Shown: positions 1 through 64,000 of the stretch, one piece after another | Numbering within the stretch: the first letter of the stretch is position 1 | How the letters are laid out: every line of letters begins with the position of its first letter | Source: Spirochaetia bacterium | Lineage (GTDB): Bacteria; Spirochaetota; Spirochaetia; CAKZLE01 | Direction of reading: 5' to 3' | Length of the DNA stretch: 64,000 nucleotides | NCBI GenBank assembly: GCA_963677595.1 | Contig: OY782041.1 | Coordinates: forward strand, 1,888,001-1,952,000 | The notes under the pieces: generated by a model | What the model was told of the DNA's origin: nothing | What the model saw: only the letters and a program-made list of their open reading frames with translations | The model's database searches: none | Translations under genes and position numbers: made by a program

Positions 1-137
1 AGGGTAAGGATCTGCTGTGGGGCATTGATGATGAACCAGATGCTGCAGGTCGCCCCCCCGATCATGCTCAAGAACAGTGACCGGTTCTGTCTCTTCCTGG
101 TGATGACTTTCCCAGATGTATCGTACAATCTACTCAT
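1..137 (-). CDS. Partial CDS (5' end only), probable membrane protein or transporter
   Basis: ATG at 137 opens a frame running off the window: MSRLYDTSGKVITRKRQNRSLFLSMIGGATCSSIWFIINAPQQILT, a basic N-terminus followed by a hydrophobic segment. Confidence 0.5.
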   Translation of the reverse strand, partial: MSRLYDTSGKVITRKRQNRSLFLSMIGGATCSIWFIINAPQQILT

Positions 138-240
138 ATCGAAACCCTCAGAACTCCACAGGAGTGAATGCCTGCCATTATGCAGAAGATTCTTCTTTTG
201 ACAATACCATATGAGGAGAATATAGCAACTGTTTTTACCT

Positions 241-873
241 TTACCGTATGAAGTTGGTAAGCTGCTTCCTTACCTTAGGATTCTCCTCCATGATCTCCTT
301 GGTCCCTTCCCGCTGTCTGAGGAGCATGGCCATGTTCTTCCCAAGGACCTCCATGATCTGGACTCCCTCCGGGTCATGGACGGCATCACCGGGCCGTGTC
401 CCGTGGATCACGTTCCAGTAGTTGGAGCCCGGCAGCAGCATCTCCGAGTAGGTGAGGTAGTTGTTGAGCTGGGTGAAGACGGGGAGGCCCCCGGATCTGC
501 GTACTGCGACCACTGCGGCCCCGACTTTATGCCGGAACAAGCTACCGTTGACCCCGGCTACATAGAATGCCCGGTCAAGGAAGGACTTCATGGTCCCTGC
601 TATCGCGGAGAAGTAGGTGGGGGAGCCGAGGAGGATCCCGTCGGACTCCTTCATCTTCTGGATCCAGCCGTTCACCTCATCATTGATGGTGCATCGCTCA
701 TCGCGGTTCTTCGCACAGGTACCGCAGGCAAGGCACCCCCGTATAAGCTTGTTCCCGACCTGGATGATCTCCACCTCGATCCCTGCTGCTTCCAGCTGGT
801 CAGCGACAAGGCGTAACGCCGTGTAGGTGTTCCCTTCCGGCCTTGGACTCCCGTTGAATGCGGTAACCTTCAT
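241..873 (-). CDS. Iron-sulfur flavoprotein / NADPH-dependent FMN reductase (flavodoxin-like)
   Basis: N-terminal FNGSPRxxGNT, CxxCxxC(x7)C cluster, GSPTYF motif, RRSGG; GGAG RBS upstream. Confidence 0.9.
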   Translation of the reverse strand: MKVTAFNGSPRPEGNTYTALRLVADQLEAAGIEVEIIQVGNKLIRGCLACGTCAKNRDERCTINDEVNGWIQKMKESDGILLGSPTYFSAIAGTMKSFLDRAFYVAGVNGSLFRHKVGAAVVAVRRSGGLPVFTQLNNYLTYSEMLLPGSNYWNVIHGTRPGDAVHDPEGVQIMEVLGKNMAMLLRQREGTKEIMEENPKVRKQLTNFIR

Positions 874-954
874 GATCGTACTCCTGGATTGAACGTTTGT
901 TACTGAATGTATGCCCTATCCTATATGAGAAACGGCATATGGTGAAGCGGTGTG

Positions 955-2133
955 TCAGAACAAGTCCTTCATATCGGTGAAGGGGATCACCTCATACTCA
1001 CCAAGTCTTGTTCGTATCTGCCCGGCATAGATGAGCCCGCCCCTGCTGCTGACTGAGCGGTGTTTACTGATCTCCTGGCTGAACTTCTTGAGGTTGGAGA
1101 ACTGGTCAGCGTGATACCGGTCGGAACTCTTGATCTCGTAGGGGGTAAGGCACCTGTTCTCCTCGAAGAGCAGGTCGACCTCAACGCCATGCTTGGTCCT
1201 GTAGAAGGAGAGATTCTGCGGCAAGGCCTTATTGTTACGCTGCTTCATGGCTTCCATCACACAGAAATTCTCGAATATTGCCCCGCGTAAAGGGTCCCTC
1301 AGCATCTGTTGTTCCGTGGAGATGTCAAGCAGGGTAGTTACCACTCCAGTATCGCAGAAATAGACCTTTGGCGTCTTTACCAGCGAGCCGGTCCTCCCGG
1401 GAGACCACGGGTTCAGCAGCTGTATGATATGGGACGCTTCGAGGATGGATAGCCACCTGTTGACCGTCTCCCGGGAGATCCCGAGATCGTTTGAGACGGA
1501 AGACACATTCAGGAGGTTCCCGACCCTCCCTGCAAGGAGCTTCAGGAACAGGTAGAACAGCCGTTCGTCCTTGATCGCCGTGATCTGCTTGACATCCTTC
1601 TGGATATAGGTGCTGATATAGTTCTGGTAATAGTGATACGGGGAGGCCAGGTCCTCAGCATAGAGCTTTGGATAACATCCCTTCAACAGGATGGCATCCC
1701 TGTTCGCCGGGAAAGCACCTGATGCTTTCATCTCCCCGATCGACAGCGGCAGCAGATGGAACAGGGCTGTACGCCCTGCCAGGGATTGGGAGATGTGCCC
1801 TTTGCTTTGAATCTCCTGGCTCCCGGTTATGATGAACTGTTTTGCTTTCTGCCCTGATTCATCGGTCAGTACCTGTATGGTGCGGAGCAGTTCAGGTACC
1901 CGCTGGATCTCATCGATGACCACAGGCGGGGGATAGCCCCGGAAGAACTCATCTGCAGAATCGATTGCCAGCTGGTAGGCGTGTGCATGCTCAAGGTTCA
2001 CATAGGTATGATCAGGGTACAGATGCTGAACCAGGGACGTCTTCCCTGATTGCCTTGGCCCGATGATGGTAAGGACCGGGTAGTCACCTTCTAAGAACCT
2101 GATCGCGGATTCTATGTCCCGATTGATATACAT
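955..2133 (-). CDS. AAA_14 ATPase with wHTH and DUF4143/PD-(D/E)xK C-terminus
   Basis: Walker A GPRQSGKT, Walker B VVIDEIQ, ITGS, LAGR, KTPKVYFCDTG, FENF, EVDLL..YEIK; start MYINR chosen from the GGAGG RBS. Confidence 0.9.
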   Translation of the reverse strand: MYINRDIESAIRFLEGDYPVLTIIGPRQSGKTSLVQHLYPDHTYVNLEHAHAYQLAIDSADEFFRGYPPPVVIDEIQRVPELLRTIQVLTDESGQKAKQFIITGSQEIQSKGHISQSLAGRTALFHLLPLSIGEMKASGAFPANRDAILLKGCYPKLYAEDLASPYHYYQNYISTYIQKDVKQITAIKDERLFYLFLKLLAGRVGNLLNVSSVSNDLGISRETVNRWLSILEASHIIQLLNPWSPGRTGSLVKTPKVYFCDTGVVTTLLDISTEQQMLRDPLRGAIFENFCVMEAMKQRNNKALPQNLSFYRTKHGVEVDLLFEENRCLTPYEIKSSDRYHADQFSNLKKFSQEISKHRSVSSRGGLIYAGQIRTRLGEYEVIPFTDMKDLF

Positions 2134-2149
2134 GACTGTCCTCCATGTA

Positions 2150-2200
2150 TATAGTACTGAAAAAGTCGGGAGATTGCAATATTGATGTTGCAATCTCCCG
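2150..2200 (-). promoter_or_regulatory. Sigma70-like promoter embedded in a 34 bp palindrome
   Basis: CGGGAGATTGCAA-N8-TTGCAATCTCCCG at 2167-2200; on the minus strand TTGCAA-17 bp-TACTAT precedes the AAA gene. Confidence 0.7.
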
Positions 2201-2244
2201 CATATCGTAATCATGGGATCATCAGAAGGGGGAACTGATTGATC

Positions 2245-3579
2245 CTAGAGGGATGCTCCGTTCACATAGAGGGTGAACCCGTTCTCATCGACACTCCCTG
2301 CCCCATCGAGCGAGGTGATATAGGAATCCCCGGTCAAGACCCAGGTACTGGACCCGTCGATGGATACTGCCACACTACCAGCCTGGCCATCTGCATTGAT
2401 CGCCCCGGTGTAGGTCGTCCCATCCTCCAGTGCCAGCTCGAGGGTGGAGATCTCATCCACAATGATCTCCCCGCTAAGCTCCTGGCTTGCTGCCGTGAAG
2501 GTGACATCCCCGCCGTTGGCACCGGCTGTGCCCCAGCCCCGTGCACTCTCATTGCCGACTGCCTTGAGGAGCACTTCGTTGCTGAGTGAGAGGTCTACAT
2601 CCGTAAGCTCGATCGTGCAGGCGGTATTCGTCACATAGATCATGTCCCCGCTGTTGGAGACCAGGCTGCCGCCGGTCATGGTGAAGATGCTCATCCCTTC
2701 GTCGGCATCACCTGACATGCTCTGGTAGATCATGACGTTCTGCACGTTCTCATCTGACTGGCCGCTCATTGTCCCTTCCACATCACAATCCTCGAGGATG
2801 ATCGAGTTCTTCCCTTCGATGACCAGGGCCTCAGACCCGGTCGCTGTCAGGGTCGCATTGCTGACGGTGATCTCCGCGGTACTGTAGACTGCAGGAGAGC
2901 CCTCGCCATGGCTTATGTACTCACCGCCGTCGACGGTCAGGATGCCGCCGCCTCGATCCGTCCTGAGGGCTGCTGAATGGTCCCCGTCGGTCTCGACCGA
3001 TGAGTCTGTCACATACATGGTACCGCCGCCTGCCACCATGACGCCGCCGGAGGAGTTCGCGGTAGTGGTGATATCTGTACCGTTCACATAGACAGTAGAG
3101 TCCCCGTAGGAGAAGATCCCGTTTGAGCCCTCGGAAGTCGTGGTCACGACCGCGTTCTCCAGGGTCACTTCTGCACTATCCATGGCAAGGAGCCCTGCAT
3201 TGAGCCCGTAGAAGTTGCTGTCATCGCCGCTCTCCCCGGCATCCCCCGATTTCGTGATCACAATATCGGAGAGGGTCACGACTGAATCACCCTCGACGCG
3301 GACGGCATTCTCATCTGAGGAGGTGCTGGTGTATTCCACCCCTGCCGCATCTTCGGTGACGAGGTTCGCGTAATCCCCGTGATTGATCTCTCCTCCGCCG
3401 CCCCCGGGAGGGGGAGCCGGCATCGATGAGTCCAGCGTCTCCGTGGTGACGGCAGTCTCACCCTCCGTGATACTGTCGGTAGCCGTTCCTGAGGTGGTGC
3501 TGGTACAGGCAGTGACTGCCAGCAGCAGCATCCCGGTAAGCAGGATCGCAAGGACCCTCTGTATGATCTTCTGTTTCAT
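2245..3579 (-). CDS. Acidic lipoprotein, probable right-handed beta-helix
   Basis: Signal peptide with lipobox (VTA-C), Thr/Pro/Gly linker, repetitive Gly/Asp/Thr-rich beta-strand pattern; GGAGG RBS before MKQKII. Confidence 0.7.
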   Translation of the reverse strand: MKQKIIQRVLAILLTGMLLLAVTACTSTTSGTATDSITEGETAVTTETLDSSMPAPPPGGGGGEINHGDYANLVTEDAAGVEYTSTSSDENAVRVEGDSVVTLSDIVITKSGDAGESGDDSNFYGLNAGLLAMDSAEVTLENAVVTTTSEGSNGIFSYGDSTVYVNGTDITTTANSSGGVMVAGGGTMYVTDSSVETDGDHSAALRTDRGGGILTVDGGEYISHGEGSPAVYSTAEITVSNATLTATGSEALVIEGKNSIILEDCDVEGTMSGQSDENVQNVMIYQSMSGDADEGMSIFTMTGGSLVSNSGDMIYVTNTACTIELTDVDLSLSNEVLLKAVGNESARGWGTAGANGGDVTFTAASQELSGEIIVDEISTLELALEDGTTYTGAINADGQAGSVAVSIDGSSTWVLTGDSYITSLDGAGSVDENGFTLYVNGASL

Positions 3580-3629
3580 GGTTTTCCTCCAATCTCGTTC
3601 ATCTGATATACACATCATGGACCATGCAG

Positions 3630-3645
3630 CTTAACCGAACCTTAA
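3630..3645 (-). promoter_or_regulatory. OmpR-type direct-repeat box, copy 1
   Basis: Minus strand TTAAGGTTCGGTTAAG; matches the copies at 11459 and 11523. Confidence 0.7.
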
Positions 3646-3673
3646 ATCAAAGAAGAATATAAGAACTTTTTCT

Positions 3674-3812
3674 CTTCCGGATGCAGCACGGGGGAGCATC
3701 CCTGCTCCCCCGTATGATCATGATCGGTCTATCCCTAGGTCTGGGACCTGAAGTCCCTTCCTCCGGGGCCCATGCCACCGCTGAACCCGCTTAATGCTGT
3801 GGTTACCCCCGA
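3674..3812. repeat. Left copy of a ~135 bp direct repeat (orphan 3' end of the Cthe_2159-like gene plus terminator)
   Basis: 3681-3812 vs 8062-8193: 14 mismatches in 132 nt by manual count; minus strand reads SGVTTALSGFSGGMGPGGRDFRSQT*. Confidence 0.95.
3688..3713 (-). terminator. GC-rich hairpin, probable terminator (duplicated)
   Basis: ACGGGGGAGCA-TCCC-TGCTCCCCCGT. Confidence 0.7.
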
Positions 3813-3981
3813 ACATGGAGAGTCTATGGAAATCCAAGACTAAAGCTTCTTGAGTCCTGCATTGCACCAATATGATTACTACATGTAAGATATTTCCGAA
3901 ATGAGGTCGAAATACTATTTGAAGCTATGTAGACCCAGATTGTGATTACCAAGATTGTTTTTAAGAATCCGGATTTCGACG

Positions 3982-4010
3982 TTGACTTAAATCAACAACA
4001 CAAGTATGAT
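3982..4010 (+). promoter_or_regulatory. Sigma70 promoter of the Abi gene
   Basis: TTGACT-17 bp-TATGAT. Confidence 0.8.
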
Positions 4011-4016
4011 TTAGTT

Positions 4017-4062
4017 AAGGGATTGAGCTCCGGTAACCTACGGGTCCGGGGCCAAATTTTTT
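4017..4062 (+). ncRNA. Structured leader RNA, candidate RNA antitoxin or attenuator of the Abi gene
   Basis: GCTCCGG/CCGGGGC stem, inner ACC/GGT stem with C(UACG)G tetraloop, then AAATTTTTT; GC-rich within AT-rich DNA. Confidence 0.5.
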
Positions 4063-4724
4063 ATGGGGAGCAACCTGGTGCCAGGGAAGATCTTCACTAC
4101 ACATGCTGAACAGGTTCAAATACTGACCAGCCGAGGTTTAGCCATCTCGGATCATCAAAAAGCTATTCAGATTTTATCACATGAAAATTACTATCGACTC
4201 ATAAATGGGTATAAAGATTTATTCTTAGAAGCAACTAGTCAAACAGAAACATACAAAAGCGGGTCTTCATTAACTGAAATATATGCGCTCTATCGATTCG
4301 ATGAAGAATTAAGAATACAGTTCCTTAGGGCGTTCCTCATCATCGAAAATCAATTGAAGGCTCATATTGCCTATGAATTTGCCAAAGTGCTAGCCGCGTG
4401 TGCTTACTTGGATGCTACAAATTATAATTATATTCCCCAATATCAAAATGATATAAACAAACTCATCAATAAGATTCAAATAACTATACGAGATAAAACC
4501 TCTTTTGATAGACGGTTACAGCATTACCAGAATAATCATCATGGAGCCATTCCTCTATGGGTGATAATAAACCTGCTGACGTTTGGGAACGTGAGTCGTT
4601 TCTATAAATACATGCAACCAAGAGAGCAAAATGAAGTTGCTCGACAATTTGGATTGAGACGTGAGCATCAAACCGCATACACAGTATGCAGGGAGTTGAG
4701 AATCCTCTAACGTAACAGCGGAGG

Positions 4725-5087
4725 ATGAATATGAGACGAATAGAACCATACACGACCGCGGAGCGAGAACAGATTATCGAAGATTATCTGCAATCCGGAC
4801 TCACGGTATTCACCTACTGCAAAAGGCCGGAGGTTACCGTGACAATAACAACGCTCAAGCGTTGGATGAAAGCCCTCAACCGAGATGAGGCACATGAGGT
4901 GGCCGAGCATGGCATAGTTTGTTACCACATTGAAGGAACACAGCCAGATGAGCAGTGTCAACGGTTATCGCTTGAAGAGATGGTCCGGTTTCACCAACAG
5001 GTATATGCATGCTGCTGCACTCTGCAGGCGTTGGCCTGCACACGTGAGAATGTTACGAAAGTAACGTATCTTATGGGGGTCCTGTAA
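4725..5087 (+). CDS. tnpA: IS66 accessory protein TnpA (HTH)
   Basis: IIEDYLQSGLTVFTYCKR...TLKRW HTH pattern; first ORF inside the TIR. Confidence 0.8.
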   Translation: MNMRRIEPYTTAEREQIIEDYLQSGLTVFTYCKRPEVTVTITTLKRWMKALNRDEAHEVAEHGIVCYHIEGTQPDEQCQRLSLEEMVRFHQQVYACCCTLQALACTRENVTKVTYLMGVL

Positions 5088-5455
5088 TGGTGCCATTCGA
5101 CACATCACTGGAAGGAAAGAAGATCTTTCTACGGGTAGGCTCTACCGACTTTCGTCGGGGTGTGCGGGGCATGATCTCCCTGGTGCTGGGGGCAATGGAC
5201 CTGCCTCTGGATGAACAGTCGATCTTTGTATTCTGTTCAACGAGCAGGAAGCAGATCCGGATCGTATACAGTGAAGGAGCCGGGTGCTGGATGTGTACGA
5301 GGGTTATCCGGTATGGGCGGTACCCCTGGCCGAAAGACCGGAATGCAGCAGCCGCAATAACTGCGGATGAGCTCCGCCGACTCATAAGCGATCCAGTCTC
5401 CCTTGATCAGCTGCAGGCACGGAACCAGGTGACCAGGATAGCCCTGCATCTGTGA
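5087..5455 (+). CDS. tnpB: IS66 accessory protein TnpB
   Basis: TDFRRGVRG, IFVFCS..RKQIRIVY..G, GRYPWP; coupled to tnpA by TAATG. Confidence 0.9.
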   Translation: MVPFDTSLEGKKIFLRVGSTDFRRGVRGMISLVLGAMDLPLDEQSIFVFCSTSRKQIRIVYSEGAGCWMCTRVIRYGRYPWPKDRNAAAAITADELRRLISDPVSLDQLQARNQVTRIALHL

Positions 5456-5675
5456 CAGGAAAAAAGAACACAAAATTTTGGACGCTTCTGAACGCCTGTG
5501 GTACGAAGAAACGAGAGGGTATACACGTCTGGGATCAGCTGGGGCAAAAACAGGGCGCACCAGGGGTTCCTGCAAGGCAGACCTCTGACATTGTCCGTGT
5601 TGCAGACCTATGCAACTAGTTGCAATATAATCAATTAGGTTGTTCTTTCTGTGCAATTATGGTATGCTTGTCAGC

Positions 5676-7427
5676 ATGACAGACAAAGAACAGATTGCAT
5701 TGTTGAAGATGCAGGTCTCAGAGTTAAAGAAGGAAAAAGCCCGGTCTGAGAAAGAGCTGAAAGCTGCGAATGCACAGGTTGCAGAATTGACTGAAGATGT
5801 CGAAGTACTCACCCGTGTAGTCCGTTCAGGCAAGGAGAAGCTCCGTCTTGAGCTGTTTCTCAAGTTCGGCAGCTCAAGTGAGAAGTATCGGAAGCTGTTC
5901 AACATCCCGGTAGAACTCCTTGAGAAGCCGGAGAGTGAGCTCAATGACGAGGAGCGGCAGATTGTCGAAGAGGCAAAACAGGCTGTTGATCAGGAGCAAG
6001 AGCCGCCGCGGATGAGGAACCGACATCCGAAACACCGCAAACCCGGTATTGGCGGAGGTCGGCAGACGTTCGATCCGTCCTACCCGCGGGAGCAGCGAGA
6101 ATACCAGCTTGACAAGCTGTGCAGTATCTGCGGTGGTGAGATTCAGGAAATCGAGAATCAGGATGTACACGAACATATTGACGTCATCAAAGAACGGCTG
6201 AAGATTATTCGACAGACCAAGCACAAAGGCTATTGTACCGGTTGTGGTACGGCCTATGACGGGCAGGGAGCGAAGCGCCGGATGATCATGACTGCCAAGG
6301 CTCCTGAGCGGTTTATCCCGGGAGGTCTTGCGGGAGACCGTCTGATTGCTGCCTCTCTGGTTGACAAGTTCTTCTACGGTCTGTCAGTGACCCGAATCGC
6401 AAAACAGTTCAGACAGTTTGGTGTAGCACTCAGTGAGCAGAACTTCTCGAACTGGCACCTGCGTGCCGGTATGGAGCTTGAGCCCATCGCTACGGCCATC
6501 AAGAATGAGATTCTCAGGCAGCCTGCGATCAATGCTGACGAAACACGTCTGCAAGTACTTGATGAGAAGGATCGAGCTGATGAGCTGAAATCCTGGCTGT
6601 GGGTCATCTGCAGTGCGACACCAGATCGGCCGGCTGCCTACTTCCAATATGACCGATCCCGGTCAAGTGATGTGTTCAAGGATATCGTCGATGGATACGA
6701 CGGGTTTGTGCAGGCAGACTGCTATACAGGCTACCAGGCAGAGAAGCAACACTACCAGTATACGCTGGCTCTCTGTATCGCTCATCTTCGGAGGCGGTTC
6801 GTTGATGCACAGAAGGCAGGTGGGTACCAGAGCGGATCCGACGGCCATAGTACGCTGAATAAAATTCTTCGACTGATCGGGCAGATCTACAAAGTCGATG
6901 CTGCTCACCGCGTCCGGTGGCAGGATGAGCAGAGTATCAGTGAACAGCAGTTCCTCAACGATCGAAAAACTGATACCCTGCCGCTGTTTGAAAAACTCTC
7001 CGCCTGGATTACCGGACGGTATGATTTACATACCAATGACAGCTATATCATGGATGGCATGAACTACTACCTCAACCATGAGCAACTGTTCCAGACGTAT
7101 CTCGCATGTGCAAACCTGAATCCAGACAACTCGAGAAGTGAGCGCATTATCAGAGCATTCTCAACAGTCCGCATGAACTCCCTGTTCGCCGGTTCGGTTA
7201 CCGGTGCGAAGGCGCTGGCAACCCTGGAGAGTATCATCCAGACGGCTAATCTCTGGGACCTGGACCTGTATGGCTATATGGACTACCTGCTCAAACAGGT
7301 AACCCGTATTCGCGATCTGCCAGTACAGGCGGTAGATTTCACAACCTTCCTCCCATGGAATCTGCCGCTTGACCTGAAAGAAGAATTGGCAGTGAAAACC
7401 ATTACGGTCAAGAAGCAGCGGGAATAG
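5676..7427 (+). CDS. tnpC: IS66 DDE transposase TnpC
   Basis: Coiled coil, FGSSSEK, CxxC zinc finger, ADETRLQVL, QADCY, CIAHLRRRF, DNSRSERIIR, LPWN. Confidence 0.95.
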   Translation: MTDKEQIALLKMQVSELKKEKARSEKELKAANAQVAELTEDVEVLTRVVRSGKEKLRLELFLKFGSSSEKYRKLFNIPVELLEKPESELNDEERQIVEEAKQAVDQEQEPPRMRNRHPKHRKPGIGGGRQTFDPSYPREQREYQLDKLCSICGGEIQEIENQDVHEHIDVIKERLKIIRQTKHKGYCTGCGTAYDGQGAKRRMIMTAKAPERFIPGGLAGDRLIAASLVDKFFYGLSVTRIAKQFRQFGVALSEQNFSNWHLRAGMELEPIATAIKNEILRQPAINADETRLQVLDEKDRADELKSWLWVICSATPDRPAAYFQYDRSRSSDVFKDIVDGYDGFVQADCYTGYQAEKQHYQYTLALCIAHLRRRFVDAQKAGGYQSGSDGHSTLNKILRLIGQIYKVDAAHRVRWQDEQSISEQQFLNDRKTDTLPLFEKLSAWITGRYDLHTNDSYIMDGMNYYLNHEQLFQTYLACANLNPDNSRSERIIRAFSTVRMNSLFAGSVTGAKALATLESIIQTANLWDLDLYGYMDYLLKQVTRIRDLPVQAVDFTTFLPWNLPLDLKEELAVKTITVKKQRE

Positions 7428-8054
7428 TAGGCTCCCAGAAGATCATCACCATAGTCCCAACCATTGGTTCGTGTCCTGCTAGGTGTGGCAGGATACGGTA
7501 ATGGCTGTATCTTCACCTCGCAGATTATAGCATCTCTTTGATTGTGTCTTCAGTGTATGCGGTTTGATGCTCACATTGAGACCTAATTACCTGAATAATT
7601 ATCTAAGAATTATCACTCTTGCTAGAAATATTTGTGCACATGCTGAGCGATTCTTTAGTTTCAGATCTAATACAGAACTTAATATCTTGCCTGAGCATTC
7701 ATCATTATCTATCCCGATGCAAAACGGGAAGCCTGTCATGGGTGTTAAGGATATGTTTGCTGTACTACTTATGGTGAAATATCTTCTTAGAGATGCTGGT
7801 ATATTTGACTCTTTGAAAAGGGAAATCGCGAATTCACTAGACAAACTGGATACAGAACTCACTAGCATATCAATTCAAGAAGTCAAACAAATGATGGGAT
7901 TCCCCAGTAACTGGGAAGCAATGTAATTCCATCCGTATTGAAATAAGCTCTCACTCGCAACCAATTGATCCAGTTTGCTATCAACAAACACATTTCTTGA
8001 GTTTTCTCTTGAATAAAGCAAATAACATAATACAACATATAAAATTCATTGCCC

Positions 8055-8193
8055 CTTCCAAATGCAGTACGGGGGAGCATCCCTGCTCCCCCGTATGATC
8101 ATGATCGGACTACCCCTAGGTCTGGGACCTGAAGCCCCTCCCTCCAGGGCCCATGCCCCCGCCGAAACCGCTTGCTGCCGTGGTCACCCCGGA
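8055..8193. repeat. Right copy of the direct repeat (functional gene end plus terminator hairpin 8069-8094)
   Basis: Encodes SGVTTAASGFGGGMGPGGRGFRSQT* and the same hairpin as 3688-3713. Confidence 0.95.
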
Positions 8194-9888
8194 CTCGTTG
8201 AGCCAGGTGGTAGTCCCGGAAGCGGTGAAGGTGACGGTCTCTGACGAGTCCGTGACGATACTGTAAGCATCATCCTCATCAAGCCCCGGGAGGCTGAACA
8301 GTACTGCCTGGAACCGTGTCTCGGGGGTCACCGAGGCCAGGACGGTGCCGTCGCTGTCAATAAGCTCCACTACCGTTCCTGCAGCAAGGGTGGAGGAGTA
8401 GGTCATCTGGACCGAGTACTGGGTCGAGCTGTCTGACGGTGTCTGGATCATGCCGGTACTGCCAGCGGTGATGAGCGTTCCCCCGCTGATCTCGAAGGTC
8501 CCGTTGTAGTCGAGTGAGCCGTTCCCGCTGCCCGTAGGGCCGTAGACGGTCACCGTCCCGCCGGTCATGATGACCGAACCATTGGAGTCGAGCCCATCGC
8601 CCTCTGCGGTGACTGTCAAGGTCCCGCCGGTGATCTGGAGCAGGTAGTCCCCTGCCTCATCTGATGGCATGCCCCGGCCGAAGCTGCCGGCACTCTCCGT
8701 CCCGCCTGCGGCATTGAGCCCGTCATCGGAGGTGACCAGGTCGATGTTCCCGCCGTTGATGTAGATAGCCTGACTCTCAAGCCCCTCATACGCCTGGGCG
8801 ATGGTGATCTCCCCGTCGTTGATCACAAGGGTCTCATCTGCGTGGATCCCGTCGTCGGTGGTCACGATATAAAAGGTGCCGCCGTCGACCTGGACTGAAG
8901 TATCGCTGTGGATGGCATCATCCGAGGCGTAGATGGTCAGTTCCCCTCCTGTGATGCTTATGTCATTATTGGCTTTCAATCCCTTCTGGTCGATGGAGCT
9001 GCTGTAGGTCCCTGACCCGGTTACGATGGTGATTTCCCCGTCGGTGATGAGCATGGACCCTTCAGCCTGGAGGGCATCACCTGCTGCCTGCAGGGTGAGG
9101 GTACCGCCCTCTATCGCGATATACCCTTCTTCCCCGGCTTCCTCATTGGTTGCCTTCAGGGCATCCCCGTAGGCGGTCACTGCCACATTGCCGTCCCTGA
9201 TGACGATCGAGTCCTTCCCGACGATGCCGTCATCGGCAGAGAGGATGGTGATGTTTCCACTCATGACCGTCACGTCGTCCTTTCCCTGGATGCCGTTGTC
9301 CCGGTTCGCCGTGACAAGAAGCGAACCTGAACCTGAGATGGTCAGGTCATCTTTACTGTAGATGACAGCTGCCCCTTCCTCATTGCCTGTCCCTGAGTCA
9401 ACGTCCTGCAGGCTGTTCTCCGATCCGTCGGCAAGGTAGAGGATCACCTTGTCCGCCTGCTCCACCTCTATGGCGGCAGCACCAGTGCTCGTGATATCGA
9501 CGCCGTCGAGGATGAGGATGACATCATCCTCTGAAGTCGCGTTGACCACTACCTGGCCGTCTGAGATGGTCCCTGACAGCAGGTAGACACCTGCTTCGCT
9601 GATCTCGACTGATTCGTTATCAAGGGTGATGGTATAGTCCGCATCCGCTTCGGTATACTCTGCCAGGTCCTTCTTGCTGTAGTCGAAGACCTCCTCTGCA
9701 GAGAGGGAGGAGACTCCTTCTGCTGTCGTCACTGCAGCAGTAGTGTTGGTTGTCACAGCTGTGACCGTAGATGTCGATGAGTCCAGCTCAGGGGCTGTCT
9801 CTTTGCTGCCCAACCCGAAGATGAGGCCTGTGGTGATCATGATGAGTATGATCAGTATGGGTAAGATCTTGTTCCGTATGGTTTTCAT
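8116..9888 (-). CDS. Carbohydrate-binding domain protein (Cthe_2159-like beta-helix)
   Basis: Signal/anchor; YLLSGTISDGQVVV, IYSKDDLTISGSGSL, repeated GG..I...DDGI, DGLDSNG, LDYNG motifs. Confidence 0.85.
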   Translation of the reverse strand: MKTIRNKILPILIILIMITTGLIFGLGSKETAPELDSSTSTVTAVTTNTTAAVTTAEGVSSLSAEEVFDYSKKDLAEYTEADADYTITLDNESVEISEAGVYLLSGTISDGQVVVNATSEDDVILILDGVDITSTGAAAIEVEQADKVILYLADGSENSLQDVDSGTGNEEGAAVIYSKDDLTISGSGSLLVTANRDNGIQGKDDVTVMSGNITILSADDGIVGKDSIVIRDGNVAVTAYGDALKATNEEAGEEGYIAIEGGTLTLQAAGDALQAEGSMLITDGEITIVTGSGTYSSSIDQKGLKANNDISITGGELTIYASDDAIHSDTSVQVDGGTFYIVTTDDGIHADETLVINDGEITIAQAYEGLESQAIYINGGNIDLVTSDDGLNAAGGTESAGSFGRGMPSDEAGDYLLQITGGTLTVTAEGDGLDSNGSVIMTGGTVTVYGPTGSGNGSLDYNGTFEISGGTLITAGSTGMIQTPSDSSTQYSVQMTYSSTLAAGTVVELIDSDGTVLASVTPETRFQAVLFSLPGLDEDDAYSIVTDSSETVTFTASGTTTWLNESGVTTAASGFGGGMGPGGRGFRSQT

Positions 9889-9916
9889 GGTAATGCTCCT
9901 TGTTTCCGTTCTTCTT

Positions 9917-10609
9917 CTAGAGGTTCCCGGTCTGCTCCACGAGGTGGAGGTTGATGGCCAGGTTACCGTTCCGTGTCCGTAATGAGTCGATGAACTCCTT
10001 GATGTTCGTCTCCGGTGCGAGTGATACAGCGTAATAGAGGGTGTAGAGGCTCCCCATGGCTGTCATCTTCACCTTCTCGAGGGTGTAGGAGTCGGTATAG
10101 CGGTCCAGGACCTCATTGAGTGCCTGGTCGTAATCGAGGTCCTCAGGGATGGTCACCTGCAGCAGCTTGGGGACTGAGCCTCTCGACTCCCCGAACCGTA
10201 TCTTCTTCAGCAGGAACATCACGGCGCAGAGGATGAGGGTGAAGGCGATGGCATAGAGAGGTACTCCAGCCCCTGCCGCGAGCCCGCCTGCGAGGGTGAA
10301 GAGGATATAGGCTATATCCTTCGGGTCCCCCGGCGCGCTCCTGAACCTGATGATCGAGAAGGCCCCGGCAAGGCTGAAGGCCTTGGCGACATCGCTCCCG
10401 ATGAGCAGGATGATCACCGAGATGACTGCCGGCAGCAGGACGAGGGTCAGCATGAAGTTCCCGGACGCGGCCCCCTCATGGGTCTTTCGGTAGGTGAAGC
10501 TGACCATGGCCCCTACGAGCAGTGCAGCCCCGATAGCTATGAGGATCTCCCCCAATGATAATGACAGTGCCGCTGCCCCGGTCAATGATGCTAATAATGT
10601 CTCAAACAT
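9917..10609 (-). CDS. DUF4956 membrane protein
   Basis: AFSLAGAFSIIRFRSAPGDPKDIAY, LRTRNGNL; typical VTC partner. Confidence 0.9.
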   Translation of the reverse strand: MFETLLASLTGAAALSLSLGEILIAIGAALLVGAMVSFTYRKTHEGAASGNFMLTLVLLPAVISVIILLIGSDVAKAFSLAGAFSIIRFRSAPGDPKDIAYILFTLAGGLAAGAGVPLYAIAFTLILCAVMFLLKKIRFGESRGSVPKLLQVTIPEDLDYDQALNEVLDRYTDSYTLEKVKMTAMGSLYTLYYAVSLAPETNIKEFIDSLRTRNGNLAINLHLVEQTGNL

Positions 10610-10611
10610 GA

Positions 10612-11406
10612 TTATGCTCCTTTTCGTAATGATATCGAGGGTACTGTCCGGTAGATGTACTGTGTCGGGTCATCTGTATATGGGTACCTCGTTGATGATT
10701 CCTCGATCCCGGTCAGGAAGTTGAGGAACTCGCGTCCGTATTTCGAGAAACTCTGTGAGAAGAGTCCCTGTGCTGAAAGCAGGCTGCCGAGCCACATCGG
10801 CATGCTCTCTGATACCTTCACCTCCATGAGCCAGAGCCCGTCGGGGAGGAGGGGCCTCCCATGGTCCCCTGCCTCGAGGCTGAGGTCTTCCCGCCGTGTC
10901 CTGATGTTGGTATCGAAGGTGATGCGGAGGTCATCCTGCCCGTAGGCCAGCCGGTCGTAGGCGATGTAGACCCTGGGGGAGAGATGATACCGGCTGATGA
11001 AGAAGGAGATCTCATCGAGGACCTGCGGGTTGCAGATACCCGTCTCTTCCGGCTGTATGTTCTGCCCTACCCACCAGTCAGCCTCCTGGATGATGATGGG
11101 GGTCCGTCTCTTATAGACCTTGCCCTTGAACTTCTTCTTGATCTCGAGGTAGGCACGGTCTGTCCGCTCAGGTACCCCGTAGGCCCTCAGCCTCAGTTTT
11201 TCCTTGTAGAGGGGTTTCGAGAGCGATTTCCTGATCAGCTCGTCACCCTCAGTGTCATAATAGAGATTGCAGATCGTATAGAGACCGTGCGCCTGATTGA
11301 AGGAATCCAGCTCTATATGTTCTGCAACCATCCCAGATACCATCTCGAACTGCTCCTGGGTGAGCAGGTACTTCTTCTCATATCTACTGAATACTTCACG
11401 TCCCAT
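10612..11406 (-). CDS. VTC-domain (polyphosphate polymerase-like, CYTH fold) protein
   Basis: RYEKKY, NLYYDT, KEKLRLRAYG, LEIKKK, LRITFD, LMEVK, FSKYG; GGAGG before MGREVF. Confidence 0.9.
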   Translation of the reverse strand: MGREVFSRYEKKYLLTQEQFEMVSGMVAEHIELDSFNQAHGLYTICNLYYDTEGDELIRKSLSKPLYKEKLRLRAYGVPERTDRAYLEIKKKFKGKVYKRRTPIIIQEADWWVGQNIQPEETGICNPQVLDEISFFISRYHLSPRVYIAYDRLAYGQDDLRITFDTNIRTRREDLSLEAGDHGRPLLPDGLWLMEVKVSESMPMWLGSLLSAQGLFSQSFSKYGREFLNFLTGIEESSTRYPYTDDPTQYIYRTVPSISLRKGA

Positions 11407-11458
11407 GTTCGGCCTCCTGGTAGTTCCGGTTGAACTGACTCTAATAAACAGCTTCAAG

Positions 11459-11538
11459 CTTAAGTGAACCTTAAGAATTAACAGGTTTCTCACATTTTTC
11501 ATAATTTTTTTCCTGACATCATTTAAGGTTCGTTTAAG
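11459..11538. promoter_or_regulatory. Two divergent OmpR-type boxes
   Basis: Minus strand TTAAGGTTCACTTAAG (11459-11474); plus strand TTAAGGTTCGTTTAAG (11523-11538). Confidence 0.75.
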
Positions 11539-11634
11539 GTTGGGGGGTTAGTCTCTTCACGGAGACTGGTGTATACTGACAGGATCCTGGTTGCTGCAGG
11601 TGAAGCCTGAAGAGCCAATCCCCTTGGAGAAGTT

Positions 11635-12306
11635 ATGAGAATACTGCTGGTAGAAGATGATCTTCCCCTCGCCGATGCGGTAGGGCAGATCCTGAAAACT
11701 GAGAAGTTCCTTGTCGATATGGTCCATGACGGGGAGGACGGGCTCGCTTATGCATCCAGGGATATCTATGACCTGGTGGTCCTCGATGTCATGCTGCCGA
11801 AGATGGACGGGTTCAAGGTCTTGAGGACCCTCAGGGATGAGGGGGTAGAGACGCCCGTCCTCATGCTCACCGCACGGGGTGAGGTCGGCGACCGGGTCGA
11901 GGGACTCAACCTCGGTGCGGATGACTACCTCCCGAAACCCTTCGCGACCGACGAGTTGAAGGCACGAGTCCATGCCCTGCTGAGGAGACGCGATAAGTCG
12001 ATGCTCAGCGACCAGCTTGAGTTCGGGGACCTGCATCTCAATAACAGCTCTCTGAAGCTCTCCTGCGGCAGCAGGGAGATCCAGCTCACTGCCAGGGAGT
12101 TCGAGCTGTTCCAGTACTTCGTCCTGAGGAAGGGAATGATCACCCCGAAGGAGATGATCATTGACAAACTCTGGGGATATGACAATGATGCTGTCGATAA
12201 CAATGTGGAGGTCTATATATCATTCCTTCGCAAGAAACTTAAATTCCTACAGTCCAGGGTGACGATCAAGACGACCCGTGGCCTCGGGTACTCGATGGAG
12301 GAGTGA
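11635..12306 (+). CDS. OmpR/PhoB family response regulator
   Basis: LLVEDD, LDVMLP, GADDYLPKPF, VEVYISFLRKK, RGLGY. Confidence 0.95.
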   Translation: MRILLVEDDLPLADAVGQILKTEKFLVDMVHDGEDGLAYASRDIYDLVVLDVMLPKMDGFKVLRTLRDEGVETPVLMLTARGEVGDRVEGLNLGADDYLPKPFATDELKARVHALLRRRDKSMLSDQLEFGDLHLNNSSLKLSCGSREIQLTAREFELFQYFVLRKGMITPKEMIIDKLWGYDNDAVDNNVEVYISFLRKKLKFLQSRVTIKTTRGLGYSMEE

Positions 12307-12307
12307 C

Positions 12308-13612
12308 ATGCTGTTCAGGCGAATGAGGAACCAGCTGCTCATCATGAATTTGGTGTTCATCACGATCATCATGGCAGCTTCGTTCACGACGATATACCTC
12401 ACGACGAGGAACCAGATCATGCAGGGGATAGAGGTCGAGCTTTCGAGGACGGTGGACTTCCGCTTCGATGAAGCGAAGCTTCCTGTCCCTGCAGATGATA
12501 CCGGCACCGTCCCGGCTCCTGACCAGGGGATCGAGCGGTTCCCGATAGACAAGGATCTCAAGGAGCGAAGCGTCTCCTTCTCTGTACTCGTCAACACCTC
12601 CGATACGATCATATCGGTAAACTCCTTCTACTCAGAAGAGGACTCGTTCTATGAGGAGGCACTCTTCGCAGCCCTTGCTGACGGGAAGGAGGAGGGGACC
12701 TGCAGCTTCGCTGATTCCCGCTGGGCCTATACGGTAGCAGACCGGTTCGGCGGGCAGCTCTACGGCTTCGTCGATATCGACGAACGGCAGGCTATCCTCG
12801 ATAAGCTCCTGCTGACTTTCCTCGGGGTATCGGCAGGGACGCTCCTGCTCATCTTCGGCTTAAGCTACTACCTCACCCAGCGCTCCCTCAAGCCCGCAGT
12901 CGAGGCCTTCGCCAAGCAGAAGGAGTTCATCTCCCATGCCTCGCATGAGCTGAAGACCCCGATGGCGGTCATCGGGGTGAATACCGAGCTCCTGCTGGAC
13001 AGGACCGGGGAGGAGGAGCCGACGGCAGAGCAGAAGAAACGCCTCGAGTTCATGAAGACCGAGGTGCAGCGGATGGGAGGACTCATCAAGAACCTCCTCT
13101 TCCTTGCCAGCCTCGATGAGGGCAGGTCCGCAGCCCAGGGACTGCATGTCCCCTTCGACCTGAGTGATGCGGTCGAGAGCCAGCTGCTGGGCATGGAGGG
13201 GCTCATCTTCGAGAAGGGGCACAACCTGGAATATGACGTGGAACCGGGCCTGGTGACCGTCGGGGTGAAGGAGCAGCTCGTCCAGGTGCTCACGACCCTG
13301 CTGGACAATGCGGTGAAGTATGCAGATGCGAAGAGCACGATCAACGTCGCCCTGGGCAGACAGGGTAACCGGCTGCAGCTGTCAGTCTCGAACCCCGGCA
13401 ATGGCATTCCGGAGGAGGACCTGCCGAGGATCTTCGACCGGTTCTACCGGGGAGACGCCGCACGGGACCGCTCCCAGTCGAGCTACGGCCTGGGGCTGGC
13501 CATCGTGAAGACGATCATCGACGGGCATAAGGGAACCATCGAGTGCCGAAGTGAGCACAGGCCCGGCGGGATCACGACCTTCATCGTCAGGGTTCCGGCA
13601 GCGCGGAAGTGA
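12308..13612 (+). CDS. Sensor histidine kinase
   Basis: Two TM segments, ASHELKTP H-box, LLDNAVKY, IFDRFYR, GLGLAI. Confidence 0.95.
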   Translation: MLFRRMRNQLLIMNLVFITIIMAASFTTIYLTTRNQIMQGIEVELSRTVDFRFDEAKLPVPADDTGTVPAPDQGIERFPIDKDLKERSVSFSVLVNTSDTIISVNSFYSEEDSFYEEALFAALADGKEEGTCSFADSRWAYTVADRFGGQLYGFVDIDERQAILDKLLLTFLGVSAGTLLLIFGLSYYLTQRSLKPAVEAFAKQKEFISHASHELKTPMAVIGVNTELLLDRTGEEEPTAEQKKRLEFMKTEVQRMGGLIKNLLFLASLDEGRSAAQGLHVPFDLSDAVESQLLGMEGLIFEKGHNLEYDVEPGLVTVGVKEQLVQVLTTLLDNAVKYADAKSTINVALGRQGNRLQLSVSNPGNGIPEEDLPRIFDRFYRGDAARDRSQSSYGLGLAIVKTIIDGHKGTIECRSEHRPGGITTFIVRVPAARK

Positions 13613-13616
13613 CAGC

Positions 13617-14555
13617 CTAGCGGATGAAGCCGCGGATCGTGGAGATACCGCGTTTCTCGAATGCTTCAGCCACCCGGTCCTGGAGCTCCTTCCCCGGCGT
13701 GAGCGCGACCATGTAGCCGCCCCGGCCTCCGCCGGTAACCTTAGCCCCATAGGCCCCGAGCGAAACTGCGAGATCGCAGAGCTCAATGAGCTTGGGGTGG
13801 GAGAGCCCCATCTCGATGAGGAGTTTGTGGTTCTCGGACATGATGGCACCGACTCGTTCCAGGTCCCCTGATTCCAATGCCTCCCTCAGGCTGTGGACCT
13901 GGGACCTGACCGTCTCGAGCCTCCCATCGAACAACGCAGGGTCCTCTGCCCGCTGGGCTTCCAGGAATCCCTTCAGTTTGGCGGTATTGGCAGTTATTCC
14001 GCTGTTCCCCATGACCACCTCAACCGGTCCGTTCAGCTTCAGGGTCTCAAAATGCTTGGTACCGTCATGCAGTTCGTAGAGGATCGTCCCCCCGAACGTC
14101 GAAACGGTGTTGTCGAGCCCAGAGGGAAGGCCATGGTAGCCGAATTCCCCCCTCCATGCGAAGTAATTCGCCGCGGCATCGTCATAGCCCAGGTTGAAGA
14201 GGCTGCTGCATGCACGTACGAATGAGACGCAGTGTGCGCCGCTTGCCCCGACCCCGCTGCCTGCCAGCAGGTTCCCCGAGAGCCTGACCTGCAGGGAATG
14301 GTCAGACAGACCCATTTCCCCGATCATGGTCTCCATTGCCTGCTCCTGATCTGCAAGCTTCGCCTCTTTGTAGCCGGGCACCTCGATCCTCTGGTCATCT
14401 ATCGTCCAGCCCGGTTCGCCGCCCTCATCAAGGGTGACCGTGCAGACGGTCTCGAAGGGGAGGGAGGCCAGCACTGCCGGGACTCCCTGTATGACGAACT
14501 GGTCCCCGATGAGGATCACCTTCCCGTAGGCCCTGCCTTCAGCACTCTGTTTCAT
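13617..14555 (-). CDS. mvk: Mevalonate kinase-like GHMP kinase
   Basis: GKVILIGDQFV, GSGVGASGA, HGLPSGLDNT, GAKVTGGGRGG. Confidence 0.75.
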   Translation of the reverse strand: MKQSAEGRAYGKVILIGDQFVIQGVPAVLASLPFETVCTVTLDEGGEPGWTIDDQRIEVPGYKEAKLADQEQAMETMIGEMGLSDHSLQVRLSGNLLAGSGVGASGAHCVSFVRACSSLFNLGYDDAAANYFAWRGEFGYHGLPSGLDNTVSTFGGTILYELHDGTKHFETLKLNGPVEVVMGNSGITANTAKLKGFLEAQRAEDPALFDGRLETVRSQVHSLREALESGDLERVGAIMSENHKLLIEMGLSHPKLIELCDLAVSLGAYGAKVTGGGRGGYMVALTPGKELQDRVAEAFEKRGISTIRGFIR

Positions 14556-14564
14556 ACTTGACTC

Positions 14565-15389
14565 CTATTTGTCGCTCTGCAGGGCGAAACCCCTCATGAA
14601 GCTTTCCTGCAGGATGAAGAAGACCAGCAGGGGCGGGATCATTGTCATGACGACACCTGCCATGATGACGCCCCAGTTGTTCGATGATTCTGCATTCATC
14701 AGCATCTTGATACCGATCTGTACGACCCGCATATTGTCAGTGTTCGTTGCCATGAGCGGCCACAGGTACTGGTTCCAGATGTAGATGAACTCGATGACCA
14801 CCAGGGCTCCGATCGTGCTCTTCGTGAGCGGGAGCAGGACCCGGAAGAAGTACTGCATAGGTTTGCAGCCATCCATCTTGGAAGCATCCACCAGTTCCGA
14901 TGGGATGGTCTTGAATCGCTGGATGAAGAGGAACGTGCCGGTGGCACTGGCCCAGAACGGGACGATGAGGCCGGCATAGGTATTGATCCAGCCGAAAGAC
15001 CGCACGACCTCGAAGAGGGCGACGATCCTCACCGGTACCGGCAGCAGCAGGGTGATGATGACCAGGAAGAAGAGCACCTGCTTTCCCCTGAACTCGAAAT
15101 GGGTGAAGGCGAACGCAGCCAGCAGGCTCATGATCACCTTGCCCGCGGTCACCATGATCGCGATGAAGGCGGAGTTGAACATCATCCGTCCGAGATCGAT
15201 CCGCTTCCATGCGGTCGTGTAGTTGTAAACCCAGTTATTGGAGAAGGTGAGTTTCGGCGGGAAGGCAAGTACCTCGGTCTCTGTCTGTGAGCTGATGATC
15301 AGGGCCAGCAGGACAGGGAGGCAGACGATGAGGACCGATATGATAAGCAGCAGGTGCAGGGCCACGGTTTTTTTTCTTGAATGTATCAT
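14565..15389 (-). CDS. ugpE: Carbohydrate/glycerol-3-phosphate ABC permease (UgpE-like)
   Basis: EAA-type loop ELVDASKMDG, WNQYLWP, multiple TM helices. Confidence 0.8.
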   Translation of the reverse strand: MIHSRKKTVALHLLLIISVLIVCLPVLLALIISSQTETEVLAFPPKLTFSNNWVYNYTTAWKRIDLGRMMFNSAFIAIMVTAGKVIMSLLAAFAFTHFEFRGKQVLFFLVIITLLLPVPVRIVALFEVVRSFGWINTYAGLIVPFWASATGTFLFIQRFKTIPSELVDASKMDGCKPMQYFFRVLLPLTKSTIGALVVIEFIYIWNQYLWPLMATNTDNMRVVQIGIKMLMNAESSNNWGVIMAGVVMTMIPPLLVFFILQESFMRGFALQSDK

Positions 15390-15403
15390 ACTCTCTGCAC
15401 TCC

Positions 15404-16273
15404 TTATTGGTAGTAGACTTTTCGTTCAGTCGTCTTGAACTGGACCACGGTGATCAGGACCACGATCATGAAGAGGATGAAACTCTCAGCCGCGGCATAA
15501 CCTATCCGTGAATTGACGAAGAAGTCCCGGTACAGCTGGTAGATCAGGACATTCGTCGCTTTCGCAGGTCCGCCCTCGGTGAGGACGTCGATAAGCCCGA
15601 AAGCACTGAAGTAGGCGTAGATCGTGTTCATGACGAACAGGAAGAAGGTCATGGGCGAGAGGAACGCGAACGTGATCGAAGCGAACCGCCTGACCGGGCC
15701 TGCCCCATCCAGTTCAGCTGCCTCGATGGCATCTCGAGGTATATTCCTGAGGGCTGTGAGGTAGAACACGATATTATACCCGAGATTCTTCCAGACCGCT
15801 GCCAGGATCACCACCACAAGGGCTGTGGACCCCTTTGTCATCCAGGTTCGGATCCCGGTGAAATAACCGATGATGCCGTTCGCGGGGTTGAAGAGGAAGT
15901 TGAACAATGCCCCTGCGATGGCAGGAGAGAGTGCATACGGCCAAATGAGCAAAGACCGGTAGATCCTGGCCCCCTTGACCTTCTGGTTGAGCAGGAGGGC
16001 AAGCATGAGCGATATGAACAGCCCGAACCCGATGACCGCAACGGCAAAGATTGCGGATGTCCAGAAACTGCTGATGTAATCGGGATTGGTGAATATCTTC
16101 CCCAGGTTATAGAGACCCGCGAACTTCTCAGCACCTGAGAACGGATGAACTTTGTATAATGTCAGCCGGAACGTCTCGAAAGCCGGGTAGAAGAGGAAGA
16201 TGCCCAAGACGATGAAAGTCGGCAATAATAAGAGGTACGGTAATGTTTTTGAGGAAAAACCTGCCTGTTTCAT
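15404..16273 (-). CDS. ugpA: ABC permease (UgpA-like)
   Basis: WPYALSPA, WKNLGYN, EAAELDGAG, LTEGGP. Confidence 0.8.
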   Translation of the reverse strand: MKQAGFSSKTLPYLLLLPTFIVLGIFLFYPAFETFRLTLYKVHPFSGAEKFAGLYNLGKIFTNPDYISSFWTSAIFAVAVIGFGLFISLMLALLLNQKVKGARIYRSLLIWPYALSPAIAGALFNFLFNPANGIIGYFTGIRTWMTKGSTALVVVILAAVWKNLGYNIVFYLTALRNIPRDAIEAAELDGAGPVRRFASITFAFLSPMTFFLFVMNTIYAYFSAFGLIDVLTEGGPAKATNVLIYQLYRDFFVNSRIGYAAAESFILFMIVVLITVVQFKTTERKVYYQ

Positions 16274-16292
16274 ACGGTACTCCAAATAAAGA

Positions 16293-16322
16293 TGCAGCCC
16301 TGCGCAGGAAGCACAGGGCTGC
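16293..16322 (-). terminator. Intergenic hairpin after the binding-protein gene
   Basis: GCAGCCCTG...CAGGGCTGC inverted repeat. Confidence 0.55.
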
Positions 16323-16337
16323 CGAGGTCAATGATGA

Positions 16338-17681
16338 TTATAGGTCGATGAGCTCATTCCATTCGGTAATAAGGTCATTTACCTGTGCTGCAGCATCGTC
16401 GAGTGCATCTGCCACAGGTTTCCCTGCATAGCACTCCTGGATGGAGGATTCAACGATAGCCCGTGTCTCCGGGAATACACCAAGCAGGCTCCCTGCGGTG
16501 TTCAGGGTCTCGGGGCTGTCCAGCAGCTGGTCAAATGCGGTCCGGTAGTTCGGGTTCTCGGTGAACCAGCCCTCTTTCTCGAGCAGGTCCATAGCAGTCT
16601 TCCGTACCGGGAAGTACCCGGTTCCCTTGTGCCATTCCATCTGGGACTCATCATTGGAGATGAACTGGACCAGCTTGAGCGCTGCCAGCTCTTCCTCTGC
16701 GGGATGTTCGTTGGTGATCCAGAGGGATCCGCCGCCGATAGCGACACCGCCGGTAGCTCCTTCAGGTCGTGGGAGGTATCCGGTACCCATCTCCCAACCC
16801 TTTTCTGAGAGGGATTTCGTGAGCAGGTTCACATCCGATGATGAGGACATGATCATTGCCACTTCTCCGGCACCAAATGCTGCCCGGTGGTTCGACCAGC
16901 CTGGGCCCACATCCATGAACAGGCCGTCATTGTACATGCCGATCCACCAGTCAAGAGCCCTGTTCCCGGCTTCGCCGTTGAACACGACTGCAGTGGGGAG
17001 GTCCTCCCCCCGGCCGTTGTCGTTGTTGACGAACGGGGCATCCTGCAGGCAGCTCATCTGCTCGAAATACCAGCAGTGGAGGTTCCAGGTGATCGGGGTC
17101 TCACAGATACCGGCTTCTCTCAGCTTGATTGCAGCCTCACGGATGGCAGCATAGGTCCTTGGGGGATTCTCAGGATCGAGGCCTGCCTGCTTGAAGAAGG
17201 TCTTGTTGTAGTAGACCAGGGGGGTTGATGAGTTGAACGGCATGGAATAATGCAGTCCCTGGTACTTGTAGTAGCTCTGGACCGGCACGAAGAACTCATC
17301 CCAGTCAATTGGACGGTCATACCGTTCGGCCAGTTGGTCGATGGGGGAGATCATCCCGCTGTTGATCATGCCCAAGGTCCCGATCTCATAGAGATGGAAC
17401 ACATGGGGGGCATTCCCGGCACGGTAGGCTGATACCGTCTTGTTCAACGTATCGTTGTAGGACCCGGTATACTGGACATTGACCGTGATGTTCGGGTTCT
17501 CGGCCATGAACCGGTCTACGATTCCCTGGATCAGGTCGATCCTGTCTCCTGACATGGCATGCCAGAACTCGATGGTGACAGATGCATCTTCATCCACCAG
17601 CGAGGCTTCCTGGGCTCCTCCGGCGAACAGAAGAATCGGGCTGAGTAACAGCACGATGAAGAGGACTAGAAATCTTTTCAT
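16338..17681 (-). CDS. ugpB: ABC solute-binding protein (UgpB-like)
   Basis: IEFWHAMSG, MPFNSSTP..YYN, IGGGSLW, WHKGTGYFP. Confidence 0.85.
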   Translation of the reverse strand: MKRFLVLFIVLLLSPILLFAGGAQEASLVDEDASVTIEFWHAMSGDRIDLIQGIVDRFMAENPNITVNVQYTGSYNDTLNKTVSAYRAGNAPHVFHLYEIGTLGMINSGMISPIDQLAERYDRPIDWDEFFVPVQSYYKYQGLHYSMPFNSSTPLVYYNKTFFKQAGLDPENPPRTYAAIREAAIKLREAGICETPITWNLHCWYFEQMSCLQDAPFVNNDNGRGEDLPTAVVFNGEAGNRALDWWIGMYNDGLFMDVGPGWSNHRAAFGAGEVAMIMSSSSDVNLLTKSLSEKGWEMGTGYLPRPEGATGGVAIGGGSLWITNEHPAEEELAALKLVQFISNDESQMEWHKGTGYFPVRKTAMDLLEKEGWFTENPNYRTAFDQLLDSPETLNTAGSLLGVFPETRAIVESSIQECYAGKPVADALDDAAAQVNDLITEWNELIDL

Positions 17682-17722
17682 ATACACACTCCTTTTTTCG
17701 TCCGTAGACGTTGGTTCCAACT

Positions 17723-18415
17723 CTATCTATATATAGCTAACACGCGTTCCGGGAAGTTCGAGATGATGCCGTCCACCCCGATCAGTCCCATCCGCGTGAT
17801 GTCTTCCGGTTCGTTGACAGTATAGACGAAGACCTGTTTACCTAATGCGTGGAGGTCCGATACCAGCTGTGCATTGATGAATTCCAGGCTTGAGACCAGG
17901 ACCGAGCAGCCCAGCGAGTCAACATAGGCGGCTTCATCGACCAGGACAGCCTTGATCAGGGCCCCGGTCGGGACCTGTGGTGCGGCAGATTGGAAGTGTC
18001 TCAATTCGCGGTGGTTGAAGGAAGTAACCAGGATATCTTCAGGTTTCCATGCATTGGCCAGGAATTGGCGGCCCAGCAGTCGTGCGGTATAAGCTCCTGA
18101 CCCCTCGCTTTTCAGCTCCAGGTTGAGTCGTATCTTCCCGGCGCACAGGTCGAGCAGCTCGGTGAGGGTCATGATCCGCTGCCCATTGCCGAAGTCGAAG
18201 CTCTGGAGTTCCGTGAGGCTCAGCTCAGCGATGGCCCCCCTGCCGTTTGAGGTGGAGTCGATCCGGGCATCATGGCAGAGCACCGCTTCCCCCGATGTAC
18301 AGAGATGCACGTCAGTCTCGATATAGTCGCATCCTGATTCAATAGCTTTCGTGAATGAAATACGGGTGTTTTGCGGCGCCGATCCTGCAGTACCTCTGTG
18401 TCCTATACAAATCAT
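17723..18415 (-). CDS. Glycerophosphodiester phosphodiesterase (cytoplasmic)
   Basis: GHRG, ETDVH, HD, NLELK, YTVN, VDGIISNFP. Confidence 0.9.
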   Translation of the reverse strand: MICIGHRGTAGSAPQNTRISFTKAIESGCDYIETDVHLCTSGEAVLCHDARIDSTSNGRGAIAELSLTELQSFDFGNGQRIMTLTELLDLCAGKIRLNLELKSEGSGAYTARLLGRQFLANAWKPEDILVTSFNHRELRHFQSAAPQVPTGALIKAVLVDEAAYVDSLGCSVLVSSLEFINAQLVSDLHALGKQVFVYTVNEPEDITRMGLIGVDGIISNFPERVLAIYR

Positions 18416-18524
18416 GGCTTACTCTAAGACTCACGTCCACCAACCAGTATATACCCTGACAAACCAGTAATGCAACAAATTAAAACAAAAAATACTCTCT
18501 ATATATGACAGAAAAACTAAGGTA

Positions 18525-19502
18525 TTAGCGATTGATGATGGAGAGGAGGATATCGGGGCGATCGGTGATGATCCCGTCGACACCCCAGGAGATGAGTTCT
18601 CCCATCGTCTCCGGGGAGTTCACCGTCCAGGGGATGATGAGCAGCCCCAGTTCATGGGCCCTCTTCACATCCTCCTCGGAAATATCACGGCTGCGGGGAG
18701 AGATGATGTCGGCGCCGAAGGCTGCGGCAAGGTCGCAGGCAGATGGATACTCATCGGCATCAAACCCCGCAAGCCAGGGGGAGGGGCCGGGTTTCCCATA
18801 CTGGAGATTGAAGGAGTACCCCTCGAAGGTGAGGTCTGCCGCGGTGAGGCAGGCCGTCAGTATCGACGGGTATTGCTCGTTCACCAGGGTCAGGGATCGC
18901 CAGTCGAAGGACTGGATAGTGCAGAGGTCGGCTTTCCCATGATCCATGATACCCTGCAGGACTGCTTCCACGATCTCGGGAACCGTCTTCGTGTACTCCG
19001 GGAAATCGGGGTAGGTCTTGATCTCGATATTATACCTGATCCCGCCATAGCCATGCTCATCCATTGTCTCGAAGAGTTCCTGCAGCGACGGTATATGCTC
19101 ATCAGGCACCGACTCCTGATTCCTATGAGACCTCGCGTAGGAGGTGAAGGGCTTGATCTTCCCAACCCGGTAGGTTTGCAGTTCCTCAAACGTGAGGTCC
19201 TTGATCAGGATCTTCGGGTATTCGGAAACATAGCGTCCCTTGTCTGTCCTGACCAGCGTGTTCGAGAGATATGGGTCATGGCTGACCACCACCACATCAT
19301 CCGCGGTGAGAGCAACATCCAGTTCCAGGGTGGTGACACCCAGTGAAGCTGCATGGAGGAACGCCGTCATGGTGTTCTCAGGGTAGAGGTCCCGCCCCCC
19401 GCGATGGGCTTGGACGTCGAATGCGGGGAGGTTCCCCATACTGAGCAAGGCCAGTAGGAGGGCTAAGAACATGATTCTTGGTTGCACAGTAATCCGTACC
19501 AT
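18525..19502 (-). CDS. Secreted glycerophosphodiester phosphodiesterase
   Basis: Signal peptide; QAHRGGR..PENT, LELDV, SHD, NIEIK, QSFDW, WTVN, GIITDRP. Confidence 0.9.
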   Translation of the reverse strand: MVRITVQPRIMFLALLLALLSMGNLPAFDVQAHRGGRDLYPENTMTAFLHAASLGVTTLELDVALTADDVVVVSHDPYLSNTLVRTDKGRYVSEYPKILIKDLTFEELQTYRVGKIKPFTSYARSHRNQESVPDEHIPSLQELFETMDEHGYGGIRYNIEIKTYPDFPEYTKTVPEIVEAVLQGIMDHGKADLCTIQSFDWRSLTLVNEQYPSILTACLTAADLTFEGYSFNLQYGKPGPSPWLAGFDADEYPSACDLAAAFGADIISPRSRDISEEDVKRAHELGLLIIPWTVNSPETMGELISWGVDGIITDRPDILLSIINR

Positions 19503-19598
19503 AATATCCTCTTACAGCCATGATACCGCAGGACCCGGCAGAAAGCCAGTACTGGTATTCCGGGAGAACACTTTTGTGAACCGGAGAACTTGAGATGA

Positions 19599-19703
19599 AA
19601 AAGTGTCTGGAAATCTAGACAAAAACAGAAAAATTGTAAAAGTGTCTGGAAAATTAGACAAAATACGAAAAATTGTGAGAGTGTCTGGAATGTTAGACAA
19701 AAA
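19599..19703. repeat. 3 x 39 bp tandem array with palindromic core
   Basis: AGTGTCTGGAA recurs at 19602, 19641 and 19680; core TGTCT-N8-AGACA in each unit. Confidence 0.9.
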
Positions 19704-19751
19704 CCACAGAGAATCAATCCAAGTTCCCTATACATAACTTGAAATAGCTTT

Positions 19752-21500
19752 CTACGGATTTCTCACCACCCAGCAGTACTTCAGCTCCGTCTTGGGGAAA
19801 GAATCCGGGGACCTCCCGTTATCAAGGTAGAAGACCCAGGCTTCCGTGCTGTCTGCCGCACTGGAGGTAGAGGTCCACCAGAACTTCTCTTCAGGGACTT
19901 CGGTGGAGAAGCTGGTCGCGATGTACGCATCATTGGAGCTGACCCCGTAGGAGGGGAGCGAGAGCATCTCGTTTCTGTTGGGCAGTCTCCAGTCGGAGTA
20001 TCCTGCATACTCGAGCGAAGCTGCATAGGTGAGGGCATCATCCCAGTTCACAGGTGCCGGGTACGGGTCCTGCTTCCACTGCAGCCCGGTGAGGGCATCG
20101 TAGACCGTGCCGCCGGTGATGAGGAACCGCGGGGAAGGCCATGGAACCCCGAACCGGAGGTAGCCGTCATCCCCCTGGTTGACATAGGTGTACCGTCCTG
20201 TCCTCGGCAGCGAACTAGTGCCGGCTGATGCTTCACGTACCAGGATGATCATGGCGAACGAACCATAGTTCGATACGTTCTGCCTGAAGAACTTCCCGCT
20301 CCCGAGGTTCACGACATAGGCCCAGCCGCTCGTCGAGTATGAGCCGTAGCTCATGGTGGAGCTCCAGTACTCGTCATTCCTCACACCGGAGAACCCGTCA
20401 TGGCTGTTGAGCCATGAGGCCGTGCTCGACTGCCCTGCATGGACGAGGCTGTACAGCTCCCTGACATTCGGCAAGTGCCAATCATCGTAGCCGCAGTAAC
20501 TCTCATCATTCCTGGCTGTCAGGTAGTTCGTTGTTGCATACCTCCACTCGTAACCGCTTGCATAATAGGGCGGGGCTCCCTGCCACATCAGGCCTGTGAG
20601 GTTGTCGGTGACCGTCCCGTCCTCGTGGTCGGTGAACCTCGGTTCCGGCCATGCGGTCCCCGTCTCCAGGTCCCCGTCATCACCGGCAAGCTGGCTGTCA
20701 GTCTCCCCCGTCTTCGGGATCGATACTGCCGGTGCTGCGATGGTGACGGTCATGTTGGTATTGCTCGCCGTCGCAGATGAGTCATGGTAGGGGATGGTCA
20801 GGATCACCCCGTAGCTGCCGGGAACCGAAGAGCCGACGGTGAAGGAGAACGAGGTCGTCTCGGCAGGCTTGAGCTGTGTCTCATCGGGAAATCCCGTGAT
20901 CGTAAAGGCTGATCCCCCAGGCCCGGTGAACCGTACCAGAGGGGTCCCATCGAGGGTCATCAGGGCACTGCCGTGATTCTTGATCGTGTACTCGTAGTGC
21001 ATCTCAAGGTCTAAATATCCTGTTCCGAGGTCCTTGGAGGCATAGATCTGGTCAATGCAGTCGGCATCCTCGAAGAGTGCGAGGAGCGCGTTCCCGTTCT
21101 GGGAGAGGTAGAAGTCATCGGGGTAGTCGAAGGCTGCTTCCACCTCCCCGTCGACCTCGCTCTCGTAGATCCCGACCGTCTCGTAGTCGACCCCGCCTAT
21201 GGGGTCGCCGCCCGAGTCGTCGGTATCGATGAAGCCGTCGATGGAGATGTCAGTCCCCCCGGTGAAGGTCCTCCCCCCATCGACACTGATGGTCGTGACC
21301 CCTGCGGTGAGGGGTGCCGACCCGGTGACCGGCGGATCCTCCCCCTCGACGGTCACTGTATACCGGAAGGGGCTCCCGATGAGGGATTCCCCTCCCCGTA
21401 TCACGATGGTGATACTGCCATCCTGCGGCGAGAAGAGCGGGCAGCCTGAAAGGAGCATCAGAACTGCACTCAGCACCAGGGCCTTCAGCAGGTTTTTCAT
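19752..21500 (-). CDS. Lipoprotein with Ig-like region and two DUF1566 (Lcl C-terminal) domains
   Basis: LSG-C lipobox; GTVTDNLTGLMW / DALTGLQW, DWHLPN..EL / DWRLPN..E, YWSST / WWTST. Confidence 0.85.
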   Translation of the reverse strand: MKNLLKALVLSAVLMLLSGCPLFSPQDGSITIVIRGGESLIGSPFRYTVTVEGEDPPVTGSAPLTAGVTTISVDGGRTFTGGTDISIDGFIDTDDSGGDPIGGVDYETVGIYESEVDGEVEAAFDYPDDFYLSQNGNALLALFEDADCIDQIYASKDLGTGYLDLEMHYEYTIKNHGSALMTLDGTPLVRFTGPGGSAFTITGFPDETQLKPAETTSFSFTVGSSVPGSYGVILTIPYHDSSATASNTNMTVTIAAPAVSIPKTGETDSQLAGDDGDLETGTAWPEPRFTDHEDGTVTDNLTGLMWQGAPPYYASGYEWRYATTNYLTARNDESYCGYDDWHLPNVRELYSLVHAGQSSTASWLNSHDGFSGVRNDEYWSSTMSYGSYSTSGWAYVVNLGSGKFFRQNVSNYGSFAMIILVREASAGTSSLPRTGRYTYVNQGDDGYLRFGVPWPSPRFLITGGTVYDALTGLQWKQDPYPAPVNWDDALTYAASLEYAGYSDWRLPNRNEMLSLPSYGVSSNDAYIATSFSTEVPEEKFWWTSTSSAADSTEAWVFYLDNGRSPDSFPKTELKYCWVVRNP

Positions 21501-21501
21501 G

Positions 21502-22374
21502 TCAGTTCACCGTGATGGTGAAGTCCGCCTTGTAGGGTGAGGCAGCATCGGTATCATCGGTGTCGTTGTCATCGAAGGGGATGCTGATCTGTGCCTGGTA
21601 GGCTCCAGGCGTTTCCGTATTGACGGTCAGGACGAAGGTGACATAGGTACCGGGGATGATCCCGGTCCCGGGGTCGGGCTGCGTGGTGATAGAGAAGACC
21701 TCCGTATCTCCGGTGACGGTCACGTAGTTCGGGGAACTCCCGGTCAGCTCAAGCAGGGCCGTGCCGTCATTCTGGATGCGGCAGGTGAAGTCCTTGGCAA
21801 CACCTGCAGTCGCGGAGCCAAGGTCGTTCTCCTGCTGGTGGAACCTAAAGTACATGTTGCCGGTATTACCATAGAGGGTGATGGAGGCATTGCCTGATTC
21901 CGAAAGATGGAAGTCAGTGGGATAGGCCCCGGTGAGGACCATGTCGCCGTTGATGTTCCCGCAGACCAGTTTGTCTATCAGATCATTGGCCTCATAGTCG
22001 ATGCCGCCATAGTTTTCCCCGTCATCATCGACATCGATGTAGCCAAAGAAGCTGATCACGTTGTTCGCTTGGAAAAGATAGTCCGTTCCCAGTGCATCTG
22101 GGTCCTCGATGGTAACATGGACCTCGCCGTCGGTGATCACCTCGGAATCGGTGAAGGTCTTGTAATCATCGAGTGCCTTCTCTCCCGGGAATGTGTCTAT
22201 CTCGTAGTGAAAGTCACATCCCTCGTAATCATCCGCACCCGTGATATTGATCGTGACCGTCCCGGGATCGATGATCTCGGTCGGGTTGCAGCTGGTGAAC
22301 AGCAATGCTGCCGCTGCCAGGATGCAGACGGCAGTGACTAGCAGGTTCTTTCTCAGAGTTCTTCTTGGTCCCAT
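21502..22374 (-). CDS. Lipoprotein with Ig-like domain, paralog of the N-half of the downstream gene
   Basis: FTS-C lipobox; shared motifs G(F/Y)ID.DD..GG.DYE, YP.DF.LS..GNA, I.N.G.A...L.G. Confidence 0.75.
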   Translation of the reverse strand: MGPRRTLRKNLLVTAVCILAAAALLFTSCNPTEIIDPGTVTINITGADDYEGCDFHYEIDTFPGEKALDDYKTFTDSEVITDGEVHVTIEDPDALGTDYLFQANNVISFFGYIDVDDDGENYGGIDYEANDLIDKLVCGNINGDMVLTGAYPTDFHLSESGNASITLYGNTGNMYFRFHQQENDLGSATAGVAKDFTCRIQNDGTALLELTGSSPNYVTVTGDTEVFSITTQPDPGTGIIPGTYVTFVLTVNTETPGAYQAQISIPFDDNDTDDTDAASPYKADFTITVN

Positions 22375-22466
22375 ACGTTCTTCCCTCCCTGAGAGGCTCT
22401 CAGGCAGGTACTGAAGTGAACTGGTTCAAGTGGTATGCCGAAGCGGCTAGCACACCTCTCTTATGA

Positions 22467-22495
22467 TTATAGTCCCACCGGGACTTGAATACAAT
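22467..22495 (-). promoter_or_regulatory. Sigma70 promoter of the lipoprotein pair
   Basis: TTGTAT-17 bp-TATAAT, with palindrome AGTCCC-N3-GGGACT across the spacer. Confidence 0.65.
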
Positions 22496-22634
22496 GTTTG
22501 CAGATTCAGTTTTTTACTTTTCGCCCCAATAATTCAATAATTATCTATTGGGTTTCGAGGAGTCAGTCTCAGTCATGATGAGGGATCCTAAGGTGGTAAA
22601 AGCTGATGGGTATCCAGGTTTTGTATGGTCCATG

Positions 22635-22724
22635 ATTTCCTTGTGACAGGGAAAGAATTCTTGTGATATTTCCCTGTGAGAGGGAAACAATTGAATTGAT
22701 ATTTCCTTGTGACAAGGAAAGAAT
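22635..22724. repeat. 3 x 33 bp tandem array with palindromic core
   Basis: ATTTCCYTGTGASARGGAAASAAT at 22635, 22668 and 22701; copy 3 is the perfect TTTCCTTGT-G-ACAAGGAAA. Confidence 0.9.
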
Positions 22725-23056
22725 CGAAAGATACCCTCTACCGGTACTTAGGATACCTGACGGAGACCGGGTTCTTCTCCCTGGAGAATGCCGTGTACAC
22801 CTGCCTGAGGCAAGGGTCTGCCGCCCCGGTGTATTTCAACAACGGTTCAGCCGAAGTGGATTTCATCACTGAGACAGCACTGGTCCAGGTGTGTGATACG
22901 GTTGACCCCGATACGATAGGGCGGGAACTACAAGGGTTCACTGCCTTCGGACAGCAGTATGGTGACCGGTTGGCAAGAGTCCTGGTGTATATAGACTCCG
23001 ACGGGGAGGATCATGAAGGGATGGTTCCCGTATATGATTTCCTTGCCGGAACCTGA
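22724..23056 (+). pseudogene. Deleted remnant of an AAA_14/DUF4143 gene
   Basis: wHTH-like SKDTLYRYLGYL joined to LENAVY..YF..EVDF..LVQVC; no Walker A/B motifs. Confidence 0.7.
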
Positions 23057-23059
23057 GAC

Positions 23060-23761
23060 TCAGACCTCTATTTCTAGTTCCGGATAGAGGGTCTGGATGC
23101 ACTTCGGGCAGAGCCCGTGGCTGAACCCGATCTCGTGCTCCTCATCGAGGAGCTGCTCGATATGGTGCCATTCCCCATGCTGGTCCCGGATGCTCTTGCA
23201 GTTGGAGCAGATGGGGACGACTCCCCTGAGGGCCTTGATCTCGTGGAGGAACCCGGTGATGTTCGCATGTTTCGTATCGAGGAGCTGGTTCATGTAGAGG
23301 ATCTCGAGGTTGGCTTCGATGACCTGCTTGAACTTTCCCATCAGCTGCTCGACGGCCGGCAGGTATGCGTTCTCCTTCCTGTCCAGGATGCACAGGGTCC
23401 CGAAGGGGGTGTGGTCGGGAAAGGAGATGGGGAAGCCGAGATAGGAGATCATGTCCAGCTTGATATCGGGGTTATGGTCCCAGTCCGGGTCCTTGAGGGC
23501 ATTCGGCACGAGCAGACGCTGCTGGCTTGAGATCACCTCTTCACAGTAGAGACCGGAATCCTTAAGGACCTCGGATTCTCCCGACGTATAAGGGTTGTCC
23601 TCATTGGAGCTGGCGATGAGGACCTGGATCTTTTCACCCTGAAGCTGCATGACCAGGCCTGCAGGTACTCCGATGAGCTCAGACAGCAGGTCGGTGATCT
23701 GCTGCCAGGAGTGCTGGAACGCTTCGGGGATCGTGATGCTGTCGCGCTTGAATTGGCTCAT
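23060..23761 (-). CDS. GAF domain protein with C-terminal Cys/His zinc-binding module
   Basis: YLGFPI..PFGTLCILD GAF; ICSNCKSIRD..W..SHGLCPKC. Confidence 0.8.
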   Translation of the reverse strand: MSQFKRDSITIPEAFQHSWQQITDLLSELIGVPAGLVMQLQGEKIQVLIASSNEDNPYTSGESEVLKDSGLYCEEVISSQQRLLVPNALKDPDWDHNPDIKLDMISYLGFPISFPDHTPFGTLCILDRKENAYLPAVEQLMGKFKQVIEANLEILYMNQLLDTKHANITGFLHEIKALRGVVPICSNCKSIRDQHGEWHHIEQLLDEEHEIGFSHGLCPKCIQTLYPELEIEV

Positions 23762-23842
23762 AGGACACCTCAGTACTTTCTTTTCATGATACTACTCCCA
23801 CTCTGATCAGGTCTATATGTAATGTGCGTGCAGCGGGTAAAA

Positions 23843-24733
23843 TCATGCTCCCCGGTTCTTTTTCCGGTATTCCGAAGGCGTGCAGCCGAAAGACTCCCGG
23901 AAGGTCCGGTTGAATCGGGAGATGTCGGGGAAACCCGACTCATAGCAGACGGAGAGGATCTTGTCATCTGTGGTTCTCAGCTTCTGCAGGGCGGCTGCGA
24001 GTCTCCGCTGCTTCAGGTAGTCACCAGTGCTCATGCCGGTATACTCCCGGAAGTGCCGGCAGAGGTTCGCTTCCCGCAGCCCGCTGAGCTCACAGAGCTC
24101 GGTGAGCCTGACCGGTTCGGTATAATGGCTCTCGAGATACCTGATCACCCGGTCCATCCGCAGGTCATTACTGTCCCGCTCGACAGTAGGGGCAGCCCGG
24201 CAGAGCTCTATGAGGAAGAGGGAGAAGAGGTCCTCCATCGCCTTCTCAGCCCCGGGGCTGCCGGAGTCCTGTTCCCCATGGAGCAATCTTAGAATGACGG
24301 CAGCCTTGCGGGGATCGGGGAGCTGGAGGTGCTGGATGCGGTTGAGGCGGTTGCCGAGCTCGGGGTGGAGGGGGATGAGGGAATAGAGCCTGCCGGAGAG
24401 TGGGGTGGGGAGGTCGGGGAAAGGGTAGCGCTGCGGGTCCAAGTAGATGTTCATGAGCTCGACCGGGCCATCCTGGGTCTTGAGGGAGTGGAACTGCCGG
24501 TAGTTGAGGATCGTCAGGCTCCCGTCCGTCTCGTCATAGGTCTCGTCAGCCATGATATGCCGGAAGCTGCCCCGGATGACATAGAGCATCTCGATGAATG
24601 CATGGCTGTGGTAGGCATGGTCCTCCTGCTCGAAACCCTCGAAGTACTCGAGGGCGAGACCGGTCCGCTCAAGCCGGTCGCGCCGGGATGCGACATTGGG
24701 TTCCCTCAGGATCGGTAAAGATTCGCTTTCCAT
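23843..24733 (-). CDS. AraC family regulator with cupin sensor
   Basis: HSHAFIE cupin; double HTH ending SGF.D.S.FNRTF..FGCTPSEYR. Confidence 0.9.
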   Translation of the reverse strand: MESESLPILREPNVASRRDRLERTGLALEYFEGFEQEDHAYHSHAFIEMLYVIRGSFRHIMADETYDETDGSLTILNYRQFHSLKTQDGPVELMNIYLDPQRYPFPDLPTPLSGRLYSLIPLHPELGNRLNRIQHLQLPDPRKAAVILRLLHGEQDSGSPGAEKAMEDLFSLFLIELCRAAPTVERDSNDLRMDRVIRYLESHYTEPVRLTELCELSGLREANLCRHFREYTGMSTGDYLKQRRLAAALQKLRTTDDKILSVCYESGFPDISRFNRTFRESFGCTPSEYRKKNRGA

Positions 24734-24810
24734 TTAATAAATATAGACCAAGATTTATGAAAAATACAGGTTTATCTTTATACTATCATAGAGAACACAG
24801 GAGCAGATAC

Positions 24811-25866
24811 ATGAACGCAAGGGAACGAGTGCTTGCAGTACTCAACAGGGAGAAGCCCGACCGGGTCCCCGTCGATATGTGGCTGGTACCGGAACTGGTC
24901 GAGCAGTTCAAGGAGTACCTCGACGTTGAGGATGAACTCGATATCTACCGGAAGCTCGACATCGACAAGATCGTCTGGCTCGGCATCCCCTACAAGGGGG
25001 TCATCCTCAAGGACCCGAACGAGCACCAGGAGGTCAACCACTGGGGCGTGCGCTTCGAGCAGGTGGAAGCCAATGAGGGGGTCGAGTACGGCGAGGTCTC
25101 CTTCAACCCCCTGAAGGGGCTCTCCACGGTAGAGGAACTCGATGCCTACCCCTGGCCCGACCCGGATAACTTCGACTATGTCACCGCCGCAGCAGAGGCG
25201 AAGGAACTCTCAAAGGAGTTCGTCACCCTCGGCCCCTGGGTATCGCTCTTCGAGGTCTACTGCCAGATGCGGGGGCTCGAGCAGGCCCTCATGGATACCG
25301 TCATGAACCCCGAGTTCCTCCACCGGGCCCTCGACCATATCGCGGAGAGCCAGGGCGAGATGGTGAGGCGGTTCCTCATCGCCGCCGAGGGGGCGATCGA
25401 CCTGGTCTTCCTGAGCGACGACATGGGCTCCCAGCAGAGCCTCCTCATGTCCCCGGCCTCCTTCGACGAGTTCATCTTCCCGCGGCTGAAAGGCTGGTGT
25501 GACATGGTCCACTCCTTCGGGGCGAGGACCTTCTTCCACACCGATGGGGCCTCAGAACCGATCATCCAGCGACTGATCGAGGCCGGGGTAGACGTCCTCA
25601 ACCCGATCCAGCACGTCTGCCCGGGGATGGACTGCGTCTCCCTGAAGGAGAAGTACGGGGATAGGGTCATCTTCCACGGCGGGGTGGAGAACCAGCAGGT
25701 CCTCCCCTTCGGGAGTGCCGCCGATGTCGCAGAAGAGACGACCCAATGCCTCAATGAGCTCGGGCCGGACGGGTACATCCCCTGTTCCTGCCACTTCGCC
25801 CAGGCTCATACGCCGAGGGAGAACATCCTGTCGTTAGTCAGGACGGTCCAGGAATACGAGTACTGA
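24811..25866 (+). CDS. Uroporphyrinogen decarboxylase-family (MtaA/CmuA-like) protein
   Basis: MNARERV..PDRVP, MRGLE, SDDMGSQ, HTDG, LNPIQ, FHGGVE, terminal CH. Confidence 0.85.
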   Translation: MNARERVLAVLNREKPDRVPVDMWLVPELVEQFKEYLDVEDELDIYRKLDIDKIVWLGIPYKGVILKDPNEHQEVNHWGVRFEQVEANEGVEYGEVSFNPLKGLSTVEELDAYPWPDPDNFDYVTAAAEAKELSKEFVTLGPWVSLFEVYCQMRGLEQALMDTVMNPEFLHRALDHIAESQGEMVRRFLIAAEGAIDLVFLSDDMGSQQSLLMSPASFDEFIFPRLKGWCDMVHSFGARTFFHTDGASEPIIQRLIEAGVDVLNPIQHVCPGMDCVSLKEKYGDRVIFHGGVENQQVLPFGSAADVAEETTQCLNELGPDGYIPCSCHFAQAHTPRENILSLVRTVQEYEY

Positions 25867-26014
25867 TGCGGTAAAGTTCATAAAAGATGTCAAGATTGTC
25901 CAAAAAGATATAAGATGGTCATATATTCCTCCAGAAGTTCACTATTACTATGAACAAGTAGCCTGCAGGAGAGAAGCAGGTCGAGATTCCAGGTTATGAA
26001 CATGTGGAGGAGTT

Positions 26015-27361
26015 ATGAACGGGAAAGAACTGATTACACAGGCAATGAACAATGAGCCGGTAGAGCGGGTGCCGTGGGTACCGTACACCGGGGTGCAGAT
26101 AGCCAACCTGAAGGGGTATACGGCCGAAGAGGTACTCAAGGACGGGGACAAGCTCCTCGCATGCCTCCAGGAGTCGCACCGGCAGTACTCGCCGGACGGG
26201 CAGCCGGTCGTATTCGACCTGCAGGTGGAGGCCGAAGTCCTCGGCTGTGACCTGCTGTGGGCAGAGAACTCACCGCCGACGGTGAGCAGCCACCCGCTGG
26301 CAGCAGTGGATGACATCCCGACGAAGCTCCCGGGGAAGGAGGAGGGAAGGATCCCCCTGATCCTCGACGTCATGAGGCGGTTCAAGCAGGAGGTCGGGGA
26401 GACCACGGCTCTCTACGGCCTGGTCTGCGGGCCGTTCACCCTCGCATCCCACCTTCGGGGAACGAACATCTTCATGGACATGTATGATGACCCTGCGTAT
26501 GTCGACCGGCTGCTTGCCTTCACCACGGAAGTCGCGATCACCATGGCTGACTACTATATCGAGGCAGGGATGGACGTCATCGGCGCCGTCGACCCGCTGG
26601 TTTCGCAGATATCGCCGGACACCTTCTCCCATTTCTTGAGCGGACCCTACGGGAAGTTCTTCGACCATGTACGATCGAAGGGTGTCTTCTCTTCCTTCTT
26701 CGTCTGCGGGGATGCCACCAAGAACCTCGAGGTGATGTGCAAGAGCGGTCCTGACTGCCTCTCCATAGACGAGAACATCGACCTCGCCGCCGCCAAGAAG
26801 GTCACTGATGCCTATGACCTGGTGATCTCCGGGAACCTGCAGCTTACCGTCGTCATGCTGCTCGGGAACCAGAAGGACAACCAGAAGGCGGCCATCGAGA
26901 AGATCGATGCCATGGGCAGTACCAACTTCATCCTGGCTCCCGGCTGCGACATCCCCTTCGATGTCCCGCCGGCAAACGTCATCGGGGTCGGGCAGGCCGT
27001 GCAGGATGTGGAGGCTACCAGGCTGTTCCTCGAGTCTTACGTAAAGGAGGAGTCCACCGTCGATGTGGAACTCCCGGACTACCCGAACCTTGACCACATC
27101 CTCATCGAGGTCCTCACGATCGACTCCGCGACCTGTGCCGCCTGCGGGTACATGAAGGCTGCGGCAGACGAGGCCGCAGGCCTCTTCACCGGCAGGCCGG
27201 TGAAGGTGGTGGAGCGCAAGATCACCGAACCGGAGAATATCGTGCGGCTCGGGAAGATGGGCGTGGCGAACCTGCCTGCCATGGCGATCCAGGGGAACGT
27301 GAAGTTCGTCTCCCTCATCCCGAACAGGCAGGAGCTCCTCACAGCCCTGGCTGAAGTATGA
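26015..27361 (+). CDS. URO-D/MtaA-family protein with C-terminal thioredoxin-like CxxC domain
   Basis: DLQVEAE.LGC, GPFTLA, FVCGD, ILAPGCDIP; C-terminal DSATCAACGYM...GVANLP. Confidence 0.85.
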   Translation: MNGKELITQAMNNEPVERVPWVPYTGVQIANLKGYTAEEVLKDGDKLLACLQESHRQYSPDGQPVVFDLQVEAEVLGCDLLWAENSPPTVSSHPLAAVDDIPTKLPGKEEGRIPLILDVMRRFKQEVGETTALYGLVCGPFTLASHLRGTNIFMDMYDDPAYVDRLLAFTTEVAITMADYYIEAGMDVIGAVDPLVSQISPDTFSHFLSGPYGKFFDHVRSKGVFSSFFVCGDATKNLEVMCKSGPDCLSIDENIDLAAAKKVTDAYDLVISGNLQLTVVMLLGNQKDNQKAAIEKIDAMGSTNFILAPGCDIPFDVPPANVIGVGQAVQDVEATRLFLESYVKEESTVDVELPDYPNLDHILIEVLTIDSATCAACGYMKAAADEAAGLFTGRPVKVVERKITEPENIVRLGKMGVANLPAMAIQGNVKFVSLIPNRQELLTALAEV

Positions 27362-27378
27362 CCTGAATCGAGGTGCTG

Positions 27379-28311
27379 ATGTCTGCGGAGAAGCGAATCG
27401 ATATCATCCTGGTGACCGGGTTTCTCGGCGCCGGGAAGACGACCTTCCTCAACCGGCTGATGACGGGGACGGAAGGGGTGAAGAAAGGGCTCCTCGTGAA
27501 CGACTTCGGGGAGGTGCCGGTAGACGGCGCCCTCCTGAAGGGTGCCTCGGGCGAGGAGGGCCTCGTCTATGAGATCGGCAACGGGTCGATCTTCTGCTCC
27601 TGCCTGAAGAGCTCGTTCCTCTTCGGGCTGCAGTATTTCGCGAAGGAGCGCCCAGATATCCTCTTCATCGAGACCTCAGGCCTCTCAGACCCGACCGGGT
27701 TCTCCCGTATCCTCGAAAACCATGGGCTCGATGGGGAGTTCAGGATCTCCTCTATCATCTGCTTAGCAGACGCATCGAAGATCAGGGGGATCTCGACGGT
27801 CCTCGAGGCCCCGAACCGGCAGGTCGCCGCAGCCGACATCATCCTGCTCAACAAGGCCGACCTCGTCAGTACGGAGGAGATCGAGGGCCTCAGGCAGATG
27901 CTCACCGGGAAGAACCCGGAAGCCCGGCTGCTTACGGGGACCTATGGTGAGTTCCCCCTCCCTGGTATCCTCGAACACCGCCGGGAACGGGATTCAGGAG
28001 ACTGGGAGAGCTGCAACACGGAAGAGAACCGACCCGATTCCCTCTTCCTCGATACGGGGAGGATGCACAGGGATGCCGTCGCGAGGTTCCTCAGCGCAGT
28101 AACCGGTGAGATCCTGCGGGTGAAGGGCTTCATCCAGGACGGGGGCGAGACCTGGTATGTCTCCGATACGGGTGACAGATTTGAGTGGGTCCCGTTCTCC
28201 CGGACGGTCTCACGCTACGGCCTGACGGTGTTCCCGAAGCCGGGATCCTCCGCCCAGGTCGTGCAAGCTTGGAGAGCTTGCCGGAATGAACTGAAGGAGG
28301 ATGCAGTATGA
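27379..28311 (+). CDS. CobW/COG0523 G3E GTPase metallochaperone
   Basis: TGFLGAGKTT, NDFG, GSIFCSC, ETSG, NKAD, RVKG. Confidence 0.9.
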   Translation: MSAEKRIDIILVTGFLGAGKTTFLNRLMTGTEGVKKGLLVNDFGEVPVDGALLKGASGEEGLVYEIGNGSIFCSCLKSSFLFGLQYFAKERPDILFIETSGLSDPTGFSRILENHGLDGEFRISSIICLADASKIRGISTVLEAPNRQVAAADIILLNKADLVSTEEIEGLRQMLTGKNPEARLLTGTYGEFPLPGILEHRRERDSGDWESCNTEENRPDSLFLDTGRMHRDAVARFLSAVTGEILRVKGFIQDGGETWYVSDTGDRFEWVPFSRTVSRYGLTVFPKPGSSAQVVQAWRACRNELKEDAV

Positions 28312-29411
28312 GTGACCTGATCCTGCTGGGAGGATTCCTCGGCTCGGGGAAGACCAGCCTGATGCTGAAGCTCGCAGAGAAGCTGGAAGGGTTGGGCAAG
28401 CGTGTCTCCCTGATCACCAATGACCAGGGGGAGGGGCTCGTCGACACGAAGATCGCCCTGGCTTCGGGGTTTACCGCACAGGAGATAACCGGCGGCTGTT
28501 TCTGCTGCAGTTTTTCCTCCCTGCTCGGGACACTGGTGACGATCACCGAAGCACAATCACCCGATTACATCATCGCAGAGGCCGTGGGCAGCTGCACCGA
28601 CCTCTTCTCTACCGTGATCCGGCCGCTGCAGCAGTTCCACAGCGAGGTGGTAACCGTGAAGCGGTTCTGGGTCCTGGCCGACGGGCTTCGCTACGCTGAT
28701 GAGTTCTCACAGCTCGACCTGGAAGACCCCATCCTGCCCCTTGAGGTGCTGGCATCCCACCAGCTCAAGGAGACAGCCGAGATCCTCATCTCGAAGACTG
28801 ACCTGATCGGTCGGGAGCAGCTCGTCGGGGTCATCGACCGGCTGAGAGGGATCAACCCGAACGCCTTGATTCACCACTATTCCATCCATGATGATATCTC
28901 CCCTGTGCTGGGGGAACTCCTTTCAGAGGAGATCGTGCTTCCTGGCCACCATGAGGAGCTTGACTACGACCTCTATGCTGAGGCTGAGGCCGCCTACGGC
29001 TGGTACAATGGGAGCTGGGAGATGCGTATCGGTGAAGATCTTCCTCCGGCTGATCCTGCCGCGGTAGCGGCTTACCTGCTCCAGGGGCTGGATGGGGAGA
29101 TGAACCAGCGGGATGGGAAGGGCGTATCATCGATCGCCCATGCGAAAGTCCAGGTGACGACCCCTTCGGGATACTTCAAAGCCGGGATCAGCGGCAGGCA
29201 GCTGCAGGCACCGACCAAGGGGGAATTCAAACCTGAGCGGTCCTTCCATGTGGTACTCAACATCAGGGCAGCCGCACCCCCTGAACGACTGTCGGCGACA
29301 GTCGCTACCCTCCTGGATGGGCTGCAGCATCATTTCACGGGATTAGGGGTCACAGGGTATCAGGAGCAGACCCTCATCCCCTCACGCCCGAACCCGGAGT
29401 ACCACCTGTAG
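28308..29411 (+). CDS. CobW-like G3E GTPase
   Basis: GGFLGSGKTS, TNDQG, GGCFCC, EAVGSCTD, SKTD. Confidence 0.85.
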   Translation: MSDLILLGGFLGSGKTSLMLKLAEKLEGLGKRVSLITNDQGEGLVDTKIALASGFTAQEITGGCFCCSFSSLLGTLVTITEAQSPDYIIAEAVGSCTDLFSTVIRPLQQFHSEVVTVKRFWVLADGLRYADEFSQLDLEDPILPLEVLASHQLKETAEILISKTDLIGREQLVGVIDRLRGINPNALIHHYSIHDDISPVLGELLSEEIVLPGHHEELDYDLYAEAEAAYGWYNGSWEMRIGEDLPPADPAAVAAYLLQGLDGEMNQRDGKGVSSIAHAKVQVTTPSGYFKAGISGRQLQAPTKGEFKPERSFHVVLNIRAAAPPERLSATVATLLDGLQHHFTGLGVTGYQEQTLIPSRPNPEYHL

Positions 29412-29412
29412 G

Positions 29413-30045
29413 TCAGTGGAAGTCATGCATGATATGGTTCTGGATGATCGATGAGATCAGCTTCTGTTCCTTGTTCCTCATGGCTTGAATCAATATTTTA
29501 TGTTGTTTGATATATGTTTCAAGATGGGAAAGATCCAGTTTCTGATTCAGCCGTAACAGTTGAATCCTTGCATCAAGTTTCTCAAAGATATCGTAGAGGA
29601 CATAATTCCCGCAATTCTTGGCAATAGTCAGATGGAAAAGGGAATCATATTCAAAGAGTTTGGCAATATCATTACTCATTGCATGATCGAAGCAACTCGA
29701 TGAAAGTTCATCTAGTTTATCATATAGTTCTTCAGAAGCCCGCTGGCTGAAGAGCTGGCAGGTCATGATCTCGAGGTTCACGCGAACTTCGGCGATCTGG
29801 TGTGCCTCCTCCTCGCTGATGCTCACCACCTCCGCGTAGCTGCGCGGCTTGAGGTATATCAGCCCGTAGTCGCTGAGCTTTTTCAGGGCATCCCGCAGAG
29901 GGGTCCGGCTGACGCCGAAGAGCTCGCTGAGCTGCTGCTCGGGGACGCGTTCCCCACCCTTAAGTTCTCCAGAAAGGATCATTTTCTTGATATGGTCATA
30001 GACAAGGTCTGAAAGACTTTTTTTCTTAATTAGTCGGTCATTCAC
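29413..30045 (-). CDS. GntR (FCD) regulator
   Basis: wHTH GVSRTPLRDAL; FCD D..FH, QH, H motifs. Confidence 0.9.
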   Translation of the reverse strand: MNDRLIKKKSLSDLVYDHIKKMILSGELKGGERVPEQQLSELFGVSRTPLRDALKKLSDYGLIYLKPRSYAEVVSISEEEAHQIAEVRVNLEIMTCQLFSQRASEELYDKLDELSSSCFDHAMSNDIAKLFEYDSLFHLTIAKNCGNYVLYDIFEKLDARIQLLRLNQKLDLSHLETYIKQHKILIQAMRNKEQKLISSIIQNHIMHDFH

Positions 30046-30065
30046 TACTTTTCCCTCTTTTGTTT

Positions 30066-30077
30066 ATTGTATACAAT
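30066..30077. promoter_or_regulatory. GntR/FadR-type palindromic operator
   Basis: ATTGTATACAAT just upstream of the GntR gene; related TTGTATA/TATACAA half-sites near 30877 and 31080. Confidence 0.6.
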
Positions 30078-30218
30078 GGCATAAGCCTGTCAACTGGGAA
30101 AATGTATAAATTACTTCAATAGTTAAAAAACATGGAAAATAACATATATTAATACTGATACCCAGCAAGGACTATATAATGAACTAGTCTATTGGTGGTT
30201 CTGTAGTGTTGAATATTA

Positions 30219-30875
30219 TTAATTTTGTAAATCATGAAGAATATGAGTTTGAATGAGTTTCCGTGCTTGTTCGGGATCTCTCTCTTGGATGGCCTGAAAA
30301 AGCTGATAATGCTGATTTACATATTTTAATAGTTCTTCTTTTGGAACTTTCTGTTTTAACCTAAGGAGTTGGATTTTAGTATCCACCCTTTCAATCAGGT
30401 CGAGTAAGTGTATATTCTGTGTCATTTGTGCCAACATAATATGGATTTTACTGTCCCACTCAAAGGATTTGGATAGCTCTCCATGTATGGTATAGTCAAT
30501 ACACTCTTTCTGTAGTTCGTAGAGAGGAAGGAAATCCAGATCAAACGGACTCTGTACTAATAGATCAACACTCAAACGTTCAAGACTTAACCGTACAACA
30601 GCTACATTCAAGGATTCTCCTACGCCCAATTCCTGCACTATAGCAAAACTTCGTGGTTTCAAATGTACGAGGCCCAATTGATCAAGTTTCTTCAGCGCTT
30701 CTCGTATTGGTGTTCGGCTGACTCCCAAGCGCTGTGCAATTTTCTCCTCAGGAATTTTTACGCCGCCACGAAGTTGACCGGAAAGGATTAAATCTTTGAT
30801 ATAGAAGAAAGCTTGTTCTGATAAACTGGTTTTCTGGATTACTCTTTGAGAATATGCTACTAAATGGTCATTCAT
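30219..30875 (-). CDS. GntR (FCD) regulator, second paralog
   Basis: GVSRTPIREAL; shares LKPRS(F/Y)A and IQLLRL with its neighbour. Confidence 0.9.
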   Translation of the reverse strand: MNDHLVAYSQRVIQKTSLSEQAFFYIKDLILSGQLRGGVKIPEEKIAQRLGVSRTPIREALKKLDQLGLVHLKPRSFAIVQELGVGESLNVAVVRLSLERLSVDLLVQSPFDLDFLPLYELQKECIDYTIHGELSKSFEWDSKIHIMLAQMTQNIHLLDLIERVDTKIQLLRLKQKVPKEELLKYVNQHYQLFQAIQERDPEQARKLIQTHILHDLQN

Positions 30876-31114
30876 GATTGTATATTGTATTCTATAAATA
30901 CTGAAACGTCAATGTAATCCTTATTAATCTTATGGAATATACAACCTGAACACAATAGTATAATACAGATAATAATCTTATAAAATGTTATAATAGAACA
31001 AATAAAAAATTACTACGAGTTGATCATATCCTGGAAAGTACTATAGTTCAAGTTTGTGTTTGACATATAGATCTTTATAGTATACAATATACAAAACAAA
31101 TTGAGGAGGCGTTC

Positions 31115-32119
31115 ATGAAACGTTCTAAATTCCTATTAGTTACGATAACCTTTCTTTTTCTTGCATCGATGATCTTCGCCCAAGGGGGGGCTGAGACAAC
31201 TCCACAACAAAAAAAGTTGAATGTAAATATTGCTTCTGTATTCCCCCCAGAGGGGCCAATACATGAACTTATGGTTACTTTCAAGACTTTGGTTGAAGAT
31301 GAGACTGATGGAAGGATCAGTGTGACTATCCATCCAAGTGGTGCTTTAGGTGGTGAGCGCGAGGTTGTTGAAGCCTTGGTTGACGGTTCGGTTGAAATGG
31401 CAGCACAGGGAATCATGGATCTCATTATGTATATGCCTGAATATACTGTGTTTGAAGAACCTTTTGTCATCAAAGATGTGGACCACTTGTATAAGTTCTG
31501 GGAAACCATAGGAGAAGAGATGAACCAGAAACTTGCTGATGAAGTAGGTATTATCACATCAGCTATTGCAGTCAGAGGCTCTCGGATGATCACTGCAAAT
31601 AAGCCGATTTATGAACCTTCGGATTTGAATGGATTAAAATTCCGACTGCCGCAGTACCCTGTACGGATCAAGGTGTTTGAAGCATTTGGTGCGATCCCAA
31701 CCGTTGTAGCTTTCCCTGAAGTGTATATGGCATTGAAGACTGGTACTGTCGATGCAGAAGAGAACCCGCCAGAGACTATCTATACTTACAAATTCCATGA
31801 AGCACAGGACTATCTGATTAAGACAAACCATGTATGGTCGACCGCAAGATATCAGATATCAAAGAAGTGGTTTGATGGAATTCCTGCAGCTGATCAAGAA
31901 ATCATTCTGGATGCTTGGAAACAGGCAGAAGCTCATAACAAAGAAGTATCTTACAATCCTGATGATGTCTATGTCCAGAAGCTTGAAGATGCAGGTATGA
32001 CAGTTATTGAGCCTAACTTAGAAGCCTTCCGAGTTCTTGCAGATCCTGTTATGAAGGAGTTTGACGAATCTCAGTGGGCACCTGGGCTGAGACAAAGAAT
32101 AATGAATCTGGAATATTAA
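31115..32119 (+). CDS. dctP: TRAP substrate-binding protein
   Basis: HPSGALGGE, DLNGLKFR, EVYMALKTGTVDAEENP. Confidence 0.9.
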   Translation: MKRSKFLLVTITFLFLASMIFAQGGAETTPQQKKLNVNIASVFPPEGPIHELMVTFKTLVEDETDGRISVTIHPSGALGGEREVVEALVDGSVEMAAQGIMDLIMYMPEYTVFEEPFVIKDVDHLYKFWETIGEEMNQKLADEVGIITSAIAVRGSRMITANKPIYEPSDLNGLKFRLPQYPVRIKVFEAFGAIPTVVAFPEVYMALKTGTVDAEENPPETIYTYKFHEAQDYLIKTNHVWSTARYQISKKWFDGIPAADQEIILDAWKQAEAHNKEVSYNPDDVYVQKLEDAGMTVIEPNLEAFRVLADPVMKEFDESQWAPGLRQRIMNLEY

Positions 32120-32137
32120 AAATATAGTTATTACTCA

Positions 32138-32166
32138 GGGAATGGGTTGCTAATAACCCATTCCCG
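32138..32166 (+). terminator. Intergenic hairpin after dctP
   Basis: GGGAATGGGTT-N6-AACCCATTCCC. Confidence 0.6.
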
Positions 32167-32184
32167 TATTAGGAGTGCAATGGT

Positions 32185-32646
32185 ATGAAAAATCTATTAC
32201 GTATAATAGATGCTATTGGAGGGATCTGTATTGGTGCCCTGTTTTTTTTAGTTCTGTTTCAGGTGCTGGCACGAATTGTATTTCAGATACCGACCTCTTG
32301 GTCTGTTGAGTTAGGGAGGATCCTCTTCCTGGCTGTTGTATTTATCGGATCAGCATATCTTTTTTATTCAGATGGGCATATGGTCATTAAAGCAGTCTAT
32401 GAACACCTCCATGGAAAGACGTTAAGGACTGTGGATCTTATTAATAACACATTGCTGTTGATAGGGTTGGCTGTTTTTCTGATCGGGGCAATAAGAAAGG
32501 CAATCTCGAATTGGGGCATAGTTATCCCGACTCTGGAATGGATGACAAACGGATATATGTACTTGATTGTCTTTATTGGCGGATTAGGAATGTTCTTTTT
32601 TGTTGCGCGTAAATTTGTAAGTATTTTACGGGGTGATGTATTATGA
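32185..32646 (+). CDS. dctQ: TRAP small permease
   Basis: Four TM helices, QVLAR, WSVEL. Confidence 0.85.
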   Translation: MKNLLRIIDAIGGICIGALFFLVLFQVLARIVFQIPTSWSVELGRILFLAVVFIGSAYLFYSDGHMVIKAVYEHLHGKTLRTVDLINNTLLLIGLAVFLIGAIRKAISNWGIVIPTLEWMTNGYMYLIVFIGGLGMFFFVARKFVSILRGDVL

Positions 32647-33938
32647 TATATCTCATTTTGGTTGTTGGACTGGTTACATTCCTTATATTAGGAATACCTG
32701 TTGGGATGTCACTTGTAATGACTGGGGTCCTTGGGTATTTCTTTACGATGGATTTTGTGAATGCTTGGTTGAATATAGGTGTTGTTTCTCAGAAAATGAG
32801 TTACAGCCTGATGAACTTCTTGCTCCTCTCAATTCCGCTCTTTATTCTTGCAGCCAAGATCATGAATACTTCGAGCATAACTAAGAAAATTTTTGGATTT
32901 GCTAATACTTCAGTTGGTTTTTTGCCAGGAGGCTTAGCACATGCAAATGTTTTTGCCAGTTTATTGTTTTCTGGTATGTCAGGTGCTGCTGTCTCTGATG
33001 CTGCCGGGTTAGGACGTATCGAGATAGAGTCAATGAAATCTTATGGGTATGATTCAGATTTCAGTGCTGCTGTGACAGCTGCGTCCTCTACCATTGGTCC
33101 TATCTTTCCTCCGAGTGTTCCCATGGTTGTGTATTCAACTATTTCAGGTGTCTCTGTTGGGAAACTGTTTTTAGGCGGGGTAATTCCTGGTCTGCTGATG
33201 ACATTAGCAATGATGCTGTTGATTACCATATTTTCAAGAAAGAAGAATTACCCACGAATGCCATTCCCGACTCCAAAGGTGTTTTTTAAGTCATTTAGTC
33301 AGGCTCTGGTTCCTTTATTAACCCCAGTTATCTTATTAGTGGGTATTTGGTCAGGTACATTTACTGCAACAGAGGCAGCCGTAATTGCCGCTACCTATGC
33401 CTTGCTCCTCAGTCTGTTTGTATATAGAGAATTGGATTTAAGAAGTCTTTGGACCATATTGAAGGATACAGCGAAGGAAACTGCATCTATTGGCTTTGTT
33501 ATTGCTGCAGCAGCTTTCTATGGATGGGTTTTAGCAAGATCAGGGTTGACTTACCAGTTTGCTGAATGGATCACGAATGTGACTGAGAGTCCAATTGTTT
33601 TCCTCCTGATAATGAACGTCTTCTTCCTCATTATTGGTTGTTTTCTTGAAGCAATTGCTGCAATTATGATTTTTGGGCCAATCTTGTATGGTCCAGCAAT
33701 GAGTATCGGTGTAGATCCTATACAGTTTGGTGTGATCATGGTTTTGAACCTTATGATTGGGCTATTGACACCTCCCTTTGGGATAGTTCTGTTTATTGTC
33801 CAGGATATGGCAAAGATATCATTTCAAAGGATGGTAAAGGCAGTACTCCCATTTTTTATCCCATTGCTTTCAGTCCTGCTTTTGATGACTTTTTTCCCGC
33901 AGATTGTCACTTGGCTTCCAAGTGTTCTGAATTGGTAA
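32643..33938 (+). CDS. dctM: TRAP large permease
   Basis: LLSIPLFILA, GGLAH, SGAAVSD, FPPSVP, TATEA, LTPPFG. Confidence 0.95.
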   Translation: MIYLILVVGLVTFLILGIPVGMSLVMTGVLGYFFTMDFVNAWLNIGVVSQKMSYSLMNFLLLSIPLFILAAKIMNTSSITKKIFGFANTSVGFLPGGLAHANVFASLLFSGMSGAAVSDAAGLGRIEIESMKSYGYDSDFSAAVTAASSTIGPIFPPSVPMVVYSTISGVSVGKLFLGGVIPGLLMTLAMMLLITIFSRKKNYPRMPFPTPKVFFKSFSQALVPLLTPVILLVGIWSGTFTATEAAVIAATYALLLSLFVYRELDLRSLWTILKDTAKETASIGFVIAAAAFYGWVLARSGLTYQFAEWITNVTESPIVFLLIMNVFFLIIGCFLEAIAAIMIFGPILYGPAMSIGVDPIQFGVIMVLNLMIGLLTPPFGIVLFIVQDMAKISFQRMVKAVLPFFIPLLSVLLLMTFFPQIVTWLPSVLNW

Positions 33939-33966
33939 CAAACAAGATAATATTAAGGAGATACTT

Positions 33967-35022
33967 GTGAAACATAGAGATAGAGTAGCAGCAGCATTGC
34001 GTCATGAGACTACGGATAGGGCTCCTATGCAGATTTCTTATACTCCGGAATTCAAGAAACGGTTTTCTGAAGACCGGGGTATAACACCAGAGGAAATGAA
34101 AAATGATCCATGGACATTGGATAGAGTCGTTGGGAGTGATCTCTTGCTGTATGGCATCGGATGGTTGCAAGGATACGATGGAGAAGGTGAACGATATACT
34201 GATGAATGGAATGTGGGTTGGAAAGCTACAGAGTATGAATCCCCATTCGGTATCGGAAGGTATACTGATGTTGAGATTCATCCATTATCAAATGATGAAG
34301 CGATAGCTTCATATCACGCCCCAGATCCTATGCGATCCCATATGTATGAACCTATAAAAAGGCTGATCAAGGATTATAAGGATGAGTATTGGATTACTGG
34401 TGTTGTGAAAACAACCATTTTTGAGTGTGCATGGGGGCTACGAGGCTTGGAGCAATTGATGGTTGACTTCCTTGTAGACCCTGATCTTGCGAAAACGATT
34501 CTAAATATACCATATAACTACCATCTTGCAGTTGCCAAGGAAATGGTCAGGTTAGGTGTCGACATGATCTGGATCGGTGATGATGTGGGAAGTCAGAAGA
34601 GTATGATGATATCGCCAGAAATGTGGAGACAATTCCTGAAGCCCCTGATGGCAAGTTTTATCCATGAATTAAAATCTGTGAACAAGGATGTCATTGTTGC
34701 ATATCATTCTGATGGAGTAATTGACCCGATCATACCTGAGCTCGTGGAGATTGGTCTGGATGTGCTGAATCCGGTCCAACCGAACTGTATGGATATCTCA
34801 GTATTGAAGAAAGTATATGGGGATAACCTCTGTTTTTGGGGTGGGGTTGACCAGCAGAAAGTCCTTCCGTTTTCTACGGTAGATGAGGTGTATGCAGAAA
34901 CAAAGCATGCGTTGTCGATTCTTGGTAGGAATGGAGGCTATATTGCTGGTCCCACACATAATATTCAGCTTGATGTACCAATTGAGAACCTGAAAGCCAT
35001 GGTACAAGCTATTACTGAATAA
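33967..35022 (+). CDS. URO-D family protein (third paralog)
   Basis: LRGLEQ, GDDVGSQ, YHSDG, LNPVQP, FWGGVD, GPTHNIQ. Confidence 0.85.
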   Translation: MKHRDRVAAALRHETTDRAPMQISYTPEFKKRFSEDRGITPEEMKNDPWTLDRVVGSDLLLYGIGWLQGYDGEGERYTDEWNVGWKATEYESPFGIGRYTDVEIHPLSNDEAIASYHAPDPMRSHMYEPIKRLIKDYKDEYWITGVVKTTIFECAWGLRGLEQLMVDFLVDPDLAKTILNIPYNYHLAVAKEMVRLGVDMIWIGDDVGSQKSMMISPEMWRQFLKPLMASFIHELKSVNKDVIVAYHSDGVIDPIIPELVEIGLDVLNPVQPNCMDISVLKKVYGDNLCFWGGVDQQKVLPFSTVDEVYAETKHALSILGRNGGYIAGPTHNIQLDVPIENLKAMVQAITE

Positions 35023-35054
35023 GAACTGTTTGGGACATAAAAAAAGAAGGGCTT

Positions 35055-35900
35055 ATGAAAACTTCTTACAGAAATAAAATAAAGATATCATTAGCAATAG
35101 CCAGTGAGGATGCGCTTCCCTCAGCGTTTGTAGTTTACCGGGATAAGCTTGAGGTCAGCATGAAGAAGGCTGCCTCGATAGGTTATGAGGGTGTGGAACT
35201 TGCTCTACTCCATAAGGATCAGGTAGACATAAAAGGGATCATGGCGTTGGCTGATGGGCTGGGACTTGAAATTCCTGTTGTTTCTACAGGTCAGGTCTTT
35301 GCCGAGGGTGGTATGTGGTTTACTTCTGATGACAGTACTATCAGGCAGAAAGCGATGGACCAATTCAGCGGTCTTATGGATGTAGCCGCTGAATTCGGTT
35401 CTGCTATAAATATTGGACGCTTACGTGGATTTATCGCTGATGGACAGACTGCTGAACAGGCGGAAACAAACTTCATCAGTTGTCTGGAACCATTATCTGA
35501 TAAAGCAAAGGATTACGGGATTAATATCATTATTGAACCCGTAAACCGTTATGAGATTAACTATATAAACAGCTGTATCGAAGGTGAGCAGCTTCTATCG
35601 AAATTAAACCGTGATAATGTCATGCTCATGCCTGATGTATTCCATATGAATATTGAGGACCAGCAAATTGGAAGTGAATTGAAACGTCTTGTCCCCAAGA
35701 TCGGGTATGTGCATTTTGCGGATTCTAACAGGTATTATCCGGGGAATGGTCATCTGGATTTTAATGATGCGATCAGAGGTTTATTAGATGGAGGTTATTC
35801 TGGATATATCGGGGTGGAGATATTAGCTAAACCTGATCCTGATACAGCTGCTGAAAAGTCTTTTTCATACCTTGATAAGTTGCTAAGAAATACATACTGA
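35055..35900 (+). CDS. Sugar phosphate isomerase/epimerase (TIM barrel, IolO-like)
   Basis: GYEGVEL, IGRLRG, EPVNRYE, DVFHMNIE, HFADSNR..PG.GH. Confidence 0.85.
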   Translation: MKTSYRNKIKISLAIASEDALPSAFVVYRDKLEVSMKKAASIGYEGVELALLHKDQVDIKGIMALADGLGLEIPVVSTGQVFAEGGMWFTSDDSTIRQKAMDQFSGLMDVAAEFGSAINIGRLRGFIADGQTAEQAETNFISCLEPLSDKAKDYGINIIIEPVNRYEINYINSCIEGEQLLSKLNRDNVMLMPDVFHMNIEDQQIGSELKRLVPKIGYVHFADSNRYYPGNGHLDFNDAIRGLLDGGYSGYIGVEILAKPDPDTAAEKSFSYLDKLLRNTY

Positions 35901-36109
35901 AGCAAAAATGTCAGAACTCACATGTACTGACCCTGGGAGAATCTGCCTGCCAGATTATAGCGCATCTCAACAAAGATATCCTTGGTGAACAGATACCTGT
36001 CAGGGTTAATTGGTAAGTGGTATTCTGGGTTCAGAGGATGGGATACTGTCTTGATAAAACCTATTGACCGAGATGAATCTATAAAGTTACTTGCTCTAAA
36101 TCCAGTACA

Positions 36110-36310
36110 AAGAAGGCCTCAGGTGATGTTGCAGGACATGATTCAGCGATGATCGCGGCTGTCGAGCGCATCGCCGATTCGGTCGATATCATCCTGCTTG
36201 CCCAGATCTCGCTTGATGGGATCAAGCCTGGACTGGCCTCTCCCATCAGGGAGAAGACCCGGTCCTCCCTCGACTTCCTGTCGGAGACCGTAACCTCACT
36301 GGGGCTGTGA
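36110..36310 (+). pseudogene. C-terminal remnant of an Asp/Glu racemase-like gene
   Basis: GDVAGHDSAMIAAVERIADSVDIILLAQISL...GL*; in-frame stop at 36074 with no ATG before the conserved segment; coincides with the GC transition. Confidence 0.6.
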
Positions 36311-36495
36311 CCCAGCACTGTAGTCGGAGCCTCAACAATATCTCACAGTAACTTAACAGGATTTCACTTTATCATTGCCCTCTTGCCGGTATACAATACC
36401 AGGTGGAGAGTGCAGCTCATCATCCCCGTATGTTCTCCCGGTTATCATATCCGTACCGGCTCTTCGCTATCTCACGAGTAAGAGGAGAGAGATCA

Positions 36496-37467
36496 ATGAA
36501 ACTGACATTCACCTTGAAGGGTAGGCAGCTGTTTACCTATGTCCTGATCATCCTGGTCCTCGGAGCCCTCCCGATGGTGGTCTTCGCCGGGCTGAACGAC
36601 TGGAGTTACCCGATCCCCTTCGTGGACGAGTCCGGTATCTTCATGCTCTTTCTCGGCCTCTATGAGGTGATCCTCCTGACTGTCATCATGATCCAGGCAG
36701 TACGGCTGGTGGTCGGGCACCTGCGATTCGGGGATGATGGATTCTCCTTCGAAGGTGATACCCTCAGTTTCCTCTGGCTCATGATCTACGGATCTGTATT
36801 GAGTGCCGTGACGATCGGGATCTATGTCCCCTGGTTCGTGAAGAAGGTGAACACCTACTTCATCGAGAACACCCGTCTCGGGGCACGGACCTTTACTTTC
36901 AATGGAGAGCCGAAACAGATCATCTGGAAGTATATCGGGTTCGTCATCCTCATGGCTGGCGTTACCGGGCTGGTTACCCGTATCCTGGGGCCGGACAGCG
37001 TCCAGGAGCCCATGACTGGTGCGGAACGGATGTTCTCCAACATCGTCTCCTCGATCGTCTCGGTCCCCCTGGTCTACCTCTTCCTCAAGTGGACCCTCCA
37101 GATATCCTACCATGAGTTGAAGCTGCAGCAGCAGTTCGAGACCAGGGGCTCCATGTGGATCCTTCTGAGGAACATGGTGCTCACCAATATTACCTTCGGG
37201 CTCTTCGGCCCCTTCGCCCAGTTCAGCTGGTATGCCTACTTCGCTGAGCGGGTTTCCTTCCAGAGTGATAAAGAATCATACCACTTCAGGATCTCAGGGG
37301 AGAAAGCAGACGTCTATAAGCTCATCCTGCGGGAGTTCCTGCTGACCATCATTACCCTGGGAATCTACGGGGCCTGGGCATTCTGCCATGTGGTCGAGGC
37401 TGTCCTCGACCATACGGAGATCAGCAGGGAAGAAGGGACGGCAGCAGAAGCTCTCCCACCGGTGTAA
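36496..37467 (+). CDS. DUF898 (YjgN-like) membrane protein
   Basis: Repeated F.F.G...(I/V)T.G(I/L)Y.PW units. Confidence 0.8.
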   Translation: MKLTFTLKGRQLFTYVLIILVLGALPMVVFAGLNDWSYPIPFVDESGIFMLFLGLYEVILLTVIMIQAVRLVVGHLRFGDDGFSFEGDTLSFLWLMIYGSVLSAVTIGIYVPWFVKKVNTYFIENTRLGARTFTFNGEPKQIIWKYIGFVILMAGVTGLVTRILGPDSVQEPMTGAERMFSNIVSSIVSVPLVYLFLKWTLQISYHELKLQQQFETRGSMWILLRNMVLTNITFGLFGPFAQFSWYAYFAERVSFQSDKESYHFRISGEKADVYKLILREFLLTIITLGIYGAWAFCHVVEAVLDHTEISREEGTAAEALPPV

Positions 37468-37522
37468 GGAGATTGCATAATCCTTCCAGAGTTGGTAAGA
37501 CTAAGGACAGGAAGGAAGGAGT

Positions 37523-38821
37523 ATGAACAACCCACTGCCGGACAGGCTGGCACGACAGTACAGTACCGAACTCATGAAAGAGATGGATCATCACCACTGC
37601 CTCGATTTCGAGACAACCCGTACAGTCTCGACTGCCCCGCTCTTCAGACCTGGAGGCGGGCAGATGTTCGGGGTACTCGTATGCGAGGACCCCGAAGGGC
37701 ATGAGGTGATCCTGAAAGCCTTCTCCGGGCAGTATGAGGGAACGTGGATGATTCCCGGCTGGGTCCCCCCTGTCTGTGATGTACGTGAGTTCAGTGCCGT
37801 CATCTCCCATAACGACAGGGAGATCCACCGGCTTACAGACCCGATCATGACCGCAGATGAGAAGACAGCTTCAGCCCTCATCGAGAGGAGGAAGGCCCTC
37901 TCGCAGGAGAGCCTGAAGCGGGTCTACGGGCTCTATGCGTTCCGCTGCATAGACGGCAGCACCATCACCCTGCAGGATGTCTTCGGCGGCCGTCTCCCCC
38001 CGACCGGCACCGGCGACTGCTGTGGGCCGAAACTGCTGAACCATGCCTTTAAGGAAGGTCTACAGCCAAAAAGTATGGCTGAGTTCTACTTTGGGGCATC
38101 GAATAGCGCTGGAACGAGAGAACATGGAGCTTTCTATGGACCCTGCGACGACCGGTGCCGGCCGCTGCTGAAACAGATGCTTATGCTTGATATCATCTAC
38201 TGTGACGAGACTCTCATCGTGGTGAACAAGCCCTCAGGTCTCCTATCGGTCCCCGGGAGGGAGGTCTTCGACTGTGCGGAAGCACGGGTGAAGCGGCTCT
38301 TTCCTGATACGATCAAGCAGCCGGCTGTCCATCGGCTCGATATGGATACCTCGGGGCTCATCGTCTATGCCCTGACGAGGGAGGCCCATCGGGATCTCTC
38401 CATCCAGTTCATGAACAGGCAGGTGAAGAAGACCTATACGGCACTTCTTGAAGGGATCATCACCGAAGAATCCGGCAGGATAGAACTGCCGTTTCGTCTT
38501 GATGTCGATAACCGTCCCTACCAGATCTATGATCCCCTCCAGGGGAAGCTGGGGATCACTGAATGGAGGAGGGTCTCTGTGGAGTACTTCAAGCCGGGAA
38601 GACCTGCCACCAGGATCGAATTCACTCCCCTGACAGGCAGGACCCACCAGCTGCGGGTGCACAGTGCCCATGATCTGGGGTTGGGCCACCCGATCATTGG
38701 GGACAAGCTCTATGGGAGAGAAGAGCCCGGACAAAGGCTGCTGCTCCATGCGGACATGCTCTCCTTTCTTCACCCGGAGAGCGGGGAACGTCTGACCTTC
38801 GAGTTACCGCCCGAATTCTAG
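37523..38821 (+). CDS. RluA family pseudouridine synthase with N-terminal extension
   Basis: NKPSGLLSVPG, HRLDMDTSG, TGRTHQLRVH, GDKLYG, LLLHA; N-terminal GQMFGVL / DCCGPKLL. Confidence 0.9.
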   Translation: MNNPLPDRLARQYSTELMKEMDHHHCLDFETTRTVSTAPLFRPGGGQMFGVLVCEDPEGHEVILKAFSGQYEGTWMIPGWVPPVCDVREFSAVISHNDREIHRLTDPIMTADEKTASALIERRKALSQESLKRVYGLYAFRCIDGSTITLQDVFGGRLPPTGTGDCCGPKLLNHAFKEGLQPKSMAEFYFGASNSAGTREHGAFYGPCDDRCRPLLKQMLMLDIIYCDETLIVVNKPSGLLSVPGREVFDCAEARVKRLFPDTIKQPAVHRLDMDTSGLIVYALTREAHRDLSIQFMNRQVKKTYTALLEGIITEESGRIELPFRLDVDNRPYQIYDPLQGKLGITEWRRVSVEYFKPGRPATRIEFTPLTGRTHQLRVHSAHDLGLGHPIIGDKLYGREEPGQRLLLHADMLSFLHPESGERLTFELPPEF

Positions 38822-38826
38822 AGTCC

Positions 38827-38869
38827 CAGAAGCTGAATCAAAGATTCAGAAGCTGAATTAAAGATTCAG
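38827..38869. repeat. 20 bp tandem duplication at a convergent gene junction
   Basis: CAGAAGCTGAATCAAAGATT followed by CAGAAGCTGAATTAAAGATT. Confidence 0.8.
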
Positions 38870-39547
38870 CAACCAGTCCATGAGCGGGCGCATCTGGACA
38901 GCTGCCCCAAAGCAGGTATCAAGCAATTCTCTGCGGTAAAGCAAGTCATGCCCTATGGGGATGCCCATACCCAGCCCGGTATGACGCAGCAGGGACTCCC
39001 TGGGATGGTCCTTGTCATAACCCCTGGGGACTCGCTTGTAGTGCGGGTCCTCCATGAGTCCCAGTTCACCTTGGCCTAGCTCATCGAGGATCGATACGAG
39101 TGAGGTGCCTCTTTGCTTGTTGTCTACAGCCTCCCGGTAGAGCGGCAGCAGCTCCTTGGGGAAGATGTGCTGCCCGCCGTAGAAGAAGCTCTGCTGTGCG
39201 TCGATGTGGAAGTAGAAGATCGGCTGCTCTACCTTCTTACCCTCCCGTAAGGGGAACATGATCCCGAGGTTCTCCTTGTAGGGCTTCTTGTCGGGGGAGA
39301 ACCGGATGTCGCGGTAGATGCGCATCAGGGAACCCGAACCGTTCGTCTGGGTTCCCCATGAGAGGGTCGGGTACTCCTTGATAAGCTTTCTCCCCAAATC
39401 TATGATGAACCGTCTTGACGGCTCGAGGACTGCTCCCTCATAGGTCGGGCGGTGGGAATTGAACCATTCCCGGTCGTTATGGATCGTAAGGTCCCGAAAG
39501 AACTGTACCGTCTCTTCGGAGAACCCGGTGAACTCCTCGTTACTCAT
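38858..39547 (-). CDS. DUF2461 protein
   Basis: NDREWF, RIYRDIRFSPDK.PYK, KRVPRGY. Confidence 0.9.
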   Translation of the reverse strand: MSNEEFTGFSEETVQFFRDLTIHNDREWFNSHRPTYEGAVLEPSRRFIIDLGRKLIKEYPTLSWGTQTNGSGSLMRIYRDIRFSPDKKPYKENLGIMFPLREGKKVEQPIFYFHIDAQQSFFYGGQHIFPKELLPLYREAVDNKQRGTSLVSILDELGQGELGLMEDPHYKRVPRGYDKDHPRESLLRHTGLGMGIPIGHDLLYRRELLDTCFGAAVQMRPLMDWLLNL

Positions 39548-39596
39548 TGCATGCTCCTGAACTTACTCTACTATGGCAGCAATCCGGTGACAATAC

Positions 39597-40670
39597 CTAG
39601 ATCTCGTCGCTGCCTATCTCCAGGGACCAGATCGTCCCGCCGTCGATGCTGCAGCGCAGCAGGTGGGCCGGGATCTTCTCCCCGGATTTCACCGGCCCGC
39701 TGGGGATGTAGATGTAGTAGGGGTCCTCTTCCAAGCGTGACTTCTCATCGAACCCATCGGTCTTCAGGTCATTGGCGATGATGATATCGACATACATGAC
39801 TTCGTTATCGGGATAGATCCCCTCAAGGACACAGAGCACGGTGGCCTCTGTGCCATCTGCATTGCACCTGATGACCCTGCCCCCGGTGTTGATGTAAAGC
39901 TTCCCATCGTACATGGTGATGCCGGTACAGCCGTAGTCTATCTCTTCCTGGGTGATCCCGGAACTGCCGGTGAAGAGATAGGTTTGCCCACTGGTTGGAG
40001 GGTCCTCTGATGCAAGATCTATGGTCTGGAACCCGAAGTATTCGTCGCTGACGACATAGAGCAGGTAGGTTGTCTCGTCATAGAACATGTCAATATACCC
40101 GCCGGAATCGTCAGTCAGGTACTGTAGGGTCCAGCCGTTCTCATTATTGAATGCACCGGTATTGTGTGTGGGGGTATCGAACGGGGAGAGGAAGATAGCA
40201 TTCTCCTCCCGATCGGCGACCACCAGGCGTTTAAAACGGGGTTCCAGCTCCTCTCCTACCTGGAACTCAGGCACGATGATCACATTCACCGGTTGGGTGC
40301 CAACGGAATAGTTCTCCATCTCGGTGCGCCAGTCCCCGGCCCCCTGGATCCCGTACTGGAAGATCTTCCCGCTGTTCGGGTCGCAGATCCAGATCTCATG
40401 GGTATCAGGGTCATAGACCAGGCCGTGGGGCAGGTCGAAGGTGGGGAAGTCCTCGGGGCTTATGTCTTCCCCTTGAGCTATCGTCGTTACCTTGTGGCTC
40501 TCCGGTGCACTGATGTAGAGGATGCCATCATGGGCATCCATCCCGAAGAAGTAGGAGGGGCCGAATGCATCGTCATCGCCGCCGCCGAGGAACTTCGAGA
40601 TGAGGTCGCAGCCAGTGAATGTGAGGGTGATGATGACCAATAAGAGGATTACGGTTCGTGAGGTTCTCAT
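39597..40670 (-). CDS. Hypothetical lipoprotein, possibly beta-propeller
   Basis: FTG-C lipobox after MRTSRT; NHL-like PHGLVYD and VVADRE segments. Confidence 0.65.
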   Translation of the reverse strand: MRTSRTVILLLVIITLTFTGCDLISKFLGGGDDDAFGPSYFFGMDAHDGILYISAPESHKVTTIAQGEDISPEDFPTFDLPHGLVYDPDTHEIWICDPNSGKIFQYGIQGAGDWRTEMENYSVGTQPVNVIIVPEFQVGEELEPRFKRLVVADREENAIFLSPFDTPTHNTGAFNNENGWTLQYLTDDSGGYIDMFYDETTYLLYVVSDEYFGFQTIDLASEDPPTSGQTYLFTGSSGITQEEIDYGCTGITMYDGKLYINTGGRVIRCNADGTEATVLCVLEGIYPDNEVMYVDIIIANDLKTDGFDEKSRLEEDPYYIYIPSGPVKSGEKIPAHLLRCSIDGGTIWSLEIGSDEI

Positions 40671-40725
40671 AGGTGACTCCTTTGTGTCAGGTCTCGCAGG
40701 TCCAAAGAAGTATGGGATCAGTATA

Positions 40726-41868
40726 TCACAGGTTGCCCGACCACAACAGGTTGAGGAAGGAAGAGTGATGAAGGCAATGGATACCGTCGTCCGTGGTGCG
40801 GTCCAGGGGGTCAAGAGAGACGAGGTAGAAGGAGGAGAAGAGGCCCTCCTCCTGCAGGGCCCGCAGGCCCTTCAGGTGCTTCTTCGTTACCTTCCTTGAA
40901 GCTTTCACCTCGATCGCGGCCTGAGTCCCGATGAGGAAGTCCACTTCCATCCCTGTCCTGGTTCTCCAGTACCGCAGCGGCAGTCTGTTCCTGCTGTAGG
41001 AGATCCAGGCACGCAGTTCCATGGCAATGAACTGCTCGAAGGCCTTGCCATATTCACTCGAATCAGGCTGGAGTTGATGGTTGGACCGTAGGAAGTTCGC
41101 TACACCGGTATCGAAGAAGTAGAACTTCGGGGTCGCGACGGCTTTCCGCTTCTCTGATTCCTGCCAGCTCTCGAGGAAGAAGCCGAGGAAGGTATCTTCA
41201 AGGATGGAAAAATAAGAACGGACCGTACTGGCGGGAACCCCGGAATCACTGGCTATGTTCGCGAAATTCACTTGCTCTGTGTTGGCCTGACTGGCAGCCC
41301 TGAGGAACCGGTTAAACTGTACCTGCCGCTGTACCAGGGCCTCTGCCTGGATCTCCTCTCGCAGGTAGGTGTTGATATAGGCATCAAGCTCCTCCTCCGG
41401 TTCCCTGCTGGTATAGACCTGGGGTAAGCCTCCATACTGCAGGTAGCGTTCCAGGTCGAATGAGTCTATCTCATGTGAAGTGAGGGGGAAGAGGTTTGCC
41501 TGCCATGCCCTCCCTGCAAGGAGGTTCACTCCTGAACGCTTGAGCTTCCTGGCACTGGATCCGGTAAGGATGAAATGGGCATCAGTGGACTCTATCAGGT
41601 CGTGGATCTCATCTAGGAGTGCAGGGATCTTCTGGATCTCGTCTATGATGATGAGGGTGCCGGCTTCCAACTGGTCCCTGACAATATCCTGCAGCAGTGA
41701 CGGGTTCTCTGAGAGTGGGAGGTAGACCATGCTCGAGAGCAGGTTGATGATCTCCAGTTCAGGGAACTGTGTCTTCAGCAGTGTGGTCTTCCCGGTGCTG
41801 CGCGGCCCGAAGAGGAAGAAGGACTTATGCCCTGCCAGCTCTCTCATATCAAGGGTTCGTTGGTACAT
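40726..41868 (-). CDS. AAA_14 ATPase with DUF4143/PD-(D/E)xK C-terminus
   Basis: GPRSTGKT, IIDEIQK, LTGSS, LAGR, PKFYFFDTG, FEQF, EVDF..IEVK. Confidence 0.9.
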   Translation of the reverse strand: MYQRTLDMRELAGHKSFFLFGPRSTGKTTLLKTQFPELEIINLLSSMVYLPLSENPSLLQDIVRDQLEAGTLIIIDEIQKIPALLDEIHDLIESTDAHFILTGSSARKLKRSGVNLLAGRAWQANLFPLTSHEIDSFDLERYLQYGGLPQVYTSREPEEELDAYINTYLREEIQAEALVQRQVQFNRFLRAASQANTEQVNFANIASDSGVPASTVRSYFSILEDTFLGFFLESWQESEKRKAVATPKFYFFDTGVANFLRSNHQLQPDSSEYGKAFEQFIAMELRAWISYSRNRLPLRYWRTRTGMEVDFLIGTQAAIEVKASRKVTKKHLKGLRALQEEGLFSSFYLVSLDPLDRTTDDGIHCLHHSSFLNLLWSGNL

Positions 41869-41874
41869 ATCTCT

Positions 41875-41946
41875 AGTGTAAGACTGAAATGGTGAAATTC
41901 AACAGTCACTCTGCTGATTTTTATGCAAAATCAGCAGAGTGACTGT
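41875..41946 (-). promoter_or_regulatory. 45 bp palindrome abutting the AAA gene promoter
   Basis: ACAGTCACTCTGCTGATTTT-N5-AAAATCAGCAGAGTGACTGT (41902-41946); minus strand TTGAAT-16 bp-TACACT, 6 nt before the ATG. Confidence 0.75.
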
Positions 41947-42045
41947 CGATAATACACATGTACATGGTTGGCAAGATGCTCCCTTGACCTTTCCTATCAA
42001 ATAGATTCAAATCATAGTAATTAGGATCAGCAGACTGGAGGAGCT

Positions 42046-42756
42046 ATGTCCCCGTTCATCATCATCAGTGCATCACTCGGTTATGCCGTAGAGAGTATCT
42101 TCGGCTTTGGCGGGTCGGTGATCACCTTCCTCCTGCTCACCACGAGCATCCCCTCAAAGGAAGCGGTGAGCATGCTGCCGGTCTTCGCACTGGTAGGGAG
42201 TCTCCTCGTCGTGTTGAGCGACCTGAAGTCTGTGAGATGGAAGGTGATCGGCAAGCTGTGCCTCTTTGCCGTACCCGGGCTCGTCCTCGGGACCCTCTTC
42301 ATGAGCTATGTCCCTGAGAAGACCTTCAATATCATCGTGTTAGCCATCATCTTCATCTACGGGGTCAACCTCATCATAGGCAGGGAGCCTGAGGTGCCCC
42401 AGGTCCTGCGAAAGCCCCTGTATACCCTGGCCGGGTTCGTCATGGGGGCAACGAGCATCGGGGTCTTCTTCATCCCGGTCATCGGGGCTGAGCTCGGGCA
42501 CCAGCGAGCTTACCGTGCATCCCTCGGCCTGCTGTGGACGAACACGGCGATCTGCCGGGTGCCCCTCTATTACCTGAACGGGGTGCTGACGGTTGAAGGG
42601 ATCGAGAGCTCGCTGATCGCTGCCCCCTTCCTCCTGGTCGCGATCATCCTCGGCTTCCTCGTCCACCGCATCATCCCCGAGTCTCATTACCGGCGCTATA
42701 TCGGGGCGGCTATCGTGCTGACAGCCGTGGTGAACCTCACTCGGATGTTCATCTGA
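42046..42756 (+). CDS. TauE/SafE (TSUP) family permease
   Basis: SIFGFGG motif, about 8 TM helices. Confidence 0.8.
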   Translation: MSPFIIISASLGYAVESIFGFGGSVITFLLLTTSIPSKEAVSMLPVFALVGSLLVVLSDLKSVRWKVIGKLCLFAVPGLVLGTLFMSYVPEKTFNIIVLAIIFIYGVNLIIGREPEVPQVLRKPLYTLAGFVMGATSIGVFFIPVIGAELGHQRAYRASLGLLWTNTAICRVPLYYLNGVLTVEGIESSLIAAPFLLVAIILGFLVHRIIPESHYRRYIGAAIVLTAVVNLTRMFI

Positions 42757-42759
42757 AGT

Positions 42760-43854
42760 TCAGGTATCGATAGAGTAGGTAGAGAGGACCGTCCTGTGGG
42801 CTACCTTGAACAGGTCGGCATGCTCGATGAACACCTTGAGCAGCAGCGGGTCGAAGTGGTCGGGAGCTATCCTCCCATCCCCCTCTGCTATGATCCTGAC
42901 TGCCTCTTCATGGGTATAGGTATCATGGTAGGGCCGTTCACCGGTCAACGCATCATAGACATCCACCAACCCGACCACGCGTGCCTCGAAGGGGATCTGC
43001 GTTCCCCGCAGCCCGTAGGGGTAGCCCGAACCGTCCCACCGCTCATGGTGGTAGACGGTGATGTTCTCGGCTATCTCAAGGAAGTCATAGTTCTCATCAT
43101 CGTGGTTCCTGGTCTTTCTCAGGATCTCGCGTCCCAGGGTCGTATGCTGCTTGATGTTCGTGATGTCTACGGGTGTGAGTCCGGTATTCGAGGTCAGGAT
43201 CGTGTCCGGGATGGCGATCTTCCCGATATCGTGGAGGATGGAGGCCTGGATGATCTGTTCCCTGACCTCGGGGTCCAGGTAGAAGTCGGTCGTGTCGCAG
43301 AGGATATCAAGGAGGAGCTTGGTATAGGCCTGGGTGCGCAGCATATGGAGGCCGGTGGTAGAATCCCGGTAGGTGACAGCCACGGCAAGGCTGCGCAGGA
43401 GTGTCTCCTGCATCTTTCCCAGCGCTGCGTTCTTCCTGCTGATCTCCATCCTGAGATGGTGATGGAGGTCGTATGTCTCGAAATGCATCGCGATGCGCTT
43501 CAACACGAGGCTCGGGCTGATCTGCTTGAGGATGTAGTCATCAGCCCCGAGCTGCAGGCCGTACTCTTCGTCCCTGCTCGAACCCAGGCCGGTGATGAAG
43601 ATGACGATGATATCCTTGAGATCGGCAGACGAGCGTATCTCCCGGCATACCTCGTACCCGCTCATCCCGGGCAGCTCCACATCGAGGAGCACCATGTCTA
43701 CAGGCCTGGCCTGCAGCTGCTGCAGCGCCTCTTCCCCGGAGAAGGCTACCCTGATGGTATAGTGCTCCGAGAGAAGCGAGGTGAGCAGGGCGACCAGCGG
43801 TTTCTGGTCATCGACGATCAGGATAGACGGTCTTCTTGGGTCATTCAATTCCAT
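42760..43854 (-). CDS. REC-HD-GYP cyclic di-nucleotide phosphodiesterase (RpfG-like)
   Basis: REC domain; HDIGK, HHERWDGSGYP, DVYDAL..RPY. Confidence 0.9.
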   Translation of the reverse strand: MELNDPRRPSILIVDDQKPLVALLTSLLSEHYTIRVAFSGEEALQQLQARPVDMVLLDVELPGMSGYEVCREIRSSADLKDIIVIFITGLGSSRDEEYGLQLGADDYILKQISPSLVLKRIAMHFETYDLHHHLRMEISRKNAALGKMQETLLRSLAVAVTYRDSTTGLHMLRTQAYTKLLLDILCDTTDFYLDPEVREQIIQASILHDIGKIAIPDTILTSNTGLTPVDITNIKQHTTLGREILRKTRNHDDENYDFLEIAENITVYHHERWDGSGYPYGLRGTQIPFEARVVGLVDVYDALTGERPYHDTYTHEEAVRIIAEGDGRIAPDHFDPLLLKVFIEHADLFKVAHRTVLSTYSIDT

Positions 43855-46800
43855 ACCTCGCTGTAAGGATATCGTTGAGTTCGCTGCAGACCTTCAGGGC
43901 TGCTGAGAACTCATATGCTGCGATGTGTGCCTGCAGGCGCTTGGTGATTCCCTGCAGTTCCCCAGGCAGCCTGTACTGCATAAGCTGTCCCAGCTTTTCC
44001 ATGCTTCCCACAGGATCCTGCAGGCCCAGGTCCTCGATCAGCCCGGCGCAGACCAGGACGACAGCTCCGTCCGGTTCCCTGTCGGGAATGGGGAGTTCTC
44101 CCTGCTGCATGGTTGCCGGGGAGGTGCCCAGCTGTTTGCGGTAGGTACCGAATGCATTCGCTGAATCCTCGAGACAGAACCGCAGGTCGACAAGTCTGCC
44201 CTCCCAATCGGAGACCTCCGGGAAGTCTGACCGTAGGGTTGTCTCAAGCTCTCCCAGCAGCTGCGCATAGGAGGTAAGGCCAAGATTCGACGCGACGCCC
44301 CTGGTCCCGTGCAGGAGCCTGGCGGTCTGTCCCGGCTCCTGCCCAAGCAAGCTCTCCCTGAGGTCCTTGATGAAACCCTCCTGCTCATTCAGGTAGTCAG
44401 AGGTGACTTTCAGGAAGAGCAGGCGATTGCTGCCGAATCGCTTCAGCCCGGCATCAAGATCGGTCTTGACTGTATCAGCGGCTTCCTGCGCATGAGGACC
44501 GGGAGCTTGGCCAGCCTGTCCCAGCAGGGTCCGGTCGAGGAGGGAGACAAGCTGTTCCGGGTCGACGGGTTTCGGGACGAACCCCTCGACTGACTGCTTC
44601 AGCTGCTCCATCCTCTGCGATACCAGCAGGTCTGCAGAGAGTATGAGGATCCTGAGGTTCCGAAGGCGATCCTGCTTCCTGATCCTCTCTATGACCTCGA
44701 ACCCGTCCATGTCAGGCATCTGGATATCGAGAAGCAGGAGGTCGAACCTCCGGTACTTGAGGATGTTCAGGGCAGCTGCTCCGGAGTCTGTCGAATGTAC
44801 CGTGTATCCCTGGGCCTGCAGCAGCTCCTCCAGCATGAGCCTGCCCACCCTGTGGTCATCACAGACGAGGATATGCTTCCCCCTCCGCTGCATCATGACC
44901 CGGCTCTTCCCGGTATCTTTGGAGGGGAGTCCCCTATCCTTCCGGGGGGCTTCCCGCTTCTTCAGGCATAGCTGTATGGCGGTGATGAGGTCCCGGTGGA
45001 GGAAGGGCTTGGGGAGGGTGACGAACCTGGTGGAGTTGATGATCCGGTAGATGTCCTGCTCCACAACGAGTCGTGTGGTAAGGAGGATCATGTAGTTTTG
45101 GTGTATGATCTCCTCCACACGTGTCCGGTCCTTGATATACTCATTGAACAGGCGCCCCCATTCGATGATGATCAGTGAGTCCTCCGGTTCATAGTCACAA
45201 CTCTCGTGCGGGGAGTAGGGGATCGCCAGGTCAGAACATATCCTCCTGACCAGTGCCTCCTGGGGTTCTGACAGGAGACAGCCCCATACCCCGGGCAGGT
45301 CTTGCTGCAGGTCATCAGTCAGTCGCTTCTCCTGCAGATGGGCAGGATCAAGAGCCGGCAGGGAGACGGTGAAGGTCGACCCTTCGCCCTCATGGCTCTC
45401 TAATGAGAGCCGGCCTCCCATCCTGTCTATCAGGTTGGTGCAGATCGACAAGCCGAGCCCGGTGCCGCCGTACGTGCGGGTCGTGCTGGCATCGGCCTGC
45501 ACGAATGGCTGGAAGATCTTCTGCCTGACAGCCTCGGACATGCCGATGCCGGTATCCTCGACGATGAAGTCGATCATGTCAGTTTGGTTCGGGGTTCTCT
45601 TCACCTCAAGCCTGATGAAGCCCCGGTCAGTGAACTTCACGGCATTCGAGAGCAGGTTCGTGAGAACCTGCAGGATCCTGAAGGAGTCTCCGAACAGGTG
45701 TCCCGGGACATCAGGGGCTATATAGATGGAGAAGTCGAGCTTCTTGATCGCGATCCTGACGCCGAAGGAATCGATGATCGTGTTGATGAACGGCTCGAGC
45801 AGGAAGGGGATCCGCTCGATCTCGAGCCGGTCAGCCCTGATCTTCGTCAGGTCAAGGATATTCGTCACTGTCTGTAGCAGGATATGGGCGGCACTGTCAA
45901 GCCGTTCGAGGTAGGACCGCTGCTGGGTGTCGAGATCGGTCATCGAGAGGAGCTTCTGGATCCCCATCATGGTGTTGATGGGGGTCCTGATCTCATGACT
46001 GACCATGGCCAGGAAGTCGGACTGGGTCTTCACGGCAGCCTCGGCCCGGTTTCGCTCCTCGATGAGCAGCTGCTCGGTCTCCTTCAGGTGTGTGATGTCA
46101 GTCAGGGTGCCGAGCATGCGGGCAGGGGCCATATGTTCATCGAAGGCGGAGACTCGTCCGGAGAGCATGACCCAGATGTAGGAGCTGTCCTCCTTCCTGA
46201 TCCTGAACTCAGTCGAGAGCCTCGTCTCACGGTTCTCCGGGAGCATGCTGAAGGTCCTGATGACCCGGTCCCGGTCATCGGGGTGGCAGATCGAGAGGAA
46301 CCGCTCACGGTTCGGGTCGGGGTAGTGTTCCCCCTCATACCCGAGGCTGGACCTGAACCGGTCATTGAGCTGGATACGGTCCTGTACGATGTCCCAGTCC
46401 CAGGTCCCGGTCTCGGTATACTCGATAATGCTCTCTATATAGGCCTTCTGCTCCTGTATCTTCCTCTTGGCAGCGATCTCCTCACTGATATCGGTGAAGG
46501 TGATGATGATGTAGGGTGAGGTGATATGCTGCACCAGGGAGGCCATGACCAGACACTGGGCAGCCTCCCTGTCAGTCCTGCGCAGCGGGGTCTGTGTCGA
46601 GTAGACACCGTCCTTCATCGTCCGCTCGATGAGGAGGGACTCTGCCTCGGGATCGATGAAGAGGCTGACCGACTCCGTGGTCCTGCCAATGATCGTGTCA
46701 GGGCGGTATCCGAGGACCCGCTCGAAGGCGGAGTTTATGTTCACATACTCTTTCGTCTCCCCGTTTATGAGGGCGATCGGGGAAGGGAGCTGCTCGAAGA

Positions 46801-47716
46801 GGGTGTCGAACATGTTGATGGCTGTCTGCTGGAGGGTCAGGTCCTTCGATACGAAGAACCATGCCTCCCTGCCGTTCCAGGTCCCCTTCCAGAGCCTCGA
46901 TTCAACGGGGATGTATGACCCGTCCTTCCCGAGCAGCGGGATGTTGCTGACATCCCTCGTGCCTGCCTCCATACCGCTGAGGATGGCGGCGGCCTCACTC
47001 CGGTACTCCCCCGGATGGTAGTCGAGCAGGGTCAGGTCGGCGCCTTCGGGATAGGAAACGAGCTTCTCCCCTACGACGTCGTTGGCATACAGCAGGTCCC
47101 CGTCAGGATCTGAGACGAAGATGAAGTTGATGATCGATTTGAAGAAAGCCTTGAAGTTCTGCTCGCTCTCCTGCAGGGACTTTCCCAGGCTCTCCTGCTC
47201 GTACAGGGAGGCGATGATCCCTGCGACTGTCTGGATCGTCTTCACCACATACGGGTCCCATACACGTTCAGAGATACAGTCCTCGAAGCCGATGAACCCG
47301 TCAATATAGTCCGTATGTTCGAACCGGATCACCAGGATGGACTTGACGCCCTGAGGGGAGAGGGTCTCCCTGATCCGCTGTGGAAGCTGTTCAAGGGTGC
47401 TCTCACAGACTATCTCCTGCTCCCTCAGCAGCTCGACCCATGGGTGCATATCGTCATAGGGGACCTCCTGCAGCTGCCTGATCCGGGACTCGATCCCGGC
47501 GGCACACCACTCGAAGGTATTGGAGGAGGAGAGCCGGAGGGTCTCATACTCGAAGATCGCCACCCTGCTGACTTGGAGGTATCCCCCGATCCTCCCCAGG
47601 ATGGAATCGATCTTATCGGTGAAATTGATACTGCTGGTGGCGATCCCCGTGACCCTGGTGAGGAGTTCCTGTCCCTCTTCCAGTATCGTGATGATCGCCT
47701 CTTTATCAGTCGGCAT
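43841..47716 (-). CDS. Hybrid histidine kinase GAF-PAS-HisKA-HATPase-REC-Hpt
   Basis: SHEIRTP, NLLSNAVKFT, GGTGLGL, LLDIQMP, LHGTRG Hpt; PAS HPDD. Confidence 0.9.
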   Translation of the reverse strand: MPTDKEAIITILEEGQELLTRVTGIATSSINFTDKIDSILGRIGGYLQVSRVAIFEYETLRLSSSNTFEWCAAGIESRIRQLQEVPYDDMHPWVELLREQEIVCESTLEQLPQRIRETLSPQGVKSILVIRFEHTDYIDGFIGFEDCISERVWDPYVVKTIQTVAGIIASLYEQESLGKSLQESEQNFKAFFKSIINFIFVSDPDGDLLYANDVVGEKLVSYPEGADLTLLDYHPGEYRSEAAAILSGMEAGTRDVSNIPLLGKDGSYIPVESRLWKGTWNGREAWFFVSKDLTLQQTAINMFDTLFEQLPSPIALINGETKEYVNINSAFERVLGYRPDTIIGRTTESVSLFIDPEAESLLIERTMKDGVYSTQTPLRRTDREAAQCLVMASLVQHITSPYIIITFTDISEEIAAKRKIQEQKAYIESIIEYTETGTWDWDIVQDRIQLNDRFRSSLGYEGEHYPDPNRERFLSICHPDDRDRVIRTFSMLPENRETRLSTEFRIRKEDSSYIWVMLSGRVSAFDEHMAPARMLGTLTDITHLKETEQLLIEERNRAEAAVKTQSDFLAMVSHEIRTPINTMMGIQKLLSMTDLDTQQRSYLERLDSAAHILLQTVTNILDLTKIRADRLEIERIPFLLEPFINTIIDSFGVRIAIKKLDFSIYIAPDVPGHLFGDSFRILQVLTNLLSNAVKFTDRGFIRLEVKRTPNQTDMIDFIVEDTGIGMSEAVRQKIFQPFVQADASTTRTYGGTGLGLSICTNLIDRMGGRLSLESHEGEGSTFTVSLPALDPAHLQEKRLTDDLQQDLPGVWGCLLSEPQEALVRRICSDLAIPYSPHESCDYEPEDSLIIIEWGRLFNEYIKDRTRVEEIIHQNYMILLTTRLVVEQDIYRIINSTRFVTLPKPFLHRDLITAIQLCLKKREAPRKDRGLPSKDTGKSRVMMQRRGKHILVCDDHRVGRLMLEELLQAQGYTVHSTDSGAAALNILKYRRFDLLLLDIQMPDMDGFEVIERIRKQDRLRNLRILILSADLLVSQRMEQLKQSVEGFVPKPVDPEQLVSLLDRTLLGQAGQAPGPHAQEAADTVKTDLDAGLKRFGSNRLLFLKVTSDYLNEQEGFIKDLRESLLGQEPGQTARLLHGTRGVASNLGLTSYAQLLGELETTLRSDFPEVSDWEGRLVDLRFCLEDSANAFGTYRKQLGTSPATMQQGELPIPDREPDGAVVLVCAGLIEDLGLQDPVGSMEKLGQLMQYRLPGELQGITKRLQAHIAAYEFSAALKVCSELNDILTARYGIE

Positions 47717-47836
47717 AGCCCCCCTGCCTCCGATATCCTGTCGGGAACCCGCCCCGTGGGACCGTACCCGGTGGTATGATCATATCATGGGAGACCGTCG
47801 GGGCGGTGTAGGAATGCTGGTAACCGCTGTAGGCTT

Positions 47837-48493
47837 TCAGGAGTGATCAGGGACGAACCCCTTCTCCATCCCGATCCTGACGAGTTCGACCAGGTTCCCA
47901 GCCCCCAGTTTCTCCATGAGTCTTCGCTTGTAGGTGCTGACCGTCTTGACCGAACAGCCCATCTCGTAGGCGATCTCCTTGTTGGCATAGCCGGTGCAGA
48001 TGTAGCGGAACACGGTAAGCTCATTCCCGGAGAGCTCCCTGGTATCCCGTGTCGGTGCAGTCGCGGCATCTGCCGGTGTCCCTTCCCTCAGGTACCCTGA
48101 TGCCTTCGGTGTGAGGTATATCCCCCCGTGCATGACTGACCGGACCGCCTCAAGGAGGGAAGCGACGGTGAAGTCCTTGGGGAGGAAGCCGGATGCCCCT
48201 GATCGCACAGCCTGTACAGCGAACTCCTCTTCCGGGGATGAACTCAAGATGATGACCTTCGTCCTCTGCAGTCGGCCCTGCAGCTTCTCGAGGAGGCTGA
48301 GCCCGCTGGAATCGGGAAGGCTGAGGTCGAGCAGCAGGATATCGACGGTATCGTCGATCTTGCTGATGGAATCCAGCACTTCCTGCGCACTCGTGAGCTC
48401 AAGGACGCAGTCCATAGCCGGTTCCTGCTCCAGCAGTGACCGCAGCCCGAGGCGGATGAGTTCATGGTCATCTACGATACCGACCGATACCAT
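47837..48493 (-). CDS. NarL/LuxR family response regulator
   Basis: VDDH, LLDLSLP, GFLPK, NKEIA..SVKTVSTY. Confidence 0.9.
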   Translation of the reverse strand: MVSVGIVDDHELIRLGLRSLLEQEPAMDCVLELTSAQEVLDSISKIDDTVDILLLDLSLPDSSGLSLLEKLQGRLQRTKVIILSSSPEEEFAVQAVRSGASGFLPKDFTVASLLEAVRSVMHGGIYLTPKASGYLREGTPADAATAPTRDTRELSGNELTVFRYICTGYANKEIAYEMGCSVKTVSTYKRRLMEKLGAGNLVELVRIGMEKGFVPDHS

Positions 48494-48827
48494 TGGTCCC
48501 CCTTACTCACAAAGTATAGCATCTGCATGTCTGATTATGAAGGTATGGGTGATCATAATAGTCATGAATGGCGGTCAGGGGCAGGTCTCGCACCGTCTGG
48601 GATGACGGAAACCAGGCTGCTGCATGGGGGTGCACCTGCCTGGAACAGAGGAAACTGACGTCCTGCCCCTTACCACCCGTCCCGACCGAAACGATCTCTG
48701 CTTGGGGAAAGCACACTGCCGCTACTCATTACTCATATCCGGCTCGAATGGTCTGGACACGATGAAGTATACCGCAAAACGCCTCCCGCTTGCTGTAGGA
48801 TTTGTGGAACTGCTGTAGGAATGTAAG

Positions 48828-49724
48828 TCAGCTCAGGGGTGTGAACGAGCCCTCGATCTCGGAGAGGAAGGGGATCGATCCCATCGCCCCCGGGCGAGAG
48901 ACGGTCACTGAAGAAGCATAGGTCGCCTCGTACATCGACTGCTCCACGCTCTTGCCCTTGGTGAATCCTGCGAGGAAATAGCCGAAGAAGGTATCCCCTG
49001 CTGCGGTCGTATCCACGACGGGGGAGTCAATGATCGGCTGGAAGTGGCGTACGGCACCCTTCCCGTACTTTGCGCCTGCCTTGCCCAGGGTCAGGAGGAT
49101 GTGGACATCGGGGTAGAACTCGGTGAGCCGGTCGAGGATCTCGTCGAAACTCCCAGAGATGCCCGCGAGGGCCTCTCCCTCGAGTTCGTTGACGATGAGC
49201 AGCTCGAGCTTCTCGAGCGGCCACCCCTTGATGTTGTCGGTGAAGGGGGCAGGGTTGAGGCAAATCTTCATCCCCTTCTTCGCTGCCTCGTCGATGATGT
49301 AGGGGATCTCGTTGATCTCGTTCTGGAGGACGAGGTAGTCCCCTTCAGTGAAATTACCGAGCACCTCGTCGATCTCCTCACGGGTGTTCTGCGTGTTCCC
49401 GCCGCTGAAGAGGATGATGGAGTTCTGCCCCTGCGGGGTCACCTGGATGATCGTATGGCCGGTTGGGCCGTCATAGGTATGCATATATTCGGTATGGGCA
49501 CCGGCTTCTGTCAGGATATCGAGCACCCAGCCGGCATCCTCCCCGATCTTCCCGGCCATCCAGATCTCTGCCCCGGCTTTCGCGATGGCGACTGCCTGGT
49601 TGGCCCCCTTGCCGCCGGGATGGTCGGCGGGGTTCCCCCCGTGCAGTGTCTCCCCAGGCAGGATGATGTGGGGGACGGGATAGACATGGTCAATATTCAG
49701 TGAACCGTAATTCAGGATCTTCAT
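48828..49724 (-). CDS. rbsK: Ribokinase (PfkB family)
   Basis: GSLNID, GGKGANQA, QNEI, NPAP, DTTAAGDTF. Confidence 0.85.
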   Translation of the reverse strand: MKILNYGSLNIDHVYPVPHIILPGETLHGGNPADHPGGKGANQAVAIAKAGAEIWMAGKIGEDAGWVLDILTEAGAHTEYMHTYDGPTGHTIIQVTPQGQNSIILFSGGNTQNTREEIDEVLGNFTEGDYLVLQNEINEIPYIIDEAAKKGMKICLNPAPFTDNIKGWPLEKLELLIVNELEGEALAGISGSFDEILDRLTEFYPDVHILLTLGKAGAKYGKGAVRHFQPIIDSPVVDTTAAGDTFFGYFLAGFTKGKSVEQSMYEATYASSVTVSRPGAMGSIPFLSEIEGSFTPLS

Positions 49725-49738
49725 AGGGTATCCTCCTT

Positions 49739-50755
49739 CTATTTCAGGCTGGCCCTTCTGACCAGCGTACTTCCGATACAGACCTTCTCATAGGGAAGCT
49801 CCTCTTGCATTGCGATACGGCGCAGCAGCAGACCGGCTGCCTTCCTGCTGATGCTCTTCTTCGACACCTCAATCGATGCGAGCGGGGGGTCGGTCACCTG
49901 GCTCGAGAGCAGGTTGTCAAACCCGATCACGGAGACTGCCTCAGGTACTGATATGCCCAGCTCCCTCAAGGCACGCAATGTCCCGTAGGCGATGATGTCG
50001 CAGACACAGAAGAGGGCGGAAGGAAGATCCCCCCTCTTACTCTTCAGCTGGGGCAGGATATCATCGAAGGAGTGGTCTATCGTGGAGTCTGCACAGAATA
50101 TCCACCGGCTTTCCACAGCTAATCCACAATGCTCCATGGCCTCATGGAAGTATTTCTCCCGCAGGGCGAAGTTCCGTGTCTTGTGGGAGGCGGTGACCAT
50201 CCCGATCTTCGTATGCCCCAACTCCTTGAATGTTTTCACGATGGAGTAAACTGCTCCTTCGTTGTCCATGTCGATGAAGTCGAAGGGGAGGCTGGGATGG
50301 GATGCGTCGATGAAGACCACGGGGAAGGGGGATGCACTGAAGCATTCCATCTCCTCACCGCTCAGCTCGGTAGCCAGGATGATGAGCCCGCTAAAACTGG
50401 AATCCTGCAGGTCGGATAGGATATCTGCAGGCTCGGTGGACTCGTAGTTCCGTACCTCGAGGGAGAATCCTTCCCTGCCGGCCTCCTGCTGTATCCCCTC
50501 GATGTAGTCGGAGATGAACTCGTTATGGTCCCGGTTGAGGATGTGCCCGTGCCGTACTACCTTGAGGAAGCAGAGCGTACCACGCCCATCCTCAAGCGTT
50601 CCCTTCCTCTGGTACCGGTAGCCGAGTGACTCTGCTGCCTCTAGGACGGTCTTCCGTGTCTTCTCCCCGATCCCGGAACGGTTGTTCAGGACGAGGGAGA
50701 CGGTGGCAGGGGATACTCCAGCTGTACGTGCTACATCACGGATCGTTGGTTTCAT
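49739..50755 (-). CDS. LacI family regulator
   Basis: TIRDVARTAGVSPATVSLVLN; VIGFDN, PPLASI. Confidence 0.9.
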   Translation of the reverse strand: MKPTIRDVARTAGVSPATVSLVLNNRSGIGEKTRKTVLEAAESLGYRYQRKGTLEDGRGTLCFLKVVRHGHILNRDHNEFISDYIEGIQQEAGREGFSLEVRNYESTEPADILSDLQDSSFSGLIILATELSGEEMECFSASPFPVVFIDASHPSLPFDFIDMDNEGAVYSIVKTFKELGHTKIGMVTASHKTRNFALREKYFHEAMEHCGLAVESRWIFCADSTIDHSFDDILPQLKSKRGDLPSALFCVCDIIAYGTLRALRELGISVPEAVSVIGFDNLLSSQVTDPPLASIEVSKKSISRKAAGLLLRRIAMQEELPYEKVCIGSTLVRRASLK

Positions 50756-50762
50756 GGATGGT

Positions 50763-50815
50763 ATAGTACAATGGAATGAGTGATCTGTCAAATTGTTTAG
50801 TGAATGTTTACTAAA
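50763..50815 (-). promoter_or_regulatory. LacI gene promoter with LacI-type operator
   Basis: TTGACA-17 bp-TACTAT (minus strand); near-palindrome TTTAGTGAATGTTTACTAAA at 50796-50815. Confidence 0.7.
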
Positions 50816-52023
50816 TAATCAGCTGCCAGCTTTGCCGTAGCCCATGCTGCCTGGAGGTTGTAACCCCCCGTGTCTCCATCAAAATCAAGGATCTCTCCGG
50901 CAAAGAAGAGGCTGGGGATGAGCCTTGATTCCATGGTCGATCTGTTCACTTCCTGCAGGGAAACACCCCCAGCTGTTGCCATGGCAGAGGAGAAGTAGCC
51001 CTTCCTCGAGACTTCGAGCGGGTAGGCTGTAAGCAGGCTTACCAGCTGCTTCCGTCGCTTCTTGTCGAGCTCAGAGCAGGGGAGGTCTGCAGGGATACCC
51101 ACCTCACCGAGCACGGTCTCTGCGAGCTTCTGGAAGAGACCGAACGTCTTCAGGACAGTAGAGACCTGCTTCCTTGGTTCCGAAGTCAGGGACTTCTGCA
51201 GCTCCGTCCTGGAGTGCTCCCTGTTTGTCGTGGGGACCAGCGATATGACCAGACGGTCACCGGAGGTGATGAATCGTGAGTTGTTGAGGATCACCGGGCC
51301 TGATACCCCCTTGTGGGTGAAGAGGAGGTCTCCCTGAGCATGGTGGTATCGTTTTGTCTCACCCTTCCGGAAGAACTCGACATACGAATCGCGTATCGAA
51401 TTGCCTGAGAGGGTGGCAAGGTGGTAGTCCTGCACATGGACACCGACGAGTGCCTGGGTCGGCTCGACGATCGAGTGGCCCAGGGCCTTCGCCAGGGCAT
51501 ACCCTGACCCGTCAGAACCAGTCGTCTCATAACTCTTCCCGCCGGTCGTGATCACGAGGCTTCGTGATGTGTACTCTGCATCATGGGTCCGGACGGTGAA
51601 GGTATGGTCCGTATGGGTGATCCCTGCGATTCTCTGGTTGTACTCGATCTCTATCCCGTTCGAGCGGGCAGTATCAACGAGGAGGTCCACCACCGACTGG
51701 GCTTTCTGGGTCACGGGAAAGACCTTGCCGTCGTGTCTGATGGAAAGCAGCAGCCCACGGTCTGTGAACCACTGCTGTGCAGAAGCTGTGGAAAAGTTCA
51801 TGAGGGCGGGTTTTAGGAAGTTTGCCTGCTTCCTGGAACCAAAATGAGTGAGGAAGGTATCGGTCTCATCGGTGTTGGTGAGGTTGCACATCCCGCTGCC
51901 GGTAATGAGGAGCTTCTTTCCCGGGCTCTCCATCTTCTCCAAGAGGAGTACTCTCTTATGGGGTATGTTCGCTGCAAGGAAGAGGCCTGCAGCCCCTGCC
52001 CCGATGATGATGACGTCGTACAT
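50797..52023 (-). CDS. HI0933/BaiN/YhiN family flavoprotein
   Basis: GAGAAG, GKKLLITGSGMCNLTN, TGSDGSG, TAGGV, GGYNLQ. Confidence 0.9.
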   Translation of the reverse strand: MYDVIIIGAGAAGLFLAANIPHKRVLLLEKMESPGKKLLITGSGMCNLTNTDETDTFLTHFGSRKQANFLKPALMNFSTASAQQWFTDRGLLLSIRHDGKVFPVTQKAQSVVDLLVDTARSNGIEIEYNQRIAGITHTDHTFTVRTHDAEYTSRSLVITTGGKSYETTGSDGSGYALAKALGHSIVEPTQALVGVHVQDYHLATLSGNSIRDSYVEFFRKGETKRYHHAQGDLLFTHKGVSGPVILNNSRFITSGDRLVISLVPTTNREHSRTELQKSLTSEPRKQVSTVLKTFGLFQKLAETVLGEVGIPADLPCSELDKKRRKQLVSLLTAYPLEVSRKGYFSSAMATAGGVSLQEVNRSTMESRLIPSLFFAGEILDFDGDTGGYNLQAAWATAKLAADYLVNIH

Positions 52024-52382
52024 ATGGACAGCATAGCATATGGGCAGGTCCTTCCAAACCGGTAATCCTGAATACAGGTCTCTTTTATGGATGAATACAA
52101 CAGATTTACATCTTGTTTTATTTTCCACACCCAAAAAATTCAGTTTAGATTTATTATTATTTTTCTTGACAGGAGGAAAATCCGAGTGATAACATAGCCA
52201 ACGTAGAAAAACGAAAAAAAAAGAAAATAAAAGTTTACAACCGAAAATATGTGTGGTAATCTGTAATGGTGGATGGGGGGACATCCAGTCTTGATGAAAT
52301 TTATAGCCTGCAGGAGCAGACTATGAGTGATAAATACACCGGATTATTTCGGTGGAAGATCGATTCCAGAAAGGAGAAAAGA

Positions 52383-53330
52383 ATGAGAAAGGTATTGCTT
52401 ATTGCTTTGATCTTGGTGATCAGCACAGCAACAGTCTTCGCTGGTGGACAGAGTGAGAATTCAGGGAAAGATGATGGACTGCTAATCGGTGCAGTCTTCG
52501 CAGATTTAGGAAATACGGCTTATGTGAACATGGGTAAAGCCATGGCTGCAAAGGCAGAGAGCTATGGCGGTAAGGTGATCCTGAAGGATACCGGAGGAGA
52601 TGCCGGGACTCTCGTAGAAGTCATCGAGAACTTCATCATCGCTGGTTGTGACGTGATCGTGGAACAGAACTCAGACCAGCAGATCACTGAGGATGTGAAC
52701 CAGCGTGCACGTGATGCAGGTATCAATATCATCTCCTTTGATGCTGAGATGGATCTTGCTGATGTCTCGTACCTCGCTGACAACTATGACCTTGGCTACA
52801 TGATCGGTTCCATGGCAGGGGATTGGATCACTGAAGCTCTTGGCGGAGAGGCAAAATTAGGTCTGCTGACTGCAAGGGCATATGACTTCATCCTGGTCCG
52901 ACAGGCAGGGATCGAGGCAGGGCTTGCTGATACAGCTCCAAACGCCGAGATCGTCATCTCTGCTGATGCAGTGACTGTCGTAGATGGAACAGATGTATCT
53001 GAGAGCTTTCTGCAGGCAGTTCCGGACCTGAATGGGATCGTTGGTATCAATGACTCTGTAGTCCTTGGTGCATATGAAGCATTCAAGTCAGCTGGAAGGG
53101 TCGGAGACGATGTAGGCTTATTCGCTTGTGACGGTACGACCGAGGGTCTTGCAGCTGTTGCTGAGGGAAGCATCCACCGGGGTACGGTCTCCCTCCACCT
53201 GAACAAAGTCGGTGAGTTGATGGTTGATGATGCATTGGCCATGAAGAATGGGGAAACTATCTCAGAACATATCAAGTACTTCCCGCTCGAGCAGGTCACG
53301 ATTGATAATGTTGATGAGTTTATTGAATAA
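52383..53330 (+). CDS. Sugar ABC substrate-binding protein (RbsB-like)
   Basis: Signal ...FAGGQSE; DNY..G, R..G, ND, CDG. Confidence 0.85.
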   Translation: MRKVLLIALILVISTATVFAGGQSENSGKDDGLLIGAVFADLGNTAYVNMGKAMAAKAESYGGKVILKDTGGDAGTLVEVIENFIIAGCDVIVEQNSDQQITEDVNQRARDAGINIISFDAEMDLADVSYLADNYDLGYMIGSMAGDWITEALGGEAKLGLLTARAYDFILVRQAGIEAGLADTAPNAEIVISADAVTVVDGTDVSESFLQAVPDLNGIVGINDSVVLGAYEAFKSAGRVGDDVGLFACDGTTEGLAAVAEGSIHRGTVSLHLNKVGELMVDDALAMKNGETISEHIKYFPLEQVTIDNVDEFIE

Positions 53331-53351
53331 CACCGTACTTGCATAATACCA

Positions 53352-53395
53352 TACATAGAGAGAGGGATCCTGTAGTGACTTCCTCTCTCTATGTA
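53352..53395 (+). terminator. Intergenic hairpin after the binding-protein gene
   Basis: TACATAGAGAGAGG...CCTCTCTCTATGTA. Confidence 0.65.
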
Positions 53396-53422
53396 CGATT
53401 AAAGAAATAGCCGGTTTACAAC

Positions 53423-54937
53423 TTGCTTGGAGATTATGTTTTGGAAAACAGCATCCTGAAGATCAGTAATATAACGAAAGAATATCCTGGAGTCAAAGCC
53501 CTGGATAACGTATCTATCGACATCACCGAAGGCGAGATCCATGCGTTGGTGGGCGAGAACGGAGCTGGGAAATCTACCCTCATCAAATTGATCTCCGGGG
53601 CAATCACCCCGGAAGAGGGGACTATCGAGATCGATGGGAAGATCTATAATTCCATGAACCCGCATCTGTCACGAGAATTGGGTATTGAGGTGATCTATCA
53701 GGAATTCACGTTAATACCAAGTTTGTCGGTGGCTGAGAATATCTTCATGGGGAGTTATCCTGGGAACAAGGTAACCATAGATTTTGCCGAGATGGAAAGA
53801 AAGACCAGGGAAGTGTTCCGCCTTATGCAGGTGGACATAGATCCCAACACCATCGTGAAAGACCTCACGGTCGCATATATGCAGCTCGTTGAGATCGCCA
53901 AGGCCATCTCGAAGAATGTCAGGATCCTGGTCATGGATGAGCCTACAGCGCCGTTGACGACCAATGAAGTCGATATCCTGCTGAAGCTTGTCAAGACGCT
54001 GCAGAAACAGGGAGTCTCAATCATATATGTGTCACATCGGCTCAATGAGATCTATGAGCTCTCGAACAGATTGACGATCTTCAGGGATGGGAACAAGATC
54101 GGGACGTTCGTGACCAAGGATATCTCAAGGAATGAACTGGTCAAGCAGATGGTGGGCCGGGAACTGAATGATACCTTCCCAAAACGGACTCACGCGTTAG
54201 GCGACGAGATCCTGAAGGTCGAGAATATATCAGGTCCAGGGGCTTCGGACATCAGCTTCTCACTGAAGAAGGGAGAGATCCTTGGGGTTGCCGGCCTCGT
54301 CGGTGCCGGCCGTACAGAGATGGCACGTCTGATCTTCGGTGCCGAGAGACTGTATTCCGGACAGATCATCCTTGATGGGAAGCCCGTTATGGTCAAGAGT
54401 CCAAAGGATGCATTGAAACTCGGGATAGGGCTTGTTCCCGAAGACCGGAAACGGCATGGGGTCATCCTCAACCTCTCGGTCAGGAATAATATCACGCTCT
54501 CCATACTTCAGAGGATCTCCAGGTTTACAGTCATCAAACGCCCGATGGAGGATTCAGTGATCAAGGAGCATAAGAGTGCCCTGTCCATCAAGACACCTTC
54601 CTTTGCCCAGAAAGTACAGAACCTGAGCGGGGGAAACCAGCAGAAAGTCGTCTTGAGTAAATGGCTGGCAAGCAAATCGAAAGTCCTGATCTTTGATGAA
54701 CCTACGAGAGGAATAGATGTCGGTGCTAAGCAGGAGATCTATCACCTGATCAACAGGCTTTCCGAAGAAGGGCTGGCGATCATCATGATCTCCTCTGAGC
54801 TTGAAGAAGTCATAGGTATGTCGGACCGGATCATGGTCCTCAGTGAAGGCCGTTTCTCCGGTATGGTAGAGAAAGAGAATTTTACACAGGAATATATTAT
54901 GGGTCTCGCGTCTGAAGAATTCGAGGCTAAGGAGTAG
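53423..54937 (+). CDS. Sugar ABC ATP-binding protein (RbsA/MglA-like); exact start uncertain
   Basis: GENGAGKST, MDEPT, LSGGNQQK, FDEPTRG. Confidence 0.95.
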   Translation: MLGDYVLENSILKISNITKEYPGVKALDNVSIDITEGEIHALVGENGAGKSTLIKLISGAITPEEGTIEIDGKIYNSMNPHLSRELGIEVIYQEFTLIPSLSVAENIFMGSYPGNKVTIDFAEMERKTREVFRLMQVDIDPNTIVKDLTVAYMQLVEIAKAISKNVRILVMDEPTAPLTTNEVDILLKLVKTLQKQGVSIIYVSHRLNEIYELSNRLTIFRDGNKIGTFVTKDISRNELVKQMVGRELNDTFPKRTHALGDEILKVENISGPGASDISFSLKKGEILGVAGLVGAGRTEMARLIFGAERLYSGQIILDGKPVMVKSPKDALKLGIGLVPEDRKRHGVILNLSVRNNITLSILQRISRFTVIKRPMEDSVIKEHKSALSIKTPSFAQKVQNLSGGNQQKVVLSKWLASKSKVLIFDEPTRGIDVGAKQEIYHLINRLSEEGLAIIMISSELEEVIGMSDRIMVLSEGRFSGMVEKENFTQEYIMGLASEEFEAKE

Positions 54938-54942
54938 AAGAG

Positions 54943-55920
54943 ATGGCCAACAAGCTAAATGCAAAGAATATACTGAAAGAATCAGCTGTGCTTATTGTAC
55001 TCATTGTCATGTGCATAGTATTCGCCATACTTGCGCCGAATTTCAGGACGTTCGCCAACTTGATCACGGTACTGCGGCAGATATCCATGCTTGGGATCGT
55101 GTCTGTAGGTATGATGTTCGTCCTCATCTCGGGCGGGATCGACTTGAGTGTCGGATCGATGCTCTCCATCGTAGGTGTTGTCACCTCCATGTCTGTCGTG
55201 AACTGGGGACTTAACCCTGCCTTGAGCATCATCATCGGGCTGCTGGTTGGGACCGGGCTCGGCCTCTGGAATGGGTATATCATAACCAGTACGGGTATGC
55301 CTCCCATGATTGCTACCCTCGGGATGCAGATCCTGATCCGGGGCTTGGGATTCATCATCTGCGGCGGCGCCTCAGTGTACGGTCTCCCAAAAAGCTACAA
55401 GTTCTTCGGCCAGGGATACCTCGGGCCGATACCTATTCCCGTGATCTTCATGATCGTGATCCTCGTCATCAGCGGGTTCGTTTTGAACAGGACCTATATC
55501 GGGCGGTATTTCTATGCGGTAGGAAGTAATAAGGAAGCCACCAGGCTTTCTGGGCTGGATACCAAGAAGATCCAGATCCTAGCGTATACGGCAAGCGGTT
55601 TCCTGACGGCTATTGCCGGTATCATCATGATGTCGAGGGTCAACTCAGGACAGCCGAAAGCCGGGGACGGGTTTGAGATGGATGTCCTTACAGCCTGTGT
55701 CGTCGGCGGGGTGAGTATCAGCGGTGGTGAAGGTAAGATAACCAATGTCCTCGTTGGGGCCCTGATCATCGGTGTCCTGTCGAACGGTCTTATCATCGTC
55801 GGAGTCAGTGAGTACTGGCAGCAGGTTGCCAAGGGTGCCGTCCTGGTTGCAGCGGTAGGGTTTGACAGTATCCAGAGACTGACCAAGACGAAGAAGCAGA
55901 AAGTCATAGCGGCTGCCTGA
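54943..55920 (+). CDS. Sugar ABC permease (RbsC-like)
   Basis: GGIDLSVG, IATLG, GSNKEATRLSG, VVGGVS..GG.G. Confidence 0.95.
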   Translation: MANKLNAKNILKESAVLIVLIVMCIVFAILAPNFRTFANLITVLRQISMLGIVSVGMMFVLISGGIDLSVGSMLSIVGVVTSMSVVNWGLNPALSIIIGLLVGTGLGLWNGYIITSTGMPPMIATLGMQILIRGLGFIICGGASVYGLPKSYKFFGQGYLGPIPIPVIFMIVILVISGFVLNRTYIGRYFYAVGSNKEATRLSGLDTKKIQILAYTASGFLTAIAGIIMMSRVNSGQPKAGDGFEMDVLTACVVGGVSISGGEGKITNVLVGALIIGVLSNGLIIVGVSEYWQQVAKGAVLVAAVGFDSIQRLTKTKKQKVIAAA

Positions 55921-55945
55921 GAAGCGAAACCTGAAGGAACGAACC

Positions 55946-57370
55946 ATGATCAATGCATTGGAGCAGATTCCGACAACTGAAGTCTCCCATCCCTTCTGTA
56001 CGGCTAGAGAGAAGTGCCATCTCAGGGAAGCAGGATATATCGAAGAGGAATACTTCCTGGCCGGCGTGTCTAATGTCTACGGCTGGGAAGGAGAGAAGAA
56101 AACGATCCTGTATAAGGATGCTCCCTATACGAACAGGCTAATCGTACGGAAGCCTGAGCGCATTGAGAACTTCAGCGGGAATGTGGTGGTCGAGATCCTG
56201 AATTCGACAAGCTTCATTGACTTTGACCGAGTCTGGGTCCTGACCCGGAAGCACCTGATGCGTAACGGGGATATTTACATTGGGATCACAAGCAAGCCGA
56301 ATGTGATTCCAGCCATGCTGAGGTTCGACCATGATCGGTACCATAGGTTGAGCTGGCAGAATCCGCTTCCTTCGCAATTGCCTGATATAGAACTGGGGAA
56401 TATGAGGGGGGCTTCCGCTCCAGAGACCGAGGATGGGTTGTTCTGGGATATGCTCCTCGACCTTGCAGGGTTTCTCCGGGATCCGGAGAACAGCCTGCTG
56501 GCTGAATATGGTCCCTATTTCCAGTACCTTGCCGGCTGGTCACAGTCAGGGGCGTATATGATCCGGTTTCTCAATGATTTTGCCTATGCTGAAGAGCGGG
56601 ACGTCCCGCTCTTCGATGGGTATTACTCCTGCGGCAGTGCAAGCTCATGTCTTCCCGACCTGAACCAGAATTACGGCAGGACCGCTATGGAGCAGTCAAG
56701 AAAGATCAGGCATTGCTATCAGCCCTTTATTGAGATCCATACGGAGAGTGAGAACCAGTTATGGGGAAACGATGAGGCAAGGGGTGAGGACAGTGATGCA
56801 GAAGATATGAAGTACCGGGTCTATGATATCCCCGGGGCTTCACATGATACGAAGAGCACGATGATCGATTACTATATCGGTGATGTGGATGTATACAAAG
56901 GCGGGATAGTACCGAACTACCCGGGTAAAGAGCTCCACCCGAATGATTTCCCCTCTGAACTGGTATTCCATGCAGGGCTTGAGATGCTGTATGCATGGAC
57001 CCGGGAGGGGATCGCTCCCCCTGTCTTATCCCCGATAGAGGTAGATGAAAAGGGTGAGAACTGCAAGGATGCACTGGGAAACAGCAAGGGAGGATGGCGG
57101 CTGCCAGCGATCGAGGAACCTCTCTGTGTGTACCATACCCAGTGTACTCCCCTGCAGCCTGATCTTGCGTTCGCCGCCACCTTGTTCGGGTATGATGAAC
57201 CGTTTCCCATTGAACGCCTGACGGCACTGCATGGGGACCTGGCAGCGTATCAGAAGAAGATCTCTGATGCTGCCGGGAAATGTATAGAGCAGGGGCTGCT
57301 CCTTGAAGCGGATAAGGACACCTGTATTGAGTATGTTGTTTCCAAGGCCCGTGAATACGGCCTGAGGTGA
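55946..57370 (+). CDS. Alpha/beta hydrolase domain protein
   Basis: YIEEEYF, FSGNVVVE, nucleophile elbow GWSQSG, GASH, GGWRLP. Confidence 0.75.
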   Translation: MINALEQIPTTEVSHPFCTAREKCHLREAGYIEEEYFLAGVSNVYGWEGEKKTILYKDAPYTNRLIVRKPERIENFSGNVVVEILNSTSFIDFDRVWVLTRKHLMRNGDIYIGITSKPNVIPAMLRFDHDRYHRLSWQNPLPSQLPDIELGNMRGASAPETEDGLFWDMLLDLAGFLRDPENSLLAEYGPYFQYLAGWSQSGAYMIRFLNDFAYAEERDVPLFDGYYSCGSASSCLPDLNQNYGRTAMEQSRKIRHCYQPFIEIHTESENQLWGNDEARGEDSDAEDMKYRVYDIPGASHDTKSTMIDYYIGDVDVYKGGIVPNYPGKELHPNDFPSELVFHAGLEMLYAWTREGIAPPVLSPIEVDEKGENCKDALGNSKGGWRLPAIEEPLCVYHTQCTPLQPDLAFAATLFGYDEPFPIERLTALHGDLAAYQKKISDAAGKCIEQGLLLEADKDTCIEYVVSKAREYGLR

Positions 57371-57412
57371 GAAGGTATATAAGATTGATGATATGTCACA
57401 AGGAGGACGAGT

Positions 57413-58177
57413 ATGGATTTATTTGATTTGACAGATAAGGTCTGTCTGGTAACAGGAGCAGGGAGTGGTATTGGTCAGGCAATCGCTGTCGGACTTGCTG
57501 AATCCGGTGCGGATGTCGCCTGCCTCGACAGGAGTGATACTGAGAGTCTCGGTGAAACTGTGGCAAGAATAGAGAGTTCCGGCAGGAAAGCCTTGAAGAT
57601 CCTGGTTGATGTCACAAAGAAACAGGATATGATCGATGCAGTGGCTCAGATAGAATCCGAGCTCGGCCCGCTCGATGTCGCTGTGAATAGTGCAGGTATC
57701 GCCAATGCCAATCCGGCTGAGGAGATGGGTGAGGAGCAGTGGGACACGATGATCGATGTTGACTATAAAGGGGTCTTCCTCTCCTGCCAGGCTGAGGCGA
57801 ATGCCATGATGAAGAGGAAATCAGGATCGATCATAAATATCGCATCGATGTCCGGCGTGATCGTGAACAGGGGATTGCTTCAGGCCCATTACAATTCCGC
57901 AAAGGCTGCAGTCATCCATCTGACCAAGAGTCTTGCCATGGAGTGGGTTGACCGGGGTATCAGGGTGAATGCCATCAGTCCCGGGTATACGCTGTCTCCC
58001 ATGAACAAGAGGCCGGAAGTTGCAGATCAAAGAAAGATCTTCGAAGAGACCACCCCGATCGGGCGCATGGCTGAGGTCGATGAGATGGTCGGGCCGGCTA
58101 TCTTCCTGGCTGCCAAAGCTTCGTCGTTCTGTACCGGGGTGAATCTCCTGGTTGATGGAGGATTTGTCTGCTGGTAA
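57413..58177 (+). CDS. SDR oxidoreductase (polyol/sugar dehydrogenase-like)
   Basis: TGAGSGIG, NSAG, ASMSG, YNSAK, SPGYT. Confidence 0.9.
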   Translation: MDLFDLTDKVCLVTGAGSGIGQAIAVGLAESGADVACLDRSDTESLGETVARIESSGRKALKILVDVTKKQDMIDAVAQIESELGPLDVAVNSAGIANANPAEEMGEEQWDTMIDVDYKGVFLSCQAEANAMMKRKSGSIINIASMSGVIVNRGLLQAHYNSAKAAVIHLTKSLAMEWVDRGIRVNAISPGYTLSPMNKRPEVADQRKIFEETTPIGRMAEVDEMVGPAIFLAAKASSFCTGVNLLVDGGFVCW

Positions 58178-58264
58178 GAAAGTACAGAGATAATAAGGGG
58201 GAATAGGGATAACCATGGGAGATTTCTCTTTTCAATTTGGGTAGAACCTATTAGAATTAATGAA

Positions 58265-59056
58265 ATGAAAGAAAATAATACAAACAAAAGAGATCTACTA
58301 GCAAATGAACGAAGGATGAGCATCCTTGAATATATTCGTGAAGATGGGAGTGCCAGGGTAAAGGCCCTGAGTAAGGCATTCGGGGTGACTGAACCTACCA
58401 TCAGGCAGGATCTGGAAAAACTCGAGAATGATGGGTTCATCATCAGGGAGCATGGCGGAGCCTACTTGCGGTCCATGTCCCACCAGGTAGAGACGCTCAC
58501 CCTGGAACACTCTGAACATCTAGACCTGAAGCATCGTATTGCTATGAAGGCTATTTCTTTCATTTCCGACGGCGACAGCCTGATCATTGATTCAGGTTCT
58601 ACCATGACTGAGTTGTCTAAACTACTCGTTTCCAAGAAGAACCTTCGAGTGATCACGACAGCCCTGAATATTGCCCTGACCCTTGGGACCAACCCTTCGT
58701 GCCAATTGATGGTGACTGGGGGGGAATTCAAGCCGCCGACACTCTCCTTGACAGGTGAGAAGTCGGCAGAGTTCCTGAAGGATGTCTATGTTGACAAGGT
58801 CTTCCTTGCCTCCGGCGGTATATCCCAGAGTCTTGATCTGACCTATCCCACATTCAGTGACCTCCCGGTCAAGCATGCCATGATAGCATCGGCAAAGGAG
58901 ACGTTCGTCCTGATAGATTCTTCCAAGTTCGGGAAGGCATCCTTTGCTTCATTGGGGTCTATCTCACAGGTGGATTACCTGATCACTGATGACGGGATCG
59001 ATGAAGAATTCAAGAACTCGATCGAGAGTCTGGGAGTCAAAGTCATCATAGCCTGA
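58265..59056 (+). CDS. DeoR/GlpR family regulator
   Basis: VTEPTIRQDL, HGGA, DSGST, DSSKFG. Confidence 0.95.
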   Translation: MKENNTNKRDLLANERRMSILEYIREDGSARVKALSKAFGVTEPTIRQDLEKLENDGFIIREHGGAYLRSMSHQVETLTLEHSEHLDLKHRIAMKAISFISDGDSLIIDSGSTMTELSKLLVSKKNLRVITTALNIALTLGTNPSCQLMVTGGEFKPPTLSLTGEKSAEFLKDVYVDKVFLASGGISQSLDLTYPTFSDLPVKHAMIASAKETFVLIDSSKFGKASFASLGSISQVDYLITDDGIDEEFKNSIESLGVKVIIA

Positions 59057-59159
59057 TCGGGAATCCCTCGTTATCCTGCATATCGATCTCTCCTCATTGT
59101 TCTCCTGCATGATATAGGGGCTTTCTGTTTTTGTATTGTTAGCGAATAATAAAAAAAAC

Positions 59160-59207
59160 AAAATAAACGAAAATAAAAGTTGACATAAAAAAAATAAAAG
59201 TTATACT
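59160..59207 (+). promoter_or_regulatory. Promoter of the transketolase-kinase operon with A-rich repeats
   Basis: TTGACA-16 bp-TATACT; GAAAATAAAAGTT shared with the ABC promoter region near 52224. Confidence 0.7.
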
Positions 59208-59284
59208 AGTATTAGAAAGAAAAAACAAAGAACGGTTCGAAAATTTACGATTTGACCATGTGTCATGAACGATAGGGTGATAAG

Positions 59285-60124
59285 ATGGATAAGGTGAATT
59301 TCTTAGAGTTGAAGGCTGCCCAGATACGGAAGGATCTTCTGAGCATGATCTATACCGCAAAGAGCGGGCATACCGGTGGGGCACTCTCGAGTGCGGACAT
59401 CCTGACTGTCCTCTACTATGATGTACTGAATATTGATCCCCAGAATCCGAAGGATCAGAATCGTGACCGGTTCGTCATGAGCAAGGGCCACAGTGTTGAA
59501 GGCCTGTATACGATCCTTGCGGACAAGGGGTTCTTTCCGAAAGAGGAACTCAAGACTTTCAACAGCTACCAGTCACGCCTGATCGGGCATCCTTCAGTCA
59601 AGGTTCCCGGCATCGAGCTGAACACCGGAGCCCTGGGACATGGGCTCCCCTGTTCGGTGGGGATGGCTCTTGCTGCGAAGAAGGATGACCTTGACGTCAA
59701 GGTCTACTGCGTGATGGGTGATGGAGAACAGGCCGAAGGGTCTGTCTGGGAGGCAGCCATGTCTGCCCCGAACTACAAGCTGGACAACCTCACCGCCATC
59801 ATCGACCGAAACCACCTGCAGATCAGCGGTAATACCGAGGATGTTATGAAGCTGGACAGCCTCGCAGCCAAATGGGAAGCCTTCGGCTGGGATGTGCGGC
59901 AGATAGACGGCCATGATATCAAACAGCTGCAGGAAACCCTGCATGGGGAGAGGGTCCCCGGTAAGCCCATGATGGTCATCGCGGAGACTACCAAGGGCAA
60001 GGGTGTGACCTTCATGGAAGATATCGCGAAATGGCATCATGGGGTCCCGTCTGAGGAACAGTTCAGCCAGGCGATGGCTGAGATAGATGCATATACCAAA
60101 GAGAGGCAGTCAGATGAGCAGTAA
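59285..60124 (+). CDS. Transketolase N-terminal (ThDP-binding) subunit
   Basis: GHTGG, SKGH, GALGHG, GDGE..EG, TTKGKG. Confidence 0.95.
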   Translation: MDKVNFLELKAAQIRKDLLSMIYTAKSGHTGGALSSADILTVLYYDVLNIDPQNPKDQNRDRFVMSKGHSVEGLYTILADKGFFPKEELKTFNSYQSRLIGHPSVKVPGIELNTGALGHGLPCSVGMALAAKKDDLDVKVYCVMGDGEQAEGSVWEAAMSAPNYKLDNLTAIIDRNHLQISGNTEDVMKLDSLAAKWEAFGWDVRQIDGHDIKQLQETLHGERVPGKPMMVIAETTKGKGVTFMEDIAKWHHGVPSEEQFSQAMAEIDAYTKERQSDEQ

Positions 60125-61058
60125 TATACCTTGCAGGAAGGCCTTCACGAATACTATCCTTGAGGTGGCGAAGGGAGACCGGAATATCATGGTGGTCACC
60201 TCTGATGCCAGGGGGTCTGTGACACTGGGTGACTATGCAAAGGAACTGCCTGAGCAGTTCGTGGAGGTCGGTATCGCGGAACAGAACGAGGTCGGTCTCG
60301 CAGCAGGGATGGCAACGTTCGGCAAGAACGTATTCGTCTGTGCCCCTGCATGCTTCCTGTCTGCACGATCTCTGGAGCAGGTCAAGGTCGATGTTGTCTA
60401 TACGAAGACCAATGTGAAGGTGATCGGGATCAGCGGGGGAGTGAGTTATGGTGCCCTCGGGTTCTCCCACCAGTCCCTCCATGATGTGGCAGTGATGCGT
60501 ACCTTCCCCGGGATGGTCGTGATGCTTCCCTCTGATCAGCACCAGACAGTCGAGATGACGAAATGGCTTGCTGCCAATAAGACCCCTGCGTATGTCAGGA
60601 TGGGTCGGGCTGCCGTTCCCGATGTCTATGAAGAGGGGCAGGAGTGTTTCACGTTCGGGAAGGCCAACACGGTCAAGGACGGTACGGAAGCTTCGATCAT
60701 CGCTGCCGGCGAGATGGTCTACAAGAGCATCAAGGCTGCGGAGATCCTGGAAGCTGAAGGGCTCTCAGTACGGGTCCTTGATATGCATACGATAAAACCC
60801 CTTGATAGGGATGCTATACTGAAAGCAGCAGAAGAGACTGGAGCGATCATAACGGTCGAGGAACACAGTATCTTCGGCGGGCTTGGTGCAGCTGTCTCAG
60901 AGGTCGTCATCCAGGAGAACCCGGTTCCTGTACGGATCCTCGGGATCCCTGATGAGATCCCTGTAGAGGGAGAATCCCCTGATGTATGCCGTCATTATGG
61001 GTTGGATCCGGAAGGGATCGCCAAAGAAGTCAGAAAGACTATACAGAAGAAGAGGTAA
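60114..61058 (+). CDS. Transketolase C-terminal subunit
   Basis: GIAEQ, HQS, YVRMGR, TIKPLD, EEH..GGLG. Confidence 0.95.
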   Translation: MSSNIPCRKAFTNTILEVAKGDRNIMVVTSDARGSVTLGDYAKELPEQFVEVGIAEQNEVGLAAGMATFGKNVFVCAPACFLSARSLEQVKVDVVYTKTNVKVIGISGGVSYGALGFSHQSLHDVAVMRTFPGMVVMLPSDQHQTVEMTKWLAANKTPAYVRMGRAAVPDVYEEGQECFTFGKANTVKDGTEASIIAAGEMVYKSIKAAEILEAEGLSVRVLDMHTIKPLDRDAILKAAEETGAIITVEEHSIFGGLGAAVSEVVIQENPVPVRILGIPDEIPVEGESPDVCRHYGLDPEGIAKEVRKTIQKKR

Positions 61059-61061
61059 GAC

Positions 61062-62552
61062 ATGGCTGAAGCGACTCCATCATACTTCCTGACCATCGAC
61101 CAGGGTACGTCCGGTACAAAAGCCCTGCTCTTTGGTACCGACGGGAAACTCGTGACCCGGTATGACAAGGGGCATCAGCAGTTCTATCCCCAGCCCGGCT
61201 GGGTCGAGCATGACCCGGAAGAGATCTACGGCAACATGGTCGAGGCTATGAGGACCGTCATGGAATCGGGAGGCTTGACCAGTGAGGATATCATCTGCAT
61301 CTCGATCTCCAACCAGCGTGAGACGGCACTGATCTGGGACAAACGGACCGGGAAACCGGTGATGAATGCGGTCGTCTGGCAGTGTAATCGGGCTGAGGCG
61401 ATCTGTCAGGATCTTTCTGCACATGGGTACAGCCAGCTGGTCAAGGATAAGACAGGATTGGTGCTCTCTCCCTACTTCTCCGCCGCGAAGGCAAAATGGA
61501 TCATCGACAACTGCATCGAGGATGACCTGGGAAACTACCTCTTCGGGAACGTGGACAGCTACCTGGTCTGGAAACTCACCGATGGGGCAGTCCATTCCAC
61601 CGATTATTCCAATGCGAGTAGGACACAGCTGTTCAACATCCATGGACTCAAGTGGGATGAGGAACTCCTGAAGTTGTTCGGGCTTGAAACCACCATGATG
61701 CCGGAGGTGAATCCCTCGAACAAAGTGCTTGGCTCTACCTATGAGGGCTTGTTCTCCACACCCGTCCCGATCGCGGGAGTCCTCGGTGACTCCCATGCCG
61801 CCTTCTTCGGGCAGTGCTGTACCCAGAGGGGAAGGGCAAAGGCGACCTACGGAACCGGATCATCGGTCATGATGAACATCGGGGATGACCCTGGCAAGGG
61901 CACTAACAAGGTCGTAACATCGATCGGATATGCCATTGATGATGAGATCGTCTATGTCCTAGAAGGGAACATCAACTGCACCGGTGCGACGATCAAGTGG
62001 CTGGTAGATGATCTCGAGTTGATCTCATCTTCCAAGGAGGCAGGTATCCTTGCTGCCTCTGTAGAGGACAACCAGGGAGTGTATCTGGTGCCCGCGTTCG
62101 TGGGTTTGAGTGCTCCCTACTGGAACAGTGATGTCCGTGCTTCGATCACCCAACTTACGAGAGGCACAAAGAAAGCCCATGTCGTACGTGCGGCAGAGGA
62201 GTCGATAGCCTACCAGATCATGGATGTCGTCAAGGCGATGGAAGCGGAGTCAGGTATTCACCTTGCTGAGCTCCGGGTGGACGGAGGTCCTACCCGTGAC
62301 AACTTCCTCATGCAGTTCCAGGCAGACATGCTGGATGCTGAGGTCACACGGAATAAGATCGAAGAGTTGTCAGCCACCGGGGCGATGTATATGGGTGGTC
62401 TTGCCATGGGAACCTGGAATAATCTTGAAGAGATAGAAGCGCTCAGGGAGACCGAGAAGACCTTCTCCCCAAAAGAATCTGAGCAGTGGAGAGAGAAACA
62501 CTATGCAGGATGGACCAAGGCTGTCAATGATCTGATTACGGCGAATGAATAG
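61062..62552 (+). CDS. FGGY kinase (glycerol kinase-like, possibly apulose kinase)
   Basis: DQGTSG, SNQRET, SNASRT, GDSHA, KATYGTG, VDGG. Confidence 0.85.
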   Translation: MAEATPSYFLTIDQGTSGTKALLFGTDGKLVTRYDKGHQQFYPQPGWVEHDPEEIYGNMVEAMRTVMESGGLTSEDIICISISNQRETALIWDKRTGKPVMNAVVWQCNRAEAICQDLSAHGYSQLVKDKTGLVLSPYFSAAKAKWIIDNCIEDDLGNYLFGNVDSYLVWKLTDGAVHSTDYSNASRTQLFNIHGLKWDEELLKLFGLETTMMPEVNPSNKVLGSTYEGLFSTPVPIAGVLGDSHAAFFGQCCTQRGRAKATYGTGSSVMMNIGDDPGKGTNKVVTSIGYAIDDEIVYVLEGNINCTGATIKWLVDDLELISSSKEAGILAASVEDNQGVYLVPAFVGLSAPYWNSDVRASITQLTRGTKKAHVVRAAEESIAYQIMDVVKAMEAESGIHLAELRVDGGPTRDNFLMQFQADMLDAEVTRNKIEELSATGAMYMGGLAMGTWNNLEEIEALRETEKTFSPKESEQWREKHYAGWTKAVNDLITANE

Positions 62553-62579
62553 GGAAAAACTTTTCCAAACCTCCTTTTT

Positions 62580-62612
62580 CCTCCAGGAAGCATCGTTTCC
62601 TGGAGGTTTTTC
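62580..62612. terminator. Rho-independent terminator between convergent genes
   Basis: CCTCCAGGAA-N7-TTCCTGGAGG followed by TTTTT. Confidence 0.8.
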
Positions 62613-62617
62613 GATTA

Positions 62618-63730
62618 CTACTGATCACCGAGGCTGATGCCGATCTCCCGTGCTGACTTCACGTAGTGGTGGTCTATCGGGACATACTTCTTCTTCCCTG
62701 CCACATCCTCGAGGGGCACGGGTATCATCTCCGTCCCCTTGACGGCGATCATGTGGCCCCAGTTGTCCTTCATGATCTCCTGGACGCACCTGGTGCCGAG
62801 GGCGGTCGCAAGCAGTCGGTCCGCTGCCGAGGGGGTGCCTCCCCGCTGCAGGTGCCCGAGGATGGTGACCCTCGTCTCCCTGCCGGTCAGGGTCTCCAGC
62901 TTGACTGCCAGGTCCTGTGTCCTTCCCTGGATGGCCTCATCGAAGAGCTTGTTGAGCTTCTTCTGCCGCTTGAGGTCATCCGACTCCTGGCTCTCGACCT
63001 CCGATACGATCCTCGCATAGTTAGACTGGCTGATCGCCCCTTCCGCCACGGCCACGATGCTGAACTTCTTTCCCTCCCGGGATCTCCGCAGGATCGACTC
63101 GGCGATCTTCTCCTCGCTGTAGGGGATCTCTGGGGTGAGGATGACATCAGCCCCACCGGCAAGTCCTGCCCCGAGGGCGAGCCACCCGACCCGGTGTCCC
63201 ATGATTTCCACGATGATGATCCTGTGGTGGGAGTGGGCGGTGCTGTGCAGGCGGTCTATGGCTTCGGTCGCGATCATGAGGGCCGTGTCATAGCCGAAGG
63301 TCGTGTCGGTGTTAGCCACATCATTATCGATGGTCTTGGGGAGCGTTATGACGTTCAAGCCCTTCTTATGGAGACGGAAGGCGTTCTTTTGGGTCCCGCC
63401 CCCGCCGAGGCAGACGAGCCCGCTGAGGTGGTTCTTCTCGTAATTCTCGACGATGACGTCGGTCATGTCGAGGATCTTGCCACCGACCGGCATCTTGTGC
63501 GGTTTGTCCCGGCTCGAGCCGAGGATGGTACCCCCGACGGTCAGGATCCCCGAGAGCTCACTGTCACCGAGAGGGATGAATCGGTTCTCCATGAGCCCCC
63601 TGAACCCGTCCCTGAACCCAAGGAGCTTGATCCCGTGGGTATGGTCCAGTGATTTACCTACTGCGCGGATCGCAGCGTTCAGCCCGGGGGTGTCCCCTCC
63701 CGAGGTCAAGATTCCGATCAGTTTTTCCAT
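62618..63730 (-). CDS. pfkA: 6-phosphofructokinase
   Basis: [39 protein letters not shown]. Confidence 0.95.
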
Positions 63731-63755
63731 AATGTACGTCCTTACTGTTAGTATA

Positions 63756-64000
63756 TCATCGAACGGGCTGGGATTGAACCCAATCTTTTATGCAGCCGGC
63801 CAGCCCCGGGTTGTGGATGCGCTCCCAGATCCTGTCGGCTTCTATACAGGACCGCATCCTCATCTCGTCCTCTGGCCAGGACTCGAGGGCTGTGAGCACC
63901 TTCATTGGGTAGAGATTGATCGTGCAGACGCCTCCCCACTTCTTTACCTGGTAGGAGCCCACAAGATGACGCTCCACGATGCCAATGAGGCCTGCTTCCT
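63756..64000 (-). CDS. Partial hypothetical protein (3' end)
   Basis: Frame open from the window edge ([14 protein letters not shown]...) to the stop at 63756. Confidence 0.45.

Follow-up and report, generated by a model that had tools for sequence, protein, structure and literature searches.

The window, that is, the whole 64,000-nucleotide stretch of Spirochaetia DNA analyzed here, contains two intact genes (A and C) and one remnant (B) of the PDC-S01 family (Table 1), which corresponds to Pfam AAA_14 (PF13173) plus DUF4143 (PF13635) and to COG1373. In the accessible text of PMC12988326, PDC-S01 is a fusion of an ATPase with a PD-(D/E)xK domain and ranks as the fourth commonest defense candidate across prokaryotes. 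In rumen genomes, no other single locus is reported to be as frequent, and the available portion of PMC3424549 gives the function of the COG1373/AAA_14 plus DUF4143 family as "unknown." Proteins A and C are single-gene proteins in which both Pfam domains were matched, AAA_14 first and DUF4143 second. They were also recognized by PADLOC PDC-S01 models (A, 1.7e-91; C, 8.7e-62). Gene B encodes only a fragment, which had no Pfam match and was placed in the family by the PADLOC PDC-S01 model PDLC04787 (3e-10) and by a profile of its paralogues (2e-5). Relative to a PDC-S01 protein of 415 aa, it retains residues 1-5, 270-289, and 326-415, having lost the ATPase domain and most of the winged helix-turn-helix (wHTH). 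An NCBIfam search returned no family above its cut-off.

Table 1. PDC-S01 genes, putative operators, and predicted promoters in the window (a point in the strand column marks a feature without strand)
Feature	Position	Strand	Basis
Gene A, intact PDC-S01 protein, 392 aa (AAA_14, wHTH, DUF4143 nuclease), clade IVa	955..2133	-	
Shine-Dalgarno sequence (SD) of gene A	2144-2140	-	read from sequence
Predicted promoter of A: -35 TTGCAA 2179-2174, -10 TACTAT 2156-2151	2151..2179	-	read from sequence
Gene A dyad, operator-like; predicted -35 in right arm, GGAGAT as outer half-site	2167..2200	.	
Gene-less array, 39-bp period, three dyads (19603, 19642, 19681)	19596..19702	.	
Three 19-bp dyads, 33-bp period (22636, 22669, 22702); third spans GTG start of gene B	22636..22720	.	
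Gene B remnant, 115 aa, frame still open	22709..23056	+	
Gene C, intact PDC-S01 protein, 380 aa, clade IVb	40726..41868	-	
Predicted leaderless promoter of C: -35 TTGAAT 41902-41897, -10 TACACT 41880-41875	41875..41902	-	read from sequence
Promoter-proximal 17-bp dyad of gene C, overlapping predicted -35	41900..41916	.	
Distal 17-bp dyad of gene C, 32 bp from the proximal one; both make up the long palindrome	41932..41948	.	

The genome holds 53 PDC-S01 copies, and these paralogues are old: identity to the nearest one is at most 64%, with a median of 43%. Across 401 genomes, no homologue of A exceeded 53% identity. The Walker A/B and PD-(D/E)xK residues are conserved in A and C (G26/K27, D76/E77, E308-D310, E320-K322), and the clade of remnant B mostly has Q-x-small at the nuclease motif. 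Because Q-x-(A/C/S/T) replaces E-x-K in 24 of 29 clade III proteins, members of that clade may not be DNA cutters. An alignment-based model of protein C (pLDDT 95.7) contains both a wHTH and a PD-(D/E)xK domain, laid out as AAA+ at about 1-177, wHTH helices at 202-209 and 213-225, a wing at 229-251, and the nuclease at 271-376. Its best fold matches were the archaeal STAND-like ATPases PAB2304 (2qen; Z 14.9, rmsd 3.2, 240 aligned) and SSO1545 (2fna; Z 14.0, rmsd 3.5, 240 aligned). Cdc6/Orc1 matched at Z 10.1 (rmsd 7.5, 230 aligned). All of these matches are confined to residues 1-262 and leave out the nuclease domain. Prediction of a homodimer scored 0.18. According to the accessible part of PMC8195603, STAND ATPases trace back to Cdc6/Orc-related transposon ATPases.

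Each of the three genes has its own site at its 5' end. An earlier note on this DNA had asserted that every such locus carries a palindrome or palindrome array. At gene A the description was exact, with perfect 13-bp arms, an 8-nt loop, and a predicted -35 in the right arm. At gene C, the perfect 20-bp arms and 5-nt loop (41902-41946) were also present, but they resolve into two 17-bp dyads rather than a single hairpin. At gene B the three dyads recur with a 33-bp period (2.7 copies, 22635-22724), but the gene begins at the GTG inside the third dyad and not at 22724. The palindromes of A and C are the two longest perfect inverted repeats in the window; in eight block-shuffles the longest arm was at most 11 bp. 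As had been claimed, the three motifs have no common sequence, sharing zero or one 7-mer pairwise. We also found a fourth site of this kind, absent from the earlier note: the gene-less array is of the type that precedes a clade III PDC-S01 gene elsewhere, in a different genome. At this array, the sequence of a second strain departs from that of the window and runs into a matching gene start. The -35 and -10 boxes of the window genes are consensus readings by eye, and a promoter scanner lists none of them; the -10 assigned to gene C lies 6 nt before its ATG.

Upstream repeats were strongly enriched across the genome. At a threshold of 20 bits they preceded 33 of the 53 paralogues compared to 132 of 1,957 control genes (p 3e-24) and 46 of 907 GC-matched controls. 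The word "every" was nevertheless too strong, since 20 paralogues fell below that threshold; at 15 bits, 45 of the 53 were called and 8 fell short. In other genomes, repeats were found upstream of 151 of 299 family members against 25 of 369 controls (63 of 199 without the 23-bp clade). Furthermore, spacing tracked protein clade, being 23 bp, 31-34 bp, or 39-41 bp, or else taking the form of one dyad on the -35. In genome G000, with clades assigned from a quick tree, the 31-34-bp spacing was seen in 12 of 13 cases, the 23-bp spacing in 7 of 7, and the 39-41-bp spacing in 9 of 11. In clade II (the 23-bp clade), the best period was 23 or 46 in 105 of 110 proteins, and its arrays are non-palindromic direct repeats with up to five or six copies.

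The sites also appear to be inherited together with their proteins. When the upstream regions of homologues were compared, the cognate region ranked first of 53 in 15 of 17 cases at 70% identity or more and in 19 of 33 at 60-70%; part of this ranking is plain common descent. Within the genome the motifs are essentially private, and the dyad A pattern recurred elsewhere only as two matches with three mismatches (reversed control, 0). Of 34 relatives of A, 7 clearly retain the half-sites GGAGAT..ATCTCC and 2 retain them on one side; the distance to the -35 is unchanged, and the inner arms do not pair. Among the scored dyads, 18 of 30 were at +3 to +4.5. Similarly, an 81% orthologue of C keeps both dyads, with the stem weakened from -40.7 to -22.3 kcal/mol. 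In arrays, the last copy is anchored at the -35 or -10, and a dyad or repeat lies over the gene's own predicted promoter at a fixed position, as in an autoregulatory operator. A leaderless-type -10 preceded 19 of 53 paralogues versus 138 of 1,957 controls. Enrichment over controls and co-inheritance with the protein support the proposal that each paralogue has a cognate site.

Residues predicted to read DNA covaried with the site. In 78 clade II homologues, the top pairs joined residue 251, in the winged-helix recognition helix, with bases 11-13, and residues 343/344, in a hairpin beside the nuclease active site, with bases 1-4. Specifically, K251 occurred with GG in 24 of 26 cases, D with CCG in 6 of 7, P with AA in 6 of 7, and N with C in 7 of 8, and K343 occurred with CC in 45 of 48. 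The earlier note had anticipated covariation with the wHTH recognition helix, which is clear in the 23-bp clade but weak in clade IVb, to which gene C belongs. There, the equivalents in gene C (S214 and R304, matched by eye) ranked first and seventh of 380 columns, but r was about 0.1 against a unique-k-mer control peak of 0.105, the best window was 264-273, and the recognition-helix window was outside the top 14. Covariation of part of the site with the nuclease-domain hairpin goes beyond what had been foreseen. In tests on independent pairs, for which residue states were chosen after the table was seen, the direction was never wrong; with 3-7 pairs each, five tests gave p of 0.125-0.5, and only K343 reached a median p of 0.03. 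The site is co-inherited and covaries with putative DNA-reading residues, as an operator would, though phylogenetically independent support is thin.

Because the signature changes with two spots on the protein, each protein likely binds at its own gene and shuts it off. We consider it probable that the palindromes and arrays are double-stranded DNA operators on the genes' own predicted promoters, bound by the encoded protein for autorepression. This reading draws on position, enrichment, clade-specific spacing, co-inheritance, and the conservation of half-sites rather than pairing. Each protomer would read a two-part half-site through the start of the recognition helix and the hairpin before the nuclease catalytic strand. 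How protomers of a given clade pack on DNA would account for the fixed spacing, be it 23 bp head-to-tail, 31-34 or 39-41 bp, or a single dyad at the -35. Bound protein could block RNA polymerase and so keep a potentially lethal nuclease low after horizontal entry, an effect to which the often leaderless mRNA may contribute. Private operators, in turn, could let some 50 paralogues coexist without cross-talk. In the least supported step, the STAND-like ATPase would act as a switch that activates the nuclease upon infection or a foreign-DNA cue. On the best reading, the sites would be self-operators through which a conditional nuclease represses its own expression.

There are precedents for such an arrangement. 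C proteins of type II restriction-modification systems have palindromic boxes at their own promoters, predicted by phylogenetic footprinting, and frequently leaderless mRNAs (PMC2632904, as far as its text is accessible), and a natural C-REase fusion, in which the regulator is joined to the nuclease, regulates its own promoter (PMC3850674, likewise). PDC-S01 resembles these systems in its own-promoter sites, leaderless mRNA, and regulator-nuclease fusion, all of which are predictions in its case. It differs in that its putative reader is a wHTH within an AAA+/STAND protein, no methylase is linked, recognition appears to involve the nuclease domain as well, and the repeats of some clades are direct. 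The available part of PMC7319586 describes how AbiEi/Rv2827c of type IV toxin-antitoxin systems negatively autoregulates a defense locus through cooperative binding to promoter inverted repeats; in contrast to the two-gene AbiE, PDC-S01 would combine regulator and effector in one polypeptide with an ATPase switch. In their accessible portions, the published descriptions of PDC-S01 mention neither an upstream operator nor any spacing rule or recognition code, and no operators of this gene family were described in the open-access papers listed by our searches.

An alternative of some standing, although we regard it as unlikely, is that the array is not mainly a transcriptional operator but a dock that holds the protein inactive, in effect a DNA antitoxin. 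Were the dock lost, whether through phage-driven degradation of host DNA, through DNA-mimic proteins, or because the locus itself disappears, an active ATPase-nuclease would be freed, leading to abortive infection or addiction, with repression as a possible side effect. Since the hairpin that covaries with the site lies beside the nuclease catalytic strand, contact between nuclease and operator is likely. The largest arrays, with five or six copies, exceed what blocking a promoter needs, and the fold is STAND-like. No partner gene, methylase, or antitoxin was found linked to PDC-S01 loci; no methyltransferase lies beside A, B, or C, and two methylase-like matches occurred among 123 neighbors. 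However, few molecules would fit on two to six sites, and the tie of the last copy to promoter boxes fits transcription control. Likewise, strong addiction is hard to reconcile with the decay of gene B and the apparent loss of a clade III gene beside its array. With similarly modest odds, PDC-S01 may be a one-gene, DNA-tethered immune switch: a STAND ATPase-nuclease that sits inactive on its private array and is freed and activated once that DNA is destroyed, is lost, or is out-competed by DNA mimics of phage. If so, the operator would be repressor site and antitoxin at once, read by winged helix and nuclease domain together, and a modular residue-to-base code would let dozens of orthogonal units share one genome.

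Less plausible still is a selfish mobile unit of operator plus gene, in which the array is an element end or attachment site that the protein cuts or recombines, leaving bracketed genes and orphan arrays behind. Of 343 genes, four clearly and two possibly have a second copy of their array immediately downstream, in one case 52 bp long with a single mismatch; bracketed genes include those at G000:C1 1753248-1754660 and 1098670-1099959. The gene-less array of the window, where the second strain runs into a gene start, would be such an orphan. The closest folds belong to the Cdc6/TnsC/MuB lineage. Viral contigs also carry members of the family (46 and 34 loci); protein A, used by itself, matched nothing in a viral scan. 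Yet such a copy is absent downstream of most genes (19 bits are reached at 16 of 343, mostly through other repeats), the old paralogues lack the near-identical copies typical of active insertion sequences, and the upstream neighbor of gene C is kept in its 81% orthologue. Furthermore, read run X1 contained no empty-site joint at a bracketed gene, and where a vehicle can be seen, it is an attC-like cassette (loci L007 and L083). The downstream repeat at L113 was rejected as an operator copy, being a dispersed repeat. A classical insertion sequence or transposon was also rejected, with repeats at both ends in 4-6 of 343 genes and a nearest paralogue at most 64% identical. The contig of a bracketed gene had a depth of 88 versus about 50 nearby, depth not being copy number.

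That the palindromes act as RNA hairpins, either ordinary terminators (as at A) or small antitoxin or guide RNAs, seems very improbable. All three sites fold well as RNA (z of -5.6 to -8.8), and dyad A, 45 nt past the stop codon of a co-directional gene, has a 13-bp stem followed by a T-rich tail. But no site matched Rfam, the C palindrome lies between divergent genes, and transcription is predicted to start downstream of the sites. The hairpin-RNA or RNA-antitoxin branch of the earlier note is largely refuted for the family by relatives that keep half-sites without inner pairing and by the direct repeats, unable to pair, at 105 of 110 clade II loci. Its terminator caveat still holds for dyad A, which passes as a minus-strand terminator and may have this second role; dyad C does not pass as one. 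Finally, iteron- or ORB-like replication origins served by a Cdc6-like initiator, which the AAA+ and wHTH architecture, the Cdc6/Orc1 fold match, the 23-bp iteron-like repeats, and the diverse cognate boxes adjoining haloarchaeal orc/cdc6 genes (PMC3528665, in its accessible part) might evoke, were rejected as least probable of all: a single bacterial chromosome carries 53 copies, the protein includes a nuclease, and the sites keep a fixed place at promoter boxes.

Neither a substrate nor a trigger of PDC-S01 is known. Predicting which DNA each member binds offers a direct biochemical handle for binding and cleavage assays and for cryo-EM substrates. According to the accessible part of one study, in which E. 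coli B was challenged with T4, T5, and T7, the four systems that protected did not include the PDC-S01 gene tested (10.1101/2024.09.26.614923); we suggest that the native upstream array be part of such phage tests. Swaps of specificity can be predicted from the residue-to-base rules, and synthetic biology could draw on the dozens of putative orthogonal repressor-operator pairs in each genome. Our search found no DNA-bound structure of the family, and because the family falls in the Cdc6/STAND lineage, one would bear on the origin of STAND immune ATPases from DNA-binding ancestors. In raw counts, 10 of the 123 neighbors matched other PADLOC models, mostly through generic domains, and 9 matched PDC-S01 itself.

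Operator-like repeats upstream of PDC-S01 genes are real, general, and directly testable. In the window, genes A and C each combine AAA_14 and DUF4143 domains and match the PADLOC model PDC-S01, the remnant gene B matches that model too, and the palindromes and array that an earlier note had placed beside them were found at those positions (see table). The perfect inverted repeats of A and C are the two longest in the window, compared to a longest arm of at most 11 in eight shuffles. The note's claim that the three motifs share no sequence also stands, with only 0 to 1 7-mers in common. Gene B consists of residues 1-5, 270-289, and 326-415 of a 415-aa protein, to which 109 of its 115 residues are identical. 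Both deletions are in frame and retain the recognition helix and nuclease domain, and B may be a mini-protein. In L218, a full-length but more distant relative, a similar dyad (inverted-repeat unit) lies across the gene's own promoter.

The source genome contains 53 DUF4143 matches. With gene starts picked by rule, each gene was assigned the score of its strongest repeat, direct or inverted, within 150 bp upstream; the controls were 1957 genes from the same genome with at least 50 bp of intergenic sequence, called with a purpose-made simple gene caller. This comparison, which the note had proposed, revealed a marked enrichment: 33/53 paralogues versus 132/1957 controls reached at least 20 bits (p = 3e-24), and 45/53 versus 545/1957 reached at least 15 bits. 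The outcome was the same with GC-matched and divergent-only controls. Inspection of N-termini by eye suggested that the high-scoring controls are transcription factors that regulate themselves, IS ends, terminators, a Fic gene, and an AlbA_2 gene. Outside the source genome, in sets spanning many phyla and viral contigs, 151 of 299 homologues scored against 25 of 369 neighbouring ORFs; without the 23-bp clade (clade II), the count was 63/199. Enrichment is therefore clear, but a palindrome at every locus was too strong a claim, since not all 53 paralogues reach 20 or 15 bits.

Judging from sequence comparisons, repeat geometry tracks clade and repeat sequence tracks gene. In a quick tree of the 53 paralogues, the best period was 31-34 in 12 of 13 members of the 430-466 aa clade, 23 in all seven of the 420-aa clade, and 39-41 in 9 members of the 11-member 400-aa clade, some of them low-scoring; in the 385-aa group, single or paired dyads predominated. 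For clade II (110 distinct proteins), the best period was 23 in 92 and 46 in 13. Consistent with a cognate site per paralogue, when the upstream regions of homologues from other genomes (at least 60% identity) were compared with all 53, that of the closest source-genome paralogue matched best in 15/17 cases at 70% identity or more and in 19/33 at 60-70%. Within the source genome, no motif recurred above chance except for one downstream copy and a few matches of the shortest patterns.

The model of C (pLDDT 95.7) has AAA+, wHTH, and PD-(D/E)xK domains, and among solved structures its fold comes nearest to 2QEN and 2FNA, followed by NLR/Avs STAND proteins, MuB/TnsC, and Cdc6/Orc1. For clade II, repeat units were aligned from 88 non-redundant loci, 78 well-aligned rows were retained, and corrected mutual information was computed across 424 x 23 residue-base pairs. 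The strongest pairs joined residue 251, which lies close to where the recognition helix begins, to bases 11-13, and residues 343/344, which form the turn leading into the catalytic E-x-D strand, to bases 1-4. Specific rules emerged (K251-GG, 24/26; D-CCG, 6/7; P-AA, 6/7; N-C, 7/8; K343-CC, 45/48), each recurring in at least two lineages. When the tree was built with the tested columns removed, independent pairs never ran in the opposite direction, with only 3-7 pairs per test, states chosen after the fact, and p values of 0.125-0.5 in five tests and a median of 0.03 in one. Covariation with the wHTH held in clade II but was weak in clade IVb, to which C belongs: an alignment-free test on 89 rows peaked there at window 264-273 (r 0.13, against a permutation maximum of 0.107), and the recognition-helix window fell outside the top 14. 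There, S214 and R304, by eye the equivalents of 251 and 343, ranked 1st and 7th. In A's clade, too, the outer half-site (one arm) sorts by eye with the sequence of the nuclease-domain hairpin. These patterns suggest that the nuclease domain helps to read the site, in addition to the wHTH.

We consider it likely that these proteins are autorepressors, each binding the array at its own gene and shutting down that gene's promoter. A conditional nuclease would thereby be held low, and private sites would prevent cross-talk among about 50 paralogues. The proposed behavior resembles C-protein (PMC3850674, PMC2632904) and AbiEi (PMC7319586) autoregulation, though PDC-S01 belongs to neither system. 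In the parts available of these three, and of PMC3424549, PMC12988326, PMC13356809, PMC8195603, PMC3528665, 10.1101/2024.01.29.577857, 10.64898/2026.10.19.760177, and 10.1101/2024.09.26.614923, upstream repeats are not described for the PDC-S01 family. This locus contributes a test over 53 paralogues, a spacing rule that covers several clades, rules for individual residues that include a proposed second reading head on the nuclease, and a probable loss of a gene, at strain level, beside an orphan array. Whether the role is anti-phage or anti-element defence is close to evenly balanced: the family is a PADLOC defence candidate (PMC12988326), but one member failed to protect against T4, T5, and T7 (10.1101/2024.09.26.614923), and in a size-capped subset of 78 clade IVb loci only 10/123 neighbours match other PADLOC models, while a further 9 of the 123 are PDC-S01 genes themselves. 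It is unlikely that the array serves instead as a DNA dock or antitoxin.

Operator and gene could together form a self-mobilising unit, but this is quite improbable. Although a second array copy lies downstream of 4 clear and 2 possible genes among 343, run X1 contigs gave no empty allele at the one bracketed gene examined, C's upstream neighbour is retained in its orthologue, and no two paralogues exceed 64% identity. The last two observations also exclude an active IS. Turnover of other kinds is suggested by the gene-less array. In a search of 401 genomes, one other genome had the same paired dyad, at three places: two immediately precede an intact clade III gene and the third a truncated start. 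X1 contigs indicate two strains; the sequence of one departs from the window at 19664 into 30 letters that look like the -10 box and start of the clade III gene, returning at 19762. A protein with 76% identity to the array-linked clade III gene was found; the nearest copy in the source genome is 57%. The simplest reading would be that a clade III gene was lost beside the array. The second strain differs from the window at the 3' end of the Lcl_C gene nearby and across 22587-22702 of the B array. At L351:11416-11466, X1 contigs reach the clade III operator's upstream edge from two other contexts, which suggests that this array is a module boundary or is present elsewhere. In genome G006, PDC-S01 genes L007 and L083 lie between attC-like repeats of about 125 bp (by eye), and are apparently integron cassettes carrying their own promoter and operator. 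Glycerophosphodiester genes directly follow gene C in L091, the 81% orthologue locus, but are separated from it by some 21 kb in the window; by this comparison, the segment that carries B and the orphan array is variable.

The note's other branch, RNA hairpins, did not hold and is very improbable. C's palindrome comprises two 17-bp dyads 32 bp apart; its 81% orthologue retains both but loses central pairing, and folding energy weakens from -40.7 to -22.3 kcal/mol. In relatives of A (41-53% identity), the outer half-site GGAGAT..ATCTCC persists at a constant offset to the -35 with inner arms unpaired (7 clear and 2 one-sided among 34). Of 30 scored dyads, 18 sit at +3 to +4.5, and 8 span the promoter at -16 to -17.5. 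A -10 box lies 5-8 nt before the start in 19/53 paralogues versus 138/1957 controls, and in 84/304 homologues, so many transcripts are likely leaderless, with the repeats outside them. Rfam gave no match. Dyad A, alone of the sites, passes as a terminator, as the note had cautioned; this may be a second role. As far as conservation indicates, then, the motifs are DNA sites. Replication origins are the least credible reading of the arrays.

Features of the window and of the source contig (G000:C1)
Feature	Position	Description
Gene A	955-2133	intact
Dyad A	2167-2200	perfect 13-bp arms, upstream of A
Abi_2 (Abi-like) gene	4063-4710
IS66	4725-7427	complete
ORF	7564-7926	120 aa
Orphan array	19596-19702	39-bp period, gene-less, operator-type
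B array	22636-22720	three dyads, 33-bp period
Gene B	22709-23056	GTG start at 22709
Repeat	38813-38869	20-bp tandem/inverted, convergent genes either side
Gene C	40726-41868	intact
C palindrome	41902-41946	perfect 20-bp arms, upstream of C
Inverted repeat	53352-53395	14-bp arms, between sugar-transport genes
L351	G000:C1 1753190-1754715	paralogue bracketed by near-identical own-array copies (52 bp, 1 mismatch); contig depth 88 vs about 50 (X1)
L352	G000:C1 1098589-1100072	paralogue bracketed likewise (56 bp)
Phased array	G000:C1 1068675-1069840	40 bp, before Fic-like gene (by eye)
Phased array	G000:C1 2288681-2288756	31 bp, after ATPase_2/DUF234-type gene (by eye)
Phased array	G000:C1 2899869-2900292	41 bp, before XRE-like gene (by eye)
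Phased array	G000:C1 2983705-2985054	before AlbA_2-like gene (by eye)
Orphan array	G000:C1 4022365-4022440	33 bp
Duplicate gene	G000:C1 9562-11808 and 4323057-4325303	one gene at both contig ends

Among the remaining features, the 120-aa ORF may be the C-terminal part of the Abi_2 gene, that is, an abortive-infection gene interrupted by the IS. The repeats at 38813 and 53352 are probably terminators or REP-like, and the duplicated end gene is probably an untrimmed circular overlap of the assembly.

Follow-up and report, generated by a model that had tools for sequence, protein, structure and literature searches.

A recombinase-free Abi cassette between two diverged copies of a gene end in a Spirochaetia genome

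Furuta, Abe and Kobayashi (2010; PMC2853133) described the "insertion with long target duplication", for which their Table 3 gives repeats of 25–423 bp (e.g. 83 of 96 positions identical). The cargo reported there is restriction-modification (RM) genes, and DNA breakage by RM systems was proposed as the cause. Long duplications are also reported from E. coli, where incoming DNA that carried a partial homology arm and had recircularised produced duplications of 109–950 bp (by PCR in 56 of 60 clones, with 14 sequenced), and where HFIR is described as usually deleting recipient DNA (PMC3240628). IS1634 and IS1549 are reported with repeats of 8–514 bp (PMC2266710). In duplications of the e14/icdC type (PMC13626634; for CIMEs, PMC5704250), the copies are described as differing largely synonymously, with recombination between them removing the insert. 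As for the cargo, RCd22-AbiF of C. difficile pairs an Abi_2 toxin with an upstream RNA antitoxin (bioRxiv 10.1101/2025.04.15.648962). A literature search for integrase-less islets found no papers under that description.

Here we analyse a window of 64,000 nucleotides from a Spirochaetia bacterium (contig OY782041.1, positions 1,888,001 to 1,952,000), in which a 4.2-kb insert with an Abi gene lies between two diverged copies of the 3' end of its host gene. Its general geometry, though not the RM subclass, places the cassette among the insertions with long target duplication (PMC2853133), here with non-RM cargo.

Structure and cargo of the cassette

The insert is flanked by two gap-free direct repeats of 139 nt, identical at 123 of 139 positions, and these are the only copies of the repeat in the 4.33-Mb genome (Table 1). 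In each copy, the last 25 codons of a minus-strand Cthe_2159 gene are followed by its TAG stop and by 61 nt of 3' flank. The repeat thus includes the stop codon, and the target gene is still intact. Of the 11 coding differences between the copies, 7 are synonymous and the other 4, nonsynonymous, fall in 3 codons; the spare copy differs from the live copy by three residues. The cargo, counted without the IS and one of its target duplications, measures 1,320 bp and has 36.9% GC, compared with 54.6% for the genome, and the sole mobile gene set in the insert is that of the IS66. The preliminary description, made from the letters of the sequence, had reported repeats of about 135 bp and 89% identity over the last 25 codons, some 1.3 kb of AT-rich cargo, seven synonymous changes among 11 and no recombinase, all of which our measurements reproduce. 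Specifically, the nearest of the genome's 6 tyrosine recombinases is ~299 kb away, and the only 2 serine-recombinase (PF07508) hits in the genome both lie within another element.

Table 1. Features of the cassette and its flanks, in window coordinates
Feature	Position	Strand	Evidence or remark
Downstream host gene, beta-helix protein, 444 aa; far side of insertion	2245..3579	-	
Spare (non-coding) Cthe_2159 3' end	3674..3812	-	25 codons 3738-3812, TAG 3735-3737, 61 nt flank
40-nt stretch identical in both copies, with GC-rich hairpin, no U-run	3688..3727	-	hairpin z -2.6
Sigma-70-like promoter match, 10/12, before abi leader	3982..4010	+	position and conservation in orphan copy
Leader hairpin and U-run	4012..4062	+	z -2.0
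Abi_2 / AbiD-F family gene, 5' part	4063..4660	+	Pfam PF07751 E 1.2e-36; PADLOC AbiD E 9e-46
IS66 element, 2,914 bp, 22-nt terminal inverted repeats	4661..7574	+	splits abi
abi gene, 3' part	7582..7926	+	PADLOC AbiD E 1.9e-16
Live repeat copy: Cthe_2159 gene end and hairpin	8055..8193	-	protein tail identical to that of sister genome
Host gene, Cthe_2159 family, 590 aa, intact	8116..9888	-	Pfam PF14262, E 1.8e-87

Within the repeats, an identical run of 40 nt (chance of such length 0.043) is a candidate crossover region. The hairpin in the repeats had been described as the terminator of the gene; a strong hairpin is indeed present (z -2.6 and -3.9), but it has no U-run and was not called by the terminator scan. 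Upstream of the Cthe_2159 gene lie VTC-domain and DUF4956 genes.

The Abi gene is split by the IS66 element, which is a secondary insertion with its own 8-bp target duplication (4653-4660 and 7575-7582) and one identical copy elsewhere in the genome. The RxxxxH motif (7624-7641) falls in the 3' part and is thereby severed from the 5' part, whose start is probably the GTG at 4078, judging from alignment with 308-aa homologues. An Abi defence cassette had been proposed; the Abi_2/AbiD gene is there, but in its broken state it is likely dead. The promoter scan found 6 sites against 6.1 expected in shuffles, and the match before the abi leader was retained for its position and its conservation in the orphan copy. 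An Rfam search of 3500-8300, with E values up to 1, gave no match, including to the abiF RNA RF03085, and the conserved hairpin upstream of abi is different from RF03085. A REP element was rejected, given only two copies of the hairpin. We regard this leader hairpin as a candidate cis attenuator and antitoxin RNA, and the intact Abi would have resembled AbiF, i.e. an RNase toxin restrained by an upstream leader RNA. Searches for a mobile donor of Abi returned best viral matches of 40% over the full query (55 loci) and plasmid matches all below 60% (286 records). Among class genomes, Abi occurs in 7 of 400, at no more than 39%, and closer homologues (65–82%) were found solely as proteins without genomic context.

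Assembly evidence, recurrence and the sister genome

Both cargo-repeat junctions are bridged by contigs of run X1: a contig with 0 mismatches covers 3702-4054, and a second, equally free of mismatches, covers 7545-8091. X1 may be the source sample of the window itself, and its evidence consists of short-read contigs that each span one junction. The cassette is therefore not an assembly artefact, a concern the preliminary description had raised. X1 also contains a second strain, ~94% identical, and the genome has a contamination score of 6.28%. Depth in X1 is 29–36 on the cargo compared with 49 on part of the host gene, a weak hint that the second strain is without the cassette. In X2, the host genes are covered in short pieces and the cassette is not covered, but no contig joins across the site, so X2 gives no sign either way. 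Searches of X1, X2 and the relatives revealed no empty site, circle or donor at the DNA level, and across 41 genomes DNA matches were confined to the IS (in G003) and 64 bp of abi (in G001). The host protein had no match in 5 family genomes, while matches in 28 of 400 class genomes are all distant (at most 45%); a metagenome scan gave 50 loci, with identities of at most 56%.

Gene-end duplication is not confined to this locus. Among 26 two-copy repeat pairs in the genome (at least 85% identical, up to 700 bp, classed by hand), 16 are duplicated gene ends around recombinase-free cargo. These duplicates are 42–560 bp long and 87–98% identical, i.e. all are diverged, and they involve 15 unrelated host genes. 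No tyrosine recombinase lies within 115 kb at the 15 cassette positions measured, and by eye no common junction motif or IS end was seen across the 16 cassettes. Their cargo includes toxin-antitoxin pairs, Shango, AbiE, HepT-MNT, sugar operons and single genes, with no restriction-modification enzymes among the scanned proteins. A hotspot devoted to the exchange of defence genes, as had been suggested, does not fit sugar operons and single genes as cargo, nor the Cthe_2159 family at large: a tail copy across the stop occurs in none of 70 testable distant loci (80 fetched, less 3 without a stop in view and 7 with < 300 bp downstream). The comparison gave no firm sign of a genome-specific excess of such cassettes: in the control, 1.2 Mb from three complete class genomes, 1 case is clear and 2 are doubtful, where 4.4 would be expected (P 0.06–0.35). 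None was seen in 1.1 Mb of the draft G001, whose contigs break at such repeats.

Pooled over the 16 pairs, the codon differences number 86 synonymous and 48 nonsynonymous (pN/pS 0.17), a pattern that departs from duplication followed by decay (P = 1e-9; 2e-5 without GDSL and the Abi locus). The pooled set thus supports the view that the repeat copies behave as would alleles of one working gene drawn from separate lineages. For the Abi locus, the claim that both copies evolved as real gene ends had been drawn from its 7 of 11 synonymous changes, which alone give P = 0.14 and are compatible with duplication and decay; it is the pooled set that sustains it. Few of the 16 cases are as diverged or as uninformative as the Abi locus, whose three spare-copy changes look like decay.

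Polarity was assessed with a sister genome, an ENA contig of 4,356,794 bases known by its proteins only. Its host protein (P0001) is 97% identical and equals the in-gene copy at all three differing residues, and none of 44 Abi hits lies on its contig; at the protein level, then, the host gene is represented in the sister and Abi gave no hit there. Clusters at 90% contain a sister member for 5 of 6 host genes, the exception being the OpuAC host protein. No sister member is found for the 4 cargo proteins, the 3 listed spare-tail ORFs or the downstream beta-helix protein. Of the 31 differing residues across loci, the sister shares 11 with the spare copy and 19 with the live copy, and at 1 it matches neither. 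For example, in GDSL, DUF454, araA and DUF401 the spare copy shares residues with the sister, and at the Abi locus and SNF2 all 8 differing sites of the live tail agree with the sister. Live copy and sister differ at 17 of 435 residues within repeats and 27 of 2,355 outside (P = 1.6e-4), an excess that comes mostly from two loci, gene ends being more variable anyway. In GDSL and DUF454, live-specific changes begin within the repeat's first 26 and 5 codons, respectively.

Possible origins of the duplicated gene ends

These data support the cassette being an insertion. As to its route, we see an even chance that it came from a close relative's DNA carrying its own gene end and entered by one homologous crossover, with no integrase. 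The donor fragment (gene tail, hairpin and abi) would have circularised through end-joining or by looping out of a donor at the same pair of repeats, and the circle would have integrated through a single RecA-type crossover within the 139 bp, leaving one hybrid copy per side. At the Abi locus the crossover would fall beyond the stop codon, within the identical run of 40 nt, so that the in-gene tail would be native and the spare tail the donor's. This bears on the earlier proposal that a foreign tail replaced the original, which the sister does not support here and which fits 4 of the 5 other loci tested. Mixed sister polarity is what variable crossover points predict, and we propose that gene ends are what survives because the host gene is left unharmed only when the repeat includes its start or stop codon. 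Other observations count against a single crossover. In GDSL and DUF454 the crossovers would both need to sit near the in-gene edge, which would better suit an att-type event or a one-sided exchange, and at araA all 6 outside differences gather directly upstream of the repeat. Also, a 298-bp IS target duplication in this genome has 7 mismatches (3 synonymous : 1 nonsynonymous), and allele swapping after duplication can thus mimic the codon pattern.

More doubtfully, the duplicated gene ends might be portable, integrase-free attachment sites, where circles with one gene end plug in by RecA alone. If so, strains of the population would reversibly trade defence and sugar modules at the ends of many core genes, reshuffling the host gene's tail every round.

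It is unlikely that duplication came first and divergence later, i.e. that an exact long target duplication was made by break repair or by an IS1634-like transposase supplied in trans, after which recombination with empty-site strains exchanged one or both copies for other alleles. Two IS types in this genome do make target duplications in the same size range (94–709 bp in 6 of 7 copies, the seventh having a 215-bp pair), IS1634 and IS1549 offer a precedent (PMC2266710), and the mismatched IS duplication just mentioned surrounds an IS 99.8% identical to its sister copy. The Abi locus itself, with its sister-like live tail and its 7 of 11 synonymous changes, also fits decay. However, IS ends were not seen by eye at the cassette edges, 5 of 6 measured long IS duplications have 0–1 mismatches whereas all 16 cassettes are diverged, and a later allele swap would be required at almost every site.

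Quite unlikely, in our judgement, is a decayed att-type island (CIME- or e14/icd-like), in which an integrase inserted an element in the gene, supplied a replacement tail and was later lost or acted in trans, close to the island mobilised in trans of the preliminary description. The geometry is that of e14 between icd and the icdC pseudogene (PMC13626634), a single intact case exists in the genome, where a serine-recombinase element is accompanied by a 204-bp duplicate of the 5' end of ssb, and the live-specific residues of GDSL and DUF454 start at the in-gene edge. Against this stand the 15 unrelated host genes of 16 cassettes, the lack of nearby tyrosine recombinases and of a common core, and strain-level divergence, which leaves little time for losing every integrase. 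At the Abi locus only 2 identical bases precede a mismatch at the in-gene edge, and the live tail is the sister's; an identical att core there may have been lost by decay.

Less probable again is a one-sided exchange (HFIR-like or by replication template switch), in which a linear donor paired homologously in the gene body and rejoined illegitimately within the recipient's gene, which would leave the native tail downstream. Sister differences do cluster upstream of the repeat, with all 6 outside differences of araA in its last 150 residues (P = 0.001, window chosen post hoc) and, weakly, 8 of 17 at the Abi locus (P = 0.056). A ComEC gene is present, a weak point given its presence in 10 of 14 control genomes. 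Yet HFIR as reported tends to delete recipient DNA, not duplicate it (PMC3240628), and a foreign live tail is predicted everywhere, contrary to the Abi locus and SNF2.

Finally, that the left copy is the remnant of a full tandem paralogue, as had been considered, or the assembly a chimera of two strains is highly improbable: whole-gene duplicates of ~1–1.5 kb also flank cargo here, and the second X1 strain and the contamination would suit a chimera, but both junctions are bridged, spare copies hold private changes absent in the sister, and homology breaks off abruptly at codon 566, the cassette holding nothing else of Cthe_2159.

Comparison with known systems

As in RCd22-AbiF (bioRxiv 10.1101/2025.04.15.648962), a promoter, structured leader and U-run precede the gene for an Abi_2 protein with RxxxxH; unlike the system reported there, the leader here has no Rfam match and abi is cut by IS66. 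The arrangement of e14/icd-icdC (PMC13626634) and CIMEs (PMC5704250), with an intact gene on one side and a C-terminal pseudogene copy on the other, is also found. These are described as products of site-specific recombination at att sites, whereas here no recombinase in or beside the cassette, no related intact element and no att core was found. IS ends abutting the repeats, as for IS1634-type elements, were not seen by eye. The single-crossover insertion-duplications of PMC3240628 are likewise recombinase-free and duplicate a homologous arm; they come from laboratory E. coli conjugation with an identical arm, whereas ours is a natural scar whose route is inferred.

The closest resemblance is to the class of PMC2853133, as characterised there: long, variable, imperfect and genome-unique direct repeats, no mobility gene of its own, and a repeat often placed over a start or stop codon with the target gene intact. 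The Abi locus has a repeat > 30 bp that spans the stop and is not multicopy, and an insert < 20 kb. It departs from that class in its cargo, Abi_2/AbiD here and other non-RM genes at other sites, and in that the sister, known from its proteins, offers a host gene with no Abi hit, while no empty site was seen in DNA. The published screen, as described, would have discarded the Abi cassette for its IS66 transposase. Defence genes, here Abi, AbiE, Shango and HepT-MNT, can be gained and lost with no integrase involved, and integrase-keyed island finders would therefore miss such cassettes. The scar was thus known, with its mechanism left open and tied to RM cargo; one complete genome with 16 cassettes whose scanned proteins include no RM enzyme, a pooled codon signal and a sister for polarity now provides a test set for that mechanism.

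The repeat pair and the abi cargo

The cassette, i.e. the abi cargo next to the Cthe_2159 gene, is bounded by two diverged direct repeats over the 3' end of that gene, as the preliminary description reported, and a third copy is absent from the 4,325,376-base single-contig genome. Seven of the 11 coding differences between the copies are synonymous, also as first counted, and the other 4 alter three residues. The terminator claimed for each repeat holds only in part: a strong hairpin follows the stop, but it lacks a U-run and a terminator scan made no call there. Short-read contigs of X1, a sequencing run that may be the source sample, bridge both junctions and argue for a real cassette, but they end at the identical stretch, so that an integrated cassette looks the same in them as a circle plus an empty site.

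Cassette features and related sites (unprefixed coordinates refer to the window; G000 is the genome holding it and C1 its contig, G101 and G114 are other genomes, and L-numbers are fetched loci)
Feature	Position	Remarks
Direct repeat, spare (non-coding) and live copies	3674-3812; 8055-8193	139 nt, 123 identical, gapless
Stretch without mismatch	3688-3727; 8069-8108	40 nt, 3' of stop, contains hairpin
Cthe_2159 host gene	8116-9888	minus strand; repeat is its last 25 codons, stop and 61 nt of flank
X1 contigs	3702-4054; 7545-8091	cross left and right junctions, 0 mismatches
Promoter match	3982-4010	ahead of abi
IS66	4661-7574	22-nt inverted ends and 8-bp duplication; a second, identical copy in the genome
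AAA_14/DUF4143 gene	955-2214	one gene past cassette; PADLOC match to candidate system PDC-S01 (E 5e-92)
Shared short motif	3630-3647; 11455-11474; 11521-11542	upstream of beta-helix gene; twice between VTC operon and two-component genes
Orphan leader and promoter	G000:C1:2150306-2150385 (L007:1501-1580)	88%; between two convergent genes, no abi behind
Abi remnant behind leader	L181:295-600 (G101:C378)	internally deleted; short repeated element upstream, also in L182
Shango cassette	G000:C1:4202837-4209972 (L197)	188-bp, 93%-identical duplicate of araA 3' end
Cassettes on both sides of GDSL lipase gene	G000:C1:2938000-2950000 (L194)	AbiE pair behind, AAA_21 pair and IS before; extra nested duplicate of cargo gene's 5' end
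Whole-gene direct duplicates	G000:C1:942414-951601; 2026926-2039835; 3325533-3332644	~1.0-1.5 kb (97.5-99.7%) around 5-11 kb
Serine-recombinase element in ssb 5' end	G000:C1:2879816-2891850 (L192)	204-bp duplicate of promoter and first codons
DDE_Tnp_1 IS examples	G000:C1:572036-574198; 493397-495559; 785438-787600; 757087-759134; 1576178-1578224	two IS, 597-aa and 630-aa transposases
Sugar ABC cassette	G114:C1:1036012-1047256	10.4 kb, AT-rich; 397-bp, 98.7% duplicate of gene's 3' part

Without the IS, the cargo is 1,320 bp with a GC content of 36.9%. Placed together, the two parts of its Abi_2/AbiD gene match 308-aa homologues over the full length; IS66 parts the RxxxxH motif from the N-terminal portion, and the gene is therefore likely dead. 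The abi leader, a hairpin plus U-run, has no match in Rfam. The orphan copy of leader and promoter could be a stand-alone antitoxin RNA, and additional X1 contigs carry the leader in other contexts. Among 300 genomes searched, only G101 also matches, and there the leader precedes a decayed abi. The short motif near the cassette probably represents response-regulator boxes.

Gene-end duplicates across the genome

Self-comparison of the genome returned 163 direct-repeat pairs within 45 kb, of which 53 are two-copy and at most 700 bp, and 26 of these are at least 85% identical. Sorted by hand, 16 of the 26 are gene-end duplicates around recombinase-free cargo (this locus included) and 6 are long target duplications of IS elements; one is the serine-recombinase element in ssb, and the other 3 are tandem, paralogous or unexamined. 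Repeats of the 16 cassettes span 42-560 bp at 87-98% identity. Their host genes include asnS, araA, acylphosphatase, GDSL lipase (both ends) and SNF2 helicase, and the cargo (77 proteins scanned, with the two largest cassettes covered in part) includes AbiE, Shango, HepT-MNT, DUF6088, operons for sugars and sulfatases, and single surface-protein genes. An IS is present in five of the cassettes, and its ends do not match the long-repeat positions. The whole-gene duplicates may stem from the same process, at the upper end of its size range.

Control sequence of 1.2 Mb yielded one clear case, in G114 (no integrase evident among ORFs, judged without a Pfam scan), and 2 doubtful ones; this small control makes no case for G000 being special.

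Origin of the second copy

Pooled over the 16 cassettes (17 rows, with ssb and IS rows left out), the copies differ by 86 synonymous and 48 nonsynonymous changes (pN/pS 0.17). Under a null model in which the gene end was duplicated, the spare copy then decayed neutrally and the live one changed silently, P is 1e-9 (2e-5 with GDSL and this locus removed), and as a class the copies thus look like working-gene alleles of different lineages. The suggestion that both copies evolved as real gene ends is supported by the pooled set but not by this locus alone (P = 0.14). One true IS duplication also leans this way, with 3 synonymous vs 1 nonsynonymous differences.

A sister genome known by its proteins (ENA contig, 4,356,794 bases) encodes a Cthe_2159 protein 97% identical, and has cluster members for DUF4956 and the AAA protein; the beta-helix protein has none on that contig, which is listed by 0 of 44 Abi hits. 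Members also exist for 5/6 other host genes, 0/4 cargo proteins and 0/3 listed spare-tail ORFs. At 31 residues separating live from spare, the sister agrees with live at 19 (this locus 3/3, SNF2 5/5, GDSL 8, DUF454 3), with spare at 11 (GDSL 5/13, DUF454 4/8, araA 1/1, DUF401 1/1) and with neither at 1. Replacement of the original tail by a foreign one, as initially proposed, thus fits the four loci with spare-copy matches but is not demonstrated at this one. Live and sister differ at 17/435 residues within repeats and 27/2,355 outside (P = 1.6e-4), an excess mostly from GDSL and DUF454.

We give about an even chance to a route, every step of which we infer, whereby a fragment from a relative would become circular and a single homologous crossover would then insert the cassette. 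Such a route would need no recombinase, allow any repeat length and mixed polarity, and bring the second allele at once; a crossover of this kind produced 109-950-bp duplications in E. coli (PMC3240628). Against it, the switch falls near the in-gene edge in two long repeats, and araA diverges upstream of its repeat; neither circle, donor nor empty site was observed at the DNA level. Exact duplication with alleles swapped afterwards is unlikely, though two IS types resident in G000 make 94-709-bp duplications (cf. PMC2266710), and the codon test does not separate "arrived different" from "swapped later". More doubtful is a decayed att island; the recombinase absence first noted at this locus is borne out, with all 6 tyrosine recombinases of the genome more than 115 kb from the 15 cassette positions measured (the remaining cassette is nested), and no common junction motif was seen. 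One-sided exchange is slightly less probable again, and a paralogue remnant or an artefact, the latter at odds with the bridging X1 contigs, is very improbable.

Relation to known systems

Both DDE_Tnp_1 insertion sequences are IS1634-like on our reading. Three of their duplications, at 566, 576 and 709 bp, are longer than the 514-bp maximum quoted in PMC2266710. By analogy, the order of promoter, leader and abi here resembles that of RCd22-AbiF (bioRxiv 10.1101/2025.04.15.648962).

Insertion with long target duplication, as defined by Furuta et al. 2010 (PMC2853133), involves repeats longer than 30 bp and inserts shorter than 20 kb, with no other mobile element; the start or stop codon of a gene often lies within the repeat. 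The geometry is that of this locus, whereas its cargo is not the restriction-modification system of their definition. It is a real case of an already known scar type, the 16-site set shows the scar to be independent of restriction-modification cargo, and the value of this locus is its membership of that set, which would make the mechanism testable against the sister's DNA.
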